The translations under genes were made by a program, and so were the position numbers. Below, in pieces: positions 1-64,000 of a DNA stretch of 64,000 nt. Location of the stretch: the NCBI GenBank assembly GCA_017983435.1, contig JAGOBM010000004.1, positions 3,818 to 67,817 of the forward strand, given 5' to 3'. This DNA comes from Candidatus Moraniibacteriota bacterium (GTDB lineage: Bacteria; Patescibacteriota; Minisyncoccia; Moranbacterales; UBA1568). The notes beneath the pieces were generated by a model. The model made no database searches and was not told the origin of the DNA. It saw nothing but the letters and a program-made list of their open reading frames with translations. Positions within the stretch are counted from its first letter, which is position 1, and each line of letters opens with the position of its first letter.

Positions 1-1771
1 CAGACATCTGCAGATTTTTCTTTTTGAGCCAGCGGCTATGCTCTGGCCGGTAGAGATTGCGTCCGCGGTGCGAGAGGACGGCATAGTCGAAGCGCTGCTG
101 CGCAGCAGCCTCATATTCCATCGATAGACAGTGGCCCTTGAAGAATTCGCAGACGCCGTAGTAGTCGCTCCAGATGAGCAAGTGCTCTGCATTGGGCAGG
201 CTGTTGAGATATTGGGCAGCTTCGTAGCCTCCGTAGCCCCAGGAGTGATGGACGATCTCTTGTTTCGGCAGGAGGAGATTCGTATAGTTGAATGCGAATG
301 GCAGGGCCATGATGAGACTGCCGAGCGAGGCGATAGCGATGACTGCTCTGAGCTCGCGATTTCTCTGCCTGAGCAACTGGGAGAGAGGCGCGATAGCGGA
401 AGCGGCGAGAATAGCGATGATGGGATAGAGCAGGATGAGGTAGCGGGCGGTGGCGAGCACTTCGGAGAACAGTATTGCGATCAGGAAAAAGAATACGAAC
501 ATGAGCAGAGCGAAATTCTCGAAGCGAAGGCTCGATGCAAAGAGCTTCGGAAAGCGATCCTTGAGGAGAGAAGCAGCAAGATGCCAGCCGAAGAGGAGCA
601 GTACGATCGGCGGAATGGAGAATATGAGGGGGTTGAGTTCGAGCAGAGAGGCTTCGGCGAGGTTGGGCGCATAGGATTTGTCGAGCTTGTCACTGCTATA
701 GAGATCCTTGAGATCGAAAGGTATTTTTTCGAAGAGGGACCATTCGGGGAAGAATATCCGGCCGGCGATGAGTGCTATACCGGCGATCAGGAATAAGAGT
801 GAGACGGACCGTTCGATATGGGAAAGAGCGCTGATTTTTTTGACGAAAGCTGAAAGCATGGTCATGAATCGAGGCTGCCAGAGAACGATCACTCCGATGG
901 CAACGAAAGAGAGAAGCATCGGAAAGATCGGAAATCCGGCTTCGCCTCCGGCGAGGAGGTCGGCGAGCAAAGATGGCTTGAGCCAGATAGCCGGCAGGAA
1001 GAGAGCGATGACGAGCGTGCTGATACCGAGAATCGAAAAGAAAAAGAGCATGTTTCGACGGAGTATCAATCTGAGATTCTCGGGAGAAGTATCTCTCTGG
1101 AAGAGGATGTCGGTACCGATGAGAAAGATGAAGAAAGGCAAGAGGAAGCTTGCGGTATATTTCGAGAGTATGGCCATGCCGAGCAGGATGCCGGAGAGCA
1201 CGACGAATTTCCGTTCGTGTAGCTTGAGGAGTGCGAGGAAAGACAGGAGTGCCGCAGTGCCGAATGACCAGAGGAGTGCATCGGGGTTGATGATCTGGGT
1301 CATGCCGACGAGAATCGGCGAAAAAGCGATGAGCAGAGCGGCTGCGATGGCGGTATCGCGTCCGTAGAGCCGGGCCAGCAGCCAGGCGATGAGTATGAGG
1401 AGCAACGCATTGGCTACCAGGATCGGAATCCGGAAGGCGAGCAACGTCGCTGTCGCTCGTCCGCTGTCGCAGGTCGAAATCTGGAATTCGTCTTCGGAAC
1501 AGAGAGAAGCTGGATCGGGCTCGAAGAGAAGCCCGGTGCCGGAGAGGAGAGCGATTGAGACTCCGGGTTTGTCATTGATCGCGGTCTTTTTCCATTCGCC
1601 GGATTCCCATGCCTGCCAGTAGGCAGGGATGCGCTCGTAGATCCAATAGTGCTCATCAGCCGTGATGAATCGGCCGAGATGTTGCGCGCCGAAAAAGAGA
1701 TAGGCAGCGACGATGAGGCCGATCGGGAGGGAGAGGGGATATTTTCGGAACAAGGAAGCGATCAAGTGCAT
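1..1771 (-). CDS. GT-C fold polytopic membrane glycosyltransferase (PMT/ArnT-like, GT39/GT83-type); 3' end beyond window; paralog of 1778-4063 lacking the N-terminal ~170 aa
   Basis: Minus-strand frame is open from ATG at 1771 to the window edge, so it is missed by the ORF track (no in-window stop). Translation MHLIASLFRKYPLSL...DEHYWIYERIPAYW...SFLLPFFIFLIG...GYGGYEAAQYLNSLPNAEHLLIWSDYYGVCEFF is colinear with the 761-aa neighbor (compare GSGSYEAAQYLNSLPNAESMLVWTDKDGVCKFF). Nucleotide similarity is visible between 120-220 and 2030-2130. Forward ORFs 131-796 and 708-1367 are acidic antisense artefacts. Confidence 0.75.
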   Translation of the reverse strand, partial: MHLIASLFRKYPLSLPIGLIVAAYLFFGAQHLGRFITADEHYWIYERIPAYWQAWESGEWKKTAINDKPGVSIALLSGTGLLFEPDPASLCSEDEFQISTCDSGRATATLLAFRIPILVANALLLILIAWLLARLYGRDTAIAAALLIAFSPILVGMTQIINPDALLWSFGTAALLSFLALLKLHERKFVVLSGILLGMAILSKYTASFLLPFFIFLIGTDILFQRDTSPENLRLILRRNMLFFFSILGISTLVIALFLPAIWLKPSLLADLLAGGEAGFPIFPMLLSFVAIGVIVLWQPRFMTMLSAFVKKISALSHIERSVSLLFLIAGIALIAGRIFFPEWSLFEKIPFDLKDLYSSDKLDKSYAPNLAEASLLELNPLIFSIPPIVLLLFGWHLAASLLKDRFPKLFASSLRFENFALLMFVFFFLIAILFSEVLATARYLILLYPIIAILAASAIAPLSQLLRQRNRELRAVIAIASLGSLIMALPFAFNYTNLLLPKQEIVHHSWGYGGYEAAQYLNSLPNAEHLLIWSDYYGVCEFFKGHCLSMEYEAAAQQRFDYAVLSHRGRNLYRPEHSRWLKKKNLQMS

Positions 1772-1777
1772 AACCCG

Positions 1778-4063
1778 TTATTCCGAGAACGGATAGACGC
1801 GCACATACTGCGATGGCCGGTCATTGATATTGAGTTCCCAGGCCGGATCTGGCTGCGTGTAGTATTGGTCGAAACGGATGAGTCCAGGTTTCTGGCTGAG
1901 AATCTCGCCAGCCATCATCTTGGCGGTCCGGTTCTTGCGGTCAGATGAGACGACGATATAATCGAGCCCGTCGCGGCGGAGTGCCTCGTAGTTACGACCG
2001 CGCTTGCAGCGTCCGATGAAGAATTTGCAGACACCGTCCTTGTCGGTCCAGACGAGCATACTCTCCGCATTAGGGAGGGAATTGAGATACTGGGCGGCCT
2101 CATAGCTGCCAGACCCCATGTCTTTCACATTGGTATGCTGGTCGTTCGGAAGGAGCGAAGAGGCATAGGAGAGAGGAAATGGTGTCGTGGCGAGCGTCGC
2201 GGTACCGAGAGCGAGAATGAGGATCGCTACGGGGATTTCTGGAATCCGACGAAGGAACGCGAAGCGGGCGCCGAGCGTCTCCAGGAGCCAGGCGAGGGTG
2301 ATGCCGGCGATGATGGCTGCGATCGGGAAGAGAATGATCTGATAGCGGACGATCATGGCGACGTTGTTGACCGTGGCGCCGAGATAGTAGAGGAGGATGA
2401 AGGCAATCAGATAGAGAGCGGCGCGACCGGCAGTACTTTCGAGGAAAGTTTTCTTAAACAGCGCCAAGGGGATGCTGAGGACCAGGAGGAGCGAAAGCGG
2501 CAGGATACCGAAGATAAGCGGATAGAAATTGGTGAGGAAAATGCCGATGAAGTCGCTCCTGGTGGCGATGGTTTTCGGTGATGATAGGAGTTCGGAGAAG
2601 TCGTACGGGACCAGGCTGTTCCAGGAGATGACGAGCGTAGCGATGATGCTCGCGCCGAAGAGACTGCCGAGAAGAATTACGAACGGCCGTTTGACGCGAT
2701 CGAACGTGTCGATGACCGCGCTGATGATGCGTGCCCGATTGCCGATCTGGTCCACCAGGATAAAAGCGATGAGGATAAGGAAGAGCGGCGCGACTTTTTC
2801 GAAGGCCTGGCTGTAGATGGTCGAAGTCAGGAGTTTCTCTGGTTTGATCCAGACAGCCGGGAAGAGGACATAGAATGTCGCAAGCGCAGCGTAGGTGAGG
2901 ATGCCGAGCTCTATCAGGGATTGCTTGAGGAAAGTTCCGAAGCGCTGGTGTTCTGGGCGGTGGTAGAGGAATTCGAGAAAGATGAGGCCGATAAAGAAGA
3001 CGAAGAGGATATTGGCCACGTATTTGGTCAGGAGAGCGAGACCGAGAAAGATGCCGGAGAGGATGAGATAGCGAGCGAAGCGTTTCTCAAGGAAGATGAA
3101 ATAAGAGAGAAGTGAGAGCGGTGCGAAGAGCCAGAGGAGTGAGTCAGGATTGATGATCTTTGACATGCCGATGAGAATCGGCGAAGTAGCGATGAACGCG
3201 TAGGAGAACAAGGCAGTCTTCCGTCCGAGGAGGCGCTCAAGGAAGAAGTAGAAGAGCGGAAGGAGCAGGGTGATAACGATGAGTTCCGGGAGCCGGAAGG
3301 CGAGAAAGAAGCTCTCGATGCTGTCCTGGTTGCGAGTATAGGCCTCTCCCTCGTATTTGGTCGTCTTGTAGGCTTTCGGATCCTTGAACCAGAGTCCCGG
3401 TCCGGTGGACAGCGCGACGGTGATGCCGGGCTTATCGCTGATGCTCGTGCCTTTCCAATCGCGCTCCTCGATATTGTGCCAGTATTTTCCGATGCGCCCG
3501 TTGTACCAGAGCGGCTCATCAACGGCAGCGAACTTGGTGAGGTTGATCATGGCGAAACTGAAGAAGATGAATGTCCCCACGAAGACAGAGAGGAGAGCGA
3601 ATGACCCTTGGCGACGGAACCACTCGCGAGCGGTCAGGCTATCGGAGTGCCGCTGGCTCGAGCTTCGCAGGTGCGAGAGTGCGATTGAGGAGACGAAGAG
3701 TCCGGCGAGCATCATATAGCCGCTCTGCGCGATCTGGAAAACGTAGTGGAAATTCCTGGATTCGATGATGCCATAGGTCAGTACGAACCAGGCGGGGAAG
3801 GTAGCGAGGAGACCTTTCTTGAGCCAGGATCGCCACGCAGTCGGTCGGTGGTAGTAGAAGAGTATGCCGGTGAGAGTAATACCGAAAAAAGCGAATCCGG
3901 CGTAGAAAGGAGTATTGCTTTCGGCGAAGCGGAGGAAAATAAGAGAATCGGTCTGGCGGGCGATGAAAAAAAGCGTATTGATAGCAAGAAGAATGCTGAT
4001 AGCTGAGAGGAAGCGGTTTTCGACAGTGGTCAGAACGTGCTCTAAGGGTTTCCCGAGTGTCAT
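1778..4063 (-). CDS. GT-C fold polytopic membrane glycosyltransferase (dolichyl-phosphate-mannose protein mannosyltransferase / ArnT-like), 761 aa
   Basis: Long ORF with more than 12 predicted TM helices. The N-terminal loop (DEPLWYNGRIGKYW) and the hydrophobic core are typical of PMT_2/ArnT family. Has a C-terminal soluble domain. Paralogous to three neighbors. Confidence 0.7.
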   Translation of the reverse strand: MTLGKPLEHVLTTVENRFLSAISILLAINTLFFIARQTDSLIFLRFAESNTPFYAGFAFFGITLTGILFYYHRPTAWRSWLKKGLLATFPAWFVLTYGIIESRNFHYVFQIAQSGYMMLAGLFVSSIALSHLRSSSQRHSDSLTAREWFRRQGSFALLSVFVGTFIFFSFAMINLTKFAAVDEPLWYNGRIGKYWHNIEERDWKGTSISDKPGITVALSTGPGLWFKDPKAYKTTKYEGEAYTRNQDSIESFFLAFRLPELIVITLLLPLFYFFLERLLGRKTALFSYAFIATSPILIGMSKIINPDSLLWLFAPLSLLSYFIFLEKRFARYLILSGIFLGLALLTKYVANILFVFFIGLIFLEFLYHRPEHQRFGTFLKQSLIELGILTYAALATFYVLFPAVWIKPEKLLTSTIYSQAFEKVAPLFLILIAFILVDQIGNRARIISAVIDTFDRVKRPFVILLGSLFGASIIATLVISWNSLVPYDFSELLSSPKTIATRSDFIGIFLTNFYPLIFGILPLSLLLVLSIPLALFKKTFLESTAGRAALYLIAFILLYYLGATVNNVAMIVRYQIILFPIAAIIAGITLAWLLETLGARFAFLRRIPEIPVAILILALGTATLATTPFPLSYASSLLPNDQHTNVKDMGSGSYEAAQYLNSLPNAESMLVWTDKDGVCKFFIGRCKRGRNYEALRRDGLDYIVVSSDRKNRTAKMMAGEILSQKPGLIRFDQYYTQPDPAWELNINDRPSQYVRVYPFSE

Positions 4064-4065
4064 AG

Positions 4066-5952
4066 ATGTTGTACCATTGGGTTAGACCAAGCTCCGGGTT
4101 GCGGAGCTGGTTCCGACCCCATAATAGCGCAAAACCTATGGATATTAAAGGCGATCACGGGCAATGGCGGACGGCCATTGTTTTTGCGATGCTACTGGTC
4201 CTGTGTGCTGGTTTCTTCCTCCGGAGCTATCATTTCTCCGATTGGCTGCATTTCGAGCTTGATCAGGCTCGGGATGCCCGGGTTATCGATGCGGCTATCG
4301 ACGGTTCGGCAGCAGACTTGCCGCTCCTCGGTCCCAAGGCGGGAGGGACTTTTCTCCGTCTCGGGCCATTTTTCTATTATTTCCAGTATGCGACCGGACT
4401 GGTATTCGGCGCGGATCCGGCTGGCTATGCGACCGGGGTCATGCTGCTCTCGGTAGCGACGCTCGCCGTCTTCTTTCTGCTCGTTCGACGCTTCTTCATC
4501 GATCGGATTGCGATTGGGCTCACAGCGATTATGGCGGTGTCGCTGTTTTTCGTCATGTATGGCCGCTTCGCTTGGAATCCGAATCCATTACCATTCTTTG
4601 TCCTGTCGGGACTCTATGCACTCTTGCGGTCTGTCGATACGCATGAAGAGCAGAGAGGATGGTGGTTTGCAGGAGCCGTAGCGATGTTTGGTATCGCATC
4701 GCAGCTGCATTTCCTCGCGTTTCTTGCGTTGCCGGCAATACTCGGTGTGTTTCTCATCTTGCGACGACCGCGTTATCCGTGGAAGGCATGGATCGGAGCG
4801 ATCGCGATGGTCGGGCTTCTTTATCTCCCAGTTATCCTGAATGAAATAGAGACTAGAGGGCAGAATTCACAAGAATTCATGGCGGCGATTACGGAAAAAT
4901 CGACCAAAGAGGAACACATGTTGGCTGAGAAATTCCTGCGTGATGTGAGCGAACATGGCTTGGCAGCGCTCGTCATAACGACCGGTTTTGAGGGAGGAAT
5001 GTTTCCGTCGTTGCGCATCGAGAATGGCGGTATCGGCAGCTATTGCTTCGGTCGCTGCGATGAAGGGAAATGGTACGGATTGGCAGCTGTGCTCGTGCTC
5101 GGTATGTCGATTCTGGCTTTTTTCTGGCTCTGGTGGCGAGAGCGCGAACGGATCAAAGCGGATTTCCTGCTGCTTATGGGCATCTGGTTTGTGGTTACTT
5201 TTATCTTGTTTCTGCCTTTGTCATATGGCATCGCTCCAAGATTCTTTCTCCTTTCCGGGCCGCTCTTTCTGATTTTCCTCGGGGCGCTCTGCGTCATGAT
5301 CGAGCGGATACTGCACCGTCATCATATCGGAAAGATCATTGCTATGTCGGCGGTAGTCCTTCTCGTAGGGTCGAATCTTTTCTTCGTGTCGAAGCGTTTC
5401 GATGAGCTCTCGCGTGCGGGCAGTGAGGCAATAGTGAGCGAGCCGGATCGGGTACTCAAGGAGCGCATCCGAGTGACGCTGGAGCAGCAGACAGGGATCA
5501 TTGATCTTCTAGAGTCTCGCTCAAAGGAACATGGATATCCGGTGTATATGTTCAGCGAGCCGCAGCATCGCCGGGCGCTCAAGTATCTGCTTGAACAAAG
5601 AGGAATTGAGAATGCCGTGCTCGGGTTTGACGGAGTGTATCGTCAGGGTGTGTACTATCTGATTCTGCGATCCCAATCCGATCACGAGGATGCGCTGAAG
5701 AAATATCGCGAGAGCTATATCGTCGGCAAGAAAACAGAATTCGGGACGCTGGTCGCCTTCGAACTTACTCCGAAGCCGGAGGCGATTATCGGAGAGCGGC
5801 AGGATTTCAGCATCAAAAAACCTTCAGATTCTCAGGCGCCGCCGCGCTATACCTGGCGTGAGTGGTTCGGTCGGAACCAGGCGGCATCGGTGGATAGCGA
5901 TACGGAAGACACACTCGACGGACCAGAGGATGTGACTGATGAAAGCAATTAA
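4066..5952 (+). CDS. GT-C fold membrane glycosyltransferase (ArnT/PMT-like); probable true start at Met25 (4138)
   Basis: Polytopic membrane ORF with an ArnT-like N-terminus (DQARDARVIDAAIDGSAADLPLLGPKAGGTF). Divergent from the 1778-4063 gene. The internal Met at 4138 leaves a ~75-bp intergenic spacer. Confidence 0.7.
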   Translation: MLYHWVRPSSGLRSWFRPHNSAKPMDIKGDHGQWRTAIVFAMLLVLCAGFFLRSYHFSDWLHFELDQARDARVIDAAIDGSAADLPLLGPKAGGTFLRLGPFFYYFQYATGLVFGADPAGYATGVMLLSVATLAVFFLLVRRFFIDRIAIGLTAIMAVSLFFVMYGRFAWNPNPLPFFVLSGLYALLRSVDTHEEQRGWWFAGAVAMFGIASQLHFLAFLALPAILGVFLILRRPRYPWKAWIGAIAMVGLLYLPVILNEIETRGQNSQEFMAAITEKSTKEEHMLAEKFLRDVSEHGLAALVITTGFEGGMFPSLRIENGGIGSYCFGRCDEGKWYGLAAVLVLGMSILAFFWLWWRERERIKADFLLLMGIWFVVTFILFLPLSYGIAPRFFLLSGPLFLIFLGALCVMIERILHRHHIGKIIAMSAVVLLVGSNLFFVSKRFDELSRAGSEAIVSEPDRVLKERIRVTLEQQTGIIDLLESRSKEHGYPVYMFSEPQHRRALKYLLEQRGIENAVLGFDGVYRQGVYYLILRSQSDHEDALKKYRESYIVGKKTEFGTLVAFELTPKPEAIIGERQDFSIKKPSDSQAPPRYTWREWFGRNQAASVDSDTEDTLDGPEDVTDESN

Positions 5953-5966
5953 AGATTGATAAATCT

Positions 5967-7502
5967 ATGCGTATGGAACTGAGCTGGAAGAAAACATGGT
6001 CTGTTTTGGGCCTTATCCTCGTGCTTGGATTCGGCGCGCGCGCCTATGGTCTCGGGAACAATTCCTTCGTCGCGGATGAGTTTCTCGATATGAATTCCGC
6101 CTACGGGTATTTCCAGACCGGAGAATGGAAAGCCTGGGATTTCAATCACGGGGCGCCGAGCCAAGTGAATGCAAACGATGCACGTGATGAACGGGCGAAT
6201 ATCTACAAGTGGCAAGTGGCGCAGCTGTTCCATATCCTGCCGCCGACCGAGGCGACCGCGCGAATAGTGAGCGTCTTCTGGGGTCTCGTCTCGATGCTGG
6301 TCGTTTTCTGGAGCACACTCGTGTTTACGCGGCGCAAGGAGATAGCGCTCCTGGCGACACTCTTGTTCGCCGTATCGGTGGCTGGCATCATCTTCGATCG
6401 GCGATTGCGCATGTATGCCATGTTTACCCCGGTCTATCTTGCGTTGGCGACAGTCATCTATCAGAGCTTCGAAGATCAGGCGCGGATGCGCTGGTGTGGG
6501 TGGCTGCAGGCGCGGATCGGCGTGCATCCGCGATACGCGCTGCTGTCGGCCGTGCTCTTGGTTATCGGTCTTTCGACGCATCAGCTCTCGGCGATGGTCG
6601 TCTTTTCGGTCGCAGCCTATCTGATCGTCATGGGTATACGTGAGTATCGAGCGAGCGGTGTCTGGAAAAACCGCTACAGCGGATGGCTTGCGTTTGGTAT
6701 CGCCGGAGTGGCAGCGCTCGGTATGGTGGCCCCGCAGTTCCTGACCTCATTCACGTCGGGACTCATGTGGTTCGACGATCATTATAGTTATGTCGGGTAC
6801 GTGATGGAGGACTATGCACATCCGCTCTTGGCAGTGTTTCTCATGGGTTTTGGCGCGTATGTCATCGCTCTGCGTGAGCGGCAGACCAAGGCGGCCTGGT
6901 ATCTCACGCTCTCATTCCTCATCCCGCTCGCTTTTGCTATCTGGTTCTTCCGTCGCAATGCTGGTCCGCAGTATATCTTTTTCGCGCAGTCATTCGGACT
7001 GATTCTCTCAGCAGCCGGTGTCTATGGACTGTGGGAGATTCTCAAGGAGCGTTTCTCGGGCTGGGGGCGGCATACGGCGCTTATCGTACTCATCGGTCTC
7101 GTGCTCCTCGTGCCGAATTTCGGTTATTTTCTTGAGGAAAACAATACGTATCATGAGACGTCCTCGGGAGGCAATCCGAACTATCGCAAAGTCTTCGAGT
7201 ATTTCCGCAAGAACCAACTGCCGACTGATGTGCTGGTGACGCGCAATTTCCGCAATTATTACTGGAGCGGTACCGATGTGACGGTCTATGATCTCGGTGA
7301 TGAGATCCATCGAGGGAAGCTCTCGCGTGAGGCGCTCTCGGCTATCGTCCTGCGGCATCCGAGCGGCTGGGTGGTGCTCTCTGATAATGACTATGATTAC
7401 TTTTCCAATGAGGCTGAAGAGCTCATGAAGCGGGATATGGAACGGGTGAGTAATCCGTCAGTCCGTGGACCGATCGAGGTCTATCGCTGGGGGCACAAAT
7501 AG
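5967..7502 (+). CDS. GT-C fold membrane glycosyltransferase (ArnT/PMT-like), 511 aa
   Basis: Polytopic membrane ORF. N-terminal motif GLGNNSFVADEFLDMNSAYGY resembles the ArnT/PMT first-loop acidic motif. Fourth paralog of the array. Confidence 0.65.
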   Translation: MRMELSWKKTWSVLGLILVLGFGARAYGLGNNSFVADEFLDMNSAYGYFQTGEWKAWDFNHGAPSQVNANDARDERANIYKWQVAQLFHILPPTEATARIVSVFWGLVSMLVVFWSTLVFTRRKEIALLATLLFAVSVAGIIFDRRLRMYAMFTPVYLALATVIYQSFEDQARMRWCGWLQARIGVHPRYALLSAVLLVIGLSTHQLSAMVVFSVAAYLIVMGIREYRASGVWKNRYSGWLAFGIAGVAALGMVAPQFLTSFTSGLMWFDDHYSYVGYVMEDYAHPLLAVFLMGFGAYVIALRERQTKAAWYLTLSFLIPLAFAIWFFRRNAGPQYIFFAQSFGLILSAAGVYGLWEILKERFSGWGRHTALIVLIGLVLLVPNFGYFLEENNTYHETSSGGNPNYRKVFEYFRKNQLPTDVLVTRNFRNYYWSGTDVTVYDLGDEIHRGKLSREALSAIVLRHPSGWVVLSDNDYDYFSNEAEELMKRDMERVSNPSVRGPIEVYRWGHK

Positions 7503-7525
7503 GGATGGAAGACGTACAAAGAAAA

Positions 7526-7561
7526 GCCCGGCCTGCGTGGTGACGCGTGCCGGGTTTTTTT
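7526..7561. terminator. bidirectional intrinsic terminator between convergent genes
   Basis: GC hairpin CCCGGC...GCCGGG followed by a T7 run on the plus strand and a T-rich tract on the minus strand. Confidence 0.6.
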
Positions 7562-7573
7562 GCAATGGTTCCG

Positions 7574-8167
7574 TCAGTTGACGAAATGGCCATTGATGAT
7601 GTGGTAATACAGGCCACGTATCTGCTCCGCGGTGAGTATCTCCAGCTGTTCGATCGCCAGGATGGCGAGTGGGTCGTTCTCTATCGCTTTGCAGAGATGT
7701 TCCTGGTAGCGATAGGCGATCCATTCTTCAGGCGAGAGATCAAACAGTTTGATGATCGCGGTCTCGAACATGTGAAAGTTCCTGAGGAATGCCCGGATAT
7801 CATCGACCGCACTCTCACGGAGACTCACGCACTGGTAGGCGATGGGGATGAGCGGATGCTCGGCGACGAAAGCGCGATAAGGCGCCTTGTCTTCAGGAAT
7901 CCAGCCGAAATGCCGGGTGATATCCCGTTCAGATCCTTCAAGCGGCATATAGGCTCCGGAAAATACCATATGCGCGTAGAAGTGCTTTTCTAGGCGGATA
8001 TCCTCGGGAGTCGAGGCAGTGATAGCTGCGGCTATGGATGATGCGGATATATCCGCTTCTTCTTTTTCCTCAGCAGGATTGAAAAATGGCATGAACCAGG
8101 TGAACCAGTTCCAAAATCCGAAGAGATTGTCGAACAACAGACTATCTGATCCGGCGGCCGTTTTCAT
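7574..8167 (-). CDS. hypothetical protein
   Basis: 197-aa ORF with coding-like composition and no recognisable motif. Confidence 0.45.
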   Translation of the reverse strand: MKTAAGSDSLLFDNLFGFWNWFTWFMPFFNPAEEKEEADISASSIAAAITASTPEDIRLEKHFYAHMVFSGAYMPLEGSERDITRHFGWIPEDKAPYRAFVAEHPLIPIAYQCVSLRESAVDDIRAFLRNFHMFETAIIKLFDLSPEEWIAYRYQEHLCKAIENDPLAILAIEQLEILTAEQIRGLYYHIINGHFVN

Positions 8168-8274
8168 GATGACCTCCTTCCTCTCGAAGAGAGAGATAGA
8201 ACGCGCGTAAAAGAACCCTGAGCGGAATTACCGCTTCACCGCTAGTATGCTCCGAAATATATTTTTTGCAAGAC

Positions 8275-9750
8275 CTATGGCATGCGCCGCTTGATCAGCT
8301 TGGCAAATGGGGCAAGATCCTCGTCGGTCAGCTCGCCGGCGAGGCGGAGCAGAGCAAAATAGATGGCTGCCAATGCAGCACCAGAAAGGAGGAAGCTCCA
8401 AGTGTCATGCGGTAAGAAGCGGGAGAGAAAGACGATGATCGCTGAGGTAGCGAGTGAGAGAGCAAAAGTGCGGAAGGCGATATGGACGGAGAAATGCCGC
8501 TGGGTGTAGATGAGGATACCGATGGTGATTGCGACCGCGGTAAGAGCGGCGGCCAGGGCGGCGCCTTCGATACCGAAGCGCGGGATGAGAATGAAATTGA
8601 GTAGGGCCATGGCGATGAATCCGAAGAAGGAAAGCTTCATCGGGACCCGGACGAGTCCGGCACCGTTGAGCGCGAAGGCGAGGACGTAGAAGACGGTGAG
8701 GAATCCGACGCCGACGGCGAAGATGCTCATGGCCTGCTCTGCGCCCGCGTAACGATTGCCATAGAAGAGATGGAGGATCGGCTCAGCGTAGATGACGAGC
8801 AGCGTGATCATCGGGAAAAGCAGGAGGATCATGAGCCGGAGCGCCTTGCGGACCAGACTGGTGGTTTCTTCAGTGTTACGCTCAGCGGTCGTCTTGGAGA
8901 TGGCCGGGAGCATGATCATGGCGAGCGCCGCAAAGAGATAGTAGGGGATGCGACCGACCGTGATGGCAGCATTGTAGAGTCCGGTCGCGTGGTCATCCTG
9001 GAGCAGGGCTTTGACGAAGTAGAGATCGATGGTGAGGAGGAGCTCGTAGAAGACGAGGAAGAGTGTCAGCGGTCCGGCGTAGGCGAGTATGGTTTTGGCG
9101 GGGAACTGGAAATCGTGGCTGGCATCTTGCTGGCCGATGCCGAGTCGTCGTTTCACATAGAGCTCATCGATGAGGATGGCAGCGGCAAACGTGAAGAGCG
9201 GGGCGAGCACGTAGCCGCCGACGGCGCCGTTGAGACCGAAGAAGATGGCTGCGAGAGCGATGAAGCCGACGCGGGCGATGGAGCGAATGATCTTGACGAT
9301 AGCCTGAAGCTTGAAGAGGTGTAGCCCGGTGAAATAGTGATGGTAGAAGGAAGCAGCAGCGAAAGCCGGGATGATGAGGGCGGAGAGCTGGAAGAGCGGA
9401 GTGAGGGATGCGTCTCGGAGGGCCCAGGCGATGGCTGGTGCGAGCAGGAAGAAGATGACCGTGATACCGCCGATGATGATGACTTGGAGTCGGGCGGCTT
9501 GGCGTTTGATAGCAGGGATATTCTTCGGGTTCTGCTCGAGGACTTCGCTCAGGTATTTGGCCATGGTGGTCGGGATGCCGTTGCCGATAAGGACGATGAC
9601 CATAGTGGTGAGCGTCACGACGAGCCCGTAGCGGCCATAATCAGCCGGACCCAATATGCGGCCAGCGACCGAGTGGACGACATAGGCGGCGATATTGAAG
9701 ACGATTTCGGAGGCGGTGAGCCAGAGAAGGGCGGACGAGAATTTTTTCAT
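8275..9750 (-). CDS. Wzx-type oligosaccharide/polysaccharide flippase (polysaccharide biosynthesis protein family, MOP superfamily)
   Basis: 491 aa with ~12-14 TM. N-terminus MKKFSSALLWLTASEIVFNIAAYVVHSVAGRILGPADYGRYGLVVTL is typical of Wzx/RfbX-like flippases. Confidence 0.7.
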   Translation of the reverse strand: MKKFSSALLWLTASEIVFNIAAYVVHSVAGRILGPADYGRYGLVVTLTTMVIVLIGNGIPTTMAKYLSEVLEQNPKNIPAIKRQAARLQVIIIGGITVIFFLLAPAIAWALRDASLTPLFQLSALIIPAFAAASFYHHYFTGLHLFKLQAIVKIIRSIARVGFIALAAIFFGLNGAVGGYVLAPLFTFAAAILIDELYVKRRLGIGQQDASHDFQFPAKTILAYAGPLTLFLVFYELLLTIDLYFVKALLQDDHATGLYNAAITVGRIPYYLFAALAMIMLPAISKTTAERNTEETTSLVRKALRLMILLLFPMITLLVIYAEPILHLFYGNRYAGAEQAMSIFAVGVGFLTVFYVLAFALNGAGLVRVPMKLSFFGFIAMALLNFILIPRFGIEGAALAAALTAVAITIGILIYTQRHFSVHIAFRTFALSLATSAIIVFLSRFLPHDTWSFLLSGAALAAIYFALLRLAGELTDEDLAPFAKLIKRRMP

Positions 9751-9782
9751 AACCGGGACAATATTTAGGGGTCTGTATTCCG

Positions 9783-9814
9783 CCCCTCCTTTCCAAGGAG
9801 GGGATAGGGGGAGG
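9783..9814. repeat. GC-rich hairpin-forming inverted repeat, left arm flanking DUF559 gene
   Basis: CCCCTCCTTTCCAAGGAGGGGATAGGGGGAGG. Its reverse complement closely matches the segment at 10177-10212. Confidence 0.6.
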
Positions 9815-9822
9815 TGGATTAG

Positions 9823-10167
9823 TTACCGCAGATGTTCTTGAATCTTTATTATAACCCCGTTCATATTTTCATTGATATCGTTATTCCAGAAGCGGCGCAC
9901 AGAGTAGCCAAAATTCTTGAAGTACTCTGTTCTCGCGGTATCATAAGTAGTGTTTTCTTTGTGTTGCCACCCGTCGATTTCGATAATCAGTTTTTTCTCG
10001 GAACAACAGAAGTCCGCAATATATGGACCTATAGCATGCTGTCTCCGAAATCTGTAGCCGAGCGCTTTTCTTCTGAGTCGCGACCAGAGGATAGTTTCTT
10101 GCGGAGTCTGGTTTTTTCGGAGTGTTTTTCTGAAATCTATCGTGGATGAATGATTGAAAGTGTACAT
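9823..10167 (-). CDS. DUF559 / Vsr-like endonuclease-domain protein
   Basis: 114 aa. C-terminal GYRFRRQHAIGPYIADFCCSEKKLIIEIDGWQHKE...DTARTEYFKNFGYSVRRFWNNDI is the characteristic DUF559 (restriction-endonuclease-like) signature. Confidence 0.75.
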   Translation of the reverse strand: MYTFNHSSTIDFRKTLRKNQTPQETILWSRLRRKALGYRFRRQHAIGPYIADFCCSEKKLIIEIDGWQHKENTTYDTARTEYFKNFGYSVRRFWNNDINENMNGVIIKIQEHLR

Positions 10168-10176
10168 AATTCTATA

Positions 10177-10212
10177 CCCCTCCCTACCCTCCCCTTGGAA
10201 AGGGGAGGGGGT
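10177..10212. repeat. GC-rich hairpin-forming inverted repeat, right arm flanking DUF559 gene
   Basis: CCCCTCCCTACCCTCCCCTTGGAAAGGGGAGGGGG. Inverted copy of 9783-9814. Confidence 0.6.
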
Positions 10213-10862
10213 TAGCTCACCATGTTTGTGATGTCTTTAAAAATAGTTTCTTTGTCGAGCGAGGCGTCGATGGTGATCATATCCCACTCTGAAAGTTTCT
10301 GATTGAAAAGCGACTGCTTGGTACGGAGGTAGTCAATGCCTTGCTCCGGGGCGCGGTCTCGGGACATGATGGCCTCGGGAGCTAGGTCAAAATAAAATGC
10401 AGCGTCTGGGTCGGGTAACAAATAACAGCTAACCGTTAACAATAGTCCTTGTTTCTTGTTCACTGCCGACGGCTGATTGTTTTTTGTTGACTGTTGATTG
10501 TTGATTGATCGGAGGTATTCGATATTTATGATCGAGTCGTAGAAGTACCGATCGGAAATCAGATAGTCGCAGCCTTCCTTCCGTAAGCGTGATAAGAGCA
10601 GGCGGAAGCGGAGGATATCGATGAGCAGGAATTTCTCGCGGAGCAGGATGGAGATATACGAGGCCTGGGTGACGGCCTTCTCCTGTCCGGGCTCGAATGT
10701 TTTTTGTCCCTTGAGGCAACGAGCCAGCTTGTTGGCCAGCGAGAAATCGACGGCATGAAAATACGAGACGGTGTGGCCCTCTCGGAGAAGGTGTTCTTTC
10801 AAGAGATCGAGCTGAGTAGATTTGCCAGAGCCATCGACGCCTGAGAGGGTGATGAAACGCAT
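10212..10862 (-). CDS. tmk: thymidylate (dTMP) kinase with an A/T-rich low-complexity insertion
   Basis: P-loop ITLSGVDGSGKSTQ at the N-terminus and dTMP kinase-like LID/DRY region (LISDRYFYDS). Internal insertion NNQQSTKNNQPSAVNKKQ is encoded by a CAATCAA-type heptamer tract at 10440-10510. Confidence 0.7.
   Translation of the reverse strand: MRFITLSGVDGSGKSTQLDLLKEHLLREGHTVSYFHAVDFSLANKLARCLKGQKTFEPGQEKAVTQASYISILLREKFLLIDILRFRLLLSRLRKEGCDYLISDRYFYDSIINIEYLRSINNQQSTKNNQPSAVNKKQGLLLTVSCYLLPDPDAAFYFDLAPEAIMSRDRAPEQGIDYLRTKQSLFNQKLSEWDMITIDASLDKETIFKDITNMVS
10441..10510. repeat. A/T-rich heptamer-like tract (TTGATTG/CAATCAA)n inside tmk
   Basis: gttgactgttgattgttgattgat on the plus strand. 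Locally AT-rich in a GC-rich gene, in frame. Confidence 0.55.
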
Positions 10863-10920
10863 ATGATAAGCCTTTTTCCTGATTTCTATGCTATTCTAGC
10901 ATACAAGATGTCCCTCTGGT

Positions 10921-12393
10921 ATGGATATGGAACGGACGTGGAAATATCTCCTGTATGCCTTTGTCGGTCTGCTGCCGCTGCAGACGGTGTATTTGCTGCG
11001 CGAAGTCTTCATCGGGGGAGAGAAATGGCAGTATGGGACCATTGCTGTCTATGTGTCAGATAGCATATTGTTTTCAGTTCTTATTCTCTTTTTTATTTCT
11101 GGTGATTACGCCGGGAAGATTTTTGATTTTAGATATTGGATTTTCGATCTAAAATCCAGAATCAAGAATCTAAAATCAGAATCAGTGCTGCCTATAGCAC
11201 TGATTCTCTGGGCCGGCCTGTCTATCCTCTGGGCGCCGGATCAGATGCTTGCGGGATATTTCGTCATGAAGCTCGCGCTCGCGGTCGGAGTGTTTTTGAT
11301 GGTGAGATCTTTGGATGAGAAAGAATCCAGGATAGCGGTTCTTCTCGTGGTTATCGGTGCGGTCTTGGAGGGCGCTCTCGGAGTATGGCAATTCCTCGCC
11401 CAATCGACATTCGCATCGACACTGCTTGGTATGAGCGCGCATGAGGCGGGCCAGGCCGGGACGTCGGTCTTGAAGCTCGGGGATGGCCGCTGGCTCCGGG
11501 CATACGGCACACTGCCGCATCCCAATATGCTCGGAGGATTCCTGGCGGCGGCGCTCGTGCTCGGAATCGGATACCTCACCCGTTTTGGAAAAGACTCTTT
11601 GTGTACCGTGCTGATGAGCCGTGCAGAGCTTCGGGAGAGCGGTGCTTCTCTCTGGGATCGATTCATAGATACGGTCCGGATGTCTGGTATAACTCTAGCC
11701 GGAGCGATGCTGCTACTCGGTCTCCTCCTGACGTTTTCCCGATCGGCATGGCTGGGTGCCGCTCTCGGCATCACTGTTCTCGCTACCTATTTCTTTTTCC
11801 AATCAAAATCAGCAAAATCAGAAAGTAACATAATTCCACGGCCGTCAGATTATGTAACATTTTATAAAACAATTTTTGTGCTGGTAGCGGTAGGGATAGC
11901 GTTTGTCGGGGTGTTACGCACACAGATTTTCCCACGATTTGATAGTGCGGTCATCGCCGCTGAAGGATCGGTCTCAGAGCGCGTGCAGTCGCTTTGGGAT
12001 GCTGAGCGCGTCATCGGCGAGGGGAATATACTGATCGGGACCGGAGTCGGCAACTTCACGGCTGAGATGATGCGATTGCAGCCTGATCGGCCCGTGTGGA
12101 GCATCCAGCCGGCGCACAATGTCTTCGTGCTCATCTTCGCTGAGCTCGGCCTGGTCGGATTTGTGTTGTTTATCGGATTCCTTGCGCCTGTCATTCTGAG
12201 CGCAGTGAAGAATCCCGAGATTCCTCGACAGGCTCGGAATGACAAAGGGTATCGTGTGATGAGTATTGCTGCTCTTGGGGCGCTCCTCCCGAGCCTTCTC
12301 CTCGATCATTGGCTCTGGACCTCACATTTCGGTCTACTGCTTCTCTCTATGCTCCTCGGTATCGCCGCGCGGAAATACGGAAATCTTGCTTAA
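10921..12393 (+). CDS. O-antigen ligase / Wzy_C family membrane protein
   Basis: 490 aa polytopic protein. The LLLTFSRSAWLGAALG motif and a large periplasmic loop are typical of WaaL/O-antigen polymerase family. Carries two A-rich heptamer insertions. Confidence 0.65.
   Translation: MDMERTWKYLLYAFVGLLPLQTVYLLREVFIGGEKWQYGTIAVYVSDSILFSVLILFFISGDYAGKIFDFRYWIFDLKSRIKNLKSESVLPIALILWAGLSILWAPDQMLAGYFVMKLALAVGVFLMVRSLDEKESRIAVLLVVIGAVLEGALGVWQFLAQSTFASTLLGMSAHEAGQAGTSVLKLGDGRWLRAYGTLPHPNMLGGFLAAALVLGIGYLTRFGKDSLCTVLMSRAELRESGASLWDRFIDTVRMSGITLAGAMLLLGLLLTFSRSAWLGAALGITVLATYFFFQSKSAKSESNIIPRPSDYVTFYKTIFVLVAVGIAFVGVLRTQIFPRFDSAVIAAEGSVSERVQSLWDAERVIGEGNILIGTGVGNFTAEMMRLQPDRPVWSIQPAHNVFVLIFAELGLVGFVLFIGFLAPVILSAVKNPEIPRQARNDKGYRVMSIAALGALLPSLLLDHWLWTSHFGLLLLSMLLGIAARKYGNLA
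11120..11186. repeat. A-rich heptamer repeat tract (GATTTTR / AAAATCY units, both orientations) in frame within O-antigen ligase gene
   Basis: tttgattttagatattggattttcgatctaaaatccagaatcaagaatctaaaatcagaatcag. Includes palindrome ggattttcgatctaaaatcc. Encodes IFDLKSRIKNLKSES. Confidence 0.6.
11800..11826. repeat. A-rich repeat (CAAAATCAG x2) in frame within O-antigen ligase gene
   Basis: ccaatcaaaatcagcaaaatcagaaag encodes FQSKSAKSES. Confidence 0.5.
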
Positions 12394-12581
12394 AATCAGC
12401 GAAGTTGTTAGACTCTTTTAGAAGAATATTTTTATATGTTGCACAACCATTCCATAAAAACCTGGTCGGGCTTTGTCGGTAACCACGCAATTCTTTCCTG
12501 ATTGAGCGGTGGTTTTTCTGTGTTTGATTCGATACGCCACCTCTCTCAGGCGGTTTTTTGTTTTTTCAAAGGAGAAGAGAA

Positions 12582-13406
12582 ATGTCTGCTTCGGAATCCG
12601 GCATCAAGATTTCCAATCGTGATTTTTCCATGGTTCTTTCACATCAATATCCGGCAAAAGTGATTATATCCGTCCCGCATGATGGGTCAATCAGGGATGA
12701 CTTTTCAGGAATATTCCGGAGGTCATCTGGCGTGACTGTGCGTGATATGCACGTGTGGTTAATCGTCAACGATATCATCCAACGATGTTTGCGGTTCGGA
12801 ACAAGAGTCGATGCGACCCGTTTTCTCATGGCACGTACCTACGTGGATGTGAATCGTGAAAGGCTAGGAGAACCGAATCTTTGTCCTGATACTCTCGGGC
12901 AGGCGGCTTTCGATGACCCCGATCTCGAAACGGTATACGGGCACTATCACAGTGAGCTTGTTCGGCTTTTAGACGCATCAGTCCGAGAATATGGAGCAGA
13001 GAATGTCTTATTTCTCGATATGCACGGTTTCAGCAAGCAGCCACTGTCTGTCCATGGTCAGGTCGCTCAGAACAGAATTGATGAGAATCCCATATATGCA
13101 TCGTATGATCTGATACTCGGAACCGCCAATCGAACGACGATCAACCACGGAGAAATAGATCGTCAATTTGAGGATTTTATGACTCGGAAAAGTTATGCGG
13201 TATTTTTGCCCAAAGAAAAACCGATATCTCCAGAAGGTGATCCCTATAGCGCCGGACATATTACCCGCCTTTATGCCAAAAAATACAGGATAAACGCGAT
13301 CCAAGTAGAGATTGACGCCCGTTTTCGAAGAAGTGAACAAGCCAGGGAAGCGGGTGAAAAATTAGCTTGGGATATGGCGGAGTTTTTGTCCGAACACTAC
13401 GCATAA
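12582..13406 (+). CDS. N-formylglutamate amidohydrolase (FGase) family protein
   Basis: Motifs VIISVPHDG, ARTYVDVNRE and LFLDMHGF match the FGase family metal-binding signature. SD aaggag lies 8 nt upstream of ATG 12582. Track start 12558 is probably too long. Confidence 0.6.
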   Translation: MSASESGIKISNRDFSMVLSHQYPAKVIISVPHDGSIRDDFSGIFRRSSGVTVRDMHVWLIVNDIIQRCLRFGTRVDATRFLMARTYVDVNRERLGEPNLCPDTLGQAAFDDPDLETVYGHYHSELVRLLDASVREYGAENVLFLDMHGFSKQPLSVHGQVAQNRIDENPIYASYDLILGTANRTTINHGEIDRQFEDFMTRKSYAVFLPKEKPISPEGDPYSAGHITRLYAKKYRINAIQVEIDARFRRSEQAREAGEKLAWDMAEFLSEHYA

Positions 13407-13494
13407 CATGCATCAAAAAACCGCTTCGGTCTATTATGACGAAGCGGTTTTGATTTTTTGCTGACTGTTAATTGTTTTCTGTTTGCTGATTTCC

Positions 13495-14997
13495 CTAGTA
13501 CATGATCACCGAGATCGGCTGCATGCGGGCGACGGGTTTTACGATCTGATTCTCGATGACGCTTTCGATGACATCGTCAGAGCGTTTGTAGTGGGAGGAA
13601 TCCTGTTCGATGACTTTGGATGATCGGCCGTTGTAGAGACGGACGCCTTTCGCTTCCAATTTCTTATCGAGCTCGGCTTTGTTCTCTGGGATGACGTCTT
13701 CGGTCTTCTGGGCGGATTTGCCGGCGCCGTGATTGCAGGAGAAGAAGCTCGACTCATTGCCGTCCTGACCCACGCAGAGGAAGGCCTCGGTCGACATCGA
13801 GGTTGGGATGAAGGCCGGCTCACCGGTCTCCTTGAAGAGCGGGTGATCGCTCATGCGGGACGGACCGTAGGCGCGGCTGGTGCCGTTGCGGTGCACCCAG
13901 ATCTTCTTCCCGTAGTGTTCTTCCTGGGAGACGAGGATATGCGGCATATCGTAAAGGAGCTCCATGCCGATATCGCGGCCGAGGACGCGCTTAGCGGTCT
14001 GGGCGACATTGTGCGCGATGACAGCGCGGTTGGCATGGGCGAAGTTCGAGCAGGCGTTGCGAGCGGCCATGTAGAGCTTCCCATCCTCGCCCTCGCCATC
14101 AAACTCGATAAGCGGCTCCTGCTTGCCAAAATCAGACTGGCGGATCTTTTCGGCGATGGCCTTGACCGTCGCTTTGTATGGCGTGCGCCAGAAGAAGCGT
14201 CCGATATTCATGAGGATGGCGGTCGAGAGATGCTCGCGCTTCTTGGCGGTATACATGTACATCGTGTACTGGCCGAGTATGCCGGAGCCGCAGTGGACCA
14301 TGAAGAGGTAGTCGCCGTTCTTGACCCCGAGCTTCTCGGCTGTGGCCGCGTCTTCGATGCCAGTGACCTTCATAAGATCGAGGAAATGATTGCCGGCAGC
14401 ACCGAGTATGCCGGAGCGGAACTGGGCGAAGAAGAGGAAGAGCGGAGGGATGACATCGGTGATCTCTTTCGAGGTCATCTCGCGATCGAAGAAATTACCG
14501 CGGTCAAGGGAGTTCTCAACCTCATGCTTGGTCTTGATACCCAAGTGGTCGATGAGCGGGCGGATACCTCGGCGGCAGATATCGACGATGACGCGGAAAG
14601 GGAGATAGGTGCCGACATAGGCTTTGGTCGGGACTTCCGGGACGAGTGCTTCGAAGAGCTGCTTGAGCTCTTCCTCGGTGATGTTGCTCTCATTGAGATT
14701 GGTGCGGACGAGGCGCATACCGCAGGCCGGGTCGCTGTCATTGAGCTGCGAGAGGATAGCATGCTCGGACGTGACGGTGGTGCCGGTCGCGTTCTTGCGG
14801 CCCGGTTTGCTGTGTACGTCGGCCATCGCCGCGATATGATGGAATATCTGGCTATTGCTCGCGACGCTCTCGAGCTGGGCCAGGGTCGACTCATTGGGCA
14901 TGAGCTGGTCCTGGACATGAAAAACGACCGGGACTTGCATCTTTTCGGTCTGCATCTCGCTCCGGTAGTCGGATATTTTTTTGAGAGGATAGGTCAT
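13495..14997 (-). CDS. rtcB: RtcB-family RNA 3'-phosphate ligase
   Basis: 500 aa. Motifs ADVHSKPG, MVHCGSG, NHGAGK are spaced as in RtcB. Large antisense ORF 13729-15012 rejected. Confidence 0.55.
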   Translation of the reverse strand: MTYPLKKISDYRSEMQTEKMQVPVVFHVQDQLMPNESTLAQLESVASNSQIFHHIAAMADVHSKPGRKNATGTTVTSEHAILSQLNDSDPACGMRLVRTNLNESNITEEELKQLFEALVPEVPTKAYVGTYLPFRVIVDICRRGIRPLIDHLGIKTKHEVENSLDRGNFFDREMTSKEITDVIPPLFLFFAQFRSGILGAAGNHFLDLMKVTGIEDAATAEKLGVKNGDYLFMVHCGSGILGQYTMYMYTAKKREHLSTAILMNIGRFFWRTPYKATVKAIAEKIRQSDFGKQEPLIEFDGEGEDGKLYMAARNACSNFAHANRAVIAHNVAQTAKRVLGRDIGMELLYDMPHILVSQEEHYGKKIWVHRNGTSRAYGPSRMSDHPLFKETGEPAFIPTSMSTEAFLCVGQDGNESSFFSCNHGAGKSAQKTEDVIPENKAELDKKLEAKGVRLYNGRSSKVIEQDSSHYKRSDDVIESVIENQIVKPVARMQPISVIMY

Positions 14998-15003
14998 ATT
15001 TTT

Positions 15004-16119
15004 TTAGAGTGATTCATAAATAGTTTCGTACTGCTTGACGGTATCTGCCAGGTCAAAGGAGCGTTTGACAAAGGCGCGCGCCTGATGGCCTAGGGATGTC
15101 CGGGTCTCGGGGTGTTCCTGGAGAAATGTGATTGTTTCGGTCAACGCCGTTTTTGAACCTCGTGGTATGGTAACGCATACATCGCTTCCTGAGAACTCTT
15201 GAAAGATCGGTAGGTCGGAGAGGATGACCGGCTTGCCGCAGGCGTAGGCTTCGATGATGACGAGCGGGACATCGAACTTGCCGCGCATATCACCGACTGG
15301 GAAGGCCATAATATCGGCGAGATTGTAGAGCTTCGGCATGTCGGCGTAGGTGTCGGTGAAGCGGATACGGTCGAGGATACCGGCGGCTGCGAAGCGTTCG
15401 GTGATTTCGACTTTTTTCAGCCGGTCGTCCTCGTGTTTCACGCGGCAGGCGAAGACGAATTTCAGAGCGGAATCCGGGTGGGTATGATAGTACTCGATGA
15501 GCCACTCGGCGAGCATGTCGGTCGCTCCGAGGCGGACGTATTCGCCCGGGTACATGACGATGAAATCATCCGGGGTCAGATTGAAAAAAGCGAGAGCCTC
15601 GGCGTCTTTGGGCTGCGGTTGGTAGAGCGAAAGATCGATTCCCGGGTAGATGCGGGTGACATTGTCGAAGCCGACGCGCTCGAGGATATGTTTGGAATGG
15701 TCCGAGTAGACGATGATGCGATCAGCGAAGAGGAGCTGTCTCCATTGTTTGGCACCGTAGAGATCCTCGCGCAGGGTAGCGATGGTCTGTATGGTCTTGC
15801 CGTGCGTCGGGCGGCTGAAAAAGTTGATGAGGGAGGTATTCTTGCGAGTCGGCGTGAAGAGATAGTGCGTGATATCGAACTTGTTGCGGAGGCCGCGGAG
15901 AGCGGACAGGAGACGGAGCTTCTCGGAAAAATCCAGCTCGTTCTTGGTGTAGCAGGGGATCTGGGTCACGTTGGCTGGTAGATCAGGCAACCAAGTCGGC
16001 GTCGTCAGGATGCTGACGTGATGGCTCTCCATCGACTTGGCGAGGAAATAGGCGAAGTTCTTGGAGGCCTCATCCCAGGGCGGGACGAGCGGGCGGGTCG
16101 CAAGGAGAATCTTTTTCAT
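15004..16119 (-). CDS. glycosyltransferase family 4 (GT-B fold)
   Basis: C-terminal GT4 motif region (GDMRGKFDVPLVIIEAYACGKPVILSDLP). Conserved part begins at MKKILLATRPLVPPWDEASKNF (Met83 of track ORF 15004-16365). The upstream extension overlaps the divergent gene at 16307. Confidence 0.65.
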   Translation of the reverse strand: MKKILLATRPLVPPWDEASKNFAYFLAKSMESHHVSILTTPTWLPDLPANVTQIPCYTKNELDFSEKLRLLSALRGLRNKFDITHYLFTPTRKNTSLINFFSRPTHGKTIQTIATLREDLYGAKQWRQLLFADRIIVYSDHSKHILERVGFDNVTRIYPGIDLSLYQPQPKDAEALAFFNLTPDDFIVMYPGEYVRLGATDMLAEWLIEYYHTHPDSALKFVFACRVKHEDDRLKKVEITERFAAAGILDRIRFTDTYADMPKLYNLADIMAFPVGDMRGKFDVPLVIIEAYACGKPVILSDLPIFQEFSGSDVCVTIPRGSKTALTETITFLQEHPETRTSLGHQARAFVKRSFDLADTVKQYETIYESL

Positions 16120-16306
16120 AGGCGATGGGAGAGCGTATTGGTGAAGAGATACGTCTGTATTGTACCGCATTTTCAGCCGATGAGAGAAATCCGAGCCTGG
16201 ATGCTTGTATGAGCCGTCAGTCTTGATTTTTTCATGGAAATGTGACAGATTGCTGGTGAGTTCTTTGGTATCTTTCTGAGTACTTTTTTTTTCGAAAGGA
16301 ATTATC

Positions 16307-16858
16307 ATGCCATCTTTGATCGCATTATCCCAGATGCAATGGTCGGTTCTTGGTATCAGTCTCATCCTATTTTTCTTTCTGTTCCAGCGGTTGAGAGTCC
16401 GGACGGCTGTCGCCCAGCGGCAGCACGATGGTTGGCATGCATTGCCAGAGTCCAGCGGTATAACGAGCTATCGGGCCAGTGGCTGCGAAGATCACTTTAT
16501 CGCTGATCTGACGGATCATTTTCCGGGGAGGTTTTCGGATGAGGATCGGCAGTGGATGCGTCTGTTCCTCGAGGGACTTCCTGGGGACATGACCATATTC
16601 TTGCGGTTGGCACCGGTGCGTATCCATTCTGAGTCTCGTGATGCGGAACCGATGCGTACGGATTCTGCTTTGCCTCCGCTTCAGGATTTCTGGATACAAT
16701 CGCTCTCAGTGAAGGGGGCGATGGCGTGCTATGAATCGGTATTCACGATTCCTCCAGTGCATCAGCCCGATAGCCAGCGGCTGGTGTTCGCTCGTCCGGA
16801 AGAAGACGGAAGAGACGATACCATCCTGGTATTCGTGCCCAAATATGTGATGCGATAG
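16307..16858 (+). CDS. hypothetical membrane-anchored protein
   Basis: 183-aa ORF with an N-terminal TM helix, followed by a strong terminator. Confidence 0.45.
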   Translation: MPSLIALSQMQWSVLGISLILFFFLFQRLRVRTAVAQRQHDGWHALPESSGITSYRASGCEDHFIADLTDHFPGRFSDEDRQWMRLFLEGLPGDMTIFLRLAPVRIHSESRDAEPMRTDSALPPLQDFWIQSLSVKGAMACYESVFTIPPVHQPDSQRLVFARPEEDGRDDTILVFVPKYVMR

Positions 16859-16878
16859 CATGCAACGCCAAAGCAAAA

Positions 16879-16917
16879 GCCCCCCGGTGTCAGAGACATT
16901 CGGGGGCCTTTTTTTAT
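16879..16917. terminator. bidirectional intrinsic terminator
   Basis: GCCCCCCG...CGGGGGC hairpin followed by T8. The reverse complement also ends in a T-rich tract. Confidence 0.65.
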
Positions 16918-16933
16918 TACCAAACGAAGTGAG

Positions 16934-17299
16934 TTATTTCCGGTAGATGGAGAAGATATCTTCAGGGTGATCGGTCGGCCAGACTCGGATTTCGGCAGCG
17001 AGAGCCGGTTCGATAATCCGTTCTGTCCGGACCGGGACCGATATGATATGCGTTTCAATCGGAGCATCGCCGTTTCGGAGCTCATACGTGAAGGAGGATG
17101 ATCCGGTGTGGTTGACGATGATGAAGCGGCTATCATCCGCATCGGCCGGCGCGGCAAACGCGAGGGTCCACCAGCTCTTCCGATAGTCGGGATCGAGCTC
17201 ACGGTCATTTTTCATGAAGAGGAAGGCCGCCGAGAGGAAGAGGAGTCCGGCGATGATGAGGGCTGAGACGTGGCGTTTCAAGGGGGTATCAGCGGGCAT
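16934..17299 (-). CDS. hypothetical membrane-anchored protein
   Basis: Start at internal Met (MPADTPLKRHVSALIIAGLLFLSAAFLF, signal anchor). The longer track ORF would overlap the upstream gene. Confidence 0.45.
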   Translation of the reverse strand: MPADTPLKRHVSALIIAGLLFLSAAFLFMKNDRELDPDYRKSWWTLAFAAPADADDSRFIIVNHTGSSSFTYELRNGDAPIETHIISVPVRTERIIEPALAAEIRVWPTDHPEDIFSIYRK

Positions 17300-19205
17300 A
17301 GATGTGGATCTTATCAGATGCGTAGACACGGGAGAATCCGGGGGATTTCTCGAATTGAGGGGCATCGAAACGGGGATTGACGATGACGTAGTTCGTACCG
17401 GTCCCATCGAAACATTCTTGGCCGCGGGGGGTATTCGGGATGGCGATCATATCGAGAGTGCAGCGCTCGCGGTCGCTCGATTCATAGCGGCTGAAATAAC
17501 CTCGGGAGAGCGGGAAGAAGTAGTCGCGCATAAAGAAGTGCTTCATCCAGGCATCGGCGACGATATAATTGTGATCTTTGAGCACGACGTCGTCGGTATC
17601 GGTGCGGTAGGCTAGGTAGCGGGAGGCGGCGAATGTCTCTATGGCTTCGGCGGATTTCGGTGCCGCGAGGAGTGATTGGCCGTTGTCGGAAAAGCCGGAA
17701 GCGATGGTGAAGACGAACATGATCGAAACGAGCGGGAGAGCGAGCGGATGGCGCTTCTGTCGGGCTGCGAGGATGATCAGCCAGGCGAGGCCGATGCTCG
17801 CAGCGATGCCCATCGGGAAAGAGAAATACGTGCCGATGCGATTGGACGGGATATTGAGGAAGAGCCAGTCCGGACGATAGGCCATCAGGAAGAGCATGCC
17901 GGTCCAGCCGAGGAGGAGGCTCGCGGTGAGGGAGCGATGGAAGATCATAGCAGCGAGGATGAGTCCGACGATGCCGATGGCGAAGCGGGCCTCGCCGGCC
18001 GTCGAGGTGATCTGATCGAAAGAGAGTCCGATCCGGGTGACTTTGGTCGGTGTGCCGAGCGCGGTACCGACGGCGTGCGTCTCGATATAGGTCGGCATGG
18101 CGACGAGAAAGAAGAAGCAGATAGCGATGCCGGCAACGATGAGCGGAACCGGTTTCAGGCAAGTGGCGATGATATCCCGGCCGAGCGACCGGAGTGATCT
18201 GAGGTGGCTCGCGACGACGAGTACCCCGATGCCGGCGAGGGCGTAGAGCAGTATGAGGGTCGAGAGATGATGAGTATAGGCGAGGGCAAAGGTGAAGACG
18301 AATCCGAGTCCGAGCAGCCGGGGATTCTTCTCCTGGAAAGCGCGCAGGAAGAGGAGCAGGATGATTGGTATGAAGAGATTGCCGAAGATATTGCCGATGA
18401 CGCCGCCTGAGACGAATTTGGCCTGCGGCGATGCCAGCGTGTAGAGCGGGCCGAAGAGGAAGAGCGCTGAGAGGGCAGCGAGCTCTGGAGAGACCAGGCG
18501 CTTGAGCGAAGAGCCATCGACCAGCCGGTAGGCCAGGACGACGAGCGCGAACAGGCTCATGATATTGATGATGAGCAAGAAGACGATCGGGAAAGCGGAG
18601 AAGAAATCCTCTCCGGTCAGGAAAGCGATCGCTGCGATTGGCAGATGTTCGCCGATGATGAAGTCGGCGATCGGCGCCGGTTCGGCGATATGGATATTGC
18701 CGGGCTCATCGATTACTTCACTCTCCCGGTAGTCCGGCAGGGCCTGTGTCTCGACTATAGTCTTGGCCCAGTAGAGATGGTGGCCGAGATCGGTCGCTGT
18801 CGGGACGATGGCATCGGAGAGATAGAGCGTCTTGATGCCGAGGGTGAGGGCGAAAAGGAGGATAAAGAGCGTGCGATGCCGTTTCGACCGGGTCAGCGGA
18901 AGGACATGGCGCTCATCGAGGAGTGGCGCGCGCGGATGGAACCGCTTCCGGTAGGCGATGCCGGCAGCGATCGGGATAAGGAGGGTGAGTGCGATGACGA
19001 TACTGCCGAGCGGTATGCCGGCCCGACCGATCGCGATCATCGAGAAATCGACCAACGTGATGCCGAGCACGAATGAGAACAGCAGAGCCTCAATCCGGAG
19101 GTAGGATTCTTGTGCGACGAAGAAGAGGCGCCAGACAACATAGCCCGCTCCGAGTATGAGCGAGAGGGCTATGAAAAACAGGAATGTGTGGAATATCGGA
19201 GTCAT
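17289..19205 (-). CDS. large polytopic membrane protein of unknown family (candidate glycan polymerase / GT-C-like enzyme)
   Basis: 638 aa with ~14 predicted TM helices and a C-terminal soluble domain. Embedded between glycosyltransferase genes. No recognisable signature. Confidence 0.5.
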   Translation of the reverse strand: MTPIFHTFLFFIALSLILGAGYVVWRLFFVAQESYLRIEALLFSFVLGITLVDFSMIAIGRAGIPLGSIVIALTLLIPIAAGIAYRKRFHPRAPLLDERHVLPLTRSKRHRTLFILLFALTLGIKTLYLSDAIVPTATDLGHHLYWAKTIVETQALPDYRESEVIDEPGNIHIAEPAPIADFIIGEHLPIAAIAFLTGEDFFSAFPIVFLLIINIMSLFALVVLAYRLVDGSSLKRLVSPELAALSALFLFGPLYTLASPQAKFVSGGVIGNIFGNLFIPIILLLFLRAFQEKNPRLLGLGFVFTFALAYTHHLSTLILLYALAGIGVLVVASHLRSLRSLGRDIIATCLKPVPLIVAGIAICFFFLVAMPTYIETHAVGTALGTPTKVTRIGLSFDQITSTAGEARFAIGIVGLILAAMIFHRSLTASLLLGWTGMLFLMAYRPDWLFLNIPSNRIGTYFSFPMGIAASIGLAWLIILAARQKRHPLALPLVSIMFVFTIASGFSDNGQSLLAAPKSAEAIETFAASRYLAYRTDTDDVVLKDHNYIVADAWMKHFFMRDYFFPLSRGYFSRYESSDRERCTLDMIAIPNTPRGQECFDGTGTNYVIVNPRFDAPQFEKSPGFSRVYASDKIHIYAR

Positions 19206-19255
19206 GTGCTAGCGCGGATCTTTTTCCCTGGCGGGATACCTCTCTAGTATAGCAT

Positions 19256-20338
19256 CTATGAGGAAGATTTCTTGGAGAGTTTCTCAAGCGTTTCGATATA
19301 GCGCTTGGCGATCATGTTCCAGTGAAAAGTATCTTCGATGAAGCGCGCGGCCTGATCGCCGAAAGCGCGGCGCTCGTCTTCGTTTTCTGCAAGCTCATTG
19401 ATGGTCTTGACGAAGCCTCCGGTCTGCTCCGGTTTGACGAGGAACCCATTGTGCCCGTGCATGATCGCGTCGCGCAGCCCCTCGAGATCGGAAGCGACGA
19501 CCGGAAGGCCGGCCGCTCCGGCTTCGATCACGGCGATGCCGAAACCTTCCATATCTCCTGGGACACGGATATTGGGCTGGACGAAGATATCGGATGAGTG
19601 GAGGAGCGTCAGCATGTCATCTCCGGAGACACGGCCGAGCAGGATGACGCGATCGTTCATGCCGGCAGTAGTAATCGCTTCGAGGACAGCTGGCTCGTCG
19701 GGTCCTGATCCGGCGACGGCGTAGAGGATATTGCCGTTCAGGTGCGAGAGGACGTGGCGGATGAACCAGGCGACACCTTTGCGCTTCGCTAAGCGGCCGA
19801 GCGTGAGGAGGACGATCTTGTGATCGAGCGAGCGGCCGAGCAGGGTCTCAAGACGGTTTCGGTCCCGATCCCCAGCGAAGCGCTCCGTCTCGACACCGTT
19901 GGGGATGACGATGCACTTGCGGCTATTGATGCCATGCTCCGTCGCCTGCGACCGGGTGTGCTCGCTGACGCAGAGGTAACCATCGAGACGGCGGAAGCAT
20001 CCGCCCACCCAGAAACGCTGGTAGATCGTCGAGGTATAGGTGATATCGAGGCCGTGGAGCACCGTGACGACGGTCTTCCAAGGAAAACAGAACTTGAGGG
20101 CGGCACCGACCGGAGCGAGTACGCCGTCGCCGAGCAGGAGGACGTCCGAACGGAACATGAGAAAAAAGGCCTTGAGAAAAGCGTACGGGAGAAACCAAGG
20201 GAGTGCCTGCTTGCCGTGACGATTGACGATGAGTCTCGTCTCAGCGAATCTCGGCAGCCATTCGGCGAGTGCGGCATTCTGGTTCTCGATGCCGCCGGTG
20301 ATGGGCGGGAAGGCTCGGGAGATAAACAGGATTTTCAT
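19256..20338 (-). CDS. glycosyltransferase family 4
   Basis: MKILFISRAFPPITGGIENQNAALAEWL N-terminus and C-terminal EGFGIAVIEAGAAGLPVVASD motif. Confidence 0.7.
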   Translation of the reverse strand: MKILFISRAFPPITGGIENQNAALAEWLPRFAETRLIVNRHGKQALPWFLPYAFLKAFFLMFRSDVLLLGDGVLAPVGAALKFCFPWKTVVTVLHGLDITYTSTIYQRFWVGGCFRRLDGYLCVSEHTRSQATEHGINSRKCIVIPNGVETERFAGDRDRNRLETLLGRSLDHKIVLLTLGRLAKRKGVAWFIRHVLSHLNGNILYAVAGSGPDEPAVLEAITTAGMNDRVILLGRVSGDDMLTLLHSSDIFVQPNIRVPGDMEGFGIAVIEAGAAGLPVVASDLEGLRDAIMHGHNGFLVKPEQTGGFVKTINELAENEDERRAFGDQAARFIEDTFHWNMIAKRYIETLEKLSKKSSS

Positions 20339-20380
20339 ACCGTTCGCGTGCTCATTTTCAATCGAAATCGAAAATGATGG

Positions 20381-21331
20381 TTATCGGGAATACTTCTCTT
20401 TTTTCGCGAAGTACATCATGTCTTCGGTGAGCCGGCGGTTGGTCTTGATCATATCGGCCATGAGGGCGAAGACGAAGAATTGGAGCCCGATGACGAAGGT
20501 CGCGAGCGCGGAGATGAGATAGTTGCGATACGGGGTGATCTTCCAATCTTGGAAATAGTGGACGAGGAAGGCGGTGAAGAGTCCGACAGAGATGAGCATG
20601 AGGATGAGCCCGGGGATGCCGAAGAATTTCATCGGGCGCACGTCGCGGACCGCTTTCAGGATGATACGGAAGCTGTTGTTGATATAGCCGAAGACGCTCT
20701 TGACGACGCGCGACTGCCGGTCAGCAAAATAGGTGACCGTCACCGGCACGAAGGCGAGCTTGAGATTCTTGCCGAGGGCGTCGATGATGACTTCCTGGGT
20801 GTAGGTGAAATCGCCGGGCAGATTGAGCCGGAGCAGGGTCTCTCGGCTGTGGGCGCGGAAACCACAGGTGAGGTCCGGTATGACGGTGTTCATGAAGCCG
20901 CCGATGAGACGGGCGGCGAAACGATTGAGCACATTTTTGATCCATGGGATATTCTCGGCGGAAGACTCGGTGAAACGGTCGGCGCTCACCATGTCGGCAG
21001 TCTGATCGAGTATCGGACGGATGAGTTTCTCGATGTCGGTCGGGTCGAACTGTCCGTCGGCGTCGATATTAACCATGATATCAGCCTGGTTCTCGAGGGC
21101 GCGCTCGACGGCATGGCGGAAGGTCTTGCCGACGCCGCGATTCACGCCGTTGGCATAGACGAAATCAGCGCCTGCCTCGCGGGAGACTTCGATAGTCCTA
21201 TCTTTGGATCCGTCATCGATGACCTGGACGAGGACCTCGCTGATACCCTCGAAGGAGCGCGGGATGCGCTGGATGGTCTGGCCGATCTTCTCTTCTTCGT
21301 TGTACGCGGGGATATTGACGATGAGACGCAT
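20381..21331 (-). CDS. GT2 polyprenyl-phosphate glycosyltransferase (DPM1/GtrB/ArnC-like) with C-terminal TM helices
   Basis: LIVNIPAYNEEEKIGQTI...VIDDGSKDRT...NIDADGQ (DxD) GT2 core plus two C-terminal TM segments. Confidence 0.7.
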   Translation of the reverse strand: MRLIVNIPAYNEEEKIGQTIQRIPRSFEGISEVLVQVIDDGSKDRTIEVSREAGADFVYANGVNRGVGKTFRHAVERALENQADIMVNIDADGQFDPTDIEKLIRPILDQTADMVSADRFTESSAENIPWIKNVLNRFAARLIGGFMNTVIPDLTCGFRAHSRETLLRLNLPGDFTYTQEVIIDALGKNLKLAFVPVTVTYFADRQSRVVKSVFGYINNSFRIILKAVRDVRPMKFFGIPGLILMLISVGLFTAFLVHYFQDWKITPYRNYLISALATFVIGLQFFVFALMADMIKTNRRLTEDMMYFAKKEKYSR

Positions 21332-21349
21332 AGGGCGACGTTAAAAAAA

Positions 21350-21652
21350 TCAGAGAGCTGCTGCTTCAGACATTGTACCAGAAGAAGGCTGATCTGTGGT
21401 CGGAGCGGACTCTTGCTTCCGGATGAGGAGTTTCGGGTCGATGTCCGTGCATTTCCAATCGCAATTCTGTTTGACTCCTTCGAGGCCGGTGCGGATGAGG
21501 TCCTGCCGGCACTGCGCGAGCTCGGCCTCGCAATCGGCTTTGCGCGAATCGAAGTAGTGCCAGTTGACATCGTAACCGACGTACTTCATGACGAAATACG
21601 CGACAGCCGCGATATGGATAAGCCAGAGGATGTGCTTGAGCAGAGAGAACAT
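21350..21652 (-). CDS. small single-pass membrane protein, hypothetical
   Basis: 100 aa with an N-terminal TM helix. Cotranscribed position between GT2 and UGD. Confidence 0.4.
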   Translation of the reverse strand: MFSLLKHILWLIHIAAVAYFVMKYVGYDVNWHYFDSRKADCEAELAQCRQDLIRTGLEGVKQNCDWKCTDIDPKLLIRKQESAPTTDQPSSGTMSEAAAL

Positions 21653-21755
21653 GTATTCAATAAACAGTTAACAAAAAACAAACAACGTATCTGCATTATG
21701 CGAGTGATACTGAAGAAGTTCTTTGTTAACTGTTATATGTTGACTGGATCGTGAG

Positions 21756-23054
21756 TTACCGTCCGATACCCTTGTAGCGGATGCCGGCCTTGAGGAAGGC
21801 GTCCTTGTCGAGGCAGTTCTTGCCGTCGATGATGGCCTTGATCTTGTGCTTCTTGAGGAGGGCTGGGGTGATGAGCTCCTTGAATTCCCGGTGATCGGTC
21901 GCGAGGACGAGCGCATCGGATTTCTTGAGGATGGCATCGAGCGATTTGGCCGTCGAGAGGCGGAGGAGGTGTGGATCGTAGGTGATGACCTTGGCCTTGT
22001 GCTCCTCGAGGTGCTCGATGATATCGATAGCCGGCGATTCGCGGAGGTCATCGATGTTCGCTTTGTAGGCGAGACCGAGGACACCGACCGGCGTACCGTT
22101 GAGAGCGACCTTGGCATCGTTCAGGAGATCCTGCAGGAGCTCGACGGTGTAGGCCGGCATGGAGTTGTTGATCTCGCGGGCGATCTTGAGGAAACGATGA
22201 TCGAAACCGGACTGCTTGGCGCGTTCGATCAGATAGTACGGATCGACTGGGATGCAGTGTCCGCCGACGCCGCAGGATGGGAAGTGAGGCATGAAGGAGA
22301 ACGGTTTGGTGGAGGCTCCCTGGATCACATCTTTCACGTCGATGCCGAGTACATCGAATGAGCGGGCGAGCTCATTGACGAAAGCGATGTTGATATCGCG
22401 GAACGAGTTTTCGACGACCTTGACCGCCTCTGCTTCGCGGATCGATTTCATCGGACGGATCTCGCCGTCGACGATAGCGCGGTAGAATTCGAGCGCCATC
22501 TTGAGACCCTTGGCATCGAAAGCTCCGACGACACGCGGAATATTGGTGACGTTCCATTTCTCATCGCCTGGGTTGATACGCTCCGGGCAGTGGGCGATGA
22601 AGACGTCCTTGCCGAGCTTGTGCCCGTGCTCCTCGAAGATCGGGCGGATGACTTCTTCGGAGACACCTGGGTTCACGGTCGATTCGAGCACGACGAGCGC
22701 ACCTTTCTTCAGATGTTCAGCCGAGACGGTCGCGGCCGAGATGACCGGCTCGAGGTCTGGATAGTACATCTCATCGACTGGAGTCGGCACACAGATGAGG
22801 ACGATATCCGCATCCGCGAGACGGGAGGCGTCAGTCGTCGCCTCAAAAGGGAATTTCGGGATATTGTCGATCAGGTACTGGTCTTCGATCGGACTCTTCT
22901 TCTTTTTGAGGACCTCGACTTTCTCCGCGTGCGTGTCGAAGCCGATGACCGTATATCCACGTTCGACGGCGCGTACGGCGAGAGGGAGTCCGACATACCC
23001 GAGACCGATTACGGCCACTGTCTTTTTCTGTACTGTTCCCATAAGGGTGATCAT
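21756..23054 (-). CDS. ugd: UDP-glucose 6-dehydrogenase / nucleotide-sugar dehydrogenase family
   Basis: Rossmann N-terminus VAVIGLGYVGLPLAVRAVERGYTVIGFD, catalytic Cys region (FSFMPHFPSCGVGGHCIPVDP) and a C-terminal UDP-binding domain. Confidence 0.75.
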   Translation of the reverse strand: MITLMGTVQKKTVAVIGLGYVGLPLAVRAVERGYTVIGFDTHAEKVEVLKKKKSPIEDQYLIDNIPKFPFEATTDASRLADADIVLICVPTPVDEMYYPDLEPVISAATVSAEHLKKGALVVLESTVNPGVSEEVIRPIFEEHGHKLGKDVFIAHCPERINPGDEKWNVTNIPRVVGAFDAKGLKMALEFYRAIVDGEIRPMKSIREAEAVKVVENSFRDINIAFVNELARSFDVLGIDVKDVIQGASTKPFSFMPHFPSCGVGGHCIPVDPYYLIERAKQSGFDHRFLKIAREINNSMPAYTVELLQDLLNDAKVALNGTPVGVLGLAYKANIDDLRESPAIDIIEHLEEHKAKVITYDPHLLRLSTAKSLDAILKKSDALVLATDHREFKELITPALLKKHKIKAIIDGKNCLDKDAFLKAGIRYKGIGR

Positions 23055-23280
23055 TTAGGATAACGCCCCGTATTATACGGAAGAGCTCCCTTTTGGGCAA
23101 TATTTTCCATAATTCTGGAAGATTGACAAAAGGATAGGGAGGGTAGATGGTTTGCCGAGCTACAAAAGCAGTTCTTCTCCTTACTGTTGCCTCGGAAGTC
23201 CTGGGGCTAGGATAAGAACTCTTTTGCGGATCAGTAAACCGTGATACTTGTTGTTTTTCAATCGGATGGAGTAGTATGGA

Positions 23281-23892
23281 GTGAAGAAAAAATCTATGAT
23301 ACTTACTCCAAAAATCGAGAAGGCTATTACCCGGTCCGCCGAGCTGCACCGGCATCAGGAGCGCAAGGGCAACGGCGCACCCTATATCGTGCATCCGTAC
23401 GCGGTCGCTTTTCTCCTGGCTCACTATACAAATGATGAGGATGTCATCTGTGCCGGACTCCTGCACGATATTCTTGAAGACGTGCCAAGCTATGGTGCGG
23501 AGCGGATGCAGGCGGAATTCGGCGAGCGGGTGTACCGGATCGTCAAAGAGGTGACCGAGGATCGTGATCCGACCGGCGGATGGAGCCTCTTGCCGAAGAA
23601 GAATCATTGGCGGGAGCGCAAGGAGCGCTATATCGAGAATCTCAAGAACGACAGCGAAGAAGCGCTGCTCATCGCCTGCGCTGACAAGATCCAGAATCTC
23701 CGCTCGCTCGTGGATGCCTACGCGCTCCGGGGTGATGCTCTTCTCGCTCACTTCCGGGCGGGCAAGGAGGAGATGCTCTGGTTTTACGAGACGGTATTTC
23801 AGGTCATTTCCGAGCGTTTCCATCATCCATTGGTGCATGAGCTGCGCCGGTCGCTTGATGAAGCCAAAAAACGGGTGTTTTTGACCGTCTGA
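23281..23892 (+). CDS. HD-domain protein, RelA/SpoT-type small alarmone hydrolase-like
   Basis: HRHQERKGNGAPYIVHPYAVAFLLAHY...GLLHDILEDV is the ppGpp-hydrolase HD signature. Probable start at MILTPK (23296). Confidence 0.6.
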   Translation: MKKKSMILTPKIEKAITRSAELHRHQERKGNGAPYIVHPYAVAFLLAHYTNDEDVICAGLLHDILEDVPSYGAERMQAEFGERVYRIVKEVTEDRDPTGGWSLLPKKNHWRERKERYIENLKNDSEEALLIACADKIQNLRSLVDAYALRGDALLAHFRAGKEEMLWFYETVFQVISERFHHPLVHELRRSLDEAKKRVFLTV

Positions 23893-23988
23893 ATTGACTC
23901 TATACAAAAAAAGTGGTATAATATATTAGTAAGTGGCCGCGAGTCGAAAGGTTCGCGGTTTTCGTATTCCTTGGTACAATAAGCAGGT

Positions 23989-25203
23989 ATGAAAATAGGC
24001 ATCAACGCATCGTTTCTTCGGAAGCCTGGGACCGGTATCGGACAGGTCACGGCTAACTTTTTGGAAAAGTTGGCCGAATATGGAATGCAGAATATCGAAT
24101 ATCGGAAAGAATCCGAAAAATCTACATTCAATATTTCACATTCCACATTCATCCTGTATACCCAGGAGCCGACCGATATCGCGCTGCCGGAAAATTTTGA
24201 GGTGAAATCGTTCCTGCCGCGCTGGTGGAGACGGGATGACGTGCCGCGGCAGCTCCTGTGGGAGCGCGAGCTCGCCAGTCGAGCCACTGAAGACGGCTGT
24301 GATGTTTTTGTATCGCTCTACCAATCCGCAACGATCTTTCCAAAATCCAAAATCCAAAATCCAGAATCGTCACTTCGGCATGTTATGGTGGTGCACGATA
24401 TCATCCCGAAGCTCTTTCCGGAGTATCTCGGGTCGCTTTCCCGACGCTGGCACTGGCGCGGCATCGAGCGGGGTATACGGAGAGCGGATCATATCATCGC
24501 CGTATCGCAGTCTACAGAGGAGGATATAGAGAAGCATCTCAGTGTTGTGCCGGAGCGCATCTCAGTCGCGCACCCCGGACTCTCGCCGATTTTTGCCACT
24601 CCGGCTTCGGATGAGCAGGTGAATGAGACGCTCGCCCGCTATGGTCTCGAGCGCGGCTATATCTATCATGGCGGAGGGCTCGAGATCCGCAAGAATACTC
24701 AGGCAGTACTCGAGGCCTACGCGCTCCTGCGGGGCGACCCGACGGTCGCTCATATGCCGCCGATCGTCATTTCCGGACAGATACACCCCAAAACCAATCC
24801 ACTCGCGACCGATGTCGTCGGTTTGATCGAATCGCTCAGCCTCAGCCACGCGGTCTATCTGCTCGGCCGTGTCCCGGAGGCGGATCTGCCGGCGCTCTAT
24901 CGTGGCGCTTCGCTCTTCATCTACCCGTCGTTCTATGAGGGATTCGGATTGCCTCCGGTCGAAGCGTTTTCACAGTCGACCCCGGTGATCGCCTCGCGCG
25001 CTTCATCGCTGCCGGAAATCTGCGGCGACGCGGCACTGTTCGTCGATCCCGGAGAGCTGGATGATATCGCTGCGGCGCTGCGGCGGCTGCTCAATGACGC
25101 GGAGCTCCGAGCCGAGCTCGGCGAGCGGGGCTACCAGCGGTCGCAGGATTTCTCCTACGAGCGTTTCGTCGAGACGATAATCAAGCGATGCCTCTCTCTA
25201 TGA
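23989..25203 (+). CDS. glycosyltransferase family 4
   Basis: C-terminal [31 protein letters not shown]. Contains in-frame (CCAAAAT)n tract. Confidence 0.7.
24340..24369. repeat. (CCAAAAT)~4 heptanucleotide microsatellite in frame within GT4 gene
   Basis: ccaaaatccaaaatccaaaatccagaatcg encodes [13 protein letters not shown]-rich in a GC-rich gene. Confidence 0.65.
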
Positions 25204-26792
25204 CCATGACCGATCTGCAATCATCTTTCTCCGGCGCGATAGGCTATGTGAGACGCCATCGGATCAAGTTTGCGCTCCAGGCGGCAAATATCGTGTTCGG
25301 CGTTCTAGCACTCAGTCTCGCTCTGTCGGGGGTGCTACCGATGAGTCTGGTGAATTTCGTCTTCTTCTCTTTCCTTCTCCTGCTCGTTGCGCTCTATCGT
25401 CCGGTCTGGATATTTCTCCTCCTCGTCGGCATGCTGCCGTACGAGATCGTCAATCTGGCTCCGGCCGAGGTCGGCTTCATGTTGCGACCGTATCAGTGGC
25501 TCATGATTATCCTCCTTGGAGCGGTCGTCATCCGATGGTTTGTCGGGCGTCGGGCAGTGCCGAATCTTCGCTTCGTCTGGATCGACGCTCTGCCGGCCGT
25601 GTTTTCCATGGGCGCGTTGATCGCTGCAATCGGGGCGCATCCGTCCGGACCCGCCTTCCGGCTCGCGCTCATCCTCTCGAGTTTCGTCGGGCTGTATTTC
25701 GTCGTGAGGCTGTTCATCCGATCTGCCAAAGAAGCGGTCCACGTCGTGCCGTTCCTCTCGGCATCGTTTGCTATCGTTGCGCTCTGGTCGCTCATGCAGA
25801 ATATCCTCTTCGCTCTGGGAGGGGCACATTTCGAGGTGATGGCCGGTCGACCCAACGGATCGTTTTCTGAGCCGGATTGGCTCGGCATGTATCTGCTCTT
25901 CTTCGTCGCGCTCGCGCTCGCCTGGCTCTATCGTCATCTGGTGCTGCGGCAGCGCCCGATCCTCTCCATCGCTCCATCACTCCTCCTTTTCCTCGCCTCG
26001 CTCGTGCTTTTCCTCTCGATGACTCGCAGCGCCTGGATCGGCCTGGCAGCGATGGGAGCATTCTTCGCGCTCGCGGTGATGACGGTCTCTATGAAGCTCG
26101 GTGAGCCGAAGCGGGGAGCGCGGCTCCTCGGCCAGTCGGCGGGTATCATCGTGATCGCTCTCCTCTTGATCCCGCTTCTCCATCTGTCGCGCTTCGATAT
26201 ATTTGATCGGGCGGCCTCGACCGGCGGCGAGCAGAAGATCACCATCGCATGTGATGGAGACTCGACCCTGCCGGTACGCCTGGAAAAAATCGAGAGCCTG
26301 GATCAGCTGTCTGCGTGGCACTGCCGGCATATCATGCTCGAAGATATCGCAATGGAGCAGGCGGCTGGAAGATCCATCACCACGGTCTATCGCGATGATC
26401 CCAATGTCTCGATCCGGAAATCGATCTATGAGCGCATCTTTGCATCCGGATCCGAGCGTCCGGTCCAGGGCATCGGGTGGGGCAATATCGGCACGCGGCT
26501 CGGATCGGATGAGCGCGGTGCGGCTCTCAACGCGAGCAATATGTTTCTCGAGTTCTGGCTCGGCAGCGGCCTCATCGGCCTCGTCGCTTTCTCGCTCCTG
26601 TGGTTCGTGCTCGGTTTCCAGTCCGGACGCCTCGCTCTGTCGGGCGGGCAGGAGGAAGTAGCTTTTCCGCTCTTCTTCCATCTGGCCTGGATCGGCTGCA
26701 CGGTTTTCAATCTGTTCAATTCCGGTATTCTGCTCGGGTTCTTCTTCTTCCTGCTCGGGCTCGGAGGACTCTTGTTCCAGAGACGATCATAA
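25188..26792 (+). CDS. O-antigen ligase / Wzy_C family membrane protein (second copy)
   Basis: Polytopic protein with LFLSMTRSAWIGLAAMGAF motif and a large extracytoplasmic loop. Overlaps upstream GT4 stop (ATGA). Confidence 0.6.
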   Translation: MPLSMTMTDLQSSFSGAIGYVRRHRIKFALQAANIVFGVLALSLALSGVLPMSLVNFVFFSFLLLLVALYRPVWIFLLLVGMLPYEIVNLAPAEVGFMLRPYQWLMIILLGAVVIRWFVGRRAVPNLRFVWIDALPAVFSMGALIAAIGAHPSGPAFRLALILSSFVGLYFVVRLFIRSAKEAVHVVPFLSASFAIVALWSLMQNILFALGGAHFEVMAGRPNGSFSEPDWLGMYLLFFVALALAWLYRHLVLRQRPILSIAPSLLLFLASLVLFLSMTRSAWIGLAAMGAFFALAVMTVSMKLGEPKRGARLLGQSAGIIVIALLLIPLLHLSRFDIFDRAASTGGEQKITIACDGDSTLPVRLEKIESLDQLSAWHCRHIMLEDIAMEQAAGRSITTVYRDDPNVSIRKSIYERIFASGSERPVQGIGWGNIGTRLGSDERGAALNASNMFLEFWLGSGLIGLVAFSLLWFVLGFQSGRLALSGGQEEVAFPLFFHLAWIGCTVFNLFNSGILLGFFFFLLGLGGLLFQRRS

Positions 26793-26816
26793 TCCCGTCG
26801 GATATTTCTCATACAT

Positions 26817-27953
26817 ATGCAAAAAACGATAGCGATCGATATCCGGCTCCTCGGCAAGCGACGGACCGGAGATGAGATGGTCTTCCGGCATCTGACCCGC
26901 GGAGTGCTCGCGCTCGATCGGGAGAACCGCTATCTCCTCCTGACTGATGAGACCGATCGGAGCCGGCTGACGGCGCTCTATCATGAGCTCGATATCGTCG
27001 GACGGGAGCATGTCGAGATCGTCACGCTCTCCGGACGCAATCGCTTCGTATGGAACCTGCTCTCCGTGCCGCGCTTCCTCATGCGACAGCACATCGATGT
27101 CTTCCATACGCAGTACATACTGCCGCTCTTCGTGCCGCGCCGGACCCGGGTAGTCCTGCATATTCATGACGTCTCATTCCGCGCGATGCCGTGGATGATC
27201 GGATGGAAAGACCGGCTGTTCCTCTCGGCACTCATACCGCACGCGCTCCGCCGGGCCGATACGATCGTCGTGCCGTCGCAGTTCACTCGCGATGAGATCG
27301 TCGGCTACTACGGGGTCGGATCGTCGAAGGTCGCCGTAGTGCCCAATGCGCTCGGAGAAGGTTTCGATCGGGAAGCGACCGATGCGGAAGTAGGAGTAGC
27401 CCGCGAGCGCTACGGACTGCCGGAGCGATATATCGTCGCGGTTGGCACGCTGCAGCCTCGGAAGAATCTCCCGCTCCTGATCCGGGCGGTCGCCAAGCTT
27501 CGTGAGCGGGACCCGTCTCTTCAGTTGGTCCTGGTTGGCAATCGGGCTGGCCATCATTTTGATAGCGAGGTTGATCATGCGATTGCGGAGACCCGCCTCG
27601 GCGATGCCGTGGTATTTCCGGGATTCGTGGCGGCCGGAGATCTGGCAGCGGTGGTGCGAGGCGCGCTCGTCTATGCGTTCCCGTCCCGCTATGAGGGTTT
27701 TGGTATACCGCTCCTCGAGGCGATGAGTCAGGGGGTGCCGGTCGCGGCATCAGATATCCCGTGCCTCCGGGAAGTGGCAGGGGACGCGGCTGTCTATTTT
27801 GACCCGACCAGGGTTGATGCCTGCGCGGAAATCCTGTATACTCTGACCATTGACTCTGACCTGAGAAGCCGGCTTATTGGAGCTGGAAAGTCGTGCATTG
27901 CGCGGTATTCATGGGAGCGGAGCGCTCAATTGTTAGCAGAAATATATGCCTGA
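26817..27953 (+). CDS. glycosyltransferase family 4
   Basis: PSRYEGFGIPLLEAMSQGVPVAASDIPCLREVAGDAAVYFDP. Confidence 0.7.
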   Translation: MQKTIAIDIRLLGKRRTGDEMVFRHLTRGVLALDRENRYLLLTDETDRSRLTALYHELDIVGREHVEIVTLSGRNRFVWNLLSVPRFLMRQHIDVFHTQYILPLFVPRRTRVVLHIHDVSFRAMPWMIGWKDRLFLSALIPHALRRADTIVVPSQFTRDEIVGYYGVGSSKVAVVPNALGEGFDREATDAEVGVARERYGLPERYIVAVGTLQPRKNLPLLIRAVAKLRERDPSLQLVLVGNRAGHHFDSEVDHAIAETRLGDAVVFPGFVAAGDLAAVVRGALVYAFPSRYEGFGIPLLEAMSQGVPVAASDIPCLREVAGDAAVYFDPTRVDACAEILYTLTIDSDLRSRLIGAGKSCIARYSWERSAQLLAEIYA

Positions 27954-29172
27954 GAATAATTACATGAGAGGAGTTTCGACCGACCCGAATATCGGAAGGC
28001 CGGCTCCGCAGAAGGAGAAGCCGAAGCGGAAGAAGTGGCACGTCGCGCTCATCATCCTCGTACTCCTCGCGCTCGCCGGGGGAGCTTTTATGTGGAAGAC
28101 CGGGACTCTTCTCAACAAGATCTCCGGCGGCAATGCCAATATCTTCACGAGCCTGGTCAAGAATCTGCCTGGCGTGGAGAAGAAGCTCGAGGGTGAAGAA
28201 TCCGGCAAGATCAATATCCTCCTCCTCGGCATGCGCGGAGAGGGTGTCGAAGGTGGCGGACTGCTTGCGGATACCATCATGGTGCTCTCGATCCATCCGA
28301 AGCAGGAGGGCAATGACGCCGATCAGCCTCGCGCATCGCTCGTCAGCATCCCGCGCGACCTTTATGTCAAAGTCCCGGGTCAGGATTGGCAGAGCAAGAT
28401 CAACGCGGTCTATGCCGAGGGCGAGAAGCGCGAGCTCCACAAGGGCGGCATGGATGATATGCGTACTATCGTCGGCGAGATCAGCGGTATGGATATCCCG
28501 TACGCGGTGACAATCAATTTCCAGGGATTCAAGGATCTGGTCAATGCGCTCGGCGGAGTCAAAATCACGCTCGATCAGCCGTTTGAAGAATCGCTCCAGT
28601 TCCGTGAGCCGCAGGTCTGCGATGCGTATACGTTTACGATTCCGACCAAACCTCCGCAGTACCAGTACAAGTACTACACGCGCTCCGAAGGGACACGGTA
28701 TATCTCCAAGGTATATCCGCTCTGCTACAACCCGAACGTCGAGTGCGGCGGGGATTTCAAATTGGCAGCTGGCGAGAATACGCTCGATGGCGACAAGGCA
28801 CTCTGCTATTCCCGCTCCCGCAAGACCTCCAATGACTTCGAGCGCGCCAAGCGTCAGCAGCAGGTGATCTCGGCGCTCAAGAAGCAGGCGCTCAGCACCG
28901 GTACGCTCACGAGTTTTGACAAGATCACCGGCGTCATGGACAGCCTCGGCAACAACGTCCGCACCAATCTCGAAGCCTGGGAGATGCAGCGTTTCTTCGA
29001 GCTCTACGTGAAGTCAGGCGATGTCGAGCCGAAGTCCAAGGTGCTCGATACGACTGATGAAGGACTGCTCTATTTCCCGGAGAAGGACAAGTACCCAGGT
29101 GCTGGTTCGATCATCCTGCCGCGTGGCGACAACTATGATCAGATCCGAGCGCTCTTCCAGACGCTGCCGTAG
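27946..29172 (+). CDS. LytR-CpsA-Psr (LCP) family glycopolymer-to-peptidoglycan ligase
   Basis: N-terminal TM anchor, then NILLLGMRGEG...ADTIMVLSIHP...VSIPRDLYVKVPG...NAVYAEGE...DGDKALCYSRSRK, diagnostic of the LCP domain. Confidence 0.75.
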   Translation: MPENNYMRGVSTDPNIGRPAPQKEKPKRKKWHVALIILVLLALAGGAFMWKTGTLLNKISGGNANIFTSLVKNLPGVEKKLEGEESGKINILLLGMRGEGVEGGGLLADTIMVLSIHPKQEGNDADQPRASLVSIPRDLYVKVPGQDWQSKINAVYAEGEKRELHKGGMDDMRTIVGEISGMDIPYAVTINFQGFKDLVNALGGVKITLDQPFEESLQFREPQVCDAYTFTIPTKPPQYQYKYYTRSEGTRYISKVYPLCYNPNVECGGDFKLAAGENTLDGDKALCYSRSRKTSNDFERAKRQQQVISALKKQALSTGTLTSFDKITGVMDSLGNNVRTNLEAWEMQRFFELYVKSGDVEPKSKVLDTTDEGLLYFPEKDKYPGAGSIILPRGDNYDQIRALFQTLP

Positions 29173-29205
29173 TCTCGATCTCTCGTCTCTCTTAAGCAGA
29201 ATCGG

Positions 29206-30024
29206 ATGGAACCGCTCGTCTCTATCGCTGTCAACGGCTACAAGAATCCGGAGCTCCTCCGGCTCTGCCTCCAGGCGCTCTATCGCGAGCTCGAGGGGGC
29301 TCCGTTCCTGTATGAGGTGATTGTTGCCGACAGCGCGACCGAGGAGGATACTGAGCTCATCATGCGCGAAGAGTTTCCGGAAGCCCGGTTCTTTCCGTTT
29401 ACTGACAATGTCGGTTTCAAGAAGCTGTTCAATACTTCGCTCGAAGAAGCGCGGGGCAAATATGTCTTCCTCATCAACAGTGATATCCTCATCAAGCGCG
29501 ACACGATACCGACGCTCATGCGCTACCTCGAGGAGCATCCAGAGACCAAGCTCGTCGGACCGAAGCAGATGAATTTCAACGGGACGCTCCAGCTGAGCTG
29601 TTTCCGCTACTATCAGCCTGAGACGATACTCTATCGCCGCACCTGGCTCGGCCGCCTGCCATTTGGTCGTCGGCATCTCGACTGGTTCCTGATGAGCGAG
29701 TATGACCACGCATCGCCCCGAGGAGTCGATTGGATTACCGGGTCGGCGATGTTCGTCGAGCGCGAGGCAGCGCTCACGGTCGGGCCGATGGATGACCGCT
29801 TCTTCATGTATATGGAGGATGTCGATTGGTGCCGGCGCTTCTGGGAGCACGGTTTTCGCGTCGTCTATGATCCGGAGGCAGTCGCCTATCACTATCATGC
29901 CAAGGGCAGCGCGCGCGGAGGGATACTCGGACTCTTCTTTAATCGGCTGACCTGGTGGCATATCGCGAGCGCCTATCGCTATTTCATGAAATATCTCGGC
30001 AAGCCGGTACCAGAAGTCCGGTAG
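29206..30024 (+). CDS. glycosyltransferase family 2 (rhamnosyl/WbbL-like)
   Basis: VSIAVNGYKNPELLRLCLQAL...VIVADSATEED...INSDIL...YMEDVDWCRRF GT2 motifs. Confidence 0.65.
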   Translation: MEPLVSIAVNGYKNPELLRLCLQALYRELEGAPFLYEVIVADSATEEDTELIMREEFPEARFFPFTDNVGFKKLFNTSLEEARGKYVFLINSDILIKRDTIPTLMRYLEEHPETKLVGPKQMNFNGTLQLSCFRYYQPETILYRRTWLGRLPFGRRHLDWFLMSEYDHASPRGVDWITGSAMFVEREAALTVGPMDDRFFMYMEDVDWCRRFWEHGFRVVYDPEAVAYHYHAKGSARGGILGLFFNRLTWWHIASAYRYFMKYLGKPVPEVR

Positions 30025-30067
30025 ACCACGGAGAGGGATAGCAGCTAATAACACAGACAACAAAACT

Positions 30068-31342
30068 ATGGATACGGCACAGACGAGCAAGACGGAACAG
30101 GAGCGCGGTTTCAGACTTTTCAAACAGTTTTTCCTCTTTTTCGTTGTCCTGGCACTGATCGGGTTGGCTTTCTTCAGTGGGTATGAGCGCGGTCGCGGAT
30201 CACTCTCACTCGGCGATGACGCGGCGCTCTCTCCGGCCGATGCCATCATGCTCAACAAGAATCCCCGGTCGGAAGAAGTCGATTTTGCGCTGTTCTGGAA
30301 GGTCTGGGACATCCTCAAGGACAAGTTCGTCGACAAGTCGAAGCTCGATGCCAAGCAGATGCTCTACGGAGCGATCGACGGCATGCTCGCCTCGACCGGA
30401 GACCCATACACGACCTTCTTCGATCCCAAGGAGAATCAAGAGTTCCAGGAAGATATCTCCGGCAACTTCGAAGGCATCGGAGCGGAGATGGATATCAAGG
30501 ACGATATCCTGACCATCGTCGCACCGCTCGAGGACACACCGGCTGAGCGAGCTGGTCTCCTCGCGGGGGACAAGATCCTCAAGATCGACGGGGAGCCCAC
30601 GACGAATCTCGATATCGACGAAGCGGTGCATCGGATCCGCGGCAAGAAGGGGACGAGCGTGACGCTCAATATCTATCATGTCGGCGATGAGGAAGCTCAG
30701 GATATCGTCGTTCCACGGGATGTCATCCACGTGAAGAGTATCCGTTTTGAGATGAAGGATGACAACCGTGTCGCCTATATCCGTCTCAACCGTTTCGGCG
30801 AAGATACGGCGGTCGAGTTCGAGCGGGCGGTCCGCTCGGCGCTCGAAGCCAAGGCGAGCGGCCTGGTGCTCGATCTGCGCAACAACCCGGGCGGCCTGCT
30901 CGGGAGTGCGGTCGATATCGCGAGTTTCATGTTGCCAGACAGGATGGTCGTCGTCGTCGAGGAGAATGACAAGGGTGTGAAGCGCGAGCTCAAGACGACC
31001 GGAGGCGACGTGCTCTCAGGTGTACCGACAGCGATACTCATCAATGAGGGTAGTGCAAGCGCCTCAGAGATTCTCGCCGGAGCCCTGCGTGAGCAGCGCG
31101 ACAATGTCCGGCTCTTCGGCAAGAAGTCTTTTGGCAAGGGATCGGTCCAGGAGCTCGTCAGTGTGACTCGGGATGCCTCGGTCAAGATCACGGTCGCCAA
31201 GTGGCTGACTCCGAAGGGTAATCAGATCCACAAGGTCGGCATCGCTCCGGATGAGGAAGTCTCGCTGACCCGTGACAATGTCGCCGAGAAGCGCGATCCG
31301 CAGCTCGACAAGGCGATCGAATGGCTCGGGAGCGTCCGCTAG
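30068..31342 (+). CDS. ctpA: carboxy-terminal processing peptidase, S41 family (CtpA-like)
   Basis: N-terminal TM, PDZ segment (GLLAGDKILKIDGEPT), then VLDLRNNPGGLL and FGKKSFGKGSVQ (S41 Ser/Lys dyad region). Confidence 0.75.
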   Translation: MDTAQTSKTEQERGFRLFKQFFLFFVVLALIGLAFFSGYERGRGSLSLGDDAALSPADAIMLNKNPRSEEVDFALFWKVWDILKDKFVDKSKLDAKQMLYGAIDGMLASTGDPYTTFFDPKENQEFQEDISGNFEGIGAEMDIKDDILTIVAPLEDTPAERAGLLAGDKILKIDGEPTTNLDIDEAVHRIRGKKGTSVTLNIYHVGDEEAQDIVVPRDVIHVKSIRFEMKDDNRVAYIRLNRFGEDTAVEFERAVRSALEAKASGLVLDLRNNPGGLLGSAVDIASFMLPDRMVVVVEENDKGVKRELKTTGGDVLSGVPTAILINEGSASASEILAGALREQRDNVRLFGKKSFGKGSVQELVSVTRDASVKITVAKWLTPKGNQIHKVGIAPDEEVSLTRDNVAEKRDPQLDKAIEWLGSVR

Positions 31343-31467
31343 CCAGCCTTGCCAGGGAAGTCAAGCGCAGTAACGAGTTCTGACTCGTTTGGGCGTCCAG
31401 AGCTTGCTCTGGGATATATGCCTGTTATAATTATGAGTGCTCCGGTTAATCAGTAAGCGAAAATCAT

Positions 31468-31749
31468 ATGAAGAAACCGAATATCAAGCCGCTCGGAGAG
31501 AACGTGCTCATCCTGCCGGAACAGGCCGAAGAGAAGACCTCAGGAGGTATCTTCCTGCCGGACACCGCCCGCGAAGAGCGCCCGCAGCAGGGCCGCGTCA
31601 TCGCGATCGGCGATAGCGAGAAGATCAAAGTCTCTGTCAATCAGAAAGTAATCTACAACCGCTATGGCGGTACCGAAGTGAAGGCCAACAGCGAGGAATA
31701 CCTCCTCGTCGCCAGTAAGGATATCCTCGCCATCATTGAGGCAGCGTAG
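31468..31749 (+). CDS. groS: co-chaperonin GroES
   Basis: 93 aa. IKPLGENVLILPEQAEEKTSGGIFLPDTA...GRVIAIG matches GroES. No groEL follows. Confidence 0.85.
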   Translation: MKKPNIKPLGENVLILPEQAEEKTSGGIFLPDTAREERPQQGRVIAIGDSEKIKVSVNQKVIYNRYGGTEVKANSEEYLLVASKDILAIIEAA

Positions 31750-31783
31750 ATCCTACGAAGACGCAGACCTATTTGTGAAAAAA

Positions 31784-31806
31784 GAGGCCGACCTGGCCTC
31801 TTTTTC
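31784..31806 (+). terminator. intrinsic terminator after groES
   Basis: GAGGCCGACCTGGCCTC hairpin followed by T5. Confidence 0.65.
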
Positions 31807-31907
31807 GTATCCACCGAGAGGTGTCCGGTTGACTTTTCTGCTCGGATTCTCTATAAAAAAGAGTCCCAGTAGATGGGTATTTCTCAACGCAGGCAGAGGA
31901 GGGGATT

Positions 31908-32333
31908 ATGTTTTTTGACAAAGATACTTTTCAGAAGATCCTGGCGGCTCAATGTCTCAAGTTCGGTATCGAATCCGGTCAGGCATGGGAGCTCATGCCG
32001 CATGTCTTCGCCGCAGAGCTCCGCGCAAAAGGCGAATCGGATTGGACGACGGCTTTCTATTTCGACTCTCGCGAGCTGAAACGGCGCTGCCTATACGCGG
32101 ATATAGATCAGCTCGCGAAGCTTCTTGTACTGGCGGGGCTCATAGTGGGGTGTCCGTCTGAAGATCTAGATAACCCTATCCGTATAGCGTATTTTGTTAA
32201 TGATAGGGATCCTGTCGGACAAGATCCGAAAAATATCATCAATTACGCATCCCAGCTTTTCGTCAAACTGGATGATAGCGAGGTGGAGTGGCCCGATTCC
32301 GCCAAGCCCATTGAATTCGATCGAAGTCCTTGA
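31908..32333 (+). CDS. hypothetical protein
   Basis: 141-aa ORF. RBS-like gaggggatt precedes ATG. Confidence 0.4.
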   Translation: MFFDKDTFQKILAAQCLKFGIESGQAWELMPHVFAAELRAKGESDWTTAFYFDSRELKRRCLYADIDQLAKLLVLAGLIVGCPSEDLDNPIRIAYFVNDRDPVGQDPKNIINYASQLFVKLDDSEVEWPDSAKPIEFDRSP

Positions 32334-32349
32334 AAGGGAGAAATCAGTT

Positions 32350-32490
32350 ATGAGCACCGCCCAAATGCTGTACCTCGGGGCTATCGCCGCGGTCTGCCTG
32401 TTCTGCAAATACAGGATCGACCGGCAATACGCCTGGTATCGAAAGAATCGAGACGAAGAAAGAGCTTACTGGTCCGAAATCGGCATGTAG
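32350..32490 (+). CDS. small hydrophobic protein (46 aa), hypothetical
   Basis: Strong SD aaagggag 7 nt before ATG 32350. MSTAQMLYLGAIAAVCLFCKY TM helix. The longer track ORF 32194-32490 is unlikely. Confidence 0.35.
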   Translation: MSTAQMLYLGAIAAVCLFCKYRIDRQYAWYRKNRDEERAYWSEIGM

Positions 32491-32561
32491 GCCCGTCATC
32501 AACCCAAGCGCACGACCAATACCGGTACGGCGCTTTTTGTTTTGTGGTGTGGGCTTTTGCG

Positions 32562-32590
32562 TTGACTTTTCTATATATATGTGATATAAT
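32562..32590 (+). promoter_or_regulatory. consensus sigma70-type promoter (TTGACT-17-TATAAT)
   Basis: TTGACT at 32562-32567, exact 17-nt spacer, TATAAT at 32585-32590. Downstream SD aggaga and ATG at 32662. Confidence 0.6.
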
Positions 32591-32661
32591 GGAAAGTCCA
32601 TAACGGACACCGGTTAGCGGAATGCTAGCTCTTTACCAACTACGGAACGTAGGAGATTGCA

Positions 32662-33663
32662 ATGAACCCGAATGCACCCAAGAATCGCGAATTCATCAAG
32701 CGGTACCCTTTTCTCTCGGCTATCATCAATAGTGATATGGAGCCGTCGCCTATCTTTAGTCCAGTGAACGATCTCACCATCCACGTCAAAAAGGCTGATG
32801 GCGATCTGATGTTCAGGCAAGCCCACAATGTCGGTCTCGCTGGTGACTCGTCGTGCATCTTTCAACTCACGGACAAGCGCAAAGGACAGGTCATGCGGCG
32901 CGGCGAATACCTTTTCGCTGTCGATAGCAAGATGAATATCATCAATCGTGTAGATTGGCCCCGTAACGACGAGGAACGGAAAGTAACCGGGGAAATCTAT
33001 GGCCGTAAGGTGTTCTGGTCAAAGAAGACTTCTTTCACCAATGGGAGCCCGTGTTACACGGATCCGATTTTCGATACGACCGAGTATCTCGTCTGGCTTA
33101 CCGTCGAAGCATGGCATGCGGATACGGAGGACAATGGTGGACTGGGTAGCCGGTTCGGCAAGTTCATCGACCGCTCTGTCGATATCACGATCTACCGTAA
33201 GCCTGAACAGGGCTTCCGGGAGCTTGAGGAGGAATCTAGTGTCTACTCGAATCTTTCGCTAGACACCCGGCTGATGATGCGCGGCGCTCTCGAGAAGAAT
33301 CCTGATATCCTCATCATGAGCGGCATGCTGTACGAGATGTGCATCTTCTTTCAGGATGAAGTGTATTTCAACGGTATGAAGGCAATCCTCGACGAAGGGA
33401 CATTTCGCGGCGCATCCGGCCAGTTTGGTCCGGTCAAAGTGCTGTGTGCCGAAATGTGCGGGTATGACCGCATCATGCTTGAGGATGCCACGAGCTACGT
33501 AACCTTCCAGCTCCGTCCTGGGTCGAAGCACCTCTACGTGCTCGGACAGCAGGGGACGCTGCCTCGGATCCGCAATCTCGTACGGACCGTCGTAAAGATG
33601 TGGGGAGAAAACCCCGCATCGCGCGCTGCGTTCAAACCGGACGAGAACGTCTCTGTCTTGTAG
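32662..33663 (+). CDS. hypothetical protein (333 aa)
   Basis: Driven by the consensus promoter, with good SD. No recognisable motif. Confidence 0.5.
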   Translation: MNPNAPKNREFIKRYPFLSAIINSDMEPSPIFSPVNDLTIHVKKADGDLMFRQAHNVGLAGDSSCIFQLTDKRKGQVMRRGEYLFAVDSKMNIINRVDWPRNDEERKVTGEIYGRKVFWSKKTSFTNGSPCYTDPIFDTTEYLVWLTVEAWHADTEDNGGLGSRFGKFIDRSVDITIYRKPEQGFRELEEESSVYSNLSLDTRLMMRGALEKNPDILIMSGMLYEMCIFFQDEVYFNGMKAILDEGTFRGASGQFGPVKVLCAEMCGYDRIMLEDATSYVTFQLRPGSKHLYVLGQQGTLPRIRNLVRTVVKMWGENPASRAAFKPDENVSVL

Positions 33664-33713
33664 TAGGTCGCGCAAGCTGACCTACTCAGCCAAGAGTCGT
33701 CTCTAGTATCTTT

Positions 33714-33760
33714 CCCGCCATGCTCACATTGTGAGCCTCTGGCGGGTTTTATTTATTTTA
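33714..33760 (+). terminator. intrinsic terminator (nested hairpin + T-rich tract)
   Basis: CCCGCCA...TGGCGGG outer stem with inner GCTCACA/TGTGAGC stem, then ttttatttatttta. Confidence 0.55.
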
Positions 33761-33764
33761 TGAT

Positions 33765-34535
33765 TTGAAGTTTTTGTCGTCACGACATATTCTTAGAAAC
33801 TGGTATACTTATTGCATGAAAGAAACATTTTCTACAAAACTTCTTAAGAAGAGTCAAAGAGCACTCTTTATTGTTACGGGCATTACTGCTGTGGTAGGTA
33901 TTGTTTCGTTTTCTTATTCACTTTTTAATTTTGGTGATCTTAAAATCCCGAATGTTACAGCTGCTTTTGCTACTCTTTCACTTTTCTCATTATTTCTTGC
34001 TATTGGGCTTAATATTTTTTCTTACCTTGATCGATATGAAGAAAAGCTATTTCAGAATATTGAAAACAGCAAAAGAGGCATTGAGGGTGAAAGGCTAGCA
34101 AAAGAGCTAATATCCAAAACAGTTGGGACGAGCCATGGAGCATTCTTCAATAAAGATCTTCCTACGGGAGGTGACATAGATTGTCTTATCCTAGGCAAGA
34201 AAGGTCTGATTCTTATAGAAATCAAGAATTTCTCAAAACAAATAAGGTTGCCGTTGTTCTGGACCAAAGGCTTCGATGACCCTCGAAATGAAGCTAAGAG
34301 GCACGCCACGAGTCTTCTGGAGTACTTTGTTGAAAATGGTTATCGTAAACCGCTTAAGATTCGTAAAGCGGTTCTCTATATCAATAAAGAGGTAGTTTAC
34401 TGGGGTAAGCAGGAAGTTTTCAATATCAGGGGATTGGATCGATTCGCTCCATATTTCTTCAGCCTTCCTCTAGATAGTGCTATTACAGAACAGGATATAG
34501 CTGAGATTTCTTCGTTTATTGAAAAGTTGAAATAA
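33765..34535 (+). CDS. NERD (nuclease-related domain) protein with N-terminal TM anchor
   Basis: GGDIDCLILGKKGLILIEIKNFSK...LPLFWTKG matches the NERD signature. Region is AT-rich (~35% GC) versus ~59% in the flanks. Possible start at 33816. Confidence 0.55.
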   Translation: MKFLSSRHILRNWYTYCMKETFSTKLLKKSQRALFIVTGITAVVGIVSFSYSLFNFGDLKIPNVTAAFATLSLFSLFLAIGLNIFSYLDRYEEKLFQNIENSKRGIEGERLAKELISKTVGTSHGAFFNKDLPTGGDIDCLILGKKGLILIEIKNFSKQIRLPLFWTKGFDDPRNEAKRHATSLLEYFVENGYRKPLKIRKAVLYINKEVVYWGKQEVFNIRGLDRFAPYFFSLPLDSAITEQDIAEISSFIEKLK

Positions 34536-34539
34536 AGGT

Positions 34540-35202
34540 ATGTTTGATAAAGAATCTCTTTTCTCTGGGTTGCTGGCATTTTATTTTTTTTGGTTTATTT
34601 TTATTGGGCCCTTGGTCTTTTGGTATCTTTTTCGCAGGAAGCTTTTTTTCTATGCGTATTTCGTGGCGTTTATTTGGTGGTGTTATCTTTGGAGAATAGG
34701 TATTCCGTTGATACTTCTTAGTTTTTTGGGCGACAATATCTTTACCGATGTCATCATGTGGCTCTCCAGTTTTTTCACTAGCCTGTCAGTCCTGCTGGTT
34801 TTCATTCTGCTTATAATGGCTGTGAACTTCCTTTTGCAGGGAAAGATGCTGCAGATCGTAGGCATTCTTTTATTGCTTCCGGTGCTTTGGCTGTCTTCTA
34901 TGGAATCAAAATTTCTTTTTTACCCTCTTATAGATACCGCTCATTCGGAAAAATTTACCCTTAAAAAATTTAAAAGTATAAATCCTGGGATGACAAGAAG
35001 CGAAGTGGAGTACCTGATTGGCAAGCCTCATCCGAATGCTGGCGGATACTTTGCTGGTATGAATGGCTGTGAATCTCAAACAGGGGATAACGGATCGCTC
35101 GCTCAAAGCTTTGGACTGGACTTCGCCTGGCTCGACTCTGCAGTCTGTTATGATGAAAACGATAGAGTGACTGAAATCAAGATGGGGTATGTACCTGATT
35201 GA
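34540..35202 (+). CDS. polytopic membrane protein with C-terminal BamE/SmpA-OmlA-like domain
   Basis: 5-6 TM helices then KFKSINPGMTRSEVEYLIGKPHP (SmpA_OmlA-like). AT-rich like the preceding gene, 4-bp spacing (operon). Confidence 0.45.
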   Translation: MFDKESLFSGLLAFYFFWFIFIGPLVFWYLFRRKLFFYAYFVAFIWWCYLWRIGIPLILLSFLGDNIFTDVIMWLSSFFTSLSVLLVFILLIMAVNFLLQGKMLQIVGILLLLPVLWLSSMESKFLFYPLIDTAHSEKFTLKKFKSINPGMTRSEVEYLIGKPHPNAGGYFAGMNGCESQTGDNGSLAQSFGLDFAWLDSAVCYDENDRVTEIKMGYVPD

Positions 35203-35244
35203 AATTGAGAGTTATCAAGCGGTTCTCGTATACAACAAAAACCG

Positions 35245-35790
35245 ATGAATACATATATCATACTCATACGCGGGATCAATGTCGGCGGGAAGAACAAAAT
35301 ACCGATGGCAGGCCTGAGGCAATGCCTGGAGGGTCTCGGGTTCACCGATGTGGCGACCTATATCGCGAGCGGCAATGCTATGCTCCGCTCCGACCGCTCA
35401 GCCGATGAGGTAGCAGGCATGATCGAAGCGGCTCTGCCGAAGAGCTTCCAGCTCGATAGCGAGCTCGTCAGAGTTCTCGTACTCTCTCGAAAGGAGCTCC
35501 AGTCTGTCATCGACCGCAAGCCAGAGGGATTCGGCGAGCAGCCGGAGAAGTATCACAGCGATGTGATCTTTCTCATGGGTATCGATGCGGACCAGGCTTT
35601 GGCAGTCTTCCATCCGCGGGAGGGCGTCGATAGGGTATGGCCGGGCGAGGGCGTGATCTACTCGGAGCGTCTGAGCGCCTTGCGTACCAAGAGTCGGCTC
35701 AGTAGGATCGCCGGCACGCCAGAGTACCGATCCATGACCATCCGCAACTGGAATACGACGACTCGGCTGCTCGCTATGCTCGAGCAATAA
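35245..35790 (+). CDS. DUF1697 family protein
   Basis: MNTYIILIRGINVGGKNKIPMAGL is the DUF1697 N-terminal signature. GC-rich again. Confidence 0.6.
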   Translation: MNTYIILIRGINVGGKNKIPMAGLRQCLEGLGFTDVATYIASGNAMLRSDRSADEVAGMIEAALPKSFQLDSELVRVLVLSRKELQSVIDRKPEGFGEQPEKYHSDVIFLMGIDADQALAVFHPREGVDRVWPGEGVIYSERLSALRTKSRLSRIAGTPEYRSMTIRNWNTTTRLLAMLEQ

Positions 35791-35796
35791 TACGAA

Positions 35797-35828
35797 AAAC
35801 CATCCGGTACTTGGATGGTTTTTGTTTT
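35797..35828. terminator. bidirectional intrinsic terminator
   Basis: ACCATCC GGTACTT GGATGGT perfect 7-bp hairpin flanked by A5 and T4GT4. Confidence 0.7.
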
Positions 35829-35832
35829 GATC

Positions 35833-36663
35833 CTATTTCTCAAAAGTGAGGCCGGTTTTTTCGAGGTCGGCGGGGGTGGCGTCGATGACGCGGACCATGA
35901 AGAGATTGAGATCGGAGAGGCGGACACCGGCACGGAAAGCCTCATTGCCGCTCCTGCCGTAGATGATGATCATCGTGGAGCGCGGAAGCTCCTGGGCGCG
36001 GTTCTCGAGATCAGCGAGGGGGATATGGAGGGCTTGGCGGATATGGGAGGAGGCTCGGAATTCCGCATCGGTCCGGACATCGAGGAAGATGGCATCCGGA
36101 TTGCTCTCGAGGAAAGTCTTGATTTCTCCGAGTTTGAGATAGGTAACTTTGGACTGGTCGAGAAATGATCCGGGATTGCCGATCGCTATCGTCGGTCGGC
36201 CGCTTCCGACCCAGCCCTCGAATCCTCCGGCCAGGAAGAGATGCTCACCGCCGGAATGCTTGAGTATCTTGTCGGCTTCCGGGAGCAGTCCGCTCTGCGA
36301 GGCGGCAGAGATGACGATGGTCGTCTTGTCTTCCTCGGGGTCATAGCCTGCGAGAGCCGAAAAATCGATCGGGCGCGATCGGGGCACGTGGAGCTGTTCG
36401 AAATCACCCGCAGGCCGGATATCGATGAAGACGATATTCCGGTCGCGTTCTGAGCGGGACCAGGCATCATGGGCGGTGATGTAGGAGAGATCGGCAGCAT
36501 CGGTACTGTCTGCCTCCTCGGTCGCTGTCGTCGGTGACGCATCGTCGACCTCGCTCCGGAAGAAGCGCTTGCTCGCAAAAAAGATACCGACACAGAGGAT
36601 GCCGATGAGTCCGATGAAGAGCACGGTGCTATCTTGGCGGCGGCGCGAGCGTGAGTCGGCCAT
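35833..36663 (-). CDS. membrane-anchored tandem rhodanese-homology-domain protein, both domains lacking the catalytic Cys
   Basis: Two RHOD-like domains (NIVFIDIRPAGDFEQLHVP ... and AIFLDVRTDAEFRASSHIRQALHIP ...). Active-site loop positions read VISAASQSG and IIYGRSGNEA instead of CxxGxR. Confidence 0.55.
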   Translation of the reverse strand: MADSRSRRRQDSTVLFIGLIGILCVGIFFASKRFFRSEVDDASPTTATEEADSTDAADLSYITAHDAWSRSERDRNIVFIDIRPAGDFEQLHVPRSRPIDFSALAGYDPEEDKTTIVISAASQSGLLPEADKILKHSGGEHLFLAGGFEGWVGSGRPTIAIGNPGSFLDQSKVTYLKLGEIKTFLESNPDAIFLDVRTDAEFRASSHIRQALHIPLADLENRAQELPRSTMIIIYGRSGNEAFRAGVRLSDLNLFMVRVIDATPADLEKTGLTFEK

Positions 36664-36675
36664 AGCGAGGGAAGA

Positions 36676-37689
36676 TTACTGGAGGGAGCTACCGATGAAA
36701 TTCTTGTAGCCGTTGACGAAGGCTTTGATGTCGGTACGCTCCTTGCCTTCGAGCTGGACTTCTTCGAGGATGATGACGCCGGTCGTCGTCTGGACGCCGA
36801 TGGCCTCGCCGATTTCGAAGACTTCTCCGAGAGCATGCTTGATCTGCGGGGATTGCTTGAGATGGGAGACGGTGATGAGTTTCAGCCGGAGCGGCGATTC
36901 CTCATGCTTCCAGTAGGTGAAGATACCGGGCCACGGAGTGAGCGCGCGGTAGCGGTCGTAGATCGTCTGCGAGTCGGCATCCCAGAAGACGCGGCCGTCC
37001 TCACGGTCAATGAGCTGGCAGAGCGTCGCCTGAGCATCATCCTGCTTTTCTGGGGTGATCCGGCGTTCGACGAAATCTGGCAGGATACGGCGGAGCAGCT
37101 CAGAGCCGAGCGCCGCGAGACGGATCTCGAGATCGGGTCGGGTCTCATCGAGTTCGATAGCGGTGCTCTCCTTGGCGATGATGTCTCCAGTGTCCATGCC
37201 GGCATCCATGAGCATGATGGTGACGCCGGTCTCGGTCTCTCCGGAGAGCAGGGTGTTGTGTATCGGTGATGACCCGCGCCACTTGGGCAGGAGCGAAGCG
37301 TGCACGTTGACGCAGCCGAATCCGGGTACGCGAAGCAGGGTCTCCGGCAGGATGCGGCCATAGGCAGCGACGATGATGAGGTCCGGCTTCCAGTCCTTGA
37401 TAGCATCGATAGTCGTCTCATCGATCTTCTCGGGCTGCAGGAGCGGCAGGGTGTGCTCAGTAGCGATTTCCTTGACGCGGCTTGCTGTGAGCTCCTGCTT
37501 GCGGCCGGCCGGCTTGTCGGGCTGGGTGACGACGCCGACGATGTTGTAGTGGTGCTCGAGCAGGTCGGCGAGTATGGTCCCGGCGAACTGCGGGGTCCCC
37601 ATGAAGACGACGCGGACTTTCGGAGTCTCGTGCTCGACGGTGATATTAATCTTCTCTGCCAGGTCCTGATTATTCGACGATGCGTCCAT
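36676..37689 (-). CDS. fmt: methionyl-tRNA formyltransferase
   Basis: VVFMGTPQFAGTILADLL..., NVHASLLPKWRGSSPIHNTLLSGETETGVTIMLMDAGMDTGDII (Fmt SLLP motif). Start taken at Met46 of the track ORF. Overlaps def by 20 nt as is typical. Confidence 0.85.
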   Translation of the reverse strand: MDASSNNQDLAEKINITVEHETPKVRVVFMGTPQFAGTILADLLEHHYNIVGVVTQPDKPAGRKQELTASRVKEIATEHTLPLLQPEKIDETTIDAIKDWKPDLIIVAAYGRILPETLLRVPGFGCVNVHASLLPKWRGSSPIHNTLLSGETETGVTIMLMDAGMDTGDIIAKESTAIELDETRPDLEIRLAALGSELLRRILPDFVERRITPEKQDDAQATLCQLIDREDGRVFWDADSQTIYDRYRALTPWPGIFTYWKHEESPLRLKLITVSHLKQSPQIKHALGEVFEIGEAIGVQTTTGVIILEEVQLEGKERTDIKAFVNGYKNFIGSSLQ

Positions 37690-38161
37690 ATATTTTTCCG
37701 TGTTTAATTTTCTGTTTACGATAGCGGGTGCAGATGAGGATGCCGTCGAGGTGATCGATCTCATGCTGGAGGACGATGGCGAGCAGGCCGTCGGCGCGGA
37801 CACGCTTGGGCAGTCCCTTTTCATTGATATATTTTACCGTAATTTCCTCATGCCGTTCAATCGGGAAGAATTGCCCGGGGAGACTGAGGCAGCCTTCTTC
37901 AAAGAGGATCTTGTCCTGCGAGCGGCGGGTGATCTCGGGGTTGATGTACTTGCCGACGACGCCGTCGACTTCGACGACGCAGATGCGTTCCGAGATGCCG
38001 ATCTGCGGCGCGGCCAGCCCGACTCCTTCGGCGCGGCGCATGATGACGACCATCTCGTCGAGGAGCTCCTTGGTTTCTGTCGGGAATGGCACAACGACCG
38101 GAGCCGCCTTGCGGTTCAGGACTTCTGTTTTTTCGCCAGTAACGATTTCGAAGTGTTTCAT
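37670..38161 (-). CDS. def: peptide deformylase
   Basis: GVGLAAPQIG, EGCLSLPG and QHEIDHLDG motifs. Start at MKHFEIV (Met57 of track ORF). Confidence 0.85.
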   Translation of the reverse strand: MKHFEIVTGEKTEVLNRKAAPVVVPFPTETKELLDEMVVIMRRAEGVGLAAPQIGISERICVVEVDGVVGKYINPEITRRSQDKILFEEGCLSLPGQFFPIERHEEITVKYINEKGLPKRVRADGLLAIVLQHEIDHLDGILICTRYRKQKIKHGKIYGRIVE

Positions 38162-40083
38162 ACGTGAAGGGAAAGAGGGTCGCGATCGACAAACGTGTCT
38201 TTCGGGAGCGACCGGAACCAGTCTTCGAGTTGGTCCGGAAAGGCGTCTCCTTTGACCCGGATCAAGACGCGGGCGATGTGCTGGCCGCGGAAACGGCGCT
38301 CGGGTGCCTGCTGTATGAAAATACGCCATTTTTCGCTTTCTGGCAATGCTTTGACGGCTTTCCCAAGCTTTTCAGCGGCACTGTCAGCCAGTCCTTGGGA
38401 ATCGCGTATCACCTCGACGGCGGCGAGCTCGGCGAAGGGCGGATAGGCCAGAGCGGAACGGTCATCGGTGAGGGTTTGGAGTATTTTGCCATAGGTCTCA
38501 CCGGCGATCTTGCGGAAGAAGGCGCTCTCGGGCTGGAAGGTCTCGAGGATGACGAGCCCCTGGCCTCCGGCGAGGAGCCGCGCTCGGAAGACGCGCTCGA
38601 GGAAGCGCTCATCGGTACGGAAGTCGCTCCAGGTAAGGAAGGTATCCGTATCGACGAAGACGACCAGTGAGATCGACGGATCGGAGAGGTGATTGAGGAG
38701 CGAGGGAACGCCAATCAGGATATCCGCCGTCTCGGTCAGTCCGTGCTCGACGAGAGCGCTCCGCTCAGCCCGGGTGTCGAGCGCCGTCCGATCGATGCGG
38801 GAGATGCGGGCGTAGGTGAAGGCCTTACGGATCTCGCGTTCGACCCGCTCGGTGCCGAATCCGACTTGGCGGAAACTGATATGTCCGCAGCCGGGACAGC
38901 TCGGGAAGAGCGGCGTATGGTACGTGCAGGCCGAGCAGGCGTAGGTGCCGGCTTTCTCAGGGTGCAGAGGCGCCTGGCACTCTGGGCAGCGGAAGATATT
39001 CTTGCAGCCTTCACAGAGCGTGATCTTGGAATAGCCAGACTGGTTGACGATGACGACGATTTTCTCCTGGCGGCCGAGCGCTTGCCCGATGCGGGTGCGG
39101 GCGGTCTCGGAGAGCGGAGAATAGTTCTTGCGGTAGCGCTCGAGCCGGAGATTGGTCGTCTCGATTGGAGCGATCGGCAGCGCGGCGACGAGATCGGTAT
39201 GTGTGAGGTGGCCCGCTGCTTCCGCCTTCATGTCGGCGATGGTGGCGAAGGGCGCGAGCGAGATAAGGTCGGCTCCGGATGACTCGGCAAGGAGTGAGGC
39301 AATGCGTCGGCCATCGTAGCGCGGGCTCATGTCCCATTGCTTGTAGGCGTCATCGATAGGGTCGACCATGATGATGGTACCGAGCGCCGAGAAAGGAGCG
39401 AAGAGCGCCTGGCGCGTGCCGATGATGATGGATCGCGGATCACGGGCGTATTCCCAGGCGGAGAAATACTGCTTGCCGGTTTCCGCACTTGTGAGGAGTC
39501 GATGGTCGATGCCGGAGCGATCAAGCGATGAGGAGAGGAGCTCGGCGCCGATGATTTCCGGCACGATGATGACGATTGAGCGTTTGGATTTCTTGCGGGC
39601 AGCGATGAGGAGAGCGATTGTTCGGTCGCGATCTTGAGGAGCGATACTGAGCGCGTGCCGGCCCGGTACCGAGAGGGGTGAGAGTGATTTTTTCAGCGCG
39701 GCGGGGATACGCGGCTTCGGCGTGATGGCTGTGCGCGGCGTGGGCGGGGAGAGCTTGGTAGCATCGGGGATGAAATGCGCGAGCGTCTTGCCGAGCGAAG
39801 TGAAGTACAGGCGGCTGATGGATTCCGCGAGCGCGAGCTGTCCCGGGGTGATGCAGTGCGGGGTGATGACCGCTGTGACTTCTTTCATCCAGGGGGCTGG
39901 CCGGGTCGGGAGCTCCTGGCAGATCGAGACGATACCGCGGAGCTGCTGCTTGCCAAAGGGGATGCTGACCAGCGATCCGGCTTCGATGGCCTGGCGCGAG
40001 AAATATGTGAAGAACGGCGACCGTTTGAGCGGCAGGATGGTGAGCGGGGCTATTTCGAGTCGGTAGAAGGTCGTGGAAGGCAT
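38158..40083 (-). CDS. priA: primosomal protein N' (PriA) homologue with apparently degenerate helicase ATPase motifs
   Basis: PriA N-terminal 3'-end binding region, VPEI box, C-terminal zinc-binding Cys cluster (CEGCKNIFRCPECQAPL...CSACTYHTPLFPSCPGCGH) and conserved priA-def-fmt order. Walker A position reads APQDRDRT (not GxTGSGKT), motif II DPIDDAYKQ (not DEEHDSSYKQ) and motif VI RLLAGG (not AGRAGR). Confidence 0.7.
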   Translation of the reverse strand: MPSTTFYRLEIAPLTILPLKRSPFFTYFSRQAIEAGSLVSIPFGKQQLRGIVSICQELPTRPAPWMKEVTAVITPHCITPGQLALAESISRLYFTSLGKTLAHFIPDATKLSPPTPRTAITPKPRIPAALKKSLSPLSVPGRHALSIAPQDRDRTIALLIAARKKSKRSIVIIVPEIIGAELLSSSLDRSGIDHRLLTSAETGKQYFSAWEYARDPRSIIIGTRQALFAPFSALGTIIMVDPIDDAYKQWDMSPRYDGRRIASLLAESSGADLISLAPFATIADMKAEAAGHLTHTDLVAALPIAPIETTNLRLERYRKNYSPLSETARTRIGQALGRQEKIVVIVNQSGYSKITLCEGCKNIFRCPECQAPLHPEKAGTYACSACTYHTPLFPSCPGCGHISFRQVGFGTERVEREIRKAFTYARISRIDRTALDTRAERSALVEHGLTETADILIGVPSLLNHLSDPSISLVVFVDTDTFLTWSDFRTDERFLERVFRARLLAGGQGLVILETFQPESAFFRKIAGETYGKILQTLTDDRSALAYPPFAELAAVEVIRDSQGLADSAAEKLGKAVKALPESEKWRIFIQQAPERRFRGQHIARVLIRVKGDAFPDQLEDWFRSLPKDTFVDRDPLSLHV

Positions 40084-40193
40084 AGAGTCATCTCATTGTA
40101 CCAAGTTTCGCGCTGGCTGTATGCGGGACCGGACGTGAAAACTTGTCTTTTTGGCTTTTCCAAGCTACAATTCGGCTATTCATCACTTATTCT

Positions 40194-40742
40194 ATGCTCC
40201 AGCGCAGGCTTTTTATCGGGATACCGCTCTCTTCAGCACTCGCCTCCCGTCTCTCCAAAGAGATGGCGGCGTGGCCGAAGGAGATTTTTCTCAAGACGGA
40301 CAAGGACAATCTCCATGTCACGCTGTTTTTTCTCGGCTTCGTCCGCGAGAATACTGTGCCGGATATCTGCGAGAAGGTCCGGGCGCTCTGCGAGACTATG
40401 GAATCATTCGAGATCGAGTTCTCAGGCATCCGTCTCATGCCGACTCCGGAGGACGCCAAGATGGTCTGGCTCGCCGGAGAGCCGAGCGAGGAGCTCCGCG
40501 ATCTCAAGACCGCTATCGAGCGCGAGCTCTCCTTCGTCGTCTCAGCCGAACCGAAAATCTATCGTCCGCATATCACGCTGTCCCGGATGAAGAAGGCCCG
40601 CTTCCAGGCACTCGATCCGAAGCCGACCATCGAGAAAGATATCCGGTTGGTCGAATCGGTCGACACGGTGGTCGTCTATGAGAGCATCATGGAAGACGGG
40701 AAGCGACGCTACATGCCGATCGAATCGGTCCCGCTCATCTAG
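40194..40742 (+). CDS. thpR: RNA 2',3'-cyclic phosphodiesterase (2H phosphoesterase, LigT/ThpR family)
   Basis: Two H-x-T-x motifs (HVTLFFLG and HITLSR) at canonical spacing. Start at Met18. Confidence 0.7.
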   Translation: MLQRRLFIGIPLSSALASRLSKEMAAWPKEIFLKTDKDNLHVTLFFLGFVRENTVPDICEKVRALCETMESFEIEFSGIRLMPTPEDAKMVWLAGEPSEELRDLKTAIERELSFVVSAEPKIYRPHITLSRMKKARFQALDPKPTIEKDIRLVESVDTVVVYESIMEDGKRRYMPIESVPLI

Positions 40743-40768
40743 TCCTCCGAAGATCGGAGCAGTTTCTT

Positions 40769-41509
40769 TTGCTAACGCGTACTCGCATGCATCTCCTCGG
40801 CATCGATATTGATGCGCTTCGGCGCTCGGAGCTCCTCGCGCGCTGCGAGCGCTGGCTGTCGGAAGCAGGCGGGTTCCATCGGATCGCCACGGTCAATCCA
40901 GAGTTTCTGCTGCTCGCTGATCAGGATGCTTCATTTCGTCAGGCGCTCACGGCAGCGGATCTCCGTATCGCTGACGGCTTCGGTGTCGTGCTCGCCGCTT
41001 GGCTTCGAGGAGTCTCTCTCGAACGTTTCCCAGGAGCGGATATCATGGAAGCATTGCTCCGGATCGCCCATGCGCAAAAAATATCGATCTACCTCGCTAT
41101 CCGCAAAGACGGACTGAGCTCGTATGCGGAAGTCAGAGCTGCGATTCTGAGGCAGTACTCGGATATGAAAGTAGAGGGTGCCGACTTTGAGAGCGGACAA
41201 TCTTTGGATTCTACAATCCAAAATCCAAAATCCAAAATCATTTTCTGCAACTTCGGGGCACCCGAACAGGAAATATTTCTTGAGTCACTCCGAACGCAGC
41301 CGGGCAACATCTGTATCGCTATGGGAGTGGGTGGGGCGCTCGACTATCTCACGGGCCGCATCGCGCGGGCGCCTCGGCTCTGGCGCCGTCTCGGCCTCGA
41401 GTGGCTCTGGCGTCTCATCCAGCAGCCCCGGCGTCTCGGTCGTATCTGGAATGCGACGGCGGTGTTCCTCTGGAGAGTCTTCCGGGAAAAAGAAAAGACG
41501 ACCGCATAA
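40769..41509 (+). CDS. WecB/TagA/CpsF family glycosyltransferase (GT26, N-acetylmannosaminyl-type transferase)
   Basis: LLGIDIDAL...IATVNPEFLLLADQD...LRIADGFGVVLAA...CNFGAPEQEIF...LWRLIQQPRR matches the TagA/WecG family. Contains in-frame (CCAAAAT)n tract. Confidence 0.65.
   Translation: MLTRTRMHLLGIDIDALRRSELLARCERWLSEAGGFHRIATVNPEFLLLADQDASFRQALTAADLRIADGFGVVLAAWLRGVSLERFPGADIMEALLRIAHAQKISIYLAIRKDGLSSYAEVRAAILRQYSDMKVEGADFESGQSLDSTIQNPKSKIIFCNFGAPEQEIFLESLRTQPGNICIAMGVGGALDYLTGRIARAPRLWRRLGLEWLWRLIQQPRRLGRIWNATAVFLWRVFREKEKTTA
41215..41245. repeat. (CCAAAAT)~3 heptanucleotide microsatellite in frame within TagA-like gene
   Basis: caatccaaaatccaaaatccaaaatcatttt encodes TIQNPKSKIIF. Confidence 0.65.
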
Positions 41510-41545
41510 CATGATTATGAAGTCGTCTGAGTGAGTAGATCTGCA

Positions 41546-41791
41546 TCATTGTTGCTGAATATCTACGTGCTTTTTTGGAAGAGGTATTACCTCTTGATAC
41601 TCGCAAGAGAAGCAGTCTCGGATAGTGCAAACTTCTGATTTTCCGCGGCGGTCTTCTTCGGCAGTGCCGGTAATCGTGAGTCGACTGCCGCAGTGCGAGC
41701 ACTTATGAAACCAGCCAGAGAGCAGTCCGACGCCGATGATGAGCGCAGCGATGATAGCCAGAAAGGCCATCAATGGAAACAAGATGCTCAT
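41546..41791 (-). CDS. small membrane-anchored zinc-ribbon protein, hypothetical
   Basis: 81 aa with an N-terminal TM helix, then CSHCGS...C..CFSC (two CxxC pairs). Confidence 0.4.
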   Translation of the reverse strand: MSILFPLMAFLAIIAALIIGVGLLSGWFHKCSHCGSRLTITGTAEEDRRGKSEVCTIRDCFSCEYQEVIPLPKKHVDIQQQ

Positions 41792-41898
41792 AGTGTCCTC
41801 CTGTTTTGTAGTATGGGATCAATTTAATCTCCAAGTGAAGAAGTGCTACAAGATTGAATTTGTAGCCTTCCTCAGCTACAATACTCAAAGAACTCAGT

Positions 41899-43494
41899 TT
41901 GATATTTATACATAATTTTATAATTTCTGTCAACATGGATTCCGTTGCGCCCCGAGTCCGTTTCGCTCCGTCTCCGACCGGCTATCTGCATGTCGGCGGT
42001 CTGCGCACCGCGCTCTACAATTATCTCTTCGCTCGGCGGCAGTGTGGTGTCTACGCGCTCCGCATCGAAGATACCGATCAGTCGCGTTTCGTCGAAGGAG
42101 CGGTCGAGAGCCTGTTCCGCTCGCTCACGACGCTCGGGGTGCGGCATGACGAAGGGATATTTCTCAAGGACGAGTCTCTTGATGGCGTGACCCGGCAATC
42201 GGAGCGCTATCCGGATATCGTCGAGCGTGGCGCCTATGGTCCGTATATCCAGTCAGAGCGTCTCTCGCTCTATCGCCAGTATGCCGATGAGCTCGTCGCT
42301 TCCGGCAAGGCCTATCGCTGCTTCTGCTCGTCAGAGCGGCTCGAGGAGATGCGGGCGACGCAGATGGCGGAGAAGCGGGCGCCGAAATACGACCGCCACT
42401 GCCGGAATCTCGGAGCCGAGAAAGTCGCGAGCCAGATGGCTCTGGGTACTCCATCGGTGATCCGTCTCGCGGTGCCTGATGATCGGAATATCATCTTTGA
42501 AGACAGCGTGCGCGGCGAGGTGAAGATCTCGACCGATGCTTTCGACGATCAGGTACTGATCAAGTCAGACGGATTCCCGACCTACCATCTGGCCAATGTC
42601 GTCGATGATCATCTCATGGAAATCACCGACGTGATCCGCGGCGAGGAGTGGCTCCCATCTACCCCGAAACACATCCTCCTCTATGAGGCTTTCGGTTGGA
42701 CAGCGCCGCGCTTCGCACATCTGCCGCTCCTGCTCAACCCGGACAAGTCCAAGCTCTCCAAGCGCCAGGGTGATGTCGCGGTCGAGGATTATCTCGCCAA
42801 AGGCTACCTCAAGGAAGCGCTCATCAATTTCGTCGCCTTTCTCGGGTGGAATCCCGGGCATGGCGAGACGCAGGAGATATTCTCTCTCGAAGAGCTGGTA
42901 GCCAAATTCGATCTGGCCAATGTACACAAGGCCGGCGCTGTTTTCGATATGCAGAAGCTCGACTGGCTGAACGGCGAATACATCAAGCGCCTCGCGATTG
43001 ACGATCTTCTCGAGCGGGCGCTGCCATTCTTCGAATCCAAAGATTTCTTCCAGGCCTGGCAGTCCACGCATGCCGGGCTGTCATCCGATGAACAGTCTGC
43101 GTTTATGAAGCGCGTGCTCGTCATCGAGCAGGACCGTCTGGCCAAGCTCTCAGATGTCGGCGAGCAGAACCCGTTTTTCTTTTCCGCGACCCTCGAGTAC
43201 GATCGCGACCTGCTGCGCTGGAAAGAGAATACCGACGCCGAGACGCACGAGGCGCTCTCGCAAGCGCTCGAGCTACTCGAAAAGCAGGAGACATCCGTGT
43301 GGTCTGATCACGCGGCTCTCGAGAAGTTGTTGCTCGAAGCGGCAGGGGACAAGCGGGGTGATTTTCTCTGGCCATTGCGTGTCGCGCTCTCCGGAGTCGC
43401 CAAATCCCCGTCGCCATTCGACTGCGCCTGGGTACTCGGTCGGGAGGCATCGCTCAAGCGTCTCCGTCGGGCCATCGAGAAGCTGTCTGTCTGA
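41899..43494 (+). CDS. gltX: glutamyl-tRNA synthetase
   Basis: RVRFAPSPTGYLHVGGLRTALYNYLFA (class I HIGH-type motif) and KLSKRQGDV (KMSKS-type). Probable start at Met13 (41935). Confidence 0.85.
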   Translation: MIFIHNFIISVNMDSVAPRVRFAPSPTGYLHVGGLRTALYNYLFARRQCGVYALRIEDTDQSRFVEGAVESLFRSLTTLGVRHDEGIFLKDESLDGVTRQSERYPDIVERGAYGPYIQSERLSLYRQYADELVASGKAYRCFCSSERLEEMRATQMAEKRAPKYDRHCRNLGAEKVASQMALGTPSVIRLAVPDDRNIIFEDSVRGEVKISTDAFDDQVLIKSDGFPTYHLANVVDDHLMEITDVIRGEEWLPSTPKHILLYEAFGWTAPRFAHLPLLLNPDKSKLSKRQGDVAVEDYLAKGYLKEALINFVAFLGWNPGHGETQEIFSLEELVAKFDLANVHKAGAVFDMQKLDWLNGEYIKRLAIDDLLERALPFFESKDFFQAWQSTHAGLSSDEQSAFMKRVLVIEQDRLAKLSDVGEQNPFFFSATLEYDRDLLRWKENTDAETHEALSQALELLEKQETSVWSDHAALEKLLLEAAGDKRGDFLWPLRVALSGVAKSPSPFDCAWVLGREASLKRLRRAIEKLSV

Positions 43495-43521
43495 TATATC
43501 TCAACCGCATATATCGTCTGA

Positions 43522-43562
43522 AAAGAAAAAAGCCCTGAGGAATGTTTCCCTCGGGGCTTTGT
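43522..43562. terminator. bidirectional intrinsic terminator
   Basis: GCCCTGAGG...CCTCGGGGC hairpin flanked by an A-run (T-run on minus strand) and TTTG. Confidence 0.6.
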
Positions 43563-43583
43563 GGGTCTGGCTATCAGCAGGAG

Positions 43584-43907
43584 TTACGATGCTTCAGTCT
43601 CTACGCTGATATTGTTGATTTCCGATTTCGAATTATATATTTTCGTTACAAAACGGAAAAATGCATAGAGACCGCCGATGACTGAAGCAGAAGCGAGCGC
43701 GAGGCCGAAGTTTGTCCAAGCATTGCCGATCTTAGTGACCGTGGCGTATTCGCCGATCAGTCCAAAGACAGCAGCACAAAACAGTATCACGAGCGTACTG
43801 CGTATCGACATCGAATTTTCAGTATCAGTTTCCTTCTCACTACCGCTCGCTAGAGCTGTAAAGATGAAGAATAATAGAGCTATACCGCCTATATTTCCAT
43901 ACGTCAT
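43584..43907 (-). CDS. small integral membrane protein, hypothetical
   Basis: 107 aa with 3 predicted TM helices. Confidence 0.4.
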   Translation of the reverse strand: MTYGNIGGIALLFFIFTALASGSEKETDTENSMSIRSTLVILFCAAVFGLIGEYATVTKIGNAWTNFGLALASASVIGGLYAFFRFVTKIYNSKSEINNISVETEAS

Positions 43908-44061
43908 GTCGGACCTTTCTATGATTGTTGACGACTGTTTTTGAAAGTACTACGCTGTACATTATAGCATTTTATTGATATTAGTCAATATTCCAAACCA
44001 AGAGAAACCAAGACGTCTTTTGGAAGGGGAGTAGAATCCAAAAAGTGGTATAATAGGAGCA

Positions 44062-45342
44062 ATGGAACGAAATAAAAACCTCCATCGATATTCGTTTATT
44101 TTTTTCGTCTCTGTCGGGCTCGTGTTGAGCTCGGGCTTTTGGGTGCGCGCAGCTGCTGATATGGGATTGTCAGATGCTGAGAAAAAAGCGATCGAAGACA
44201 AGCAGGACAAGCTCGATGAGATCAAAGCGAAGATCAAAGCCTACAATCAGATCATCGACCTGAAGCAGCGCCAAGGATCGACACTCGCGACACAGATCCA
44301 ATCGCTCGAAGCGCAGGCCAACAAGCTCGAGCTCGAGATCAATAACAATCAGGCTCGTATCGAAAATCTGACTGGAGAGATCGGATCGCTCGAGAAGCGC
44401 ATCGCCGACAAAGAGCTGATGATCCTCTCGCAGAGACGGCTCCTGTCTGAATTGATGCGGAGTGTTTCTGGTCAGTCATCTATCGGCATCATTCGACTCA
44501 TCACTGAGCCGAACGGTGAGTCCGGCTGGACTCTGAAGGACGATGAGCGTGTCGCGCAGACGAGCGGGCGGCTCGGTGAGCTGCTGGAGGAAATCCGTAT
44601 GACCAAGCAGGAGCTCGAGAACGAGCAGACGGTGCTCGAGCACAAGAAAGCCGAAGCGGATTCCGTCCAGGAGCAGCTCTCCAAGCAGAACGACTATCTC
44701 GAGTCGACCAAAGATACCAAAGCCAGCCTGCTCTCGAAGACACAATCCGAAGTCAAGAAATACAATACGATCGTCGATCAGCTCGAGGAGGAGCGCGATG
44801 CGATCGAGAACGAAATCGAATCCCTCGAGTCGACCAAGATCGGCGAGCTCAATCTGAAAGACATGCCGGCGTTCAAGCACGGGCTGCTCGGGTATCCGGT
44901 GAAGAAAGTCACGTTCTCTCAGGGGTACGGGAAGACATCGTTTGCCAAGACGTCGAAGTTCTACGGCAGTTCCGGTTTTCACAACGGACTCGATTTCGCC
45001 ATGCCGACCGGGACGAGCGTACTGGCCGCCGCTGATGGCAAAGTCGTCGCGACGGGCAACAACGGACGCTATGCCTATGGCCGCTGGATGGCGATCGATC
45101 ATGGCAACGGCATCGTCACGATGTATGGCCACCTGAGCTCCGTCGTGAAGTCCAGGGGCTCGACCGTCAAGCGAGGCGATACGATCGCGAAGTCCGGCAG
45201 CACCGGCAACTCGACCGGCCCGCATCTCCACTTCACGGTCTTCTCGGCCAAGTCATTCGAAATCGTGCCATCAAAATCCGTGAAGAGCGTCAAAGATATC
45301 CCGGTCGGCGCTACCGTCAACCCGAAGAATTATCTCCCATAA
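44062..45342 (+). CDS. M23 family metallopeptidase with long N-terminal coiled coil (EnvC/PcsB-like architecture, catalytic residues intact)
   Basis: Signal or TM segment, ~250 aa of heptad-rich coiled coil, then HNGLDFAMPTGTSV...DHGNGIVTMYGHLS...GPHLHFTVF (HxxxD and HxH LytM motifs). Confidence 0.75.
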   Translation: MERNKNLHRYSFIFFVSVGLVLSSGFWVRAAADMGLSDAEKKAIEDKQDKLDEIKAKIKAYNQIIDLKQRQGSTLATQIQSLEAQANKLELEINNNQARIENLTGEIGSLEKRIADKELMILSQRRLLSELMRSVSGQSSIGIIRLITEPNGESGWTLKDDERVAQTSGRLGELLEEIRMTKQELENEQTVLEHKKAEADSVQEQLSKQNDYLESTKDTKASLLSKTQSEVKKYNTIVDQLEEERDAIENEIESLESTKIGELNLKDMPAFKHGLLGYPVKKVTFSQGYGKTSFAKTSKFYGSSGFHNGLDFAMPTGTSVLAAADGKVVATGNNGRYAYGRWMAIDHGNGIVTMYGHLSSVVKSRGSTVKRGDTIAKSGSTGNSTGPHLHFTVFSAKSFEIVPSKSVKSVKDIPVGATVNPKNYLP

Positions 45343-45352
45343 AATCCGCGCT

Positions 45353-46117
45353 ATGGCAGCAGGGCAGTCTTATCCGATACGGGCCAGAATAGCGGGGGAT
45401 ATCATTGCAGAAATTGTGCTGCCCGAGCGGCAGACTGGCAAGGTCGCGATTCTCGCCTCCGGACTCCCCTCGACTCCGTCAAAAGGGGAGTTACTTCATT
45501 TTTTTTCGGACCAGGGATACGTCGCCATTGCTCCGCGTTACCGAGGGACCTGGGAAAGCGATGGCATCTTCCTTGATCGATCCCCGGCGCAGGATATACG
45601 CGATGTCGTCAATGAGCTCGTGACACACCGGAGCATCGTCGATAGCTTCACGGGTGAACGCGTGAAGATCCGTGTCTCGGCCGTGCATCTCTTCGGTTTC
45701 TCATTTGGCGGACCGGCGGTGCTGCTCAACTCAGAGCTTCCGATCGTGAAAAAAATCGTCGCGGTCTCCCCTGTCATCGATTGGCAAAAAGAAGGGGAGG
45801 ACGAACCGTTTGATCAGCACGTGCGTTTCATCGCAGCCGGTTTCGGCGGAGCGTATCGGACACGACGTCCGACGGATTGGCAGAAGCTTGTCACGACGGA
45901 TTTCTACAGCCCGATACTGCGGATGAAAAACATCGACGGCCGGAAGATCTGCATCATCCATGCCGAGGATGATCGCGTCGTGCCGTATGAGCCACTCATC
46001 GATTTTGCGCAAGCGACCGGAGCGCAATACTATCTCAAACCGAAGGGCGGACATAGCCTCAAGATCAGACATCGCTTCCTCTGGAAGAAAATCTCTGCGT
46101 TTCTCGAGAGCTACTAA
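45353..46117 (+). CDS. alpha/beta hydrolase fold protein (dienelactone hydrolase / S9-like)
   Basis: GFSFGG nucleophile elbow plus catalytic Asp/His region (IIHAEDDRVVPY ... GGHS). Confidence 0.6.
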   Translation: MAAGQSYPIRARIAGDIIAEIVLPERQTGKVAILASGLPSTPSKGELLHFFSDQGYVAIAPRYRGTWESDGIFLDRSPAQDIRDVVNELVTHRSIVDSFTGERVKIRVSAVHLFGFSFGGPAVLLNSELPIVKKIVAVSPVIDWQKEGEDEPFDQHVRFIAAGFGGAYRTRRPTDWQKLVTTDFYSPILRMKNIDGRKICIIHAEDDRVVPYEPLIDFAQATGAQYYLKPKGGHSLKIRHRFLWKKISAFLESY

Positions 46118-46214
46118 TCCAGCTCTTTTTCTTTGCGTTTTTCGGGTGCTTGACGGGTATCGGTACCTGCGCTTTACTACGTCTATCTTTACAGTTCTTT
46201 TGGAGGATCATATC

Positions 46215-46586
46215 ATGTCCCATATCCCCGGAGCGGAGTCGTCGAAAGTGACACCGATCCACCCTCTCCATCCGGTCAGGGTTCCCGGTGTGCAGTACGG
46301 AAAAGATGAAACCAATTATCATCTCGGCCGGCGTATCGCTCATCTCCGCTACGACCAGATCGTCGATCTCCTTTGGGGGATACTCGATGAAATCTGGGAA
46401 CAGTTCAAGCGTGATGAGGAACGCGGCCGCGTATCGATCGCCAAGGCAGCGACGCACGTGATCGTCTACCTGCGTCTGAGTATCGTCTACTTCATCAAGA
46501 TGCATCGTTTCTCGAAACCGCATATGCAGCACGAGTTTGATGCGCATCCCGAATCCGCTGCTGTGGATCGGAATGGCGATGAGTGA
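46215..46586 (+). CDS. hypothetical protein (123 aa)
   Basis: SD ggagga 7 nt before ATG 46215. Upstream TTGACG-17-TTTACT promoter-like element. Track ORF 45960-46586 overextends into the previous gene. Confidence 0.5.
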   Translation: MSHIPGAESSKVTPIHPLHPVRVPGVQYGKDETNYHLGRRIAHLRYDQIVDLLWGILDEIWEQFKRDEERGRVSIAKAATHVIVYLRLSIVYFIKMHRFSKPHMQHEFDAHPESAAVDRNGDE

Positions 46587-46729
46587 TCGCTCATGGATAT
46601 GCCTCGGACTACGAAAGCAAATTTTTCCCTCGCTATCGCTTCAGAAATCTCGGGCATCAGGAAAAATTACTTTCGCACTCCGGGCCATCGCAGATCTCAT
46701 TACGGAGCCCCGGATTTTTTCCGGTCCGA

Positions 46730-46771
46730 CTCCCCCGGCTTTTTAACGAAAAACGGGGGAGTTTTTATTTT
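46730..46771 (+). terminator. intrinsic terminator
   Basis: CTCCCCCG...CGGGGGAG 8-bp stem followed by TTTTTATTTTT. Confidence 0.7.
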
Positions 46772-47039
46772 TCGGAAAAGGACAGCCCGGGATGGTATAG
46801 AGGTATGGGGTATGAGTGCAATTTGATGAAATAAAACATCAGAGATAGAGAAGTATCAGAATGAACACGAGTGGGTGATGATAGTATATGACTCAAAAAA
46901 GATCGTTCGTTAGAACGCATTTAAACACTTCGTTTTTTGGCTTATTCAGGGGACTACGAGATTCATTCGTGGATATTCCTTTTACAGAGCCTTTTTTGTT
47001 TTTGCATAATGTCGCATAAGTATCATTATGCGACATGAT

Positions 47040-47084
47040 AAGAAAAAAGAGAACCGGTACCCTGGATTTCAGGATACCGGTATT
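47040..47084 (-). terminator. intrinsic terminator for GGDEF gene
   Basis: ACCGGTA(C/T)CCT hairpin. On the minus strand it is followed by TCTCTTTTTTCTT. Confidence 0.55.
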
Positions 47085-47116
47085 TCGGTCGGCACTGCCT
47101 GCGATTGTCTATATAA

Positions 47117-47884
47117 TCATGCTTGATGCAGCATGGTTACTTGATTGCGACCACGCTTTTTAGAGAGGTAGAGCGCCTGGTCGGCCACTTCGAGGAGCGG
47201 ATCTATTATTCCGAGAACTTCGTCCCCTACCGCATCGCGCAAAAACTTGGCGGGAGTCACGAGTTGTGATGTGACTCCGCAGCTCAGAGTGATCCGGACA
47301 TCGCTGCACGCGTATATTTGTTCTACAGAGTGACGAAGATGATCTGCCATCGTGTGAGCGATTTTGGCGGATGTCTTTGGAAGGATGATGACAAATTCAT
47401 CTCCGCCGTAGCGACAACAAATATCCATTTTCCGATGGAATGTTTCCTTGATATGTCGACTGATGGTGCGAATTACTTTGTCGCCTGCCTTGTGTCCGCA
47501 TTGGTCATTGATTGATTTGAAGTGATCGATATCGATCATGATGACTGATATGTGGATAGCGGTATCCTTCGACTGACGTTCGCGTGAGATAAGGCCAAGT
47601 TCGATTTGAAGTGCCTCCTGAGCGCCGCGACGATTGAAAAGTCCCGACAATGCATCGATTGTCGCCCCTTGTTCGGCGCGTATGGCCCGGTCCCAGAACG
47701 TGATAGCAGTGAATATCGGCATAATTATGAAGCCGACCGAGAGAGCGACTGCGTAGAGCTCCTTCATTGGTTGCTCTGGAATCAGATGGAGTAGGAGTGC
47801 TAGCAGGAGAAATCCTGGGGTGAGCAATCCTACGAGTAGCACCATTACGTCTTTGTTGATACGCGTTATGGGCAGCGTTCTCAT
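47117..47884 (-). CDS. diguanylate cyclase (GGDEF domain) with two N-terminal TM helices
   Basis: LSGLFNRRG...IDIDHFKSINDQCGHKAGD...CCRYGGDEFVIILP, an intact GGDEF active site. Confidence 0.8.
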   Translation of the reverse strand: MRTLPITRINKDVMVLLVGLLTPGFLLLALLLHLIPEQPMKELYAVALSVGFIIMPIFTAITFWDRAIRAEQGATIDALSGLFNRRGAQEALQIELGLISRERQSKDTAIHISVIMIDIDHFKSINDQCGHKAGDKVIRTISRHIKETFHRKMDICCRYGGDEFVIILPKTSAKIAHTMADHLRHSVEQIYACSDVRITLSCGVTSQLVTPAKFLRDAVGDEVLGIIDPLLEVADQALYLSKKRGRNQVTMLHQA

Positions 47885-48028
47885 GAGACAATCCTCCTTG
47901 AATAGGCGTAGATTGGAAGTGCTTGAGTTGTGAAAGTACGGTTAAATATAATTATAGCATTTTTTTTAATATTAAGTCAAGTAAGTAGGGTGGTTGAAAA
48001 GGTGTTAGAATGAAGCATCAATCAGTCC

Positions 48029-49225
48029 GTGAAGACCCTCTCAAAAGCATTAAAACACCCTCCTATGCGTATTTCCTACTCCAGTCTCAATACGTACGAG
48101 ACCTGCCCGCTGAAGTACAAGTATCACGATATAGACAAGATCAAGGAACCGAAGTCGAAAGACCAAGTTTTCGGGACCCTAATCCATTCGGTGCTGCACT
48201 ATTATCATACGCCAGCCCTGCTTGCGCCGAATCTCGAGCAGGCGCTGGATTTCTTCGCCAAGCGCTGGAACAGCGAGGTATTCGAGAGTGAGCTCGAGGA
48301 GCGTTCGGCCTTCACGGAGGGCGTAAAGATCATCGAACGCTATTGTCGGGACAATGCTCCGGGAGATTTTACCATCGTCGATCTCGAGAGCCGCTTCTCG
48401 ATCGAGATCGGGGACGAGGTAGGCGGCCGGCATACGATATCGGGCATCATCGATCGGATCGACAAGACCGAGCACGGATACGAAATCATCGACTACAAGA
48501 CGACCAAGAAAATGCCTTCGCAGGAGAAAGTTGACAACGATCTCCAACTCTCGATCTATCTCAAGGCGTTTCTCGATCGCTATCCCAAGGAGATCGAGCA
48601 TCTCGAGACGATCACAGTGAGTCTCTATTACTTGAAGCATGGAGTGAAGCTCTCATCGACGCGAACACGTGAAGAGCTCGAGCGGATAGACCAGGAATTC
48701 CTCGCCGTCATCAAATCGATCGAGGAAGGGAAGTTCGAGCCGCTCCTCTCCCCGCTCTGCGATTGGTGCGGGTACCAGAAGATCTGCCCGTTGTGGAAAC
48801 ATAAGTTTGTGGAAAATCGTCAGCTTGAGACCGGCGAAGTGAAAGAGGCTATCGCCGAGTATCTCGATCTCAAGGGCAAGCTATCGGCCGAGAAGCTCCG
48901 CATCGCCAAGCTGCAGGAGACGATACTCGCCTATATGGAACAGGAAGGAGTCGATCGGGTTTTCGATGAGCAAGGTATCATCGGCAAGTCGCTCCGCAAG
49001 ACGTACAAATACAACAGCGACCAGCTGCGCGCCATACTCGAGCCGCTCGACAAATGGGAGGGCGTGCTCAAGGTAGACGGCATCGCGCTCCGAAATATTC
49101 TCGCGACGCTCCCCTCCCCGACCAAAAAAGAAATCGAGCTCGCCAAGGAGCTCGATCGGGAATCAGTCAGTCTATCGGTGAAGCGCGTCAAGGATATCGA
49201 AGGAAGCGACGATCTGGCCGGATAG
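48029..49225 (+). CDS. PD-(D/E)XK nuclease superfamily protein with C-terminal Cys cluster (Cas4/AddB-nuclease-like fold)
   Basis: IIDRIDKTEHGYEIIDYKTTKK (D...E.K core) and C-terminal CDWCGYQKICP. GTG at 48029 or ATG at 48065. Confidence 0.55.
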   Translation: MKTLSKALKHPPMRISYSSLNTYETCPLKYKYHDIDKIKEPKSKDQVFGTLIHSVLHYYHTPALLAPNLEQALDFFAKRWNSEVFESELEERSAFTEGVKIIERYCRDNAPGDFTIVDLESRFSIEIGDEVGGRHTISGIIDRIDKTEHGYEIIDYKTTKKMPSQEKVDNDLQLSIYLKAFLDRYPKEIEHLETITVSLYYLKHGVKLSSTRTREELERIDQEFLAVIKSIEEGKFEPLLSPLCDWCGYQKICPLWKHKFVENRQLETGEVKEAIAEYLDLKGKLSAEKLRIAKLQETILAYMEQEGVDRVFDEQGIIGKSLRKTYKYNSDQLRAILEPLDKWEGVLKVDGIALRNILATLPSPTKKEIELAKELDRESVSLSVKRVKDIEGSDDLAG

Positions 49226-49233
49226 GACTCGAA

Positions 49234-49866
49234 TCAGCGGACCCGTATGTCATGGTCCGAGAGTGTCTCGACGATGCGATCGGCGATGATGTCATAGCCC
49301 CGATCATTCGGGTGGACTGGGTCGCTCATAGAGCGGCTGTCCCCGAAGATTCCTGAGAGAATATCTTCTACGTAAAGTGTGCCGTGCTGTTCCGCAAGCG
49401 CTTCGAATTCGTCATCGAATCCCCCTCCGATGATGCCGCTCCGGACTCCGAGCAGGACGACTATCGCTCCCTGTGCCTGCATCTTCTCGATCAGTCGGCC
49501 GAGGTTCCGCTTGGTCTCATCGCGTGGGATCTTCTTGAGGAAATCATTGCCTCCGAGCGAGAGAAAGATGATACGGGGGTGGGTCCCCTCGAGCGCCTCA
49601 TCGATACGGACCAGGCCATCACGCGTGGTCTCACCAGCGACGCCGGCATTGATGACCGGATGACCGAGCTTCTGGCTGAGCTGGTCCGGAAGCGCCATGC
49701 CTTCGGTCGCCCCGACTCCTTCGATAAGACTATCACCGAAGGCGATGATATCAGTGCCCGTGGAGTCGATATTGGTGATCGGAGTCGCTCGGCCAAAGAG
49801 AAACCAAAACAAGACCGCGAGCACGGCGAGTCCAGCTAGTATGAGAGAGAGCGTGCGCTGGGACAT
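49234..49866 (-). CDS. SGNH/GDSL hydrolase family protein, secreted
   Basis: Signal anchor, IIAFGDSLIEG (GDSL), LSLGGNDF, DPVHPNDRG (catalytic D/H). Confidence 0.7.
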   Translation of the reverse strand: MSQRTLSLILAGLAVLAVLFWFLFGRATPITNIDSTGTDIIAFGDSLIEGVGATEGMALPDQLSQKLGHPVINAGVAGETTRDGLVRIDEALEGTHPRIIFLSLGGNDFLKKIPRDETKRNLGRLIEKMQAQGAIVVLLGVRSGIIGGGFDDEFEALAEQHGTLYVEDILSGIFGDSRSMSDPVHPNDRGYDIIADRIVETLSDHDIRVR

Positions 49867-49905
49867 GATAGAATAAGCAAGGTAATATATTTAAAAAATC
49901 TCCAT

Positions 49906-50259
49906 ATGCAGCAGTATACCGGCGGATGTCATTGCGGGAAAGTGCGCTATACGGTCGAGGCAGATATCGAGAGTGTTATCGCGTGCAATTGTTCTCACTG
50001 CGCAATGAAGGGACTCCTCCTTACTTTCGTACCGAAAGAGCGTTTCGTGCTTGAGTCTGGCGAAGAGCTCCTGACGGAGTATCGTTTCAGTAAGAAAGTC
50101 CTCGCACATCTCTTCTGTTCGGTGTGTGGTGTCCAAGCCTTTTCCTACGGGCAGAATCAAGAAGGCCATGAGACGGTAGCGATCAATGTCCGCTCCATAG
50201 ATGACATCGATCTTGAAAAGATCGTACAGGCTCCTTTCGATGGGAAAAACCTGATGTAG
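49906..50259 (+). CDS. GFA (glutathione-dependent formaldehyde-activating / CENP-V) family protein
   Basis: GGCHCGKVRY...CNCSHC...CSVCG zinc-binding Cys pattern of the GFA domain. Confidence 0.65.
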   Translation: MQQYTGGCHCGKVRYTVEADIESVIACNCSHCAMKGLLLTFVPKERFVLESGEELLTEYRFSKKVLAHLFCSVCGVQAFSYGQNQEGHETVAINVRSIDDIDLEKIVQAPFDGKNLM

Positions 50260-50262
50260 TTT

Positions 50263-50571
50263 TTATTCCCCTGCCCGCTGGAAATCCGAGAGGGTCTGTG
50301 CGAAGTCCTCGCGGAGAGCGTTTTCGATATCGGGGATAGTCATCTCGAGCGCAGCCGCAAACGCTTCCGGGCTCCCCTCGAGCGAGCGCTTGATGGTTTC
50401 GGTATGCTGGTCCGGTACGCGGAGCAGGAGACGATGGAGCAGGATCTCTGAGAAGCGCCCGACGACGGCTGCCTGGCTTTCGGCTGGAAGCGATCCGAGA
50501 CCGAGCTCTTCGACTATATGGTCGATATCCCCGATGACCGCATGGATGAAATCAGTAGTGTTATGAGGCAT
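50263..50571 (-). CDS. hypothetical protein
   Basis: 102-aa ORF, last gene of a four-gene minus-strand operon. Confidence 0.4.
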   Translation of the reverse strand: MPHNTTDFIHAVIGDIDHIVEELGLGSLPAESQAAVVGRFSEILLHRLLLRVPDQHTETIKRSLEGSPEAFAAALEMTIPDIENALREDFAQTLSDFQRAGE

Positions 50572-50956
50572 AGGCTGTTTCTGATTTGCTTATCTGGTTG
50601 CCGCGCTTCCAGAGCACGTATGACAGCGGCAGGAACACACCAAGACCCGGCACGACGGCCCCGGTCACACCGGTTACTCCGGAGAGCACTCGCATGCCGA
50701 GTTTGGATTTCGGAAGTGGCACACCCCTGGCTTCTATGCGGTCGATAGTGGTATCCCCTTTTTGGACCAGCGTCTCCATCCAGCCATTCATCCGTGAGCG
50801 GAGAGTGGTGCTGAATTCCTGTCCGAAGCGCGCGTTGTTGGTCGCCTTGAGATCGATTGCCAGGGCCTCGGTCGCACGCAGCATCTTCTCTGCCTGAGTC
50901 AGATTGGGGGCTGCTGGAGGTGTTTCTGCAGACGGTATGGATGATTCCGGAGGCAT
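50561..50956 (-). CDS. hypothetical protein with C-terminal TM segment
   Basis: 131 aa. Overlaps the downstream gene by 11 nt. Confidence 0.4.
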   Translation of the reverse strand: MPPESSIPSAETPPAAPNLTQAEKMLRATEALAIDLKATNNARFGQEFSTTLRSRMNGWMETLVQKGDTTIDRIEARGVPLPKSKLGMRVLSGVTGVTGAVVPGLGVFLPLSYVLWKRGNQISKSETAYAS

Positions 50957-51064
50957 AGAGAGTATTGATCAGTACGGGTACATGATATCACTGATCCAAT
51001 GAGAACGGAATACAAAAAAGCCCCAGCGATACGGTTGTATCAATGGGGCTTCGGGTGTTGCTTC

Positions 51065-51283
51065 TCAGTCGTCTCGCGCCACGAGGTGTTCGATTCCTCT
51101 GAGACGCTCGGCGATGATTTCGGGATGATTCTCTTCCATATGCGCTATCTGCGCGCGTAGGTCGTCTTCAGGCAGTCTATGTCCGCATCCGGGACACGGG
51201 ATCGTCCTGGCTTCTGCTGCTCCGGTATTTTCCATTCCGGGGTGCAGTGTCGGTTGGCTTGTGCTCATCCATGCATCCTCCAA
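51065..51283 (-). CDS. small CPGCGH zinc-finger-like protein, hypothetical
   Basis: 72 aa. IPCPGCGHRL...HMEENHPE. Confidence 0.4.
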   Translation of the reverse strand: MEDAWMSTSQPTLHPGMENTGAAEARTIPCPGCGHRLPEDDLRAQIAHMEENHPEIIAERLRGIEHLVARDD

Positions 51284-51302
51284 AAAGAATCTTCGACCAT
51301 CG

Positions 51303-51917
51303 TCAGATAGTCTTTTTCATGGGTTTTGGTTCGCCATCTGCCACGTACTCCTTGAAGGCAGAGCGGAATCCGTGATCAGTCCAATGTCCGGCGAAGAAAC
51401 CACCCGCAGGACAGCAGTCCCGGCGCATGCAGCCGACAAACGAGTTATCGACTTTGGTCGAGACATGCTTATACGGGAGAGTACTATCATCGCCATAGAG
51501 CGCGACGCCATCGCCCGGGCAGATGACATGTCCGCAGAGAGCGCACCGGGTCGCGTGCTGATGAAACATGAAGATCAAACATTCCGGGCACCAGCGATGA
51601 TGGTCGATACCGGAGAATACCGTACCGTAAGCATCGATACTGTAGGATGCCGGTCCATGGTGGCCGCACTCGCAGAGTACGGTTTCCGCAGACTGCTGCA
51701 CCAGGGACACAGTGTCGTGAGGTGCCGGCAACGATCCACGTTCCGGTCCGACGGATACGATGACACGTTCGCCAGCGGGCCCGACGACATCGGGAGTGGG
51801 CGTATGGATGACCGGATGATGCCGCTTAGCATCGGCTCGGGCATTCAATCTGAATATCACGATGACGATCAAGAGCGCTACCAGCGCGAGAGGAATATAC
51901 GACAGTGTATTGTCCAT
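51303..51917 (-). CDS. membrane-anchored Cys/His-rich putative metal-binding protein
   Basis: Start at Met18 (MDNTLSYIPLALVALLIVIVIF TM). Ectodomain rich in His/Cys clusters: KRHHPVIH, CECGHHGP, HHRWCPEC, CALCGHVICPGDG, GCMRRDCCPAGG. Confidence 0.45.
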   Translation of the reverse strand: MDNTLSYIPLALVALLIVIVIFRLNARADAKRHHPVIHTPTPDVVGPAGERVIVSVGPERGSLPAPHDTVSLVQQSAETVLCECGHHGPASYSIDAYGTVFSGIDHHRWCPECLIFMFHQHATRCALCGHVICPGDGVALYGDDSTLPYKHVSTKVDNSFVGCMRRDCCPAGGFFAGHWTDHGFRSAFKEYVADGEPKPMKKTI

Positions 51918-52085
51918 GGGAATTTCTCCTGGGAAATGACAGGTATTGCCCTGTCGTTGAGTAGTCAAAGAACTTCACGTATCCTCTTCTGCAGGATACG
52001 GTTGCAAAAAGCATGCCAGAAATAATATCAATTGTCAAGAATGAGCAGATAAAAAATCCATTCATAGAAGAGGATTTTTTTTGTT

Positions 52086-52122
52086 TTGGCTGAGGCTCTG
52101 GGACGATGTTGGAACTTACTTG
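52086..52122. repeat. ~35-bp 3'-UTR repeat, copy 1
   Basis: ggctgaggctctgggacgatgttggaacttacttg. A near-identical copy lies at 52481-52515. Confidence 0.5.
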
Positions 52123-52466
52123 GTATCAGTCCACTCACCTGAATTCTCATCATAATTGGACAAAGTGTCTCCCCCTACGCACATGCCATCCTCCACCGGA
52201 CCGATAAAGTACGCCACATCAACCAGCGTATTTGCTGCTTTTGTTTCCTGATAGTTGCCTGAGCGCCTGTAAGAAAAAAGCGAGACATCTCCTTGGTCAT
52301 CTACGGTAACCACTTCGTGCAAATAAACACCTTTCTCGTCTTCCAGCGTCCTGACTATTTCTGGATTTTCTTGGCCGCATAATTTTTCAATTTTTGCCTT
52401 CGCTTCTTCCAATGAAAGGAAACGTGGTTCTTTTTCGGCAGCTGGCATCGGGTTTTCAAAATTCAT
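52116..52466 (-). CDS. hypothetical protein
   Basis: 116 aa. Lies in a lower-GC segment. Confidence 0.4.
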   Translation of the reverse strand: MNFENPMPAAEKEPRFLSLEEAKAKIEKLCGQENPEIVRTLEDEKGVYLHEVVTVDDQGDVSLFSYRRSGNYQETKAANTLVDVAYFIGPVEDGMCVGGDTLSNYDENSGEWTDTK

Positions 52467-52480
52467 ACATTTGAAGTTAA

Positions 52481-52515
52481 AAAATAGGCTGAAGCTCTGG
52501 GACGAAGTTGGAGAT
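52481..52515. repeat. ~35-bp 3'-UTR repeat, copy 2
   Basis: ggctgaagctctgggacgaagttggagattatttg. Confidence 0.5.
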
Positions 52516-53174
52516 TATTTGATATAAGTCCAGTAGTCTCCGGATCCTACTATATCCAGTTTTCCATCGGAAATCCGTATCGCGGTTTGATCATCGGTAG
52601 CGTACACTGAGTGATTGAGCGAGTTTTTGAGTCCTTCCAAAACATCCTTTCTCACACGGGAGAACCATTCGGAATTGAGATGCGGGACGAACGAGAAATC
52701 ATAGAATTCCATGGGGTGTTCAAGCGTAGTACCGAAGTCTTCTTCCGGATAGATTGCTTTCAGTAATTCGCGAGATAGGTATTGACCCGCAACCATACTC
52801 CCCGCGCTGATGCCCATGTAAACCTTGGTATCCAGCATGGAAAGGAGGAATTCCTTCATTCCGATTTCCTTGAAAATTTTTGCGAGATATTGTTCATTCC
52901 CTCCACCAAATGAAATGATATCTGCTTCTTGCAGGCGCCTCTTCCATAGCTCAGGAGATACGGCAGCTACATCGAGGATATCAATGGATTTGAAGTGTCG
53001 TTTCTGAAGATTGACGAGATCATCGATAACCCAGCTTTTATCACCGCTTTCCGTATTTGCAGCTGTCGGTATATGGATTATTGAGAGTTCAGAAAGAGAG
53101 CGTCCGGCAAGCTCGGACAGAGCTTCAGCGATAACATCGTTTGTGAGACCCGCAGAAGTGAGAAGGAGTTTCAT
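52515..53174 (-). CDS. peptidase S51 family (dipeptidase E / cyanophycinase-like)
   Basis: MKLLLTSAG...GGGN...GISAGS (Ser nucleophile) layout of the S51 family. Confidence 0.65.
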   Translation of the reverse strand: MKLLLTSAGLTNDVIAEALSELAGRSLSELSIIHIPTAANTESGDKSWVIDDLVNLQKRHFKSIDILDVAAVSPELWKRRLQEADIISFGGGNEQYLAKIFKEIGMKEFLLSMLDTKVYMGISAGSMVAGQYLSRELLKAIYPEEDFGTTLEHPMEFYDFSFVPHLNSEWFSRVRKDVLEGLKNSLNHSVYATDDQTAIRISDGKLDIVGSGDYWTYIK

Positions 53175-53207
53175 AGATTTTGAGACTTTTTGACGAATTT
53201 GGAACTT

Positions 53208-53762
53208 TTATATTTCAAAATCCGCCTTTAATTTCTGGATAAATCGATGCATATGAGGATCAAAAGATGAGGTCGGAGCTTGTAATATTTCATCAAAAGT
53301 AAACCATTTATACCCATTAAATTCACCTGGATCGTATCGGATTTCATCCTGGATTCCTCCTGATAGGAGATACCATAGGCTGACATCTTTATGTCCAGCG
53401 GTTTTCCCTACAGTAGTGGTAATTGTCAGAAAAAAAGGATTTCCCCTAATAAATTTTGCTGTAAGGTTTAACTCCTCCATCGCTTCTCTTTCCACGGTTG
53501 CTTTAGGATCTTCATCCGCCTCTACATGCCCACCTGCTGGAAGCCAGAGTTCCGCTTTTATGTGGTCTACCAAAAGAATAGCTTTATTTTCAATATCTAT
53601 TACAACAAAATATGAAACAAGATGTTTTGGTGGTTTGTCGGGTTTTTCAATCCGAAAAATCTCTACTCCACTTTTAATCCAATGAAGGGCATCTTCTTGA
53701 TGAGTTTTTTCTAATTCATCAATCGGAGAAATTTTCTCTATCAGTTCTAAGTTCCGTTTCAT
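53208..53762 (-). CDS. NUDIX hydrolase
   Basis: Nudix box GGHVEADEDPKATVEREAMEELNL. Confidence 0.75.
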   Translation of the reverse strand: MKRNLELIEKISPIDELEKTHQEDALHWIKSGVEIFRIEKPDKPPKHLVSYFVVIDIENKAILLVDHIKAELWLPAGGHVEADEDPKATVEREAMEELNLTAKFIRGNPFFLTITTTVGKTAGHKDVSLWYLLSGGIQDEIRYDPGEFNGYKWFTFDEILQAPTSSFDPHMHRFIQKLKADFEI

Positions 53763-53857
53763 TATACGAAGAACCTGAGTTTATATATTGGCTTTCGTTC
53801 TCCTCAAAACGAGATACGAGTAATTTAAGTCTTTCCAACCTTTCTATTTTCATTTCT

Positions 53858-54058
53858 TTATTCAGCTTTGTTTATAACCTTCAAAACATCTCCCTTTCTA
53901 TAGCGTCTATCTTTTCTTGCCCCGAATCGGATTGCTTTCAGGATCCCTTTATTGTCCCAGTTGCGGAGGGTGTTCGGGTGGCAGTGCAAAATAGCGCACG
54001 CTTCGGAAAGTGTGAGGATGTCCGGCACTTCTTTGGTTTTTTCGGATTGTTTTTCCAT
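53858..54058 (-). CDS. excisionase-family / HTH_17 small DNA-binding protein
   Basis: 66 aa. LTLSEACAILHCHPNTLRNWDNKGILKAIRFG...RRY matches the MerR-like excisionase-family HTH. Confidence 0.55.
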   Translation of the reverse strand: MEKQSEKTKEVPDILTLSEACAILHCHPNTLRNWDNKGILKAIRFGARKDRRYRKGDVLKVINKAE

Positions 54059-54107
54059 CGATTTGGACTTACTATGAGTTTACAACCATTTGCACACATG
54101 AGCAAGT

Positions 54108-54413
54108 ATGAGGAAAACTAACAATACAGGCGAGATATTGCCGTATATCGACGAGGATATTCTTTTTCTTATCCTCAAACTTGCCGATTACCCATTCGGA
54201 AAGAAACGAACAATCAGCTATGAAGAGCTTCGGGGGCAACAAGACGATTCTACGTTTATAAAAATGATGCACGCGCTACTCGAAATGAGACATGCATTAG
54301 GTGGCATTGAAATACCTGATCTAAAAATCAATGTGCACTATTTCAGAAAGAAAAGGGGTCAGGTACCTTTTTATAAATGCTGGGGAGGAAGGGAAATCTC
54401 ACTACTCGGCTGA
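54108..54413 (+). CDS. hypothetical protein
   Basis: 101-aa ORF in an AT-rich segment. A competing minus-strand ORF 54072-54272 exists. Weak RBS. Confidence 0.3.
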   Translation: MRKTNNTGEILPYIDEDILFLILKLADYPFGKKRTISYEELRGQQDDSTFIKMMHALLEMRHALGGIEIPDLKINVHYFRKKRGQVPFYKCWGGREISLLG

Positions 54414-54540
54414 TAGGAATCGAGCCTGCGTTCAATAGGGCTTCCACCCTCTTGTCCTCGAAGACGAGGTCACCCCAAGCGGGGAAAACCTTTTTCCCCG
54501 ACCCCCTTTTGTTCGATCCCTTCCTCTCAATATAAAACTA

Positions 54541-54580
54541 AATCCGCGCCCAAATGAATCGGGCGCGGATTTAATTATTT
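54541..54580. terminator. bidirectional intrinsic terminator 3' of tRNA-Gln
   Basis: ATCCGCGCCC aaatgaatc GGGCGCGGAT perfect 10-bp stem with T-rich flanks on both strands. Confidence 0.6.
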
Positions 54581-54581
54581 G

Positions 54582-54653
54582 CTGGGGAGGAAGGGATCGA
54601 ACCTTCGCATGGCGGGACCAGAACCCGCTGCCTTACCGCTTGGCTACTCCCCA
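54582..54653 (-). tRNA. tRNA-Gln (anticodon CTG)
   Basis: Cloverleaf folded by hand: acceptor TGGGGAG/CTCCCCA, D-arm GCC-AAGCGGTAA-GGC, anticodon stem GCGGG/CCCGC with loop TTCTGGT (CUG), T-arm GAAGG-TTCGATC-CCTTC, discriminator G. CCA not encoded. Confidence 0.8.
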
Positions 54654-54907
54654 ATGGTCAAAATTCCTTTGAGTATTTCTCGTAGCGCTCTCCTACCAGA
54701 GGCTGTTTTGAAATACTGCTCTTTTTTTCTCGCTTCGACTAAGCTATCAAATTTATCTGAATATATCAACTCTAGTGGCCTGCGATGTCTTGTGGCTGCA
54801 CATTTTCCGGATTGATGTTCGAGGAGTCTCCTCTCAAGGTTGTCCGTGGATCCGGTGTATGTTTTGTTGTCCTTGAGACTTCTCAGGATATAGACGAATC
54901 CATCCAT
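54644..54907 (-). CDS. GIY-YIG nuclease family protein (88 aa)
   Basis: MDGFVYILRSLKDNKTYTGSTDNLERRLLEH matches the GIY-YIG motif. Its last codons ATT GGG GAG TAG are the first nucleotides of tRNA-Gln. Confidence 0.7.
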   Translation of the reverse strand: MDGFVYILRSLKDNKTYTGSTDNLERRLLEHQSGKCAATRHRRPLELIYSDKFDSLVEARKKEQYFKTASGRRALREILKGILTIGE

Positions 54908-55010
54908 AATAGAACCCGCTGCCTTACCCGCCTCGCGTCGATGAGTCCGCGAGTCGAGGCGGGCCGCTTGGCTTGCCACGTCTCTTTTTGAGACGGGCTA
55001 CTCCCCAATG
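54908..55010 (-). pseudogene. degenerate 5'-half copy of tRNA-Gln (nt 1-35) interrupted by two perfect hairpin insertions
   Basis: Minus-strand reading: TGGGGAGTAGCC + [CGTCTCaaaaaGAGACGtggcaa] + GCCAAGCGG + [CCCGCCTCG...CGAGGCGGG] + GTAAGGCAGCGGGTTCT. It then diverges exactly at the GIY-YIG start codon. Confidence 0.6.
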
Positions 55011-55138
55011 TCTTGGTAGTCGACTCTCAAAATCCGATGCTCGAAAAAGCCGGAATCTGAAGTCGGTCTGACAAAAACTATGATATCTGAAAAGTGAATT
55101 TTAATCAAGAAAAAACGCCTGAATCCCAGGTTTGGGAG

Positions 55139-55777
55139 TCAGGCGCGGGTCATGAAAGCCAGGATACGGGCGACACGTATTGCATGGCGGAGCTCTTGGT
55201 AGAGGACCCCCCGCTCTTTCGAGAGACGGAGATAGAATTCTATCGTCTCCGCGATCTTGCGGAGCTGCTTGCTGATCGAGCAGAAGCGGAGCGTGAGGAC
55301 ATTGTGTATCCGATCAGCTATCTTCACCCGCACGACTGCCGGTTCGGCTGTCTTGAAGGAGGAGTGATAGATGACATCGCATTCGTCTTCTGAGGCGAAA
55401 TAGATGGCCGAGAGCTTGGTCAGATGGAGGACATAGATCGCGAGCGTCGAGCAGTGATGATGCTTGAGGCGCGTATAGGTCCAATAATCGCCGAAGTGCT
55501 CGATGACATCATGGAAGAGCGCTGCGATGACCTCGTGGATATCGCGGCTCTTGAGATGTGTCACGACGATGACCGTGACAGCATGCAGGTGCGTCATGTA
55601 GGGCTCGCCGCTATCGCGGGTCACATCACGGAAGACGTATTCCATGAGATCGTAGGCATCGCGTATTCGGCGTCTGTCCTTGGCAGAAAACGATGTATGG
55701 TGACGGATGTATCGGAAGAACGACTGTTTGGTCCGGTAGCGCCAGAGGCGATACAGGAGCAATAAGAATTGCAGCAT
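55139..55777 (-). CDS. HD-domain protein (RelA/SpoT-hydrolase-like)
   Basis: EPYMTHLHAVTVIVVTHLKSRDIHEVIAALFHDVIEH carries the H...HD signature. Confidence 0.55.
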   Translation of the reverse strand: MLQFLLLLYRLWRYRTKQSFFRYIRHHTSFSAKDRRRIRDAYDLMEYVFRDVTRDSGEPYMTHLHAVTVIVVTHLKSRDIHEVIAALFHDVIEHFGDYWTYTRLKHHHCSTLAIYVLHLTKLSAIYFASEDECDVIYHSSFKTAEPAVVRVKIADRIHNVLTLRFCSISKQLRKIAETIEFYLRLSKERGVLYQELRHAIRVARILAFMTRA

Positions 55778-55895
55778 GATGACCTCCTCGGGAAGATGGG
55801 AAAGAACTGATACCCGATTGTAGCGGAATCTTCGTGGAAAATCAATACTCCCCTTTCGAGGAGTATACGGACAGTCTGAGTTCGATCGGCAATCG

Positions 55896-56810
55896 CTAGA
55901 TCTTCAGATAGCGGCGGATCGCAAATGAAGTGGAGACCGACGTGAGGACGATGCCGAGGAGCAGGAGCCCGATGAAGATGACCGGGAAATTATGTAGGAA
56001 GAGCGATTGCATATCCCCGGCTGGCAAGGCGCCGGCCGTGATCGGAGCGAGCGAGCGCGAGACGATGAACAGGAGAATCGAAGAGATGACGGCGGAGATG
56101 ATGCCGTAGAGCGCTCCCTCAAACAGGAATGGCATTTTCATATAGAGATTCGAGGCTCCGACGAGACGCATGATCTCGAATTCCTGCTGATGCGAGTGAA
56201 TCGTGATGTACATGGTGTAAAACGTGATGATGAGAGCCACCGCCACGAATATGCCGCCGAGCGTCAGGCCGGCAGTCGTCGAAGCGCGATTGATCGTCTG
56301 GAGCCGTTCGAAGATGCGCTTGTTCTTAGCGTAGTTGACGCGATTGATATCCTCTTTGAAAGCGGACTCCTGTATCTGGTTGGCAATCACGGCGTAGTGC
56401 TCGGGCCGGGTCGCCTTGATGACGAGCGAAGCGAGCAATGGGTTCTCTCCGATCTCTTCGAGCGCTTTCTTGACGGTCTCATCCTCGCCGTTCTGCGCGA
56501 GGAATTCAGAGAGCGCCTGATCACGGGAAATATATTCGACCGAAGCGACTTCCTCCGTGTACTTCTCGAGTGTCGTCTTGACCTCGTTGATGCGGTCTTC
56601 GCTCACGTCCGGATTGAAGGAAACCGTGACGTTGACCTTGTCCTTGATATTGGTGAGGACAAGACGGGTGGAGTAGGCCATGAAGGCTGAGAGTCCGATG
56701 ATGAAGAGCGAGAGGGTCAGGATAGAGATCGTCGCGAACGACAGCCAGCCGTTGCGGCGGAAGTTCCGTATGCCTTCATCGAATGTCCGCCAGAGCTTGA
56801 GGGTTTTCAT
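55896..56810 (-). CDS. ftsX: cell-division ABC transporter permease FtsX
   Basis: 304 aa with FtsX topology (TM1, large extracellular loop, 3 C-terminal TMs). Lies immediately downstream of ftsE. Confidence 0.8.
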   Translation of the reverse strand: MKTLKLWRTFDEGIRNFRRNGWLSFATISILTLSLFIIGLSAFMAYSTRLVLTNIKDKVNVTVSFNPDVSEDRINEVKTTLEKYTEEVASVEYISRDQALSEFLAQNGEDETVKKALEEIGENPLLASLVIKATRPEHYAVIANQIQESAFKEDINRVNYAKNKRIFERLQTINRASTTAGLTLGGIFVAVALIITFYTMYITIHSHQQEFEIMRLVGASNLYMKMPFLFEGALYGIISAVISSILLFIVSRSLAPITAGALPAGDMQSLFLHNFPVIFIGLLLLGIVLTSVSTSFAIRRYLKI

Positions 56811-56821
56811 AGTTGAACGCG

Positions 56822-57562
56822 TTAGACGGTTTTCTCGGATCCGGATGGCTGACGAGCAGATAGATTCATCGCATACTTGCCCTGCGCTTCATCGCTCTTG
56901 ATCTTGCCAGCTTCGATCGCGATGACGCGGCGGCCGAGCTGATTGACGATATCCTTGTTGTGCGTAGCGAGGATGACGGTCGTACCGAAGGTGTTGATCT
57001 CGAGCAATAGGCGGACAATCTCCTGCGTCGATGCCGGATCGAGGTTGCCGGTTGGTTCATCGGCGACGATAACCTTGGGGCGATGGATGAGGGCGCGGGC
57101 GAGCGAGACGCGCTGTTGCTCTCCGCCGGAGAGCTCACGCGGATACTGTCCTGCCTTGCTGCTCAGTCCGACGATATCGAGAATCTCCGGCACATGCTGA
57201 TTAATCTCATCCGCGTCGCGGCCATCGACTTCGAGCGCGTAGGCGACATTTTCAAAAGCGGTCCGGTTGGGTAGCAGCTTGAAATCCTGGAAAACGGTGC
57301 CGATATTACGACGGAAAAACGGGAGGTGTTTGCGGTTGATACCGCTGATTGGGCGGCCATTGAAATACACCTCGCCGGCTGATGGGATCTCCTCAGCATA
57401 GATGAGTTTCAGTATGGTCGACTTGCCGGCACCGCTGACACCGACGAGCGAGACGAACTCGCCCGGCATGATGGAGACGGTGACGTCATCGAGGACCGGC
57501 TGCTCAGGGAGGAAGAGTTTTGAGACGTGCTCAAAATGGATGATGGGAACGATATCAGGCAT
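56822..57562 (-). CDS. ftsE: cell-division ABC transporter ATPase FtsE
   Basis: Walker [10 protein letters not shown], signature [15 protein letters not shown], Walker [13 protein letters not shown]. Start at Met64 of the track ORF ([12 protein letters not shown]), 246 aa. Confidence 0.85.
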
Positions 57563-57600
57563 ATTTTCTTTTTCTTTGAAACGATCCTCTCTATTTTCCC

Positions 57601-58687
57601 CTACTTTCGCAGAGCGCGCAAGTTGGATTCGATAAAGAGGTCGAGATGGCCTTCGAGAACACTGCTCGCATCGCTCGTTTCGACGCTGCTCCGATGGTCT
57701 TTGACCATGGTATACGGGTGGAGGACATAGGAACGGATCTGGTTGCCCCACTCGGCGCTCTTGATCTCACCCTTGAGTGCGCGACGCGATGCCTCCTGTT
57801 CTTCGAGCCGCATCTGGGCGAGCTTGCCGCGGAGTATCTTCATTGCTTCCTCGCGATTCTGGAGCTGCGAGCGCTCGCTCTGAGAAGCAGCGACCAGACC
57901 GGTCGCGAGATGAGTGACACGCACCGCGCTCTCAGTCTTGTTGACATGCTGTCCACCCGCGCCTGATGCCCGGTAGGTATCGATACGGAGATCCTCGGGG
58001 CGGAGCTCGAGCACGGCGTCGTCTTCGATGACCGGCAGGATCTCAACCGAGGCAAACGATGTCTGACGGAGGCTATTGGCATTGAAAGGCGAAAGACGGA
58101 CGAGCCGATGGATGCCAGCTTCGAGACGGAGATAGCCATAGGCATAGTCTCCGGAGATCTCGATGGTCGCGCTCTTGATGCCGGCTTCACCGCCGCGGCT
58201 CTCATCGAGGATCTTGGTCTTCCATCCGCGGATCTCGGCGAAGCGGAGATACATACGGAGGAGCATCTCGGCCCAGTCCTGAGCATCGACACCGCCCGCC
58301 CCGCTTCGGATCGTCAGGATGACATCACGAGCGTCATGCTCACCCCCGAGCAGCGCCAAGAATTCCCACTCAGCGAGCGTACCCTCAAAGAGAGCGATCT
58401 CCTTATCGATCTCAGCAGACTCTTCGGTGGAAAGCCCGAGCGTTGAGAGATCGATAAGGTCATCGATATTCTTCTTGAGCGTCTTGAACTTCTCCTGTTC
58501 GCCTTTGAGACGCTCAAGCTCCTTCATGACACTCCCGGCTTTCTTGGGATCATTCCAGAAGCCGCCCTGCTCGCTTTCGATGGTCAGGAAGGCGATGCGC
58601 TGATCCTTGGCGGCAAAGTCAAAGATAGTCCTGCAAGTGCAGGAGTTTGGTGCGGAGCTCTTCGAGGATGGCTATTGGGTTTTCCAT
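57601..58687 (-). CDS. prfB: peptide chain release factor 2 with programmed +1 ribosomal frameshift
   Basis: Main frame (57601-58620) has the SPF motif (RLSPFNANS) and GGQ (RASGAGGQHVNKTES). Upstream ORF0 MENPIAILEELRTKLLHLQDYL ends at in-frame TGA within the canonical shift site CTT TGA C (58624-58618) with internal SD-like AGGA 3 nt upstream. Skipping T at 58621 joins it to DFAAKDQRIAFL...FWNDPKKAGSVMKELERL. Confidence 0.85.
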
Positions 58688-58808
58688 AGTTTCCTTAGTT
58701 TAGCGCGAAACGGGATGCCTTTCAAACCGAGGGTCGCGTTCCCCTCCTTGAAAAAAAGTGCGGCTTCGGGTATACTCTTCTTGTTTTGAAAGCCGCAGCA
58801 AGAAACAG

Positions 58809-58881
58809 GCCGATGTAGCTCAGTTGGTAGAGCGACGCACTCGTAACGCGTAGGTCACCAGTTCAATCCTGGTCATCGGCT
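58809..58881 (+). tRNA. tRNA-Thr (anticodon CGT)
   Basis: Acceptor GCCGATG/CATCGGC, U8, D-arm GCTC-AGTTGGTA-GAGC, anticodon loop CTCGTAA, T-arm ACCAG-TTCAATC-CTGGT, discriminator T. One A-C mismatch at the base of the anticodon stem. Confidence 0.75.
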
Positions 58882-58960
58882 CATTGTTTACACTCCACGT
58901 GCCAGGTCTCCAGTTCCCTGTCTGCCGGCAGGCAGGAATCCTGGAAGGTGGCTCAGTCGA

Positions 58961-59001
58961 AAAAAGAGCGGGTCTCTGATCGAGAATCCCGCTCTTTTTT
59001 A
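58961..59001. terminator. bidirectional intrinsic terminator
   Basis: A6-GAGCGGG...CCCGCTC-T6. Confidence 0.7.
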
Positions 59002-59033
59002 TGGGAGAACTTATCTCAAATATTCATGTCCGG

Positions 59034-60065
59034 TCATTCGGCCGGTGTAAGCGCAGCATCCATGGCTTCTTGCAAGAGATCGTATTTGACGGCTCCGGAG
59101 AAGAACCGATCACCGATGAAGAGAGCTGGCGCTGCATCGAGTCCGAGCGAACGGGCCTCGTCTCCTTCGGAGCGGACCTGATCCTGATAGCGGTCCTGGT
59201 CGATGCAGTCGGAGAATGGTTTCCAGTCGAGCCGACCCATCCAGGCGATATTCTTGAGTTCCTGCTTGGTGTTCGGCCGACGTTCGAGATCCCGCTGCTT
59301 GGCAAAGAGCGCACTGGCGTAGTCGAAATATTTCCCCTGCTCATGCGCGCAGAAAGACGCGGCGGCGAAGAGCGGCGATTTGGGATGCGCTTCGAGTGGA
59401 AAGGCTTTGAAGACAAATGAGGCGCGATCACCGTAGGTATCGAGCAGCTTCTTTAGCTGGTTCTTGTGGAATCCCCCGCAATAACTGCACTGGAAATCCG
59501 AATAGATAACCACCTTGAGGGCGGCGTCTTTCTGTCCGAGCACGATGCTCCGGTCATCGACGGCTGGGACGCGCAGGTATTTGCCAGCGGGCAATCCGAG
59601 CTCCTCCATGTCGAGCAGGAAGTCCCGATCGGATGCGCGGAAAAGCGGAGTCGCCTGGGCATAGAAAGCGGTGCGTGTGATATTTTCACCGAAGATGAAG
59701 GCTGGTACCGAGACGATACCATGACGCTCGGCCAATGCCCGGCCGGCTTCGGATCCTGATTCGACGATGGAGACGGAGAGGGTCGGTATCACCCGGCGCA
59801 GCCAGATGAGCGATTCATCGGGAGCACAATTCACGCATGCGGTATCGGTCAGCACCGCGAGAGCGACTTTGGGATCCGCATAAGCGACCCAGGTCTGGCC
59901 GTCCTGCTCGAGGACTTCATGGTCGCGGATCGCGTGCTGCGAGAATCCTCGTCCGATGACGAGCTGTCCGATATCGACGAAGAGACTCCCAACGAAGAGG
60001 CCTCCGAGGGCGATGGACAGCGCGAGCAGATTCTTGGCGGAGTCGGTCATAGCGGTTTTCTGCAT
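59034..60065 (-). CDS. DsbA-like thiol:disulfide oxidoreductase with duplicated thioredoxin folds, membrane-anchored
   Basis: Start at Met25 (MQKTAMTDSAKNLLALSIALGGLFVG). CVNCAPD in the first domain and FQCSYCGGFH (CxxC) in the second. Confidence 0.55.
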   Translation of the reverse strand: MQKTAMTDSAKNLLALSIALGGLFVGSLFVDIGQLVIGRGFSQHAIRDHEVLEQDGQTWVAYADPKVALAVLTDTACVNCAPDESLIWLRRVIPTLSVSIVESGSEAGRALAERHGIVSVPAFIFGENITRTAFYAQATPLFRASDRDFLLDMEELGLPAGKYLRVPAVDDRSIVLGQKDAALKVVIYSDFQCSYCGGFHKNQLKKLLDTYGDRASFVFKAFPLEAHPKSPLFAAASFCAHEQGKYFDYASALFAKQRDLERRPNTKQELKNIAWMGRLDWKPFSDCIDQDRYQDQVRSEGDEARSLGLDAAPALFIGDRFFSGAVKYDLLQEAMDAALTPAE

Positions 60066-60081
60066 AGGGAGAGAATGAAAA

Positions 60082-60420
60082 TTAACGACCCGTATCCGGG
60101 CAGGAGGGTCCAGCAGTCTGTGTCGGTTCGTAGGCAAGCGATCCTCCCTGGGCGATCAGGCGCGCCTGCAGCTCGTTCAGGCTCATATTCGGACGATCGA
60201 GAGCGAGACGATAGTCCTCATAGCCGATCGTGACGAATGATCCGAATGCGAGCTTGAGGCCGATGCCGAATACGACAGCTATACCGAAGAGGAGCGAGAC
60301 CATCGTCGGATCGAGATCGCGGCGCATCAGATGGCGACAGCCGCCGATGAGCCGCTCTATCGGGTTATCAGCTGATCGCTCTTCAGCCTCCACTCTGGAT
60401 GAATCGAAAGATAGATGCAT
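60082..60420 (-). CDS. small membrane protein, hypothetical
   Basis: 112 aa with one TM helix. Confidence 0.35.
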   Translation of the reverse strand: MHLSFDSSRVEAEERSADNPIERLIGGCRHLMRRDLDPTMVSLLFGIAVVFGIGLKLAFGSFVTIGYEDYRLALDRPNMSLNELQARLIAQGGSLAYEPTQTAGPSCPDTGR

Positions 60421-60506
60421 AAAAATATAGGATGCACGAGGAAAATCGGCATCGGATTACCCTAGCACGACCAGTCTTCTTCTGCAACTAGAGACCTATC
60501 GGAAGA

Positions 60507-60818
60507 TCAGATCCCGATCAGCTCATCGAGCACGTCATCGAGCTCATCGAGCGAGCGCGTACCGACCGCTTCTTTCTTCACGGTTTTCTTTCCGATCGCC
60601 TCGCGGACTCGGGAAGCGGCGTTGGCTGGGCTGATATGGTGCAAGACTGCTCCGTTGACGGCGATATTGGGCCCGGATTTGCAGAAACGGAAACAATTAC
60701 CGGTCGTGGCGATATCCGCTTCATCGGCGCTCAAGGATTGCTTGAGGGCCGCGGCGATACCCTCACTCCCTCGCTGGCAGCAGGTCTGGTGAGTGCAGAT
60801 TCGGATGTGGGTTTTCAT
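60507..60818 (-). CDS. thioredoxin-like [2Fe-2S] ferredoxin family protein
   Basis: IRICTHQTCCQRG ... GNCFRFCKSGPNIAVNG, the 4-Cys pattern of NuoE-like [2Fe-2S] ferredoxins. Confidence 0.55.
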   Translation of the reverse strand: MKTHIRICTHQTCCQRGSEGIAAALKQSLSADEADIATTGNCFRFCKSGPNIAVNGAVLHHISPANAASRVREAIGKKTVKKEAVGTRSLDELDDVLDELIGI

Positions 60819-61131
60819 AGGGATTCGGGAGGTTTATCGGTCTCTATCCCGTTGACAATACCTCATTTTCAGGGTAGAGTCAAAACTTAGTAACGCTCTC
60901 AAATCTTATGTCGAGATTGTAAATTCACTGATTTCGAGCGAAAAATTTGGAGGGCTCGGAAAGGCTACCCGAGAGGTATCCTGACGAGATATCCGGATTT
61001 TGCAGCCGAAATCAGTGAATTTCAGCCGACAAGCAGAAATATGTTGTATTCTTGCGGTAAGATGCGAGAGAGTTACTATAAGTGTTACTTAACAACCCAA
61101 GCTCATCAGAGCGCATTTCAAGGAGAAAAAC

Positions 61132-61623
61132 ATGATTGGCATCATCTTGAAGCCGGGCAGTCTGTCGGCTCTCGATACGTTTTTTGAAAGGGCACCGCTG
61201 ATGTCGTCGCTCATGGCCTATCATCTCGGTTTCGCCCCGCGGAGGATTTCGAAGTGTGGGTATATCGAACAGGTATTCCATCAGATTAACCAGCATTTCC
61301 TCAATGGCGAACAGATCATGTTTCTGCTCGATCGCGCGGATGTCGAAGGAGGATATCTGATGCCGGTCTCTGGTCTCATATTCCCCTGCCAACATGCCTG
61401 GCGCATACGCGTCTCGCTCTGCTATGAGCATGACGTGGACATGGACCGGTATTTCGAAGCCTGGTTGCAGAAGCTCTGCATCTACGCCCGCCGCATCGGC
61501 GCGGTCACATCGATCTATCTGGAGCCGAGCGCTTATCTGCGTCCGGTCCTGAAGTTCTACAGCGGTTCTGAAGTCATGTGTTTCAGTGCGGAACGGAACA
61601 CCTATGTCATCCCGCTCCAGTGA
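61132..61623 (+). CDS. hypothetical protein
   Basis: 163 aa. Strong SD aaggagaaaaacATG. Confidence 0.5.
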   Translation: MIGIILKPGSLSALDTFFERAPLMSSLMAYHLGFAPRRISKCGYIEQVFHQINQHFLNGEQIMFLLDRADVEGGYLMPVSGLIFPCQHAWRIRVSLCYEHDVDMDRYFEAWLQKLCIYARRIGAVTSIYLEPSAYLRPVLKFYSGSEVMCFSAERNTYVIPLQ

Positions 61624-61650
61624 TCAAGGGACATCGATTCTCAAGGAGGT

Positions 61651-61971
61651 GTGATTATGAAAGTCTGTCTGGATGATCCATCGGTGATGCCGGTGGTCGT
61701 ATCGATCGAGAATATCGATCATCTGCGCAAGCTGGGCGTCCTGAATTGTCTGGTTGGCAAGTGGCCGATCGGCAATACCGACATCGAAGAGGTCGTCGAA
61801 TCTCTCGTGCGCACTGTGGGAGATCCGCATACGGTCGTGCGGATGATCTATCAGTATCCGTATCATCCGGAATCCGGCGATCAGGTGCGGGCCGAACTCG
61901 TTTCCTTTACGGTACATTCTGCTGTTCATCAGACACAGTACGTCGATATTCTGAAGCAGTTCTGTTCTTAA
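61651..61971 (+). CDS. hypothetical protein
   Basis: 106 aa. SD caaggaggtgtgattATG. Confidence 0.5.
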   Translation: MIMKVCLDDPSVMPVVVSIENIDHLRKLGVLNCLVGKWPIGNTDIEEVVESLVRTVGDPHTVVRMIYQYPYHPESGDQVRAELVSFTVHSAVHQTQYVDILKQFCS

Positions 61972-62071
61972 GAAGCATCTCTCGGCAACGGGGCGATCAT
62001 CTATGTGTGACGCCCTGTTTTTTTTATGCAAAAAAAGCAGCCCATGAGAAGAGAGACGCGATTTTGTTGAT

Positions 62072-62100
62072 AAAAAAACCGTCTGACGAGTCAGGCGGTT
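62072..62100 (-). terminator. intrinsic terminator for minus-strand gene 62118-62489
   Basis: CCGCCTGAC tcg GTCAGACGG followed by T7 on the minus strand. Confidence 0.65.
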
Positions 62101-62117
62101 CGGAAATGGGAGTGTGT

Positions 62118-62489
62118 TCACCCCTCGAGAGATTGTGGCTGCCTGAGCGTCTTAAAAGCATACGCCCGAAACAATTTTTTCAGACCATAGACGATCAGGC
62201 CGAGTACGACCCCGAAGCCCAGCAGGAGCAAGCTGGAGGTTGCGGCTATCGATTGGGTATAGCTATTCAGCGCGTGTACGATGACGACCATGTACAACGT
62301 GGTCATAAATATCCAGTATGGCGCAATGAGCTCCCCGTAGCGCATTCGCCGCGCTGCTTCTCCGTCAGCGAAAAGATGATATGTGATAAGGAAGAGAATC
62401 AGGCTCCCGAATACGGCTAAGAGCAAGAGACCAATCCCCGCGCACATCCCGAGTATCGCCGCTCCGATGAACAGCGTCCGTGTCTTCAT
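62118..62489 (-). CDS. small polytopic membrane protein, hypothetical
   Basis: 123 aa with 3-4 TM helices. Confidence 0.45.
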   Translation of the reverse strand: MKTRTLFIGAAILGMCAGIGLLLLAVFGSLILFLITYHLFADGEAARRMRYGELIAPYWIFMTTLYMVVIVHALNSYTQSIAATSSLLLLGFGVVLGLIVYGLKKLFRAYAFKTLRQPQSLEG

Positions 62490-62692
62490 GGTTTTTCTCC
62501 TATCGCTCTCCCCTGCACAGAAGCGCGGTGTCGTGATGGAAGGCGTGCAGCCCCGATACCAAAGAACCCTCCAGGAATCTGGATTGGGCTATTAAAACAC
62601 ACAGTATCAATGTTGTCCAGGCTTTTCTTTCCCTTGATTTTTGAAGCGAAGAGCGATAGGCTGCGACTAGTTGCTTTTACAAGGAGAATGAC

Positions 62693-63466
62693 ATGAACAC
62701 AGAGAGCCGTCCCCGTGCGATCGTCACTCGTGATGATCCTCTGATACTCATCCGGCTGCTTTCTTCACTGGTTGATCTGGCTGATCGTGACCATGAGAAA
62801 GCTATCATTTTTGCGGATATCATCCGGCTGGCACATGAATGCGGGTATGCCGACCCGCTGTCATGGATCTGCCGCGAGTTGGTTGTCCAGGGATTCCTTT
62901 CGAAGCACGCCAACGGAATATATAGCATCAGCGAAACGAATCGTCAGGCCATCCGTCAGTTTCAGATGGAATTTGATCCACTGTATGCAAACACGCATCT
63001 GTCCGATGCGGAACAGCGGGCTCTCCTCTCGGATATCGCCAGCGGCTCCGATACCGGACGTGCGGTCTTGCGTATCACCCGGCTTTTTGCGGCGCTGCAG
63101 CAGGAATTCTCATCACTCGGCACACTCAAAAGAAGGAATCAAGAAGCGATCGCTCAGCACGCGGCCGCCCATATCCTCGATTCAGACCGCGCCCAGTGGA
63201 TGATGGAACGTCAGGATCTCTGTCTCGAGCGGGCTTTCAAGCTCAGGCCGGCGGCATCGTTCGGCGGCCTCGGAGCCTTTGCTCTAGCTATTAGCGATGC
63301 CAAGGAAGCGCATGATACCCTGCTCGAGCTGACAGAAAAGCTAGAACAGGAATACTCGGCACTGACAGCCCTCGCTCAGGACGAAGAGATGATCAAGGCT
63401 ATGGAGCTGATCAGCAACATCTTCGACCGTTTGATACAAGCTTTCATAAAAGCGGAGGTCTTGTGA
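62693..63466 (+). CDS. hypothetical protein (257 aa)
   Basis: SD caaggagaatgacATG. No recognisable motif. Confidence 0.5.
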   Translation: MNTESRPRAIVTRDDPLILIRLLSSLVDLADRDHEKAIIFADIIRLAHECGYADPLSWICRELVVQGFLSKHANGIYSISETNRQAIRQFQMEFDPLYANTHLSDAEQRALLSDIASGSDTGRAVLRITRLFAALQQEFSSLGTLKRRNQEAIAQHAAAHILDSDRAQWMMERQDLCLERAFKLRPAASFGGLGAFALAISDAKEAHDTLLELTEKLEQEYSALTALAQDEEMIKAMELISNIFDRLIQAFIKAEVL

Positions 63467-63480
63467 GATAGCCCTACCAA

Positions 63481-63514
63481 AAACCCGGAAGACAATGTTC
63501 TTTCCGGGTTTTTT
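63481..63514 (+). terminator. intrinsic terminator
   Basis: CCCGGAA gacaatgttct TTCCGGG followed by T7. Confidence 0.7.
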
Positions 63515-63635
63515 ATTACCAAACGAAGCGAGCAAAACGAAAGTGTACTTTCGTTTTCAAGCGCAGTGCCGGTAAAATCGGGGTAAATACCCGTTATTAC
63601 CAAAAGCGGACAGAATGGATCAGGAAGGGGTAATT

Positions 63636-63709
63636 CGGACAAGAAAGAGGTTTCTTTCGCCGCCCGAGACTTCTGAGGCGATAGCAAGAAAAAATCTCTT
63701 TCTTGTCCG
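63636..63709. repeat. 74-bp element bounded by perfect 14-bp inverted repeats (CGGACAAGAAAGAG / CTCTTTCTTGTCCG)
   Basis: Read directly. Arms at 63636-63649 and 63696-63709 with a 46-bp spacer. Directly abuts the pirin stop codon. Confidence 0.55.
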
Positions 63710-63720
63710 AATCATCAATG

Positions 63721-64000
63721 CTACGCGGTTTTGATGAAGCTGCCATCGCCGAGCTCCTGGAAAGCCTGGTCGAGCTCCGCCTGGGTATTCATGACGATCG
63801 GACCGCCCCAGGCTATCGGCTCGCGGAGCGGCTGGGCGCAGAGAAAGATGAAACGGAGACCCTGCGTTCCCGCGACGACCGAGAGCGCCTCGCCATCGCC
63901 GAAGAGTATCGCGTGCCGGGCATCGATCTCGCGCGTATCCGAACTGAAGCATCCGGATCCGTCGAAGATATAGACGAAGACGGTGGCACCGAGTACTGTA
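63721..64000 (-). CDS. pirin-family cupin protein, C-terminal part (5' end beyond window)
   Basis: Minus-strand frame ...FDGSGCFSSDTREIDARHAILFGDGEALSVVAGTQGLRFIFLCAQPLREPIAWGGPIVMNTQAELDQAFQELGDGSFIKTA* matches the pirin C-terminal consensus (GPFVMNT..EI.QAF.D...G.F). Track ORFs 63620-63952 and 63731-63973 are wrong frames. Confidence 0.6.
   Translation of the reverse strand, partial: TVLGATVFVYIFDGSGCFSSDTREIDARHAILFGDGEALSVVAGTQGLRFIFLCAQPLREPIAWGGPIVMNTQAELDQAFQELGDGSFIKTA

Follow-up and report, generated by a model that had tools for sequence, protein, structure and literature searches.

Three GT-C glycosyltransferase families and an old duplicate in a conserved envelope gene neighbourhood of Candidatus Moranbacteria

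Introduction

In the lipid A aminoarabinose pathway, ArnT (GT83) works with ArnC and Ugd, and in the galacturonosyl system of Rhizobium (RgtE/RgtA-D) several GT-Cs share a single lipid-linked donor while modifying different acceptor positions. Multi-component systems of Gram-positive bacteria combine a GT-A C55-P-sugar synthase, a flippase of the GtrA or Wzx type and a GT-C, as in CsbB/GtcA/YfhO, GtlA/GtcA/GtlB, GacI-J/GacK/GacL and the lactococcal CsdAB/CD/EF with CflA (PMC8035078). In archaea, a gene neighbourhood unites a pfam03706 protein with an arCOG00563 protein (PMT/STT3-like; TIGR03663 "Agl23") and an AglD-like GT2, a system that is itself a prediction only (PMC5898192, section 3.4).

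Here, we analysed a stretch of 64,000 nucleotides (the window; GCA_017983435.1, JAGOBM010000004.1:3818-67817) from an uncultured member of Candidatus Moranbacteria (Patescibacteria/CPR), which begins with four genes for large membrane proteins, G1 to G4. Patescibacteria are uncultured, have reduced genomes and often live as episymbionts; to our knowledge, next to nothing is established about their envelope chemistry, and a monoderm CPR bacterium would not be expected to carry lipid A. We propose, with a probability of roughly 0.6, that the four genes form two operons, represent three GT-C families and serve sugar transfer outside the membrane by the route of GT2, flippase and GT-C.

Results

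The first-pass annotation had placed three open reading frames at 1778-4063 on the minus strand and at 4066-5952 and 5967-7502 on the plus strand, and these were confirmed, together with a fourth, minus-strand frame that is open from 1771 to the window edge and is absent from the ORF listing because it runs off the window (Table 1). The four genes are not the tandem array described at first, since they make up two divergent pairs, G2→G1 (minus strand) and G3→G4 (plus strand). Only 6 nt separate G2 from G1 and 14 nt separate G3 from G4, and the pairs look like two divergently transcribed two-gene operons, each probably co-transcribed; the divergent gap between them is present in related loci too. 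The hairpin found 3' of G4 belongs to a set of terminator-like sites whose regional total does not clearly exceed that expected from shuffled sequence. The reading frame of G3 stands as annotated, with a different start: ATG 4138 (604 aa) is probably the real one rather than the mechanical ORF start at 4066 (628 aa), a choice that fits the start of orthologues, at residues 29-39 of the longer frame, and the Logan gene call, which also has 604 aa.

Table 1. Positions of genes, motifs and other features in the window
Feature	Position	Strand	Evidence or remark
G1, predicted GT-C glycosyltransferase, short-form paralogue of G2	1..1771	-	PMT_2 E 3.8e-14; residues 1-590 in window
G1 Asp39-Glu40 (ADEHYW), predicted catalytic first-loop motif	1652..1657	-	aligns with G2 D182-E183
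G2, GT-C glycosyltransferase, 761 aa, extended N-terminus	1778..4063	-	PMT_2 E 2.9e-13; PMT E 1.2e-10
G2 Asp182-Glu183 (VDEPLW), predicted catalytic first-loop motif	3515..3520	-	invariant in 46 orthologues
G2 N-terminal extension, residues 1 to about 150	3614..4063	-	AF2 secondary structure, block pLDDT 80-94
Divergent intergenic region between the G2-G1 and G3-G4 operons	4064..4137		G2 start 4063 (-), probable G3 ATG 4138
G3, predicted GT-C glycosyltransferase, second family, 604 aa	4138..5952	+	PMT_2 E 6.9e-10; start ATG 4138
G3 first-loop motif D42-Q-A-R-D46, within WLHFELDQARDA	4261..4275	+	family alignment
G4, GT-C glycosyltransferase, third family, 511 aa	5967..7502	+	AF2 fold; without Pfam model
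G4 Asp37-Glu38 (ADEFLD), predicted catalytic first-loop motif	6075..6080	+	directly after model helix 7-26
Terminator-like hairpin, then T-run, 3' of G4	7534..7550	+	pattern scan, consensus match only
Wzx/MOP-family flippase, convergent with G4	8275..9750	-	Polysacc_synt E 1.7e-25; MurJ E 4.5e-16
Membrane-anchored GT2, candidate polyprenyl-phosphate sugar synthase (DPMS/ArnC/GtrB-like)	20381..21331	-	Glycos_transf_2
UDP-glucose/GDP-mannose-family 6-dehydrogenase, adjoining GT2	21756..23054	-	UDPG_MGDP_dh N-terminal, central and C-terminal domains

The initial description of all four proteins as polytopic, PMT/ArnT-like glycosyltransferases of the GT-C fold with first-loop acidic motifs holds. 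Each has at least eight hydrophobic segments by hydropathy, and in each the acidic motif directly follows a transmembrane helix and is invariant within its family: D182-E183 of G2 in 46 orthologues and, as D39-E40 in G1, in 10 of 10 G1-type proteins, H38, D42, Q43, R45 and D46 of G3 in 64 sequences, and D37, E38 and D41 of G4 in 47. Three of the proteins exceed the gathering cut-off of PMT_2 (PF13231; 26.1 bits), with scores of 53.6 (G1), 50.8 (G2) and 39.8 bits (G3). G4 has no match to this model at E up to 1 and is therefore not a member; a search against all of Pfam gave no match for it either, and all 120 homologues among the matches listed, from a family with more than 500 detected, likewise carry no Pfam assignment.

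Structure prediction places G2 and G4 among the GT-Cs. Their AF2 models (pLDDT 86.7 and pTM 0.88 for G2; pLDDT 82 and pTM 0.82 for G4) have about 11-17 membrane helices and a soluble C-terminal alpha/beta domain that is only about 100-120 aa long. In Foldseek searches of the PDB, the top 30 matches of G2 are all GT-C and include STT3, AglB, ArnT, Pmt4 and ALG12, at query-normalised TM-scores of 0.23-0.39; the top 21 of G4 are also all GT-C, at probability 1.0 and TM-scores up to 0.57, with ArnT at 0.53-0.56. For G1 the fold is predicted from a single source, its 35% identity to G2, and for G3 likewise from one, the Pfam PMT_2 match.

Assignment to a characterised family is a separate matter. 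PDB sequence and profile searches found no relative among solved structures for any of the families, so that specificity is not transferable from known enzymes. None of the proteins matches the curated ArnT models of NCBIfam at E up to 1 or aligns in sequence with solved ArnT, which they resemble at the fold level only; they are thus not members of the ArnT family (GT83). PF09586 (YfhO) gave no match, which sets these GT-Cs apart from YfhO. The sole NCBIfam model touched by all four is TIGR03663 (Agl23), at 31.0, 32.3, 17.8 and 19.5 bits for G1 to G4, far from membership at its cut-off of 126.25 bits.

The relation to GT39 bears on whether these enzymes could be protein O-mannosyltransferases, acting on Ser/Thr residues in pilins, S-layer proteins or other secreted proteins, with polyprenyl-phosphate mannose from a DPMS-like GT2. 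G2 passes the Pfam PMT model (PF02366; 41.9 bits against a gathering score of 22.7), its orthologues carry the NCBI label "glycosyltransferase family 39", Pmt4 structures are among the fold matches, and the best solved match of the GT2 encoded in the window is a dolichol-phosphate mannose synthase. However, the PF02366 match of G2 is partial (profile positions 76-230 of 245), G3 stays just under the cut-off at 22.0 bits, and G1 and G4 have no match. PMT_4TMC is reported for none of the four at E up to 1, and none combines it with a full PF02366 match. Moreover, no sequence similarity to solved PMTs appears even with profiles, the fold scores of OST, AglB and ArnT are equal to or better than those of PMTs, and the context is that of a polysaccharide cluster (Wzx, Wzy_C, GT4s and LCP). 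We therefore regard O-mannosylation as an unlikely function.

The four genes had also been called paralogous, and this is borne out for one pair only. BLASTP aligns G1 with G2 (35% identity over 570 aa, E 9e-76) and gave no match for G3 against G2, G4 against G2 or G4 against G3; profile-profile alignment of the G2, G3 and G4 families with hhalign gave pairwise probabilities of about 1%. To judge from these comparisons, the locus holds one old duplicate and three GT-C families whose sequences have no detectable similarity to one another.

That duplicate, G1, had been described as N-terminally truncated and lacking the first transmembrane bundle, a view that agrees with its N-terminus being about 140 residues shorter than that of G2. 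However, the G1/G2 alignment begins at G1 residue 17 and covers the helix before the DE motif, and the architecture of a single helix followed by the DE loop is shared with G3 and G4; G1 has a canonical GT-C N-terminus. Extension beyond the window on Logan contig L001 (12293-14152) recovered the 3' end and a complete protein of 619 aa with no stop or frameshift, and the catalytic loop, which the first-pass annotation had left to be checked, retains its DE. The short form is kept in other genomes at about 608-619 aa, and in most G1-type genes elsewhere only 6-57 open codons lie upstream of the alignment start. Past position 150, G1 keeps 58 of the 88 residues that are invariant in G2, including DE, DKPG, NPD, KY, RY and two cysteines. 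It shares 42% identity with the G1-type gene of another genome, L002, against 35% with the neighbouring G2, and G1-type genes diverge faster, since G2 orthologues of the same two genomes are 56% identical. By these sequence measures G1 is an old, intact, short-form paralogue of G2.

The length difference is instead best placed in G2, whose more than 100 orthologues are about 745-782 aa long and align at 97-100% coverage. Its N-terminal extension has predicted helices at 14-35, 51-71, 77-101 and 107-135 and a short one at 145-152, followed in the AF2 model by the canonical first helix at 154-172. The extension is conserved in orthologues, matches no Pfam family and is not GtrA-like; a search of 1.84 billion representatives returned only 39 matches, all of them of G2-type length or short fragments. 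Since it is confined to G2 orthologues, it represents a gain in G2 and not a loss in G1, and the 761-aa protein is, on this distribution, the derived form, with an extension restricted to its lineage.

Across related genomes the arrangement is stable. In a species-level sample of 80 GTDB loci, G3 adjoins G4 in 69, and a divergent G2 is present in 53 of the 60 informative loci, so that the trio of G4-G3 and G2 is conserved, at 40-70% identity and in fixed gene order. A PF03706 gene lies beyond G2/G1 in 40 of 45 loci, and in 65/69 related loci Wzx follows G4 at a distance of no more than 3 kb. In the other seven of the 60 informative loci, four of them among the nearest relatives in terms of G4 identity, G3-G4 occurs without a nearby G2; the trio is thus not obligatorily linked. 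The trio is a conserved core across the order, and not the local expansion for diversified glycosylation that had been suggested. A local tandem expansion of four PMT/ArnT-like paralogues, with one copy that lost its first transmembrane bundle and is perhaps degenerate or neofunctionalised, would suit the adjacency and 35% identity of G1 and G2 and the faster divergence of G1. It is largely refuted by G3 and G4, which have no detectable relation to G1/G2 or to each other, by an intact G1 with the pre-DE helix and a short form conserved elsewhere, by the exclusive occurrence of the extension in G2 orthologues, and by the order-wide trio, and we consider it very improbable.

The neighbouring genes supply candidates for the other steps. 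The Wzx/WaaL/LCP context noted at first is real, with Wzx, Wzy_C and LCP neighbours, and just beyond the window edge a gene for a PF03706 (MprF-type) membrane protein adjoins G1; flippases of the GtrA type were not found. The GT2 encoded at 20381-21331 combines a GT-A domain with two C-terminal hydrophobic helices, and its PDB sequence matches are the Dol-P-Man synthase of P. furiosus (5mlz, E 2.5e-18), ArnC (E 5.8e-10) and GtrB (5ekp, E 1.5e-5). Its distance to G4 is 13 kb, an interval that contains unrelated genes (RtcB, thymidylate kinase and FGase-like); at least nine related loci have a close homologue of this GT2 about 9-10 kb 3' of G4. In three relatives (L011, L087 and L088), an ArnC-like GT2 (E 9.5e-46 to solved ArnC), a dehydrogenase and a GT4 flank PF03706/G2, and in L088 G2 retains these neighbours without G3 and G4; this second GT2 is known from relatives, as in the present genome the window and L001 both end there. 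The neighbourhood thus includes two different candidate polyprenyl-phosphate sugar synthase genes, one of them in relatives, each adjoining a UDP-sugar dehydrogenase.

These two candidate synthase genes with their dehydrogenases, and a trio in fixed order in 53/60 loci, which suits a core envelope role over strain-variable decoration, are also what would be expected if the three GT-C families successively built a core extracytoplasmic glycan or lipoglycan, in the manner of mycobacterial Mpt/Emb/Aft, that is, by assembly and not decoration. AftA, AftD and EmbB are indeed among the fold matches, but more weakly than OST and ArnT; the small soluble domains leave no carbohydrate-binding module of Emb/AftD size, and a complete Wzx/Wzy-type pathway is already there to make polymer. 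Such a role seems doubtful to us. As a tentative and improbable elaboration, a Moranbacteria-wide line of three GT-Cs, PF03706 and two dehydrogenase/GT2 pairs might build, outside the membrane, a core envelope glycan or lipoglycan containing uronic acid, with the G2 extension as a module for docking or lipid-donor handling. If true, this assembly line would follow a logic like that by which mycobacteria make lipomannan and arabinan, and the extension could be, e.g., a fused flippase or an adaptor without known relatives.

Discussion

The analysis shows that the genes are intact, to which fold class they belong, which motifs are conserved, which genes are paralogues and how the neighbourhood is kept across genomes; the genomic context suggests donor type, flippase and acceptor. 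The set looks like an ordinary extracytoplasmic sugar-adding system for the cell envelope. In the reading that we favour, a GtrB/ArnC/DPMS-type GT2 on the cytoplasmic side of the membrane would use a nucleotide sugar to charge polyprenyl phosphate with a monosaccharide, a step for which the GT2 of the window and the ArnC-like GT2 beside G2 in relatives are candidates. A flippase, possibly the PF03706 protein or Wzx (8275-9750), would then carry the lipid-linked sugar outward, and at the outer face each GT-C would move the sugar to a different acceptor site by means of its invariant first-loop Asp/Glu, the residues predicted to be catalytic in G1, G2 and G4. The acceptor would most likely be the wall glycopolymer made by the adjacent Wzx/Wzy_C/GT4/LCP genes, or alternatively secreted proteins.

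Three conserved GT-C families mark an order-wide envelope glycosylation pathway with candidate donor synthases and flippases alongside, and G1-G4 offer defined starting points for heterologous expression and for analysis of the glycans. Models for the Pfam-less G4 family and the unannotated four-helix extension of G2 would improve automatic annotation. The conceptual gain is modest, because the scheme remains the known one of GT2, flippase and GT-C.

Among described systems, the Arn pathway shares with this locus the GT-C fold and, in relatives, an ArnC-like GT2 and a UDP-sugar 6-dehydrogenase beside G2; in contrast, no homologues of ArnA, ArnB, ArnD or ArnE/F were seen here. GT39 PMTs likewise carry DE in their first external loop, and G2 scores above the PF02366 gathering value, but the profile match is partial, PMT_4TMC and MIR domains are absent here, and the context is of the glycopolymer type. 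The archaeal neighbourhood has the same three kinds of protein as gene neighbours, although the present host is bacterial, with several GT-C genes instead of one and TIGR03663 scores far below the cut-off (PMC5898192). With the multi-component systems of Gram-positive bacteria this locus shares a GT2 synthase candidate, flippase candidates and polytopic GT-Cs in a wall-polysaccharide cluster with LCP, as well as several GT-Cs per genome with little mutual sequence similarity and, as for GacK/GacL, a Wzx-type flippase adjoining a GT-C (PMC8035078). Unlike those systems, the one described here is known from sequence and predicted structure, its GT-Cs are not YfhO and have no sequence similarity to characterised members, its conserved neighbour is an MprF-type PF03706 protein rather than a GtrA-type flippase, and, in place of GT-A/GT-C pairs, it presents three GT-C families in a fixed, order-wide arrangement (PMC8035078).

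The gene pairs and their GT-C families

The first-pass annotation described the four genes at the start of the window as a tandem array. They are instead arranged in two pairs that diverge from each other, G2→G1 and G3→G4, with internal gaps of 6 nt and 14 nt, respectively. Between the pairs lies a divergent region of 74 bp if G3 is taken to start at ATG 4138, the position favoured by its orthologues and by the Logan gene call; promoter and terminator scans yielded counts not clearly above shuffled expectation. As had been noticed, the ORF list does not include G1. The sole reason is that the gene runs off the window: translation places its ATG at 1771 on the minus strand, six bases past the G2 stop, with the frame open for 590 codons to the window edge. 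An exact-match lookup of the G2 protein retrieved a Logan contig reaching beyond the window start (L001), where G1 is complete at 619 aa, free of stops and frameshifts, and colinear with G2 at its C-terminus.

That all four proteins are GT-C enzymes with first-loop motifs is borne out by Pfam (G1-G3), AlphaFold2 and Foldseek (G2 and G4), and invariant acidic motifs. All but G4 score above the PMT_2 gathering threshold; for Pfam PMT, G2 passes and G3 lies slightly under. Protein O-mannosylation by G2 is possible and in line with the NCBI label of its orthologues, GT39; however, the PMT match of G2 is partial, there is no PMT_4TMC, and the genomic context is a polysaccharide cluster. No Pfam match was found for G4 or for 120 homologues among the matches listed. 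Its confident AlphaFold2 model (47 homologues, pLDDT 82, pTM 0.82) has exclusively GT-C enzymes among its top 21 Foldseek PDB matches, including STT3/AglB/PglB, ArnT (TM-score 0.53-0.56), DPY19, ALG9, AftA, and Pmt4. The top PDB matches of the G2 model (pLDDT 86.7, pTM 0.88) are likewise solely GT-C, with lower TM-scores than those of G4. By sequence, no solved structure is matched, with either single proteins or family profiles as query. Each family carries an invariant acidic motif right after a transmembrane helix: D182-E183 in G2, retained in G1 as D39-E40 and invariant among G1-type proteins; D42/D46 within WLHFELDQARDA in G3; and D37-E38-D41 in ADEFLD in G4.

Invariant cysteine pairs also occur in G1/G2 (GVCKFFxGxC; G2 residues 679 and 686, window ~2006-2029, minus strand) and in G3 (CFGRC; residues 303 and 307). 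Both fall in a predicted extracytoplasmic part and suggest conserved disulfides. The window also encodes a DsbA-like thioredoxin.

The first-pass annotation took the four genes for paralogues. Only G1 and G2 align (BLASTP, 35% identity over 570 residues, E 9e-76), whereas BLASTP found no significant alignment of G3 with G2, G4 with G2, or G4 with G3, and hhalign between the G2, G3, and G4 families, both profile-profile and sequence-profile, returned probabilities of ~1%. These three are thus mutually without detectable similarity, and deep homology among them was rejected on both methods. Moreover, the G1-type gene of a second genome is more similar to G1 (42% identity) than neighbouring G2 is (35%), indicating that the duplication is old.

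Features of the locus, the window, and related contigs
Feature	Position	Strand	Remark
G1	<1-1771	-	
G2	1778-4063	-	761 aa, ORF listing
G3	4066-5952	+	628 aa, ORF listing
G4	5967-7502	+	511 aa, ORF listing
ORF between G4 and Wzx	7574-8167	-	197 aa
Wzx	8275-9750		glycan cluster
DUF559/Vsr-like endonuclease-fold ORF	9823-10167	-	E 2.5e-36
Wzy_C protein	10921-12393	+	O-antigen ligase/polymerase-type membrane protein
Polytopic membrane protein	17289-19205	-	638 aa, at least 10 hydrophobic segments
GT2	20381-21331		GT-A domain, two C-terminal hydrophobic helices
UDP-sugar 6-dehydrogenase (Ugd)	21756-23054		glycan cluster
Wzy_C protein	25188-26792	+	O-antigen ligase/polymerase-type membrane protein
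LCP ligase	27946-29172		glycan cluster
NERD-domain ORF	33765-34535		in low-GC patch
DsbA-like thioredoxin gene	59034-60137		
PF03706 gene converging on G1	L001:14146-14598	-	immediately outside the window at its left end; cut by contig end
Apparent GT2-Ugd fusion and split RtcB	L004:14384-16654 and L004:2841-3815		long-read MAG contig

G1 is intact and G2 carries an extension

G1 had been read as a truncated copy lacking its first membrane helices, yet the G1/G2 alignment, from residue 17 of G1 and residue 158 of G2 onwards, takes in the hydrophobic helix ahead of the DE loop, and in G3 and G4, too, a single helix leads into the acidic loop. In the G2 model, this canonical first helix (154-172) stands behind four additional N-terminal helices (14-35, 51-71, 77-101, and 107-135) and a short one. 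The G1-type genes of other genomes encode ~608-619 aa, and in most of them the open frame extends just 6-57 codons ahead of the point where the alignment begins. Of the 88 residues beyond position 150 that are invariant in G2 orthologues, 58 are found in G1 as well, among them all motifs common to both groups. The extension of G2 (residues 1 to ~150) is itself conserved, with more than 100 orthologues of ~745-782 aa aligned over 97-100% of G2; it has no Pfam family, and its profile, run against 1.84 billion representative proteins, picked up just 39 clusters, all of G2-type length or short fragments. Solved GT-C enzymes, e.g., ArnT and PglB, start with one helix and then the catalytic loop. 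Partly for this reason, the parsimonious reading is that G1 is the canonical form and that G2 gained a lineage-specific membrane module.

In length and number of helices the extension is roughly comparable to a GtrA-type flippase, but a fusion of this kind was rejected at the sequence level. A search of Pfam with 16 extension sequences returned nothing but scattered noise and no match to PF04138, and the profile search above recovered only G2-type proteins or fragments. Comparison of the extension with the neighbouring DUF2304 and PF03706 proteins by hhalign gave probabilities below 1%. P0130 (1116 aa), considered as another G2 fusion, is an over-extended gene call, its 355 extra N-terminal residues being without a domain and its G2 alignment beginning at an internal Met.

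Conservation across Moranbacteria

By source names, the locus belongs to Candidatus Moranbacteria/Moraniibacteriota within Patescibacteria. Scanning the G4 alignment against GTDB species representatives, we found a relative in 124 species and kept 80 loci, on which neighbours were counted by tblastn. G3 lies directly upstream of G4 in 69/80, and a divergent G2-type gene is present in 53 of the 60 loci whose sequence reaches 2.6 kb or more upstream of G3, its alignment extending into the N-terminal extension in 46 of these 53. G2 is not nearby in 7 of the 60 informative loci, among them four of the closest relatives by G4 identity. A second G1/G2-family gene right after G2 occurs in 20/45, a clear G1-type gene in 17/51, a PF03706 gene beyond G2/G1 in 40/45, and Wzx no more than 3 kb downstream of G4 in 65/69. 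These tallies indicate that the trio of G4, G3, and G2 is a conserved core of the order and that G1 is accessory and patchily retained. With three families lacking detectable sequence similarity, an intact G1, and an order-wide trio, the data essentially refute the earlier idea that the set arose by expansion and includes a truncated copy. Order-wide conservation is compatible with a scheme in which the three GT-C families would be sequential builders of a core glycan, a reading otherwise not supported.

Many GTDB records with this locus type (L008-L083) are TPA assemblies titled "uncultured Bdellovibrionales bacterium." These titles are probably mislabels, given that identity to the Moranbacteria genes is 40-70% for G2, G3, and G4.

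The glycan cluster and flanking genes

Beside the tabulated genes, the glycan cluster of the window contains several GT4 and GT2 genes. Both Wzy_C genes lie in this one cluster, interspersed with RtcB, thymidylate kinase (Tmk), and an FGase-like gene, and the RtcB-Tmk-Wzx order is kept in the related loci L002 and L004. The best solved matches of the tabulated GT2 are Dol-P-Man synthase (E 2.5e-18), ArnC, and GtrB, which, together with its two C-terminal helices, make it a candidate polyprenyl-phosphate sugar synthase. The next gene past G1, outside the window, codes for a membrane protein of PF03706 (LPG_synthase_TM, MprF flippase-type; E 2.6e-13). Relatives have PF03706, GT4, and dehydrogenase genes flanking G2, along with a second GT2 strongly resembling ArnC (E 9.5e-46); G2 retains these neighbours even in L088, where G3/G4 are elsewhere.

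An apparent GT2-Ugd fusion in L004 was rejected as a Rosetta-stone link, being a probable frameshift artefact of long-read assembly. The middle of the 756-aa product is garbled, RtcB is broken into two ORFs at the same locus, and GT2 and Ugd are separate genes in L011, L087, and L088. Both anomalies are most likely indel errors, and this assembly calls for caution in inferring domain fusions.

The 638-aa membrane protein between two GT4 genes has no Pfam match; its positional counterpart in L002 (655 aa) has a weak precomputed match to DUF6541. The window protein may represent an additional GT-C-like or Wzy-like enzyme. In L002 and L004, Wzx and thymidylate kinase abut, so the DUF559/Vsr-like ORF that separates them in the window appears to be a small insertion. 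The 197-aa ORF, called as a gene in L001, has neither a Pfam match nor hydrophobic segments; L002 and L004 leave no room for it because Wzx is 50-170 bp from G4 there. Plus-strand GC skew is persistently positive (+0.07 to +0.26) over window positions 1-24000, whatever the gene orientation, and low-GC patches occur at 32-36 kb (0.46-0.50) and 52-54 kb (0.415).

Proposed function and comparison with known systems

Our favoured reading, with a probability of about 0.6, is that flipped polyprenyl-phosphate donors supply G1-G4 with single sugars, which the enzymes attach to distinct acceptor sites at the outer face of the membrane. The acceptor would be a wall glycopolymer or proteins; we infer the identities of donor, acceptor, and flippase alike.

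This type of system is already known. What is new is the G4 family, a widespread GT-C group not covered by any Pfam model; the lineage-restricted N-terminal extension of G2, with four predicted helices and no detectable relatives; and the fixed arrangement of three families across Moranbacteria. Literature searches on GT-C, PMT_2, or ArnT in CPR/Moranbacteria returned no relevant paper, and one on PF03706 returned a single, irrelevant paper. A neighbourhood predicted in archaea combines a pfam03706 flippase, a PMT/STT3-like enzyme, and an AglD-like GT2 (PMC5898192, section 3.4), and the PF03706, GT-C, and GT2 layout of Moranbacteria matches this predicted arrangement.

Follow-up and report, generated by a model that had tools for sequence, protein, structure and literature searches.

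What are the A/T-rich heptanucleotide tracts that lie in frame inside several genes of a Candidatus Moranbacteria (CPR) MAG, and do they switch those genes ON and OFF? We examined a 64-kb stretch of DNA from this genome (hereafter the window), for which a sequence-only reading had reported five such tracts; all five are present and in frame, at or near the positions given (Table 1).

Table 1. Heptanucleotide tracts and associated palindromic features of the window
Feature	Position	Strand	Composition and peptide	Evidence	TRF period-7 arrays
Tmk-like gene (10212-10862)	10415-10510	-	composite period-7 insert; peptide SINNQQSTKNNQPSAVNKKQGLLLTVSCYLL	lag scan, comparison with relative	10474-10507
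Ligase (Wzy_C, 10921-12393), site 1	11117-11184	+	peptide FDFRYWIFDLKSRIKNLKSES	TRF, palindrome	11117-11148, 11153-11184
Ligase, site 2	11800-11861	+	CAAAATCAG x2 (period 9), then separate palindrome 11822-11861; peptide SNIIPRPSDYVTF		
Intergenic, FGase-like / RtcB genes	13457-13494		degenerate period-7 array, CTGTTAA/TTGTTTT type	lag scan	
Intergenic, directly downstream of UDP-glucose dehydrogenase gene	21652-21734	-	hairpin	palindrome and fold	
GT4 (23989-25203), site A	24075-24150	+	(CGAATAT)~4.3 + (ACATTCC)~3.9; 21-aa peptide	TRF, lag scan	24075-24104, 24124-24150
GT4, site B	24339-24368	+	(CCAAAAT)x3 + CCAGAAT; 10-aa peptide	TRF	24339-24368
WecG/TagA-like gene (40787-41509)	41215-41239	+	(AATCCAA)x3.6; peptide TIQNPKSKI	TRF	41215-41239

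The in-frame heptamer tracts are real and far above chance. With up to two mismatches allowed, CCAAAATCCAAAAT matches the 64-kb window 11 times against 0.42 expected, and none of 100 shuffles reached 11 or more matches. TRF returns nine period-7 arrays, compared with a mean of 1.7 (maximum 5) across 60 local dinucleotide shuffles, and its top three period-7 scores are 47, 50 and 53, where no shuffle scored above 38. A lag-autocorrelation scan of the window at a strict threshold yields segments at lag 7 only; relaxing the threshold gives eight period-7 segments in 64 kb, six of them intragenic. The arrays are small (about 3-4.7 units; 3.6-4.9 copies at 69-100% match by TRF), and several are degenerate. 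As first described, the tracts are locally AT-rich, with 25-38% GC, and the four host genes (Thymidylate_kin, Wzy_C, GT4 and WecG/TagA by Pfam) have 52-59% GC rather than the roughly 60% originally estimated. The CCAAAAT/AAAATCC unit is common only to the GT4 site B, TagA and ligase site 1 tracts.

The tracts differ in architecture. The tmk insert, previously placed at 10441-10510, covers a longer span and is built from another unit: on the coding strand, about eight A-rich AATCAAC-type units are followed by about four inverted TTGTTAN units. In ligase site 1, (GATTTTN)~4.6 adjoins (AAAATCN/AGAATCA)~4.7 to form a 60-nt palindrome, as the sequence-only reading had noticed, with 30-nt arms that are 80% complementary and separated by a 0-nt spacer. 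The second ligase tract (fold z = -2.0) had been called heptameric at 11800-11826, where the repeat in fact has period 9 and abuts the separate palindrome. GT4 site B, described as four CCAAAAT copies at 24340-24369, is present with three such copies and one CCAGAAT, and the TagA tract, given as about three copies at 41215-41245, is confirmed with its array ending at 41239; both arrays of GT4 site A had been missed. Hairpin potential is mixed: the inverted pairs of ligase site 1 (RNA fold z = -3.4) and tmk (z = -1.4) fold, but GT4 site B and TagA are single arrays, the former unstructured (z = 0.2) and the latter forming a small hairpin only (z = -2.1).

These tracts occupy permissive positions of unrelated proteins. 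In the AF2 model of TagA (pLDDT 92), the loop joining strands 129-134 and 151-155 contains the tract, at the two lowest-pLDDT blocks, and in that of GT4 (pLDDT 94) no blocks other than sites A and B fall below 80, both of them loops (pLDDT 61-68 and 78, respectively). The TagA and GT4 tracts thus map to the lowest-confidence loops between secondary-structure elements. Compared with Aquifex Tmk (2pbr), the tmk insert contributes about 20 additional aa, which separate the 'IEYLRSIN' helix from the PD motif, and ligase site 1 is flanked by two hydrophobic (predicted transmembrane) segments. We favor, with a probability of about 0.65, the reading that the tracts are heptanucleotide SSR arrays of the STRR / long SSR class situated in loops that are permissive, exposed at the surface and hypervariable, in proteins that are conserved elsewhere.

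The sequence-only reading had instead proposed phase-variable contingency loci, in which slippage by a single 7-nt unit toggles the ligase, GT4 and TagA between an in-frame ON and an out-of-frame OFF state. Host-adapted pathogens have simple-sequence contingency loci that undergo phase variation by slipped-strand mispairing, and the present tracts resemble these loci in having a tandem unit not divisible by 3 within surface-structure ORFs. Three of the hosts are cell-envelope glycan genes, and gain or loss of one unit in GT4, or gain of one in TagA, would truncate the protein; slippage is also physically possible, given that other lineages have perfect arrays of 4.4-4.7 units in their TagA loop. 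The arrays of the window, however, are short and partly degenerate, falling below the long, perfect tracts that slip at high rates, and their lengths do not behave as a switch would require. A 93% relative (seen in six independent assemblies), an 80% relative and every member of the 90% cluster have a TagA tract exactly as long as that of the window, and the five alleles of the tract across these many assemblies differ by point substitutions only. The exact window proteins recur, each under two to three NCBI protein accessions and in further assemblies, including several MAGs, and no frameshifted allele was found among the 90% cluster members, whose short representatives are cut off at contig ends and keep the normal frame. 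Length differences between relatives amount to 21, 24, 27 and 48 nt, all of which keep the frame, with no single-unit step among them. Furthermore, similar arrays occur in housekeeping genes, namely tmk here, GluRS of lineage L313, and PriA and SMC of other phyla. Fixed TagA length, an outcome that the sequence-only reading had itself named as refuting, and exclusively in-frame differences run against phase-variable surface-glycan loci, which we consider very improbable; judged from sequence comparison, the tracts are probably fast-evolving filler in tolerant surface loops that does not operate as ON/OFF frameshift switches.

Over 14.3 kb aligned with the 95-97% relative L130, the two GT4 heptamer sites are the only intragenic divergent patches, and coding indels of at least 3 nt occur only there, save for one of 6 nt at the stop of GT4. 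L130 is without a 48-nt segment at site A and a 24-nt segment at site B, where L132 has a different heptamer array; the GT4 differences among relatives (24, 48 and 27 nt) are all in-frame. The tmk insert of the close relative L216 is shorter by exactly 21 nt (three units), and ligase site 1 is present in a 62% homolog (P0246/L217) and missing from 69-77% homologs. At the TagA loop, other Moranbacteria carry different units altogether: (AAGCTAC)4.7 in L311, (GTATCAA)4.6 plus AATACGA units in L312, (AGAATCA)4.4 plus (AATTCTC)2.9 in L313 and ATACGGG-type units in L009. In L311-L313, the final array unit blends into the native codons of the next beta-strand, suggesting that duplication or slippage seeds the arrays locally. 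Dozens of repeat-derived peptides are found across Moranbacteria at the TagA loop and at three sites of GT4. In other homologs, A-rich arrays enclose IPARPAGG-like peptides, suggesting a nested palindrome at the protein level. An artefact of assembling or sequencing low-complexity DNA, conceivable for a MAG built from short reads, is effectively refuted by the identical tracts in independent assemblies that differ in sample and pipeline, by tract lengths shorter than one read and by the orthologous tracts kept in relatives.

Presence/absence polymorphism among close relatives would also be expected of a promiscuous mobile mini-element (RPE/MITE-like) that inserts pre-formed heptamer arrays or palindromes in-frame and survives only in loops. 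Such an element would account for one unit at several loci per genome, for the inverted (GATTTTG)n..(CAAAATC)n architecture seen in the ligase, tmk and several other phyla, and for the 21-nt GC palindrome nested within a CCAAAAT array in L134, as well as the IPARPAGG-like peptides; a pre-formed insert would moreover sidestep frameshifted intermediates. There is a precedent in RPEs, repetitive and partly palindromic DNA that likewise inserts in-frame into unrelated housekeeping genes at permissive positions (PMC10969869), although each RPE is a defined unit about 100-150 bp long that conforms to a family consensus, whereas the consensus here is limited to the 7-nt unit, the lengths vary from 25 to 96 nt and there are no defined termini. 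Filled and empty alleles also differ in their flanks and lack a clean target-site duplication, a pattern that fits allele replacement and not clean insertion. The same site carries different units in different lineages, blending into native flanking codons, and no transposase-like partner is evident. Accordingly, of the mini-insertion in surface loops that the sequence-only reading had envisaged, the loop location is supported by the AF2 models, while a discrete element, having neither consensus nor fixed ends and varying in unit between loci and lineages, is unlikely.

Further (CCAAAAT)n copies are found well beyond this genome. Across phyla, (CCAAAAT)3 occurs at no fewer than 120 loci where about 0.3 would be expected; the hosts include Nostoc, Calothrix, Microcoleus and Fischerella as well as members of five other phyla. 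Often in-frame, (CCAAAAT)n is found in Cyanobacteria, Chloroflexota, Acidobacteriota, Verrucomicrobiota and Planctomycetota. The unit contains no stops in any of the six frames, and 43 of 124 (CCAAAAT)3 arrays lie deep in long ORFs, among them NRPS, SMC, PriA, TonB-dependent receptor and Ser/Thr kinase genes. In 866 kb surrounding the cross-phylum (CCAAAAT)3 loci, outside the present genome, there are 139 other period-7 arrays, versus 4, 17 and 25 arrays of periods 6, 8 and 9. According to PMC4679880 and PMC4692102, heptanucleotides are the most abundant long SSRs in most prokaryotic genomes, for which polymerase slippage has been hypothesized, and heptanucleotide 'long SSRs' are over-represented in prokaryotes generally (Mrazek et al. 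2007, as cited there); PMC4692102 likewise cites Mazel et al. (1990) for the short tandemly repeated repetitive (STRR) heptanucleotide sequences of heterocystous cyanobacteria. These share with the present tracts few-copy tandem 7-nt units at many loci and a period of 7 that stands above neighboring periods, and (CCAAAAT)n itself is present in the four cyanobacterial genera named above. STRRs and long SSRs have classically been stressed as intergenic (cyanobacteria, Xanthomonas), whereas six of the eight segments here are intragenic, with in-frame tracts and a CPR host; yet with about one-third of cross-phylum (CCAAAAT)3 arrays deep in ORFs, intergenic location is descriptive of the STRR class and not defining. 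The TAACTGA heptamers of Beggiatoaceae, Cyanobacteria and Bacteroidetes (MacGregor 2015, PMC4679880) are also comparable, forming arrays of 2-6 copies of one unit common to distant phyla by no evident transfer mechanism, with reverse-orientation copies translatable in ORFs (LSVISYQ) and stop content governing array placement. They differ in lying mostly upstream of start codons and having stops in one orientation, in contrast to the stop-free, intragenic CCAAAAT. The (CCAAAAT)n tracts are thus a new addition to the known heptanucleotide-repeat (STRR/LSSR) class.

For these SSR arrays, slippage would be the generating step. Slipped-strand mispairing may tandemly duplicate a 7-nt stretch beside a conserved element, so that the array is born locally, sometimes with an inverted copy that yields a hairpin-capable pair. 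Selection would then retain only versions that are stop-free on the reading strand and net frame-preserving, in which case the arrays are presumably translated as short, hydrophilic, low-complexity loop extensions such as KSKIQNP. The arrays are presumably near-neutral. They could turn over quickly through point decay, in-frame steps (of 21 nt, for example), loss of the whole array and its replacement with a new unit, and short-patch homologous recombination might also carry array-bearing segments between lineages. The GT4 and ligase tract segments are mosaic, with about 87-100% identity to a distant lineage versus 30-62% to the closest relative, which points to short-patch recombination as far as sequence identity can indicate it. 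Single-unit slippage would pass through frameshifted intermediates, yet perfect 4-5-unit arrays stand in genes (tmk presumably being essential), which suggests that births are multi-unit, compensated or sheltered. The recombinant patches coincide tightly with the arrays, a coincidence for which the local-seeding account gives no explanation.

Purely local seeding also does not predict the recurrence of a unit at unrelated loci of one genome, as seen for CCAAAAT in three genes here and AGAATCA in TagA and GluRS of L313; AAAATCC appears at two ligase sites of L217. A speculative and rather doubtful extension is that arrays plus about 30-60 nt of flank form the core of exchangeable 'loop cassettes', which a recombination process associated with the repeats, or one akin to homing, would preferentially move from one divergent Moranbacteria lineage to another or copy among the loci of a single genome, or, more generally, that a heptamer-specific generator is common to CPR, Cyanobacteria, Chloroflexota, Acidobacteriota and others. 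If so, the loops of cell-envelope glycan enzymes would be diversified by this process, and the arrays would not be passive filler.

Finally, the hairpin downstream of the UDP-glucose dehydrogenase gene has 17-nt arms of the period-7 AACAGTTAAC type (21663-21679 and 21718-21734; 94% complementary) and an RNA fold z of -5.2. That it and ligase site 1 fold better than shuffles would suit arrays selected as DNA or RNA cis-elements (sites for a heptamer-binding ssDNA/RNA protein such as a cold-shock protein, terminator or pause hairpins, DNA-uptake or recombination signals), with intragenic copies as by-products. Identical units in distant phyla, the position of many arrays of other phyla directly upstream of start codons and the coincidence of arrays with recombinant patches are in keeping with such a role, and binding of heptamer repeats by cold-shock proteins is discussed in PMC4679880. 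We nevertheless regard it as quite improbable: units are highly diverse within a single genome, the GT4 and TagA single arrays are unstructured, and close relatives lose arrays without visible consequence. In a viral collection, (CCAAAAT)3 occurs at 39 loci, little above the 25 and 29 loci of composition-matched control heptamers.

The A/T-rich tracts that the sequence-only reading described in four genes are present in the DNA, and translation of the four ORFs places all of them in-frame (see table). Pfam upholds the identity of every host gene, and the best protein matches lead to Candidatus Moranbacteria, within the CPR/Patescibacteria lineage. GC content is 54% for the window and 52-59% for the host genes but only 25-38% for the tracts. 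The tract signal is far beyond chance: CCAAAATCCAAAAT, allowing at most 2 mismatches, has 11 matches in the window against 0.42 expected, TRF returns 9 period-7 arrays where locally shuffled sequence gives 1.7 on average and never more than 5, and lag 7 is the only lag with strict segments in a lag-autocorrelation scan of the window. At a relaxed threshold the same scan picks out eight segments of period 7, of which two are intergenic and six fall within real genes. The window arrays hold only 3.6-4.9 copies each, several are degenerate, and Rfam and tRNA scans found no overlap with them. Some details of the earlier description changed, in that the tmk tract is indeed a heptamer array but with a different unit and extent, 11800-11826 has a period of 9, and two additional arrays were found in GT4.

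Features of the window and of related loci (window positions unless a locus is named)
Feature	Position	Strand	Content
tmk-like gene	10212-10862	minus	in-frame tract peptide SINNQQSTKNNQPSAVNKKQGLLLTVSCYLL
tmk insert	10415-10510		~8 AATCAAC units, then ~4 inverted units
Wzy_C ligase	10921-12393		in-frame tract peptides FDFRYWIFDLKSRIKNLKSES and QSKSAKSESNIIPRPSDY
Ligase site 1	11117-11184		inverted pair (GATTTTG)n...(CAAAATC)n
Ligase site 2	11800-11861
Palindrome, ligase	11822-11861		encodes IIPRPSDY
GC-type palindrome, ligase C-terminus	12189-12244		TGTCATTCTGAGCGCAGTGAAGAATC / GATTCCTCGACAGGCTCGGAATGACA; encodes NPEIPRQARNDK; RNA fold z = -5.0
Hairpin	21655-21740	minus	17-nt arms, heptamer-like, AACAGTTAAC; z = -5.2
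GT4	23989-25203		in-frame tract peptide
GT4 site A	24075-24150		two additional period-7 arrays; residues ~32-54, pLDDT 68 and 61
GT4 site B	24339-24368		residues ~117-129, pLDDT 78
AT-rich gene island	33765-35202
WecG/TagA-like	40787-41509		in-frame tract peptide STIQNPKSKII
TagA tract	41215-41239
AT-rich gene island	52116-54413
Inverted copy of tRNA-Gln 3' part	54511-54526		16 nt, perfect
tRNA-Gln	54581-54653
L311 TagA loop			(AAGCTAC)4.7 (DNA)
L312 TagA loop			(GTATCAA)4.6, then AATACGA units (DNA)
L313 TagA loop			(AGAATCA)4.4, then inverted (AATTCTC)2.9 (DNA)
L009 TagA loop			ATACGGG/ATACAAA units
L313, glutamyl-tRNA synthetase gene	L313 11827-11871		(AGAATCAAGAATTG)3.2 array
L134/L133, GT4 site B (70% orthologue)	L134/L133 10367-10387		21-nt GC-rich palindrome CCTGCCTTGCCGGCAGGCAGG within CCAAAAT array
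L001 (93% relative), intergenic priA/LigT	L001 ~9247-9352 (= window ~40132)		106-nt insertion
L001, MITE-like insertion	L001 ~15356-15540 (= window ~46119)		185 nt, ~22-nt terminal inverted repeats (TAGAGCNTATCTCAAAATTCA...)
L130 (close relative), sigma-70 family gene	L130 8158-9148 (vs window 23132-23268)		289 aa
L097, cyanobacterial PriA-like helicase	L097 ~700-1100		in-frame heptamer arrays, IQNLQSSTQNLQSST...

An AlphaFold2 model of TagA, built on an 82-sequence alignment (mean pLDDT 92), places the tract between strands 129-134 and 151-155, in its two lowest-confidence blocks. The GT4 model, from 101 sequences, has a mean pLDDT of 94; sites A and B are its only blocks below 80, each between regular secondary-structure elements. 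Compared with the Aquifex Tmk structure (2pbr), the tmk insert amounts to ~20 extra residues that stand between a helix and the PD motif. Ligase site 1 is flanked by two hydrophobic segments. The earlier proposal of a tolerated in-frame insert finds support for its location, in loops of the AlphaFold2 models. The discrete mobile element that it also invoked is not supported: repetitive DNA inserted in-frame in housekeeping genes is described for Rickettsia palindromic elements (RPEs; PMC10969869), but the window tracts are without the consensus and termini of RPE or MITE elements.

The same loops carry repeats in other Moranbacteria. In alignments of 82 TagA and 101 GT4 orthologues the tract positions prove hypervariable, with repeat-derived peptides that include KSKI(Q/K)N, SYKLQATSYKL, QLPVTSYQ, IRNTKYD, NWKLEIGN, SRFKIQDS, STVNSQQS and SWQFLSGL. 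The TagA-loop DNA of three further genomes (L311-L313) consists of heptamer arrays, often perfect. Because the final unit blends into native codons of the next strand (AAGCTCG = K-L-V, AATTCTT = S-I-L, TATACTC = D-I-L), we suggest that the unit may be seeded from local sequence through tandem duplication. In Moranbacteria, heptanucleotide repeats have spread into hypervariable loops of conserved proteins, with different perfect 7-nt arrays in the same loop, lineage by lineage. When metagenomic proteins are annotated, peptides like KSKIQNP, SYKLQAT, IRNTKYE and TVNSQQS should be taken as translated repeat DNA and not as domains. The glutamyl-tRNA synthetase array of L313 and its TagA loop are both built from AGAATCA, and therefore one unit can occur at different loci of one genome. 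The notion of a single genome-specific unit was rejected, as contigs bearing both TagA and GT4 show different, site-specific units, a difference that also makes a single trans-acting template unlikely.

Comparison with relatives indicates how these tracts turn over. Against L130, a close relative (14.3 kb compared, 95-97% identical), the two GT4 heptamer sites are the only intragenic divergent patches and, besides a 6-nt indel at the GT4 stop, hold the only coding indels of at least 3 nt; both tracts are kept in more distant orthologues (77% and 70% protein identity). By sliding-window identity, the window's GT4 around nt 31-160 and 271-390 matches the distant L134 at 89-100% and this closest relative at only 30-62%, whereas the remainder of the gene is 91-100% identical to L130 and ~45-75% to L134. 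The ligase is 92-100% identical to L216, its close relative, but only 52-61% around site 1, where it is 87-89% identical to the distant L217, which elsewhere reaches ~65-70%. Recombinant patches and arrays coincide tightly. From these identity profiles, the array-bearing segments appear to differ in ancestry from the remainder of the gene, and we read the mosaic in GT4 and the ligase as short-patch homologous recombination that would move tract-bearing segments between lineages. A search of metagenomes for DNA orthologous to GT4 yielded nothing but GT4 paralogues (at most 41% identity).

Phase variation of the glycan genes, as first proposed, is not supported. The TagA tract has equal length in the window, a 93% relative, an 80% relative and all full-length members of two 90% clusters; the short cluster members were considered as frameshift products and rejected, being contig-end fragments in normal frame. 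The 93%-identical relative, found in six independent assemblies, has ACAATCCAAAATCCAGGATCACAAATC in place of ACAATCCAAAATCCAAAATCCAAAATC, and five tract alleles are seen (IQNPKSKI, IQNPGSQI, IQNPGSKI, IQNPESKI and IQNLKSEI), which are therefore separated by point substitutions only. Wherever the tract lengths of relatives differ, the frame is always kept: the difference is exactly 21 nt (three units) in tmk, 24 nt at GT4 site B and 48 nt at site A, and 27 nt separates two otherwise near-identical GT4 alleles. Exact copies of the window's proteins turn up in further assemblies, and each protein has two or three NCBI accessions. Similar arrays lie in tmk (window) and GluRS of another Moranbacterium, and in other phyla in PriA, SMC, NRPS, TonB-dependent receptor and Ser/Thr kinase genes. 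Among the relatives compared, the tracts do not show the polymorphism that marks contingency loci, an outcome that removes the tempting but wrong annotation of phase-variable glycan genes in a CPR bacterium.

In one genome per GTDB species, exact matches to (CCAAAAT)3 number at least 120 loci, against ~0.3 expected by chance on our own estimate. The matches listed include Cyanobacteria, Chloroflexota, Acidobacteriota, Verrucomicrobiota, Planctomycetota, Saccharimonadales, Omnitrophota and others; among them, arrays have 3-6 copies and often adjoin other heptamer arrays, inverted pairs like that of ligase site 1 are frequent, and arrays frequently stand just upstream of start codons. The 866 kb around the listed loci hold 139 other period-7 arrays, versus 4, 17 and 25 for periods 6, 8 and 9. 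Roughly a third of the arrays among these matches (43/124) are deep within long open frames, and the cases inspected are bona fide proteins carrying in-frame repeat inserts. In L097, translated heptamer arrays form an in-frame run of more than 100 residues in the helicase. CCAAAAT has no stops in any of six frames, as is true of only 18% of heptamers at equal A+T, and without such openness an array could not persist inside genes in both orientations. Openness was rejected as a general array property (among other period-7 arrays, 55 stop-free units observed versus 75 expected) and is a precondition for intragenic arrays only. CCAAAAT was likewise dropped as a specially privileged unit, and we make no claim that it is mechanistically special, because its frequency in a viral collection (39 loci) is not much above that of two composition-matched control heptamers (25 and 29).

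In most prokaryotic genomes, heptanucleotide repeats are reported to outnumber every other long SSR, with polymerase slippage offered as a hypothesis, and described examples include cyanobacterial STRRs, TAACTGA repeats and GGGAATC/GGGGAYT repeats (PMC4679880, PMC4692102). The window tracts share the features that define this class and belong to it. The observation is real and ordinary in kind, the arrays here sitting in-frame within permissive protein loops encoded by a Moranbacteria genome. The DNA-uptake-sequence idea was set aside because no single conserved motif occurs at high density. Literature searches found no report of such repeats for CPR bacteria, which is not proof of absence. 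The loops offer a tractable comparative system for two old questions: what favours units of 7 nt, and by what route arrays arise within reading frames.

Several smaller elements were observed alongside. The ligase C-terminal palindrome seems to represent a family of its own among small in-frame palindromic repeats; many ligase homologues have RQARND/ARDDK peptide variants at this loop, and so do some loops of TagA and GT4. The IIPRPSDY palindrome has a counterpart, IIPRPWNY, in other ligase homologues (P0264 among those cited), which back-translates from protein into a perfect 24-nt palindrome, ATAATTCCACGGCCGTGGAATTAT; the two make up a further family of small palindromic inserts in the ligase gene. 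IPARPAGG- or LPVRQAGG-type peptides are nested within A-rich arrays of homologues P0143, P0180 and P0198, and since these peptides and the L134 palindrome lie inside arrays, a mini-palindrome that targets heptamer arrays is suggested; the window holds no copies of the L134 palindrome. Both L001 insertions are absent from the window, the 106-nt one consisting of A-rich then T-rich heptamer-like arrays (AAAATC... / ...GATTTTG) as an inverted pair. The window lacks the sigma-70 family gene that L130 has between its genes for UDP-glucose dehydrogenase and the HD-domain protein. The two AT-rich islands (GC3 0.27-0.46 versus ~0.7 elsewhere), the second adjoining tRNA-Gln, may be integrated foreign DNA. 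The hairpin that closely follows the stop codon of the UDP-glucose dehydrogenase gene resembles a terminator that arose from a repeat pair.

Follow-up and report, generated by a model that had tools for sequence, protein, structure and literature searches.

An AT-rich patch of foreign composition in a Candidatus Moranbacteria genome encodes a predicted membrane-anchored NERD nuclease and a neighbouring envelope protein

Do two adjacent membrane-protein genes in an AT-rich patch of a Candidatus Moranbacteria genome form a conserved system, or did they come to lie side by side through the insertion of foreign DNA? We addressed this question in a window of 64,000 nt, the whole stretch of DNA analysed here (contig JAGOBM010000004.1 of assembly GCA_017983435.1, positions 3,818-67,817, forward strand). 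A sequence-only reading of the window had proposed a horizontally acquired nuclease and membrane-partner pair at this locus. Our analyses favour, with somewhat better than even confidence, an acquired mosaic insertion at the junction of the rhodanese and GroES genes, in which the two genes (ORF1 and ORF2) are independent accessory genes and not a conserved two-component system. The features on which the argument draws are listed below, in window positions.

31750..35832, no strand: variable segment flanked by GroES (ending at 31749) and rhodanese (ending at 35833), from Moranbacteria synteny
33714..33760, + strand: intrinsic terminator belonging to the 333-aa gene upstream (stem at 33714-33746, then a U-run) at the left edge of the patch, from fold energy
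33782..33809, + strand: predicted promoter-like site with extended -10 box TGGTATACT, its end 6 nt upstream of the ORF1 ATG, from a consensus scan
33816..34535, + strand: ORF1, predicted membrane-hairpin-anchored NERD (PD-(D/E)xK) nuclease, 239 aa, from Pfam, homologs and model
33816..34025, + strand: ORF1 N-terminal anchor, from hydropathy, charge counts and model
34173..34226, + strand: ORF1 catalytic core D120-I-D122 ... E135-I-K137, from homolog alignment
34540..35202, + strand: ORF2, polytopic membrane protein of 220 aa whose C-terminus forms a BLIP/BamE-like domain, from family and model
34555..34905, + strand: membrane region of ORF2 (aa 6-122) with about 4-5 helices, from hydropathy and model
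34945..35199, + strand: predicted extracytoplasmic BLIP/BamE/OsmE-like domain of ORF2, aa 136-220, from profile and fold
35203..35244, + strand: right junction, a 42-nt spacer without a terminator (fold z = +0.4)
35245..35790, + strand: resident DUF1697 gene with a native GC of 0.58 (PF08002, E = 2e-36)
35795..35823, no strand: bidirectional terminator common to DUF1697 and rhodanese (-14.9 kcal/mol, z = -3.3)

Composition and boundaries of the patch

The GC content between 33760 and 35210 is 38.5%, compared to 54% for the whole window, and ranges in 300-nt windows from 0.31 to 0.43 within the patch and from 0.53 to 0.63 in its flanks. Among the 64 1-kb bins of the window, the lowest GC falls in bin 34001-35000. 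The sharp GC drop claimed for this island is real, although the mean is about 38% and not the 35% or so originally estimated. Windowed GC and codon usage had been suggested as a check, and both GC and GC3 mark the patch as an outlier: the window averages a GC3 of 0.66 (sd 0.12), whereas ORF1 has 0.32 (z = -2.8) and ORF2 0.44 (z = -1.8). The two ORFs were found where they had been placed, at 33765-34535 (TTG start, 256 aa) and 34540-35202 (220 aa), 4 nt apart.

The island had also been described as bounded by GC-rich terminators, which holds for the left edge only. There the GC falls from 0.58 to 0.31, and the terminator of the upstream gene folds with an energy of -22.3 kcal/mol (z = -5.4), a value reached by 0 of 200 shuffled sequences. 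Between ORF2 and the gene that follows it, no terminator-like fold was seen. Since no terminator intervenes, the DUF1697 gene is probably co-transcribed with ORF1 and ORF2, and the bidirectional terminator downstream of it is the likely end of an ORF1-ORF2-DUF1697 transcript. The DUF1697 gene is 87% identical to its ortholog in the closest relative (L022), where it likewise lies next to rhodanese, and homology to this relative starts exactly at 35245 and runs onward (blastn).

In three other Moranbacteria (L023-L025) the gap between rhodanese and GroES measures only 59-141 bp, and the window carries 4.1 kb of extra genes there, the contents of the variable segment being hyp141, hyp333, ORF1, ORF2 and DUF1697. 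Other cargo was found at the same junction in L027 (1.8 kb) and L028 (1.3 kb), and ORF1 is missing from the closest relative and from the other Moranbacteria compared. The contigs bearing relatives of ORF1 or ORF2 all have a GC content of 35-43%, like the patch and unlike the host. With relatives of both genes residing on such contigs, the patch an outlier in GC and GC3, and the junction closed in other Moranbacteria, the proposal of horizontal acquisition is well supported by sequence comparison. An assembly chimera was rejected, as at least five assemblies or runs arrived independently at the identical order of genes; the patch is thus not an assembly artefact.

Searches around the patch for flanking direct repeats, target-site duplications and att-like repeats yielded only short chance matches, and Pfam profiles identified no integrase or transposase among the neighbouring genes. 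An Rfam scan of the whole window returned only two distant tRNAs, a PHROGs search with five island-region proteins gave no match, and no defence genes were seen near the window locus. The locus is set among the housekeeping genes GroES, Fmt, Def and PriA.

Domains of the two proteins

All homologs of ORF1 begin with MKETF/MKxT at the ATG at 33816, and the NCBI product is 239 aa long. This ATG is therefore probably the true start, and the TTG at 33765 was rejected. The predicted promoter-like site upstream of it can be compared with a TGnTATACT found 9 nt upstream of the ATG of the NERD gene in locus L007. No Shine-Dalgarno sequence precedes ORF1, so its transcript may be leaderless.

The NERD profile PF08378, the only Pfam domain identified in ORF1, scores 40.8 bits (gathering cut-off 22.1, E = 3.5e-10) over positions 1-107 of the 111 in the profile and is present in the precomputed annotation of all 10 ORF1 homologs. 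The motif GGDIDCLILGKKGLILIEIKN lies at 34167-34229, and the upstream E92 is encoded at 34089-34091. Residues E92, D120, D122, E135 and K137 are invariant across the 10 homologs, and DxD...ExK is retained in nearly all of approximately 80 distant relatives checked. A dN/dS of 0.11-0.14 relative to its closest relatives indicates that ORF1 is under purifying selection. The structural model has a pLDDT of 79 overall and 88-93 over most of the nuclease domain, and its top PDB fold matches are all PD-(D/E)xK nucleases (AF1548, NucS/EndoMS, Cdn1, Can2, R2 endonuclease, Bax1, McrC and Hjc) at probabilities of 0.9-1.0. The E-values (about 2e-3 to 0.1) and TM-score (about 0.3) of these matches are weak because half of the model is membrane helix. 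The above-cut-off NERD match, the membrane helices and the fold matches agree with the original description of ORF1 as a membrane-anchored NERD protein, and we regard it as a predicted, catalytically intact NERD nuclease. NCBIfam provided nothing useful and no model for the ORF1 subfamily, a PDB sequence search with the NERD profile found no solved relative, and the comparison of ORF1 with PADLOC-DB 2.0.0 gave nothing meaningful, the best match being MkoA (E = 0.04, 9.5 bits).

The ORF1 anchor consists of a basic N-tail (aa 1-16), a first membrane helix at approximately aa 15-37, a 9-aa outer loop and a second membrane helix at approximately aa 47-70, which runs on as a single long helix, the stalk, to aa 103; the helices of the model span aa 5-40 and 47-103. 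The N-tail contains 4-7 K/R residues in all 10 members of the family. Based on the basic tail and on the continuity of the second membrane helix with the stalk, the nuclease domain is predicted to be cytoplasmic.

ORF2 belongs to a family with only eight members among 5.8 billion proteins, two of them tandem paralogs, and its dN/dS of 0.12 relative to L013 likewise indicates purifying selection. It had been called a polytopic protein of 5-6 helices; several membrane helices are indeed present, but their number is closer to 4-5. The loops are basic at aa 31-35 and 98-103 and acidic at aa 63-71, and from these charges the C-terminal domain is predicted to lie outside the cell. Cysteines C177 and C203 are invariant in the family.

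The tail of ORF2 had been assigned to SmpA_OmlA. Profile and fold comparisons do place it in the BLIP/BamE superfamily, but the match to PF04355 itself remains below the gathering cut-off (20.6 bits versus 23.2) and covers only aa 142-164, or profile positions 7-29 of 71. When the ORF2 family profile was compared with the PDB, Streptomyces BLIP was matched with E = 6.4e-8, and sub-threshold Pfam matches were found to BamE in all six members and to BLIP in three of the six. Foldseek retrieved BamE and OsmE at probabilities of 0.97-0.99 with a target TM-score of about 0.5, using a model in which pLDDT drops below 50 at aa 123-138 and 184-197. The viral fold search gave only two small matches of BLIP/BamE size. 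ORF2 was rejected as a true BamE on account of the sub-threshold match, the missing lipobox and the N-terminus of 4-5 helices. Patescibacteria are not known to have an outer membrane, and with no lipoprotein signal in such a host ORF2 cannot be BamE. No relatives were found by ORF2 alignment against viral and metagenome contigs, nor by tblastn against plasmids, and PADLOC-DB 2.0.0 gave no hit for ORF2.

The C-terminal 85 aa of ORF2 thus match one BLIP repeat by profile and BamE and OsmE by fold, all of which are extracytoplasmic protein-binding modules. BLIP is a tandem domain pair, whereas ORF2 has a single domain fused to its membrane anchor. ORF2 would most likely serve to bind other proteins at the surface or wall of the cell.

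Relatives, neighbours and the question of a pair

No ORF2 relative was present in any of the six other NERD contexts, and no NERD relative in any of the five other ORF2 contexts, a small sample in which many contigs are short; the two genes co-occur only in the window's own population. The proposed nuclease and membrane-partner pair therefore fails, as its members are never together in any other sampled context, which argues against a conserved two-gene system. The remark that the pairing is not a described system agrees with the lack of a meaningful PADLOC match for either protein. L001 and L002, the closest NERD loci, resemble the window at the DNA level over the ORF1 CDS alone (33811-34534). 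A 249-aa gene that comes after NERD in L002-5 and a 199-aa gene in L006 were considered as hidden ORF2 relatives and rejected, since they have no BLAST similarity to it. Within the window, ORF1 and ORF2 are 4 nt apart with a shared low GC and no terminator between them; they are predicted to be on one transcript and could have arrived jointly from an unsampled donor. We infer that they are independent in this genome.

A lineage-specific two-gene system would have ORF2 acting as an outer-face sensor of phage adsorption, DNA injection or envelope damage, which activates or positions the ORF1 nuclease on the inner face of the membrane. This reading, which we consider unlikely, draws on the tight spacing, the single predicted transcript, the membrane location of both products, the low GC of both genes and the stability of the pairing in at least five independent assemblies of the window population; the slot after NERD genes is also usually tight but variable, as might be seen with swappable sensors. 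It is opposed by the separation of the two families in every other context, where ORF2 relatives pair with their own paralog, and by the unequal GC3 (0.32 versus 0.44). The variable genes after NERD also have no common feature, and PADLOC gave no hit.

For ORF1, an exhaustive search returned 288 representatives at E <= 1e-3, of which 75 were at E <= 1e-10, and 10 full-length homologs (close clusters) were found among 5.8 billion proteins. Among the matches listed, most relatives are full-length proteins of 240-265 aa with one or two N-terminal membrane helices. By these sequence searches the family is small, metagenome-only, patchy and roughly 240-265 aa in length. Alignment of NERD against genome, viral and metagenome contigs gave no confirmed relatives, and tblastn of ORF1 against phages and plasmids gave no match.

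Gene neighbourhoods were compared for the six other NERD contexts, many of them on short contigs and with homologs P0005, P0006 and P0009 left out. Clear defence-type neighbours were found in four of the six and a weak one in a fifth (NsnC-like, E = 3.6e-4), a small sample without a background rate. The genes adjoining ORF1 relatives encode Avs2 (E = 7e-191), a retron type XI RT-protease (E = 1.5e-172), an nSTAND_NTPase5 protein and a TerB_N protein that is SngA-like (Shango, E = 3.5e-15); SocA_Panacea and SNase are also nearby. The defence flavour originally ascribed to the pair may be kept for ORF1, with its relatives near Avs2, retron, STAND and SngA-like genes, but not for ORF2, whose relatives form tandem paralogs with an HNH-like gene of 118 aa after them and no defence genes close by. 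We consider ORF1 a candidate defence gene.

In five of the seven NERD contexts the next gene begins 1-8 nt past the NERD stop codon, so ORF1 may usually work with a variable downstream partner. This neighbour differs from locus to locus, without any feature that all of them have in common. The recurrence of the family in defence islands with a changing downstream neighbour suggests that ORF1 would be a membrane-tethered nuclease that is either self-sufficient or promiscuously partnered.

The same neighbourhoods bear on a further alternative, in which ORF1 is an abortive-infection or toxin-antitoxin effector that needs an adjacent controller (an upstream STAND NTPase or a downstream 52-56-aa protein) and is orphaned, decaying or restrained by ORF2 in this genome. 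In L002 and L006, a STAND/Avs2 gene lies 1-1.7 kb upstream in the same orientation, and the Avs2-like protein of L006 seems to be without its own N-terminal effector region, because its match begins at profile position 181. In L006 and L007 a small helical ORF begins 1 nt past the NERD stop; in L001 it comes after the TerB_N gene. That ORF is missing, though, from four of the seven contexts including the window, where no remnant of it was detected, and no homology could be detected between the STAND genes of L002 and L006. Contigs L007, L012 and L014 contain no STAND gene, and ORF1 of the window is intact and under purifying selection. We judge this alternative a little less likely still than a lineage-specific two-gene system.

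Tethered nucleases and other NERD proteins

The two-helix hairpin and the helical stalk of approximately 35 residues would hold the NERD nuclease of ORF1 on the cytoplasmic face of the membrane, where it may cut foreign nucleic acid, either DNA or RNA, at the site where it enters the cell or close to it. Its tether would hold the enzyme off the cell's own nucleoid, following the logic of SNIPE, an unrelated nuclease. ORF2, which arrived in the same variable spot, would have an anchor of 4-5 helices and one disulfide-bonded BLIP/BamE-like domain outside the cell.

SNIPE, a GIY-YIG nuclease bound to the membrane, cuts phage DNA as it is being injected, and its tethering was shown experimentally to separate self from non-self (10.1101/2025.11.03.685801). 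Like ORF1 as predicted, it is small, with a cytoplasmic-membrane anchor, an elongated linker and a nuclease facing the cytoplasm. SNIPE has one membrane helix, DUF4041 and a GIY-YIG domain, whereas ORF1 has two helices, no DUF4041 and a NERD domain, and there is no homology between them; the resemblance is in logic only. More speculatively, the architecture of approximately 250 aa with hairpin, stalk and NERD may constitute an undescribed single-gene anti-phage or anti-plasmid family convergent with SNIPE, or a trans-acting membrane effector for effector-less STAND/Avs proteins, in uncultured bacteria of low GC that are probably patescibacterial, and coupled in this Moranbacteria lineage to an outward BLIP-like sensor in ORF2. 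We put this forward tentatively, as a proposal with a minor share of our confidence. If true, the compact tethered nuclease, with its link to defence islands, would be a second, structurally unrelated example, after SNIPE, of cutting DNA at the membrane. The number of defence systems identified in Patescibacteria genomes is low (PMC12366544). The practical value of our findings is mainly negative, in that the operon of nuclease and partner would have arisen locally through an accidental insertion and would not be a conserved system, which leaves ORF1 by itself as the gene to follow up. It is a small, easily testable gene, and most NERD proteins are functionally uncharacterised.

ORF1 resembles the NERD family in its Pfam match, its E...D...ExK pattern and its restriction-endonuclease-like fold. 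Its subfamily is nevertheless a distinct one, known only from metagenomes and marked by the two-helix hairpin and the long stalk. The original 2004 description of NERD reportedly already noted proteins with added membrane helices. NERD has been catalogued among the PD-(D/E)xK families whose function is unknown (PMC3424549), and NERD domains occur in the Mokosh type I (MkoA) and Nhi-like anti-phage systems (PMC10952713). ZwsA is a NERD RNA endonuclease in RNA-phage defence, for which E535, D567, E580 and K582 were tested by mutation (10.64898/2026.04.06.716636). Its D-to-E and E-to-K spacings are identical to those of D122, E135 and K137 in ORF1, while the upstream E-to-D distance is 32 residues compared to 30 in ORF1 (from E92). 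MkoA, the Nhi-like proteins and ZwsA are large and soluble and combine several domains (helicase or VHS/DUF647/S4), whereas ORF1 has 239 aa and adds only a membrane anchor.

SmdA of Staphylococcus aureus is a membrane-anchored NERD-like protein that acts in cell division (10.1101/2021.11.23.469651). Its architecture is similar to the one predicted for ORF1, with a membrane anchor at the N-terminus, then a long helix, and a NERD-like domain in the cytoplasm. By its description, SmdA is a conserved, essential core gene of Staphylococcaceae, 302 aa long, with one membrane helix and a partial NERD match in which several conserved residues are missing, which sets it apart from ORF1, which was acquired as an accessory gene and keeps all of the catalytic residues. 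A housekeeping function of ORF1 at the membrane, either in division as for SmdA or in degrading imported DNA for nucleotide salvage in a bacterium unable to synthesise nucleotides, is highly improbable: the SmdA precedent and the position of the locus among GroES, Fmt, Def and PriA are outweighed by the foreign composition of ORF1 and its absence from the closest relative and other Moranbacteria, by the rarity and patchiness of a family of 10 close clusters in 5.8 billion proteins, by the retention in ORF1 of all the most conserved NERD residues, several of which SmdA lacks, and by the defence genes that neighbour its relatives elsewhere.

The AT-rich patch and its junction

The two open reading frames lie where the sequence-only reading had placed them, 4 nt apart, among these features:

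33714-33746, plus strand, strong intrinsic terminator at the left edge of the patch (-22.3 kcal/mol, z = -5.4)
33765-34535, plus strand, ORF1 as first called (membrane-anchored NERD nuclease-domain gene)
34540-35202, plus strand, ORF2 (polytopic membrane protein gene)
35795-35823, both strands, bidirectional hairpin, the next terminator after ORF2 in the fold scan

The drop in GC content is clear, with a mean of 0.385 for the patch (33760-35210) against 0.54 for the window, rather than the 35% first proposed. GC in 300-nt windows was 0.31-0.43 inside the patch and 0.53-0.63 outside, and 34001-35000 is the lowest-GC of the 64 one-kb bins. GC3 was 0.32 for ORF1 and 0.44 for ORF2, versus a mean of 0.66 (sd 0.12) for 44 window genes. 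Terminators were expected at both edges; the left one was found, but the fold scan gave none between ORF2 and the DUF1697 gene. Identical sequences for both proteins are deposited at NCBI under a Candidatus Moranbacteria metagenome-assembled genome, named 'NERD domain-containing protein' and 'hypothetical protein KA731_02285'. A chimeric assembly was ruled out, since at least five independent assemblies share the window gene order at the patch.

The real start of ORF1 is almost certainly the ATG at 33816, where all ten homologs begin (MKETF-like, 239-248 aa). Both in the window (33782-33815) and in L007 (~650-673), a locus with an ORF1 relative, a box resembling an extended -10 element (TGnTATACT) lies 6-9 nt ahead of the NERD ATG, and no Shine-Dalgarno sequence precedes either start codon, which together suggest a leaderless NERD transcript with its own promoter.

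Horizontal acquisition was upheld. All contigs with ORF1 or ORF2 relatives have 35-43% GC, which fits the patch but not the host. Moranbacteria junctions were compared using Fmt as anchor. The rhodanese and GroES genes are 59-141 bp apart in L023-L025, whereas the window junction (31750-35832) holds 4.1 kb encoding hyp141, hyp333, ORF1, ORF2 and DUF1697. Different genes occupy the site in L027 and L028, coding for an EamA-like transporter and an unknown protein of 327 aa. L022, the closest relative, whose Fmt is 79% identical, has neither NERD nor ORF2, and DNA homology to it sets in precisely with the start codon of DUF1697, at 35245. Neither flanking repeats nor a recombinase were found around the patch or junction. 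Taken with the low-GC relatives, these comparisons identify the patch as a single layer in a mosaic, at a junction prone to insertions. The nearest NERD relatives differ from ORF1 by a dS of ~0.65, so the actual donor is unsampled.

Across L023-L028 and the window, this convergent junction is a recurrent insertion spot. The cargo is 1.8 kb in L027, where a GFA-like protein and a small zinc-ribbon protein accompany the transporter, and 1.3 kb in L028. Between GroES and the patch, hyp141 and hyp333 (141 and 333 aa; 31908-33663, GC ~0.50-0.53) drew no match in Pfam, PADLOC, NCBIfam or PHROG, and the related Moranbacteria loci lack them.

ORF1, a membrane-anchored NERD protein

The NERD assignment held, the Pfam profile scoring 40.8 bits (cut-off 22.1). 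Alignment and hydropathy gave the family a pair of hydrophobic helices joined by a 9-residue loop, and the N-tail of every member is basic, carrying 4-7 K/R. The AlphaFold model (mean pLDDT 79; 88-93 across most of the domain) has the second membrane helix running unbroken to residue 103, with an alpha/beta core after it. The positive-inside rule would place the nuclease domain in the cytoplasm, on a stalk beneath the membrane.

Residues E92, D120, D122, E135 and K137 are invariant across ORF1 homologs (n=10). In the NERD RNA endonuclease ZwsA, E535/D567/E580/K582 were tested by mutation (10.64898/2026.04.06.716636); ORF1 has exactly the same D-to-E and E-to-K spacings, and its upstream E-to-D spacing is close, at 30 residues against 32. 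Foldseek against the PDB matched the model only to PD-(D/E)xK nucleases (AF1548, NucS/EndoMS, Cdn1, Can2, R2 endonuclease, Bax1, McrC and Hjc), with high probabilities and weak E-values; a NERD-profile search of the PDB found no solved relative by sequence.

The close family comprises 10 clusters among 5.8 billion proteins, and comparison of ORF1 with its closest relatives gave a dN/dS of 0.11-0.14. In an exhaustive profile search, 288 representatives had E <= 1e-3, and 75 of them reached E <= 1e-10. Most of the relatives listed are 240-265 aa long, match over their full length and have 1-2 N-terminal membrane helices, and nearly all of ~80 distant relatives checked retain DxD...ExK. By these features of sequence, the anchor-plus-NERD architecture defines a small but real family. 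Membrane helices in NERD proteins are an old observation, reportedly made in the 2004 description of the domain. ORF1 stands apart from known NERD proteins by its architecture or its conservation: SmdA belongs to the core division genes and its NERD domain is degenerate (10.1101/2021.11.23.469651), Mokosh MkoA and the Nhi-like proteins are large and fused to helicases (PMC10952713), and ZwsA is a soluble multidomain RNase (10.64898/2026.04.06.716636).

ORF2 and the proposed pair

A BamE/SmpA_OmlA-like tail had been proposed for ORF2, and was correct at the superfamily level. In the PDB, the ORF2-family profile matched a single repeat of the beta-lactamase inhibitory protein (BLIP) from Streptomyces (E = 6.4e-8), Pfam BamE and BLIP matched 6/6 and 3/6 family members, all below threshold, and the modelled C-terminal domain matched BamE and OsmE folds (probability 0.97-0.99). 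BamE itself was rejected: for ORF2 the profile reached 20.6 bits (threshold 23.2) over 23 residues, and in place of a lipobox there is an anchor of 4-5 helices, not the 5-6 first counted. From invariant C177 and C203 and the loop charge pattern, we infer that the C-terminal domain is extracytoplasmic. The family has eight proteins, including two paralogs.

Every available context of NERD and ORF2 relatives was compared.

Contexts, with identity to the window protein and gene next after NERD
L001 and JGI contig: NERD, 87%; SngA-like TerB_N protein (L001)
L002-L005: NERD, 84%; 249-aa protein
L014: NERD, 65%; another protein
L012: NERD, 58%
L007: NERD, 54%; 52-56-aa helical protein
L006: NERD, 45%; 52-56-aa helical protein
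Window: NERD; ORF2
L013: ORF2, 73%
L011: ORF2, 60%
L008/L009: ORF2, 60%
L015/L016: ORF2, 56%
L010: ORF2, 51%

An ORF2 relative was present in none of the six other NERD contexts and a NERD relative in none of the five other ORF2 contexts, and at the DNA level the window resembles L001/L002 only across the ORF1 coding sequence (33811-34534). The suggestion that the two genes form a system is therefore not supported; genes that never occur together elsewhere were the outcome that the sequence-only reading had itself named as refuting it. The post-NERD gene differs in almost every context, usually 1-8 nt past the NERD stop, which keeps alive the idea of a NERD protein with a variable downstream partner, but not that of a conserved NERD-ORF2 pair.

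The 52-56-aa family (M.P.FS.EL..R..EYF...), absent from the window, begins 1 nt past the NERD stop in L006 (6224-6394) and L007 (1395-1556) and follows the intervening TerB_N gene in L001 (3652-3810); it could be a regulator or antitoxin-like partner. In L008-L010, a 203-aa ORF2 paralog lies upstream of the ORF2 relative (tandem genes at L008 1817-3101 and L010 1416-3097; the second protein 218-244 aa, 39-45% identical), and a conserved, cysteine-rich 118-aa protein with weak HNH/endonuclease VII matches lies downstream.

Defence neighbourhoods and best-supported reading

Several NERD relatives have defence genes nearby. L006 has an Avs2-type STAND NTPase (PADLOC E = 7e-191) and L012 a retron type XI RT-protease (PADLOC E = 1.5e-172). 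L002-3 and the JGI contig encode an nSTAND_NTPase5 protein, L001 and the JGI contig a Shango SngA-like TerB_N protein with SocA_Panacea and SNase proteins, and L007 a weak NsnC-like protein. The window neighbours of the patch are housekeeping genes. Neither ORF1 nor ORF2 matched PADLOC models or PHROG, and tblastn found no match for ORF1 in phage and plasmid collections or for ORF2 in plasmids.

In L006, the match of the NTPase (549-4484) to the Avs2 profile does not begin until position 181, so the usual effector at the N-terminus seems to be missing; within the next 1 kb come small membrane proteins and the NERD-TM homolog, in the same orientation. The L012 RT-protease fusion (2082-3740; Pfam RVT_1 and Trypsin) lies 0.77 kb downstream of its NERD-TM homolog.

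The best-supported joint reading is of a candidate-defence tethered nuclease and an unrelated envelope protein co-located by insertion. ORF1 would be a self-sufficient or promiscuously partnered, membrane-tethered putative nuclease, and ORF2 an envelope protein whose BLIP-like domain may bind some extracytoplasmic partner; the two would share a transcript in the window because both landed at the same spot. A working model for ORF1 can be borrowed by analogy from SNIPE, in which a one-helix membrane anchor carries a GIY-YIG nuclease that cuts phage DNA during injection and is toxic once freed from the membrane (10.1101/2025.11.03.685801), although the two are not homologous. Few defence genes are known in Patescibacteria (PMC12366544), and ORF1 is a candidate for nuclease defence localised to the membrane, one that is both small and testable.

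Elsewhere in the window, a second low-GC patch (52100-54500; GC 0.39-0.44, GC3 0.27 and 0.46) is probably another acquired segment:

52515-53174, minus strand, Peptidase_S51 gene
53208-53762, minus strand, NUDIX gene
54581-54653, tRNA-Gln, beside the patch

A GGDEF diguanylate-cyclase-domain gene (47117-47884, minus strand) has a GC of 0.50, somewhat under its surroundings.
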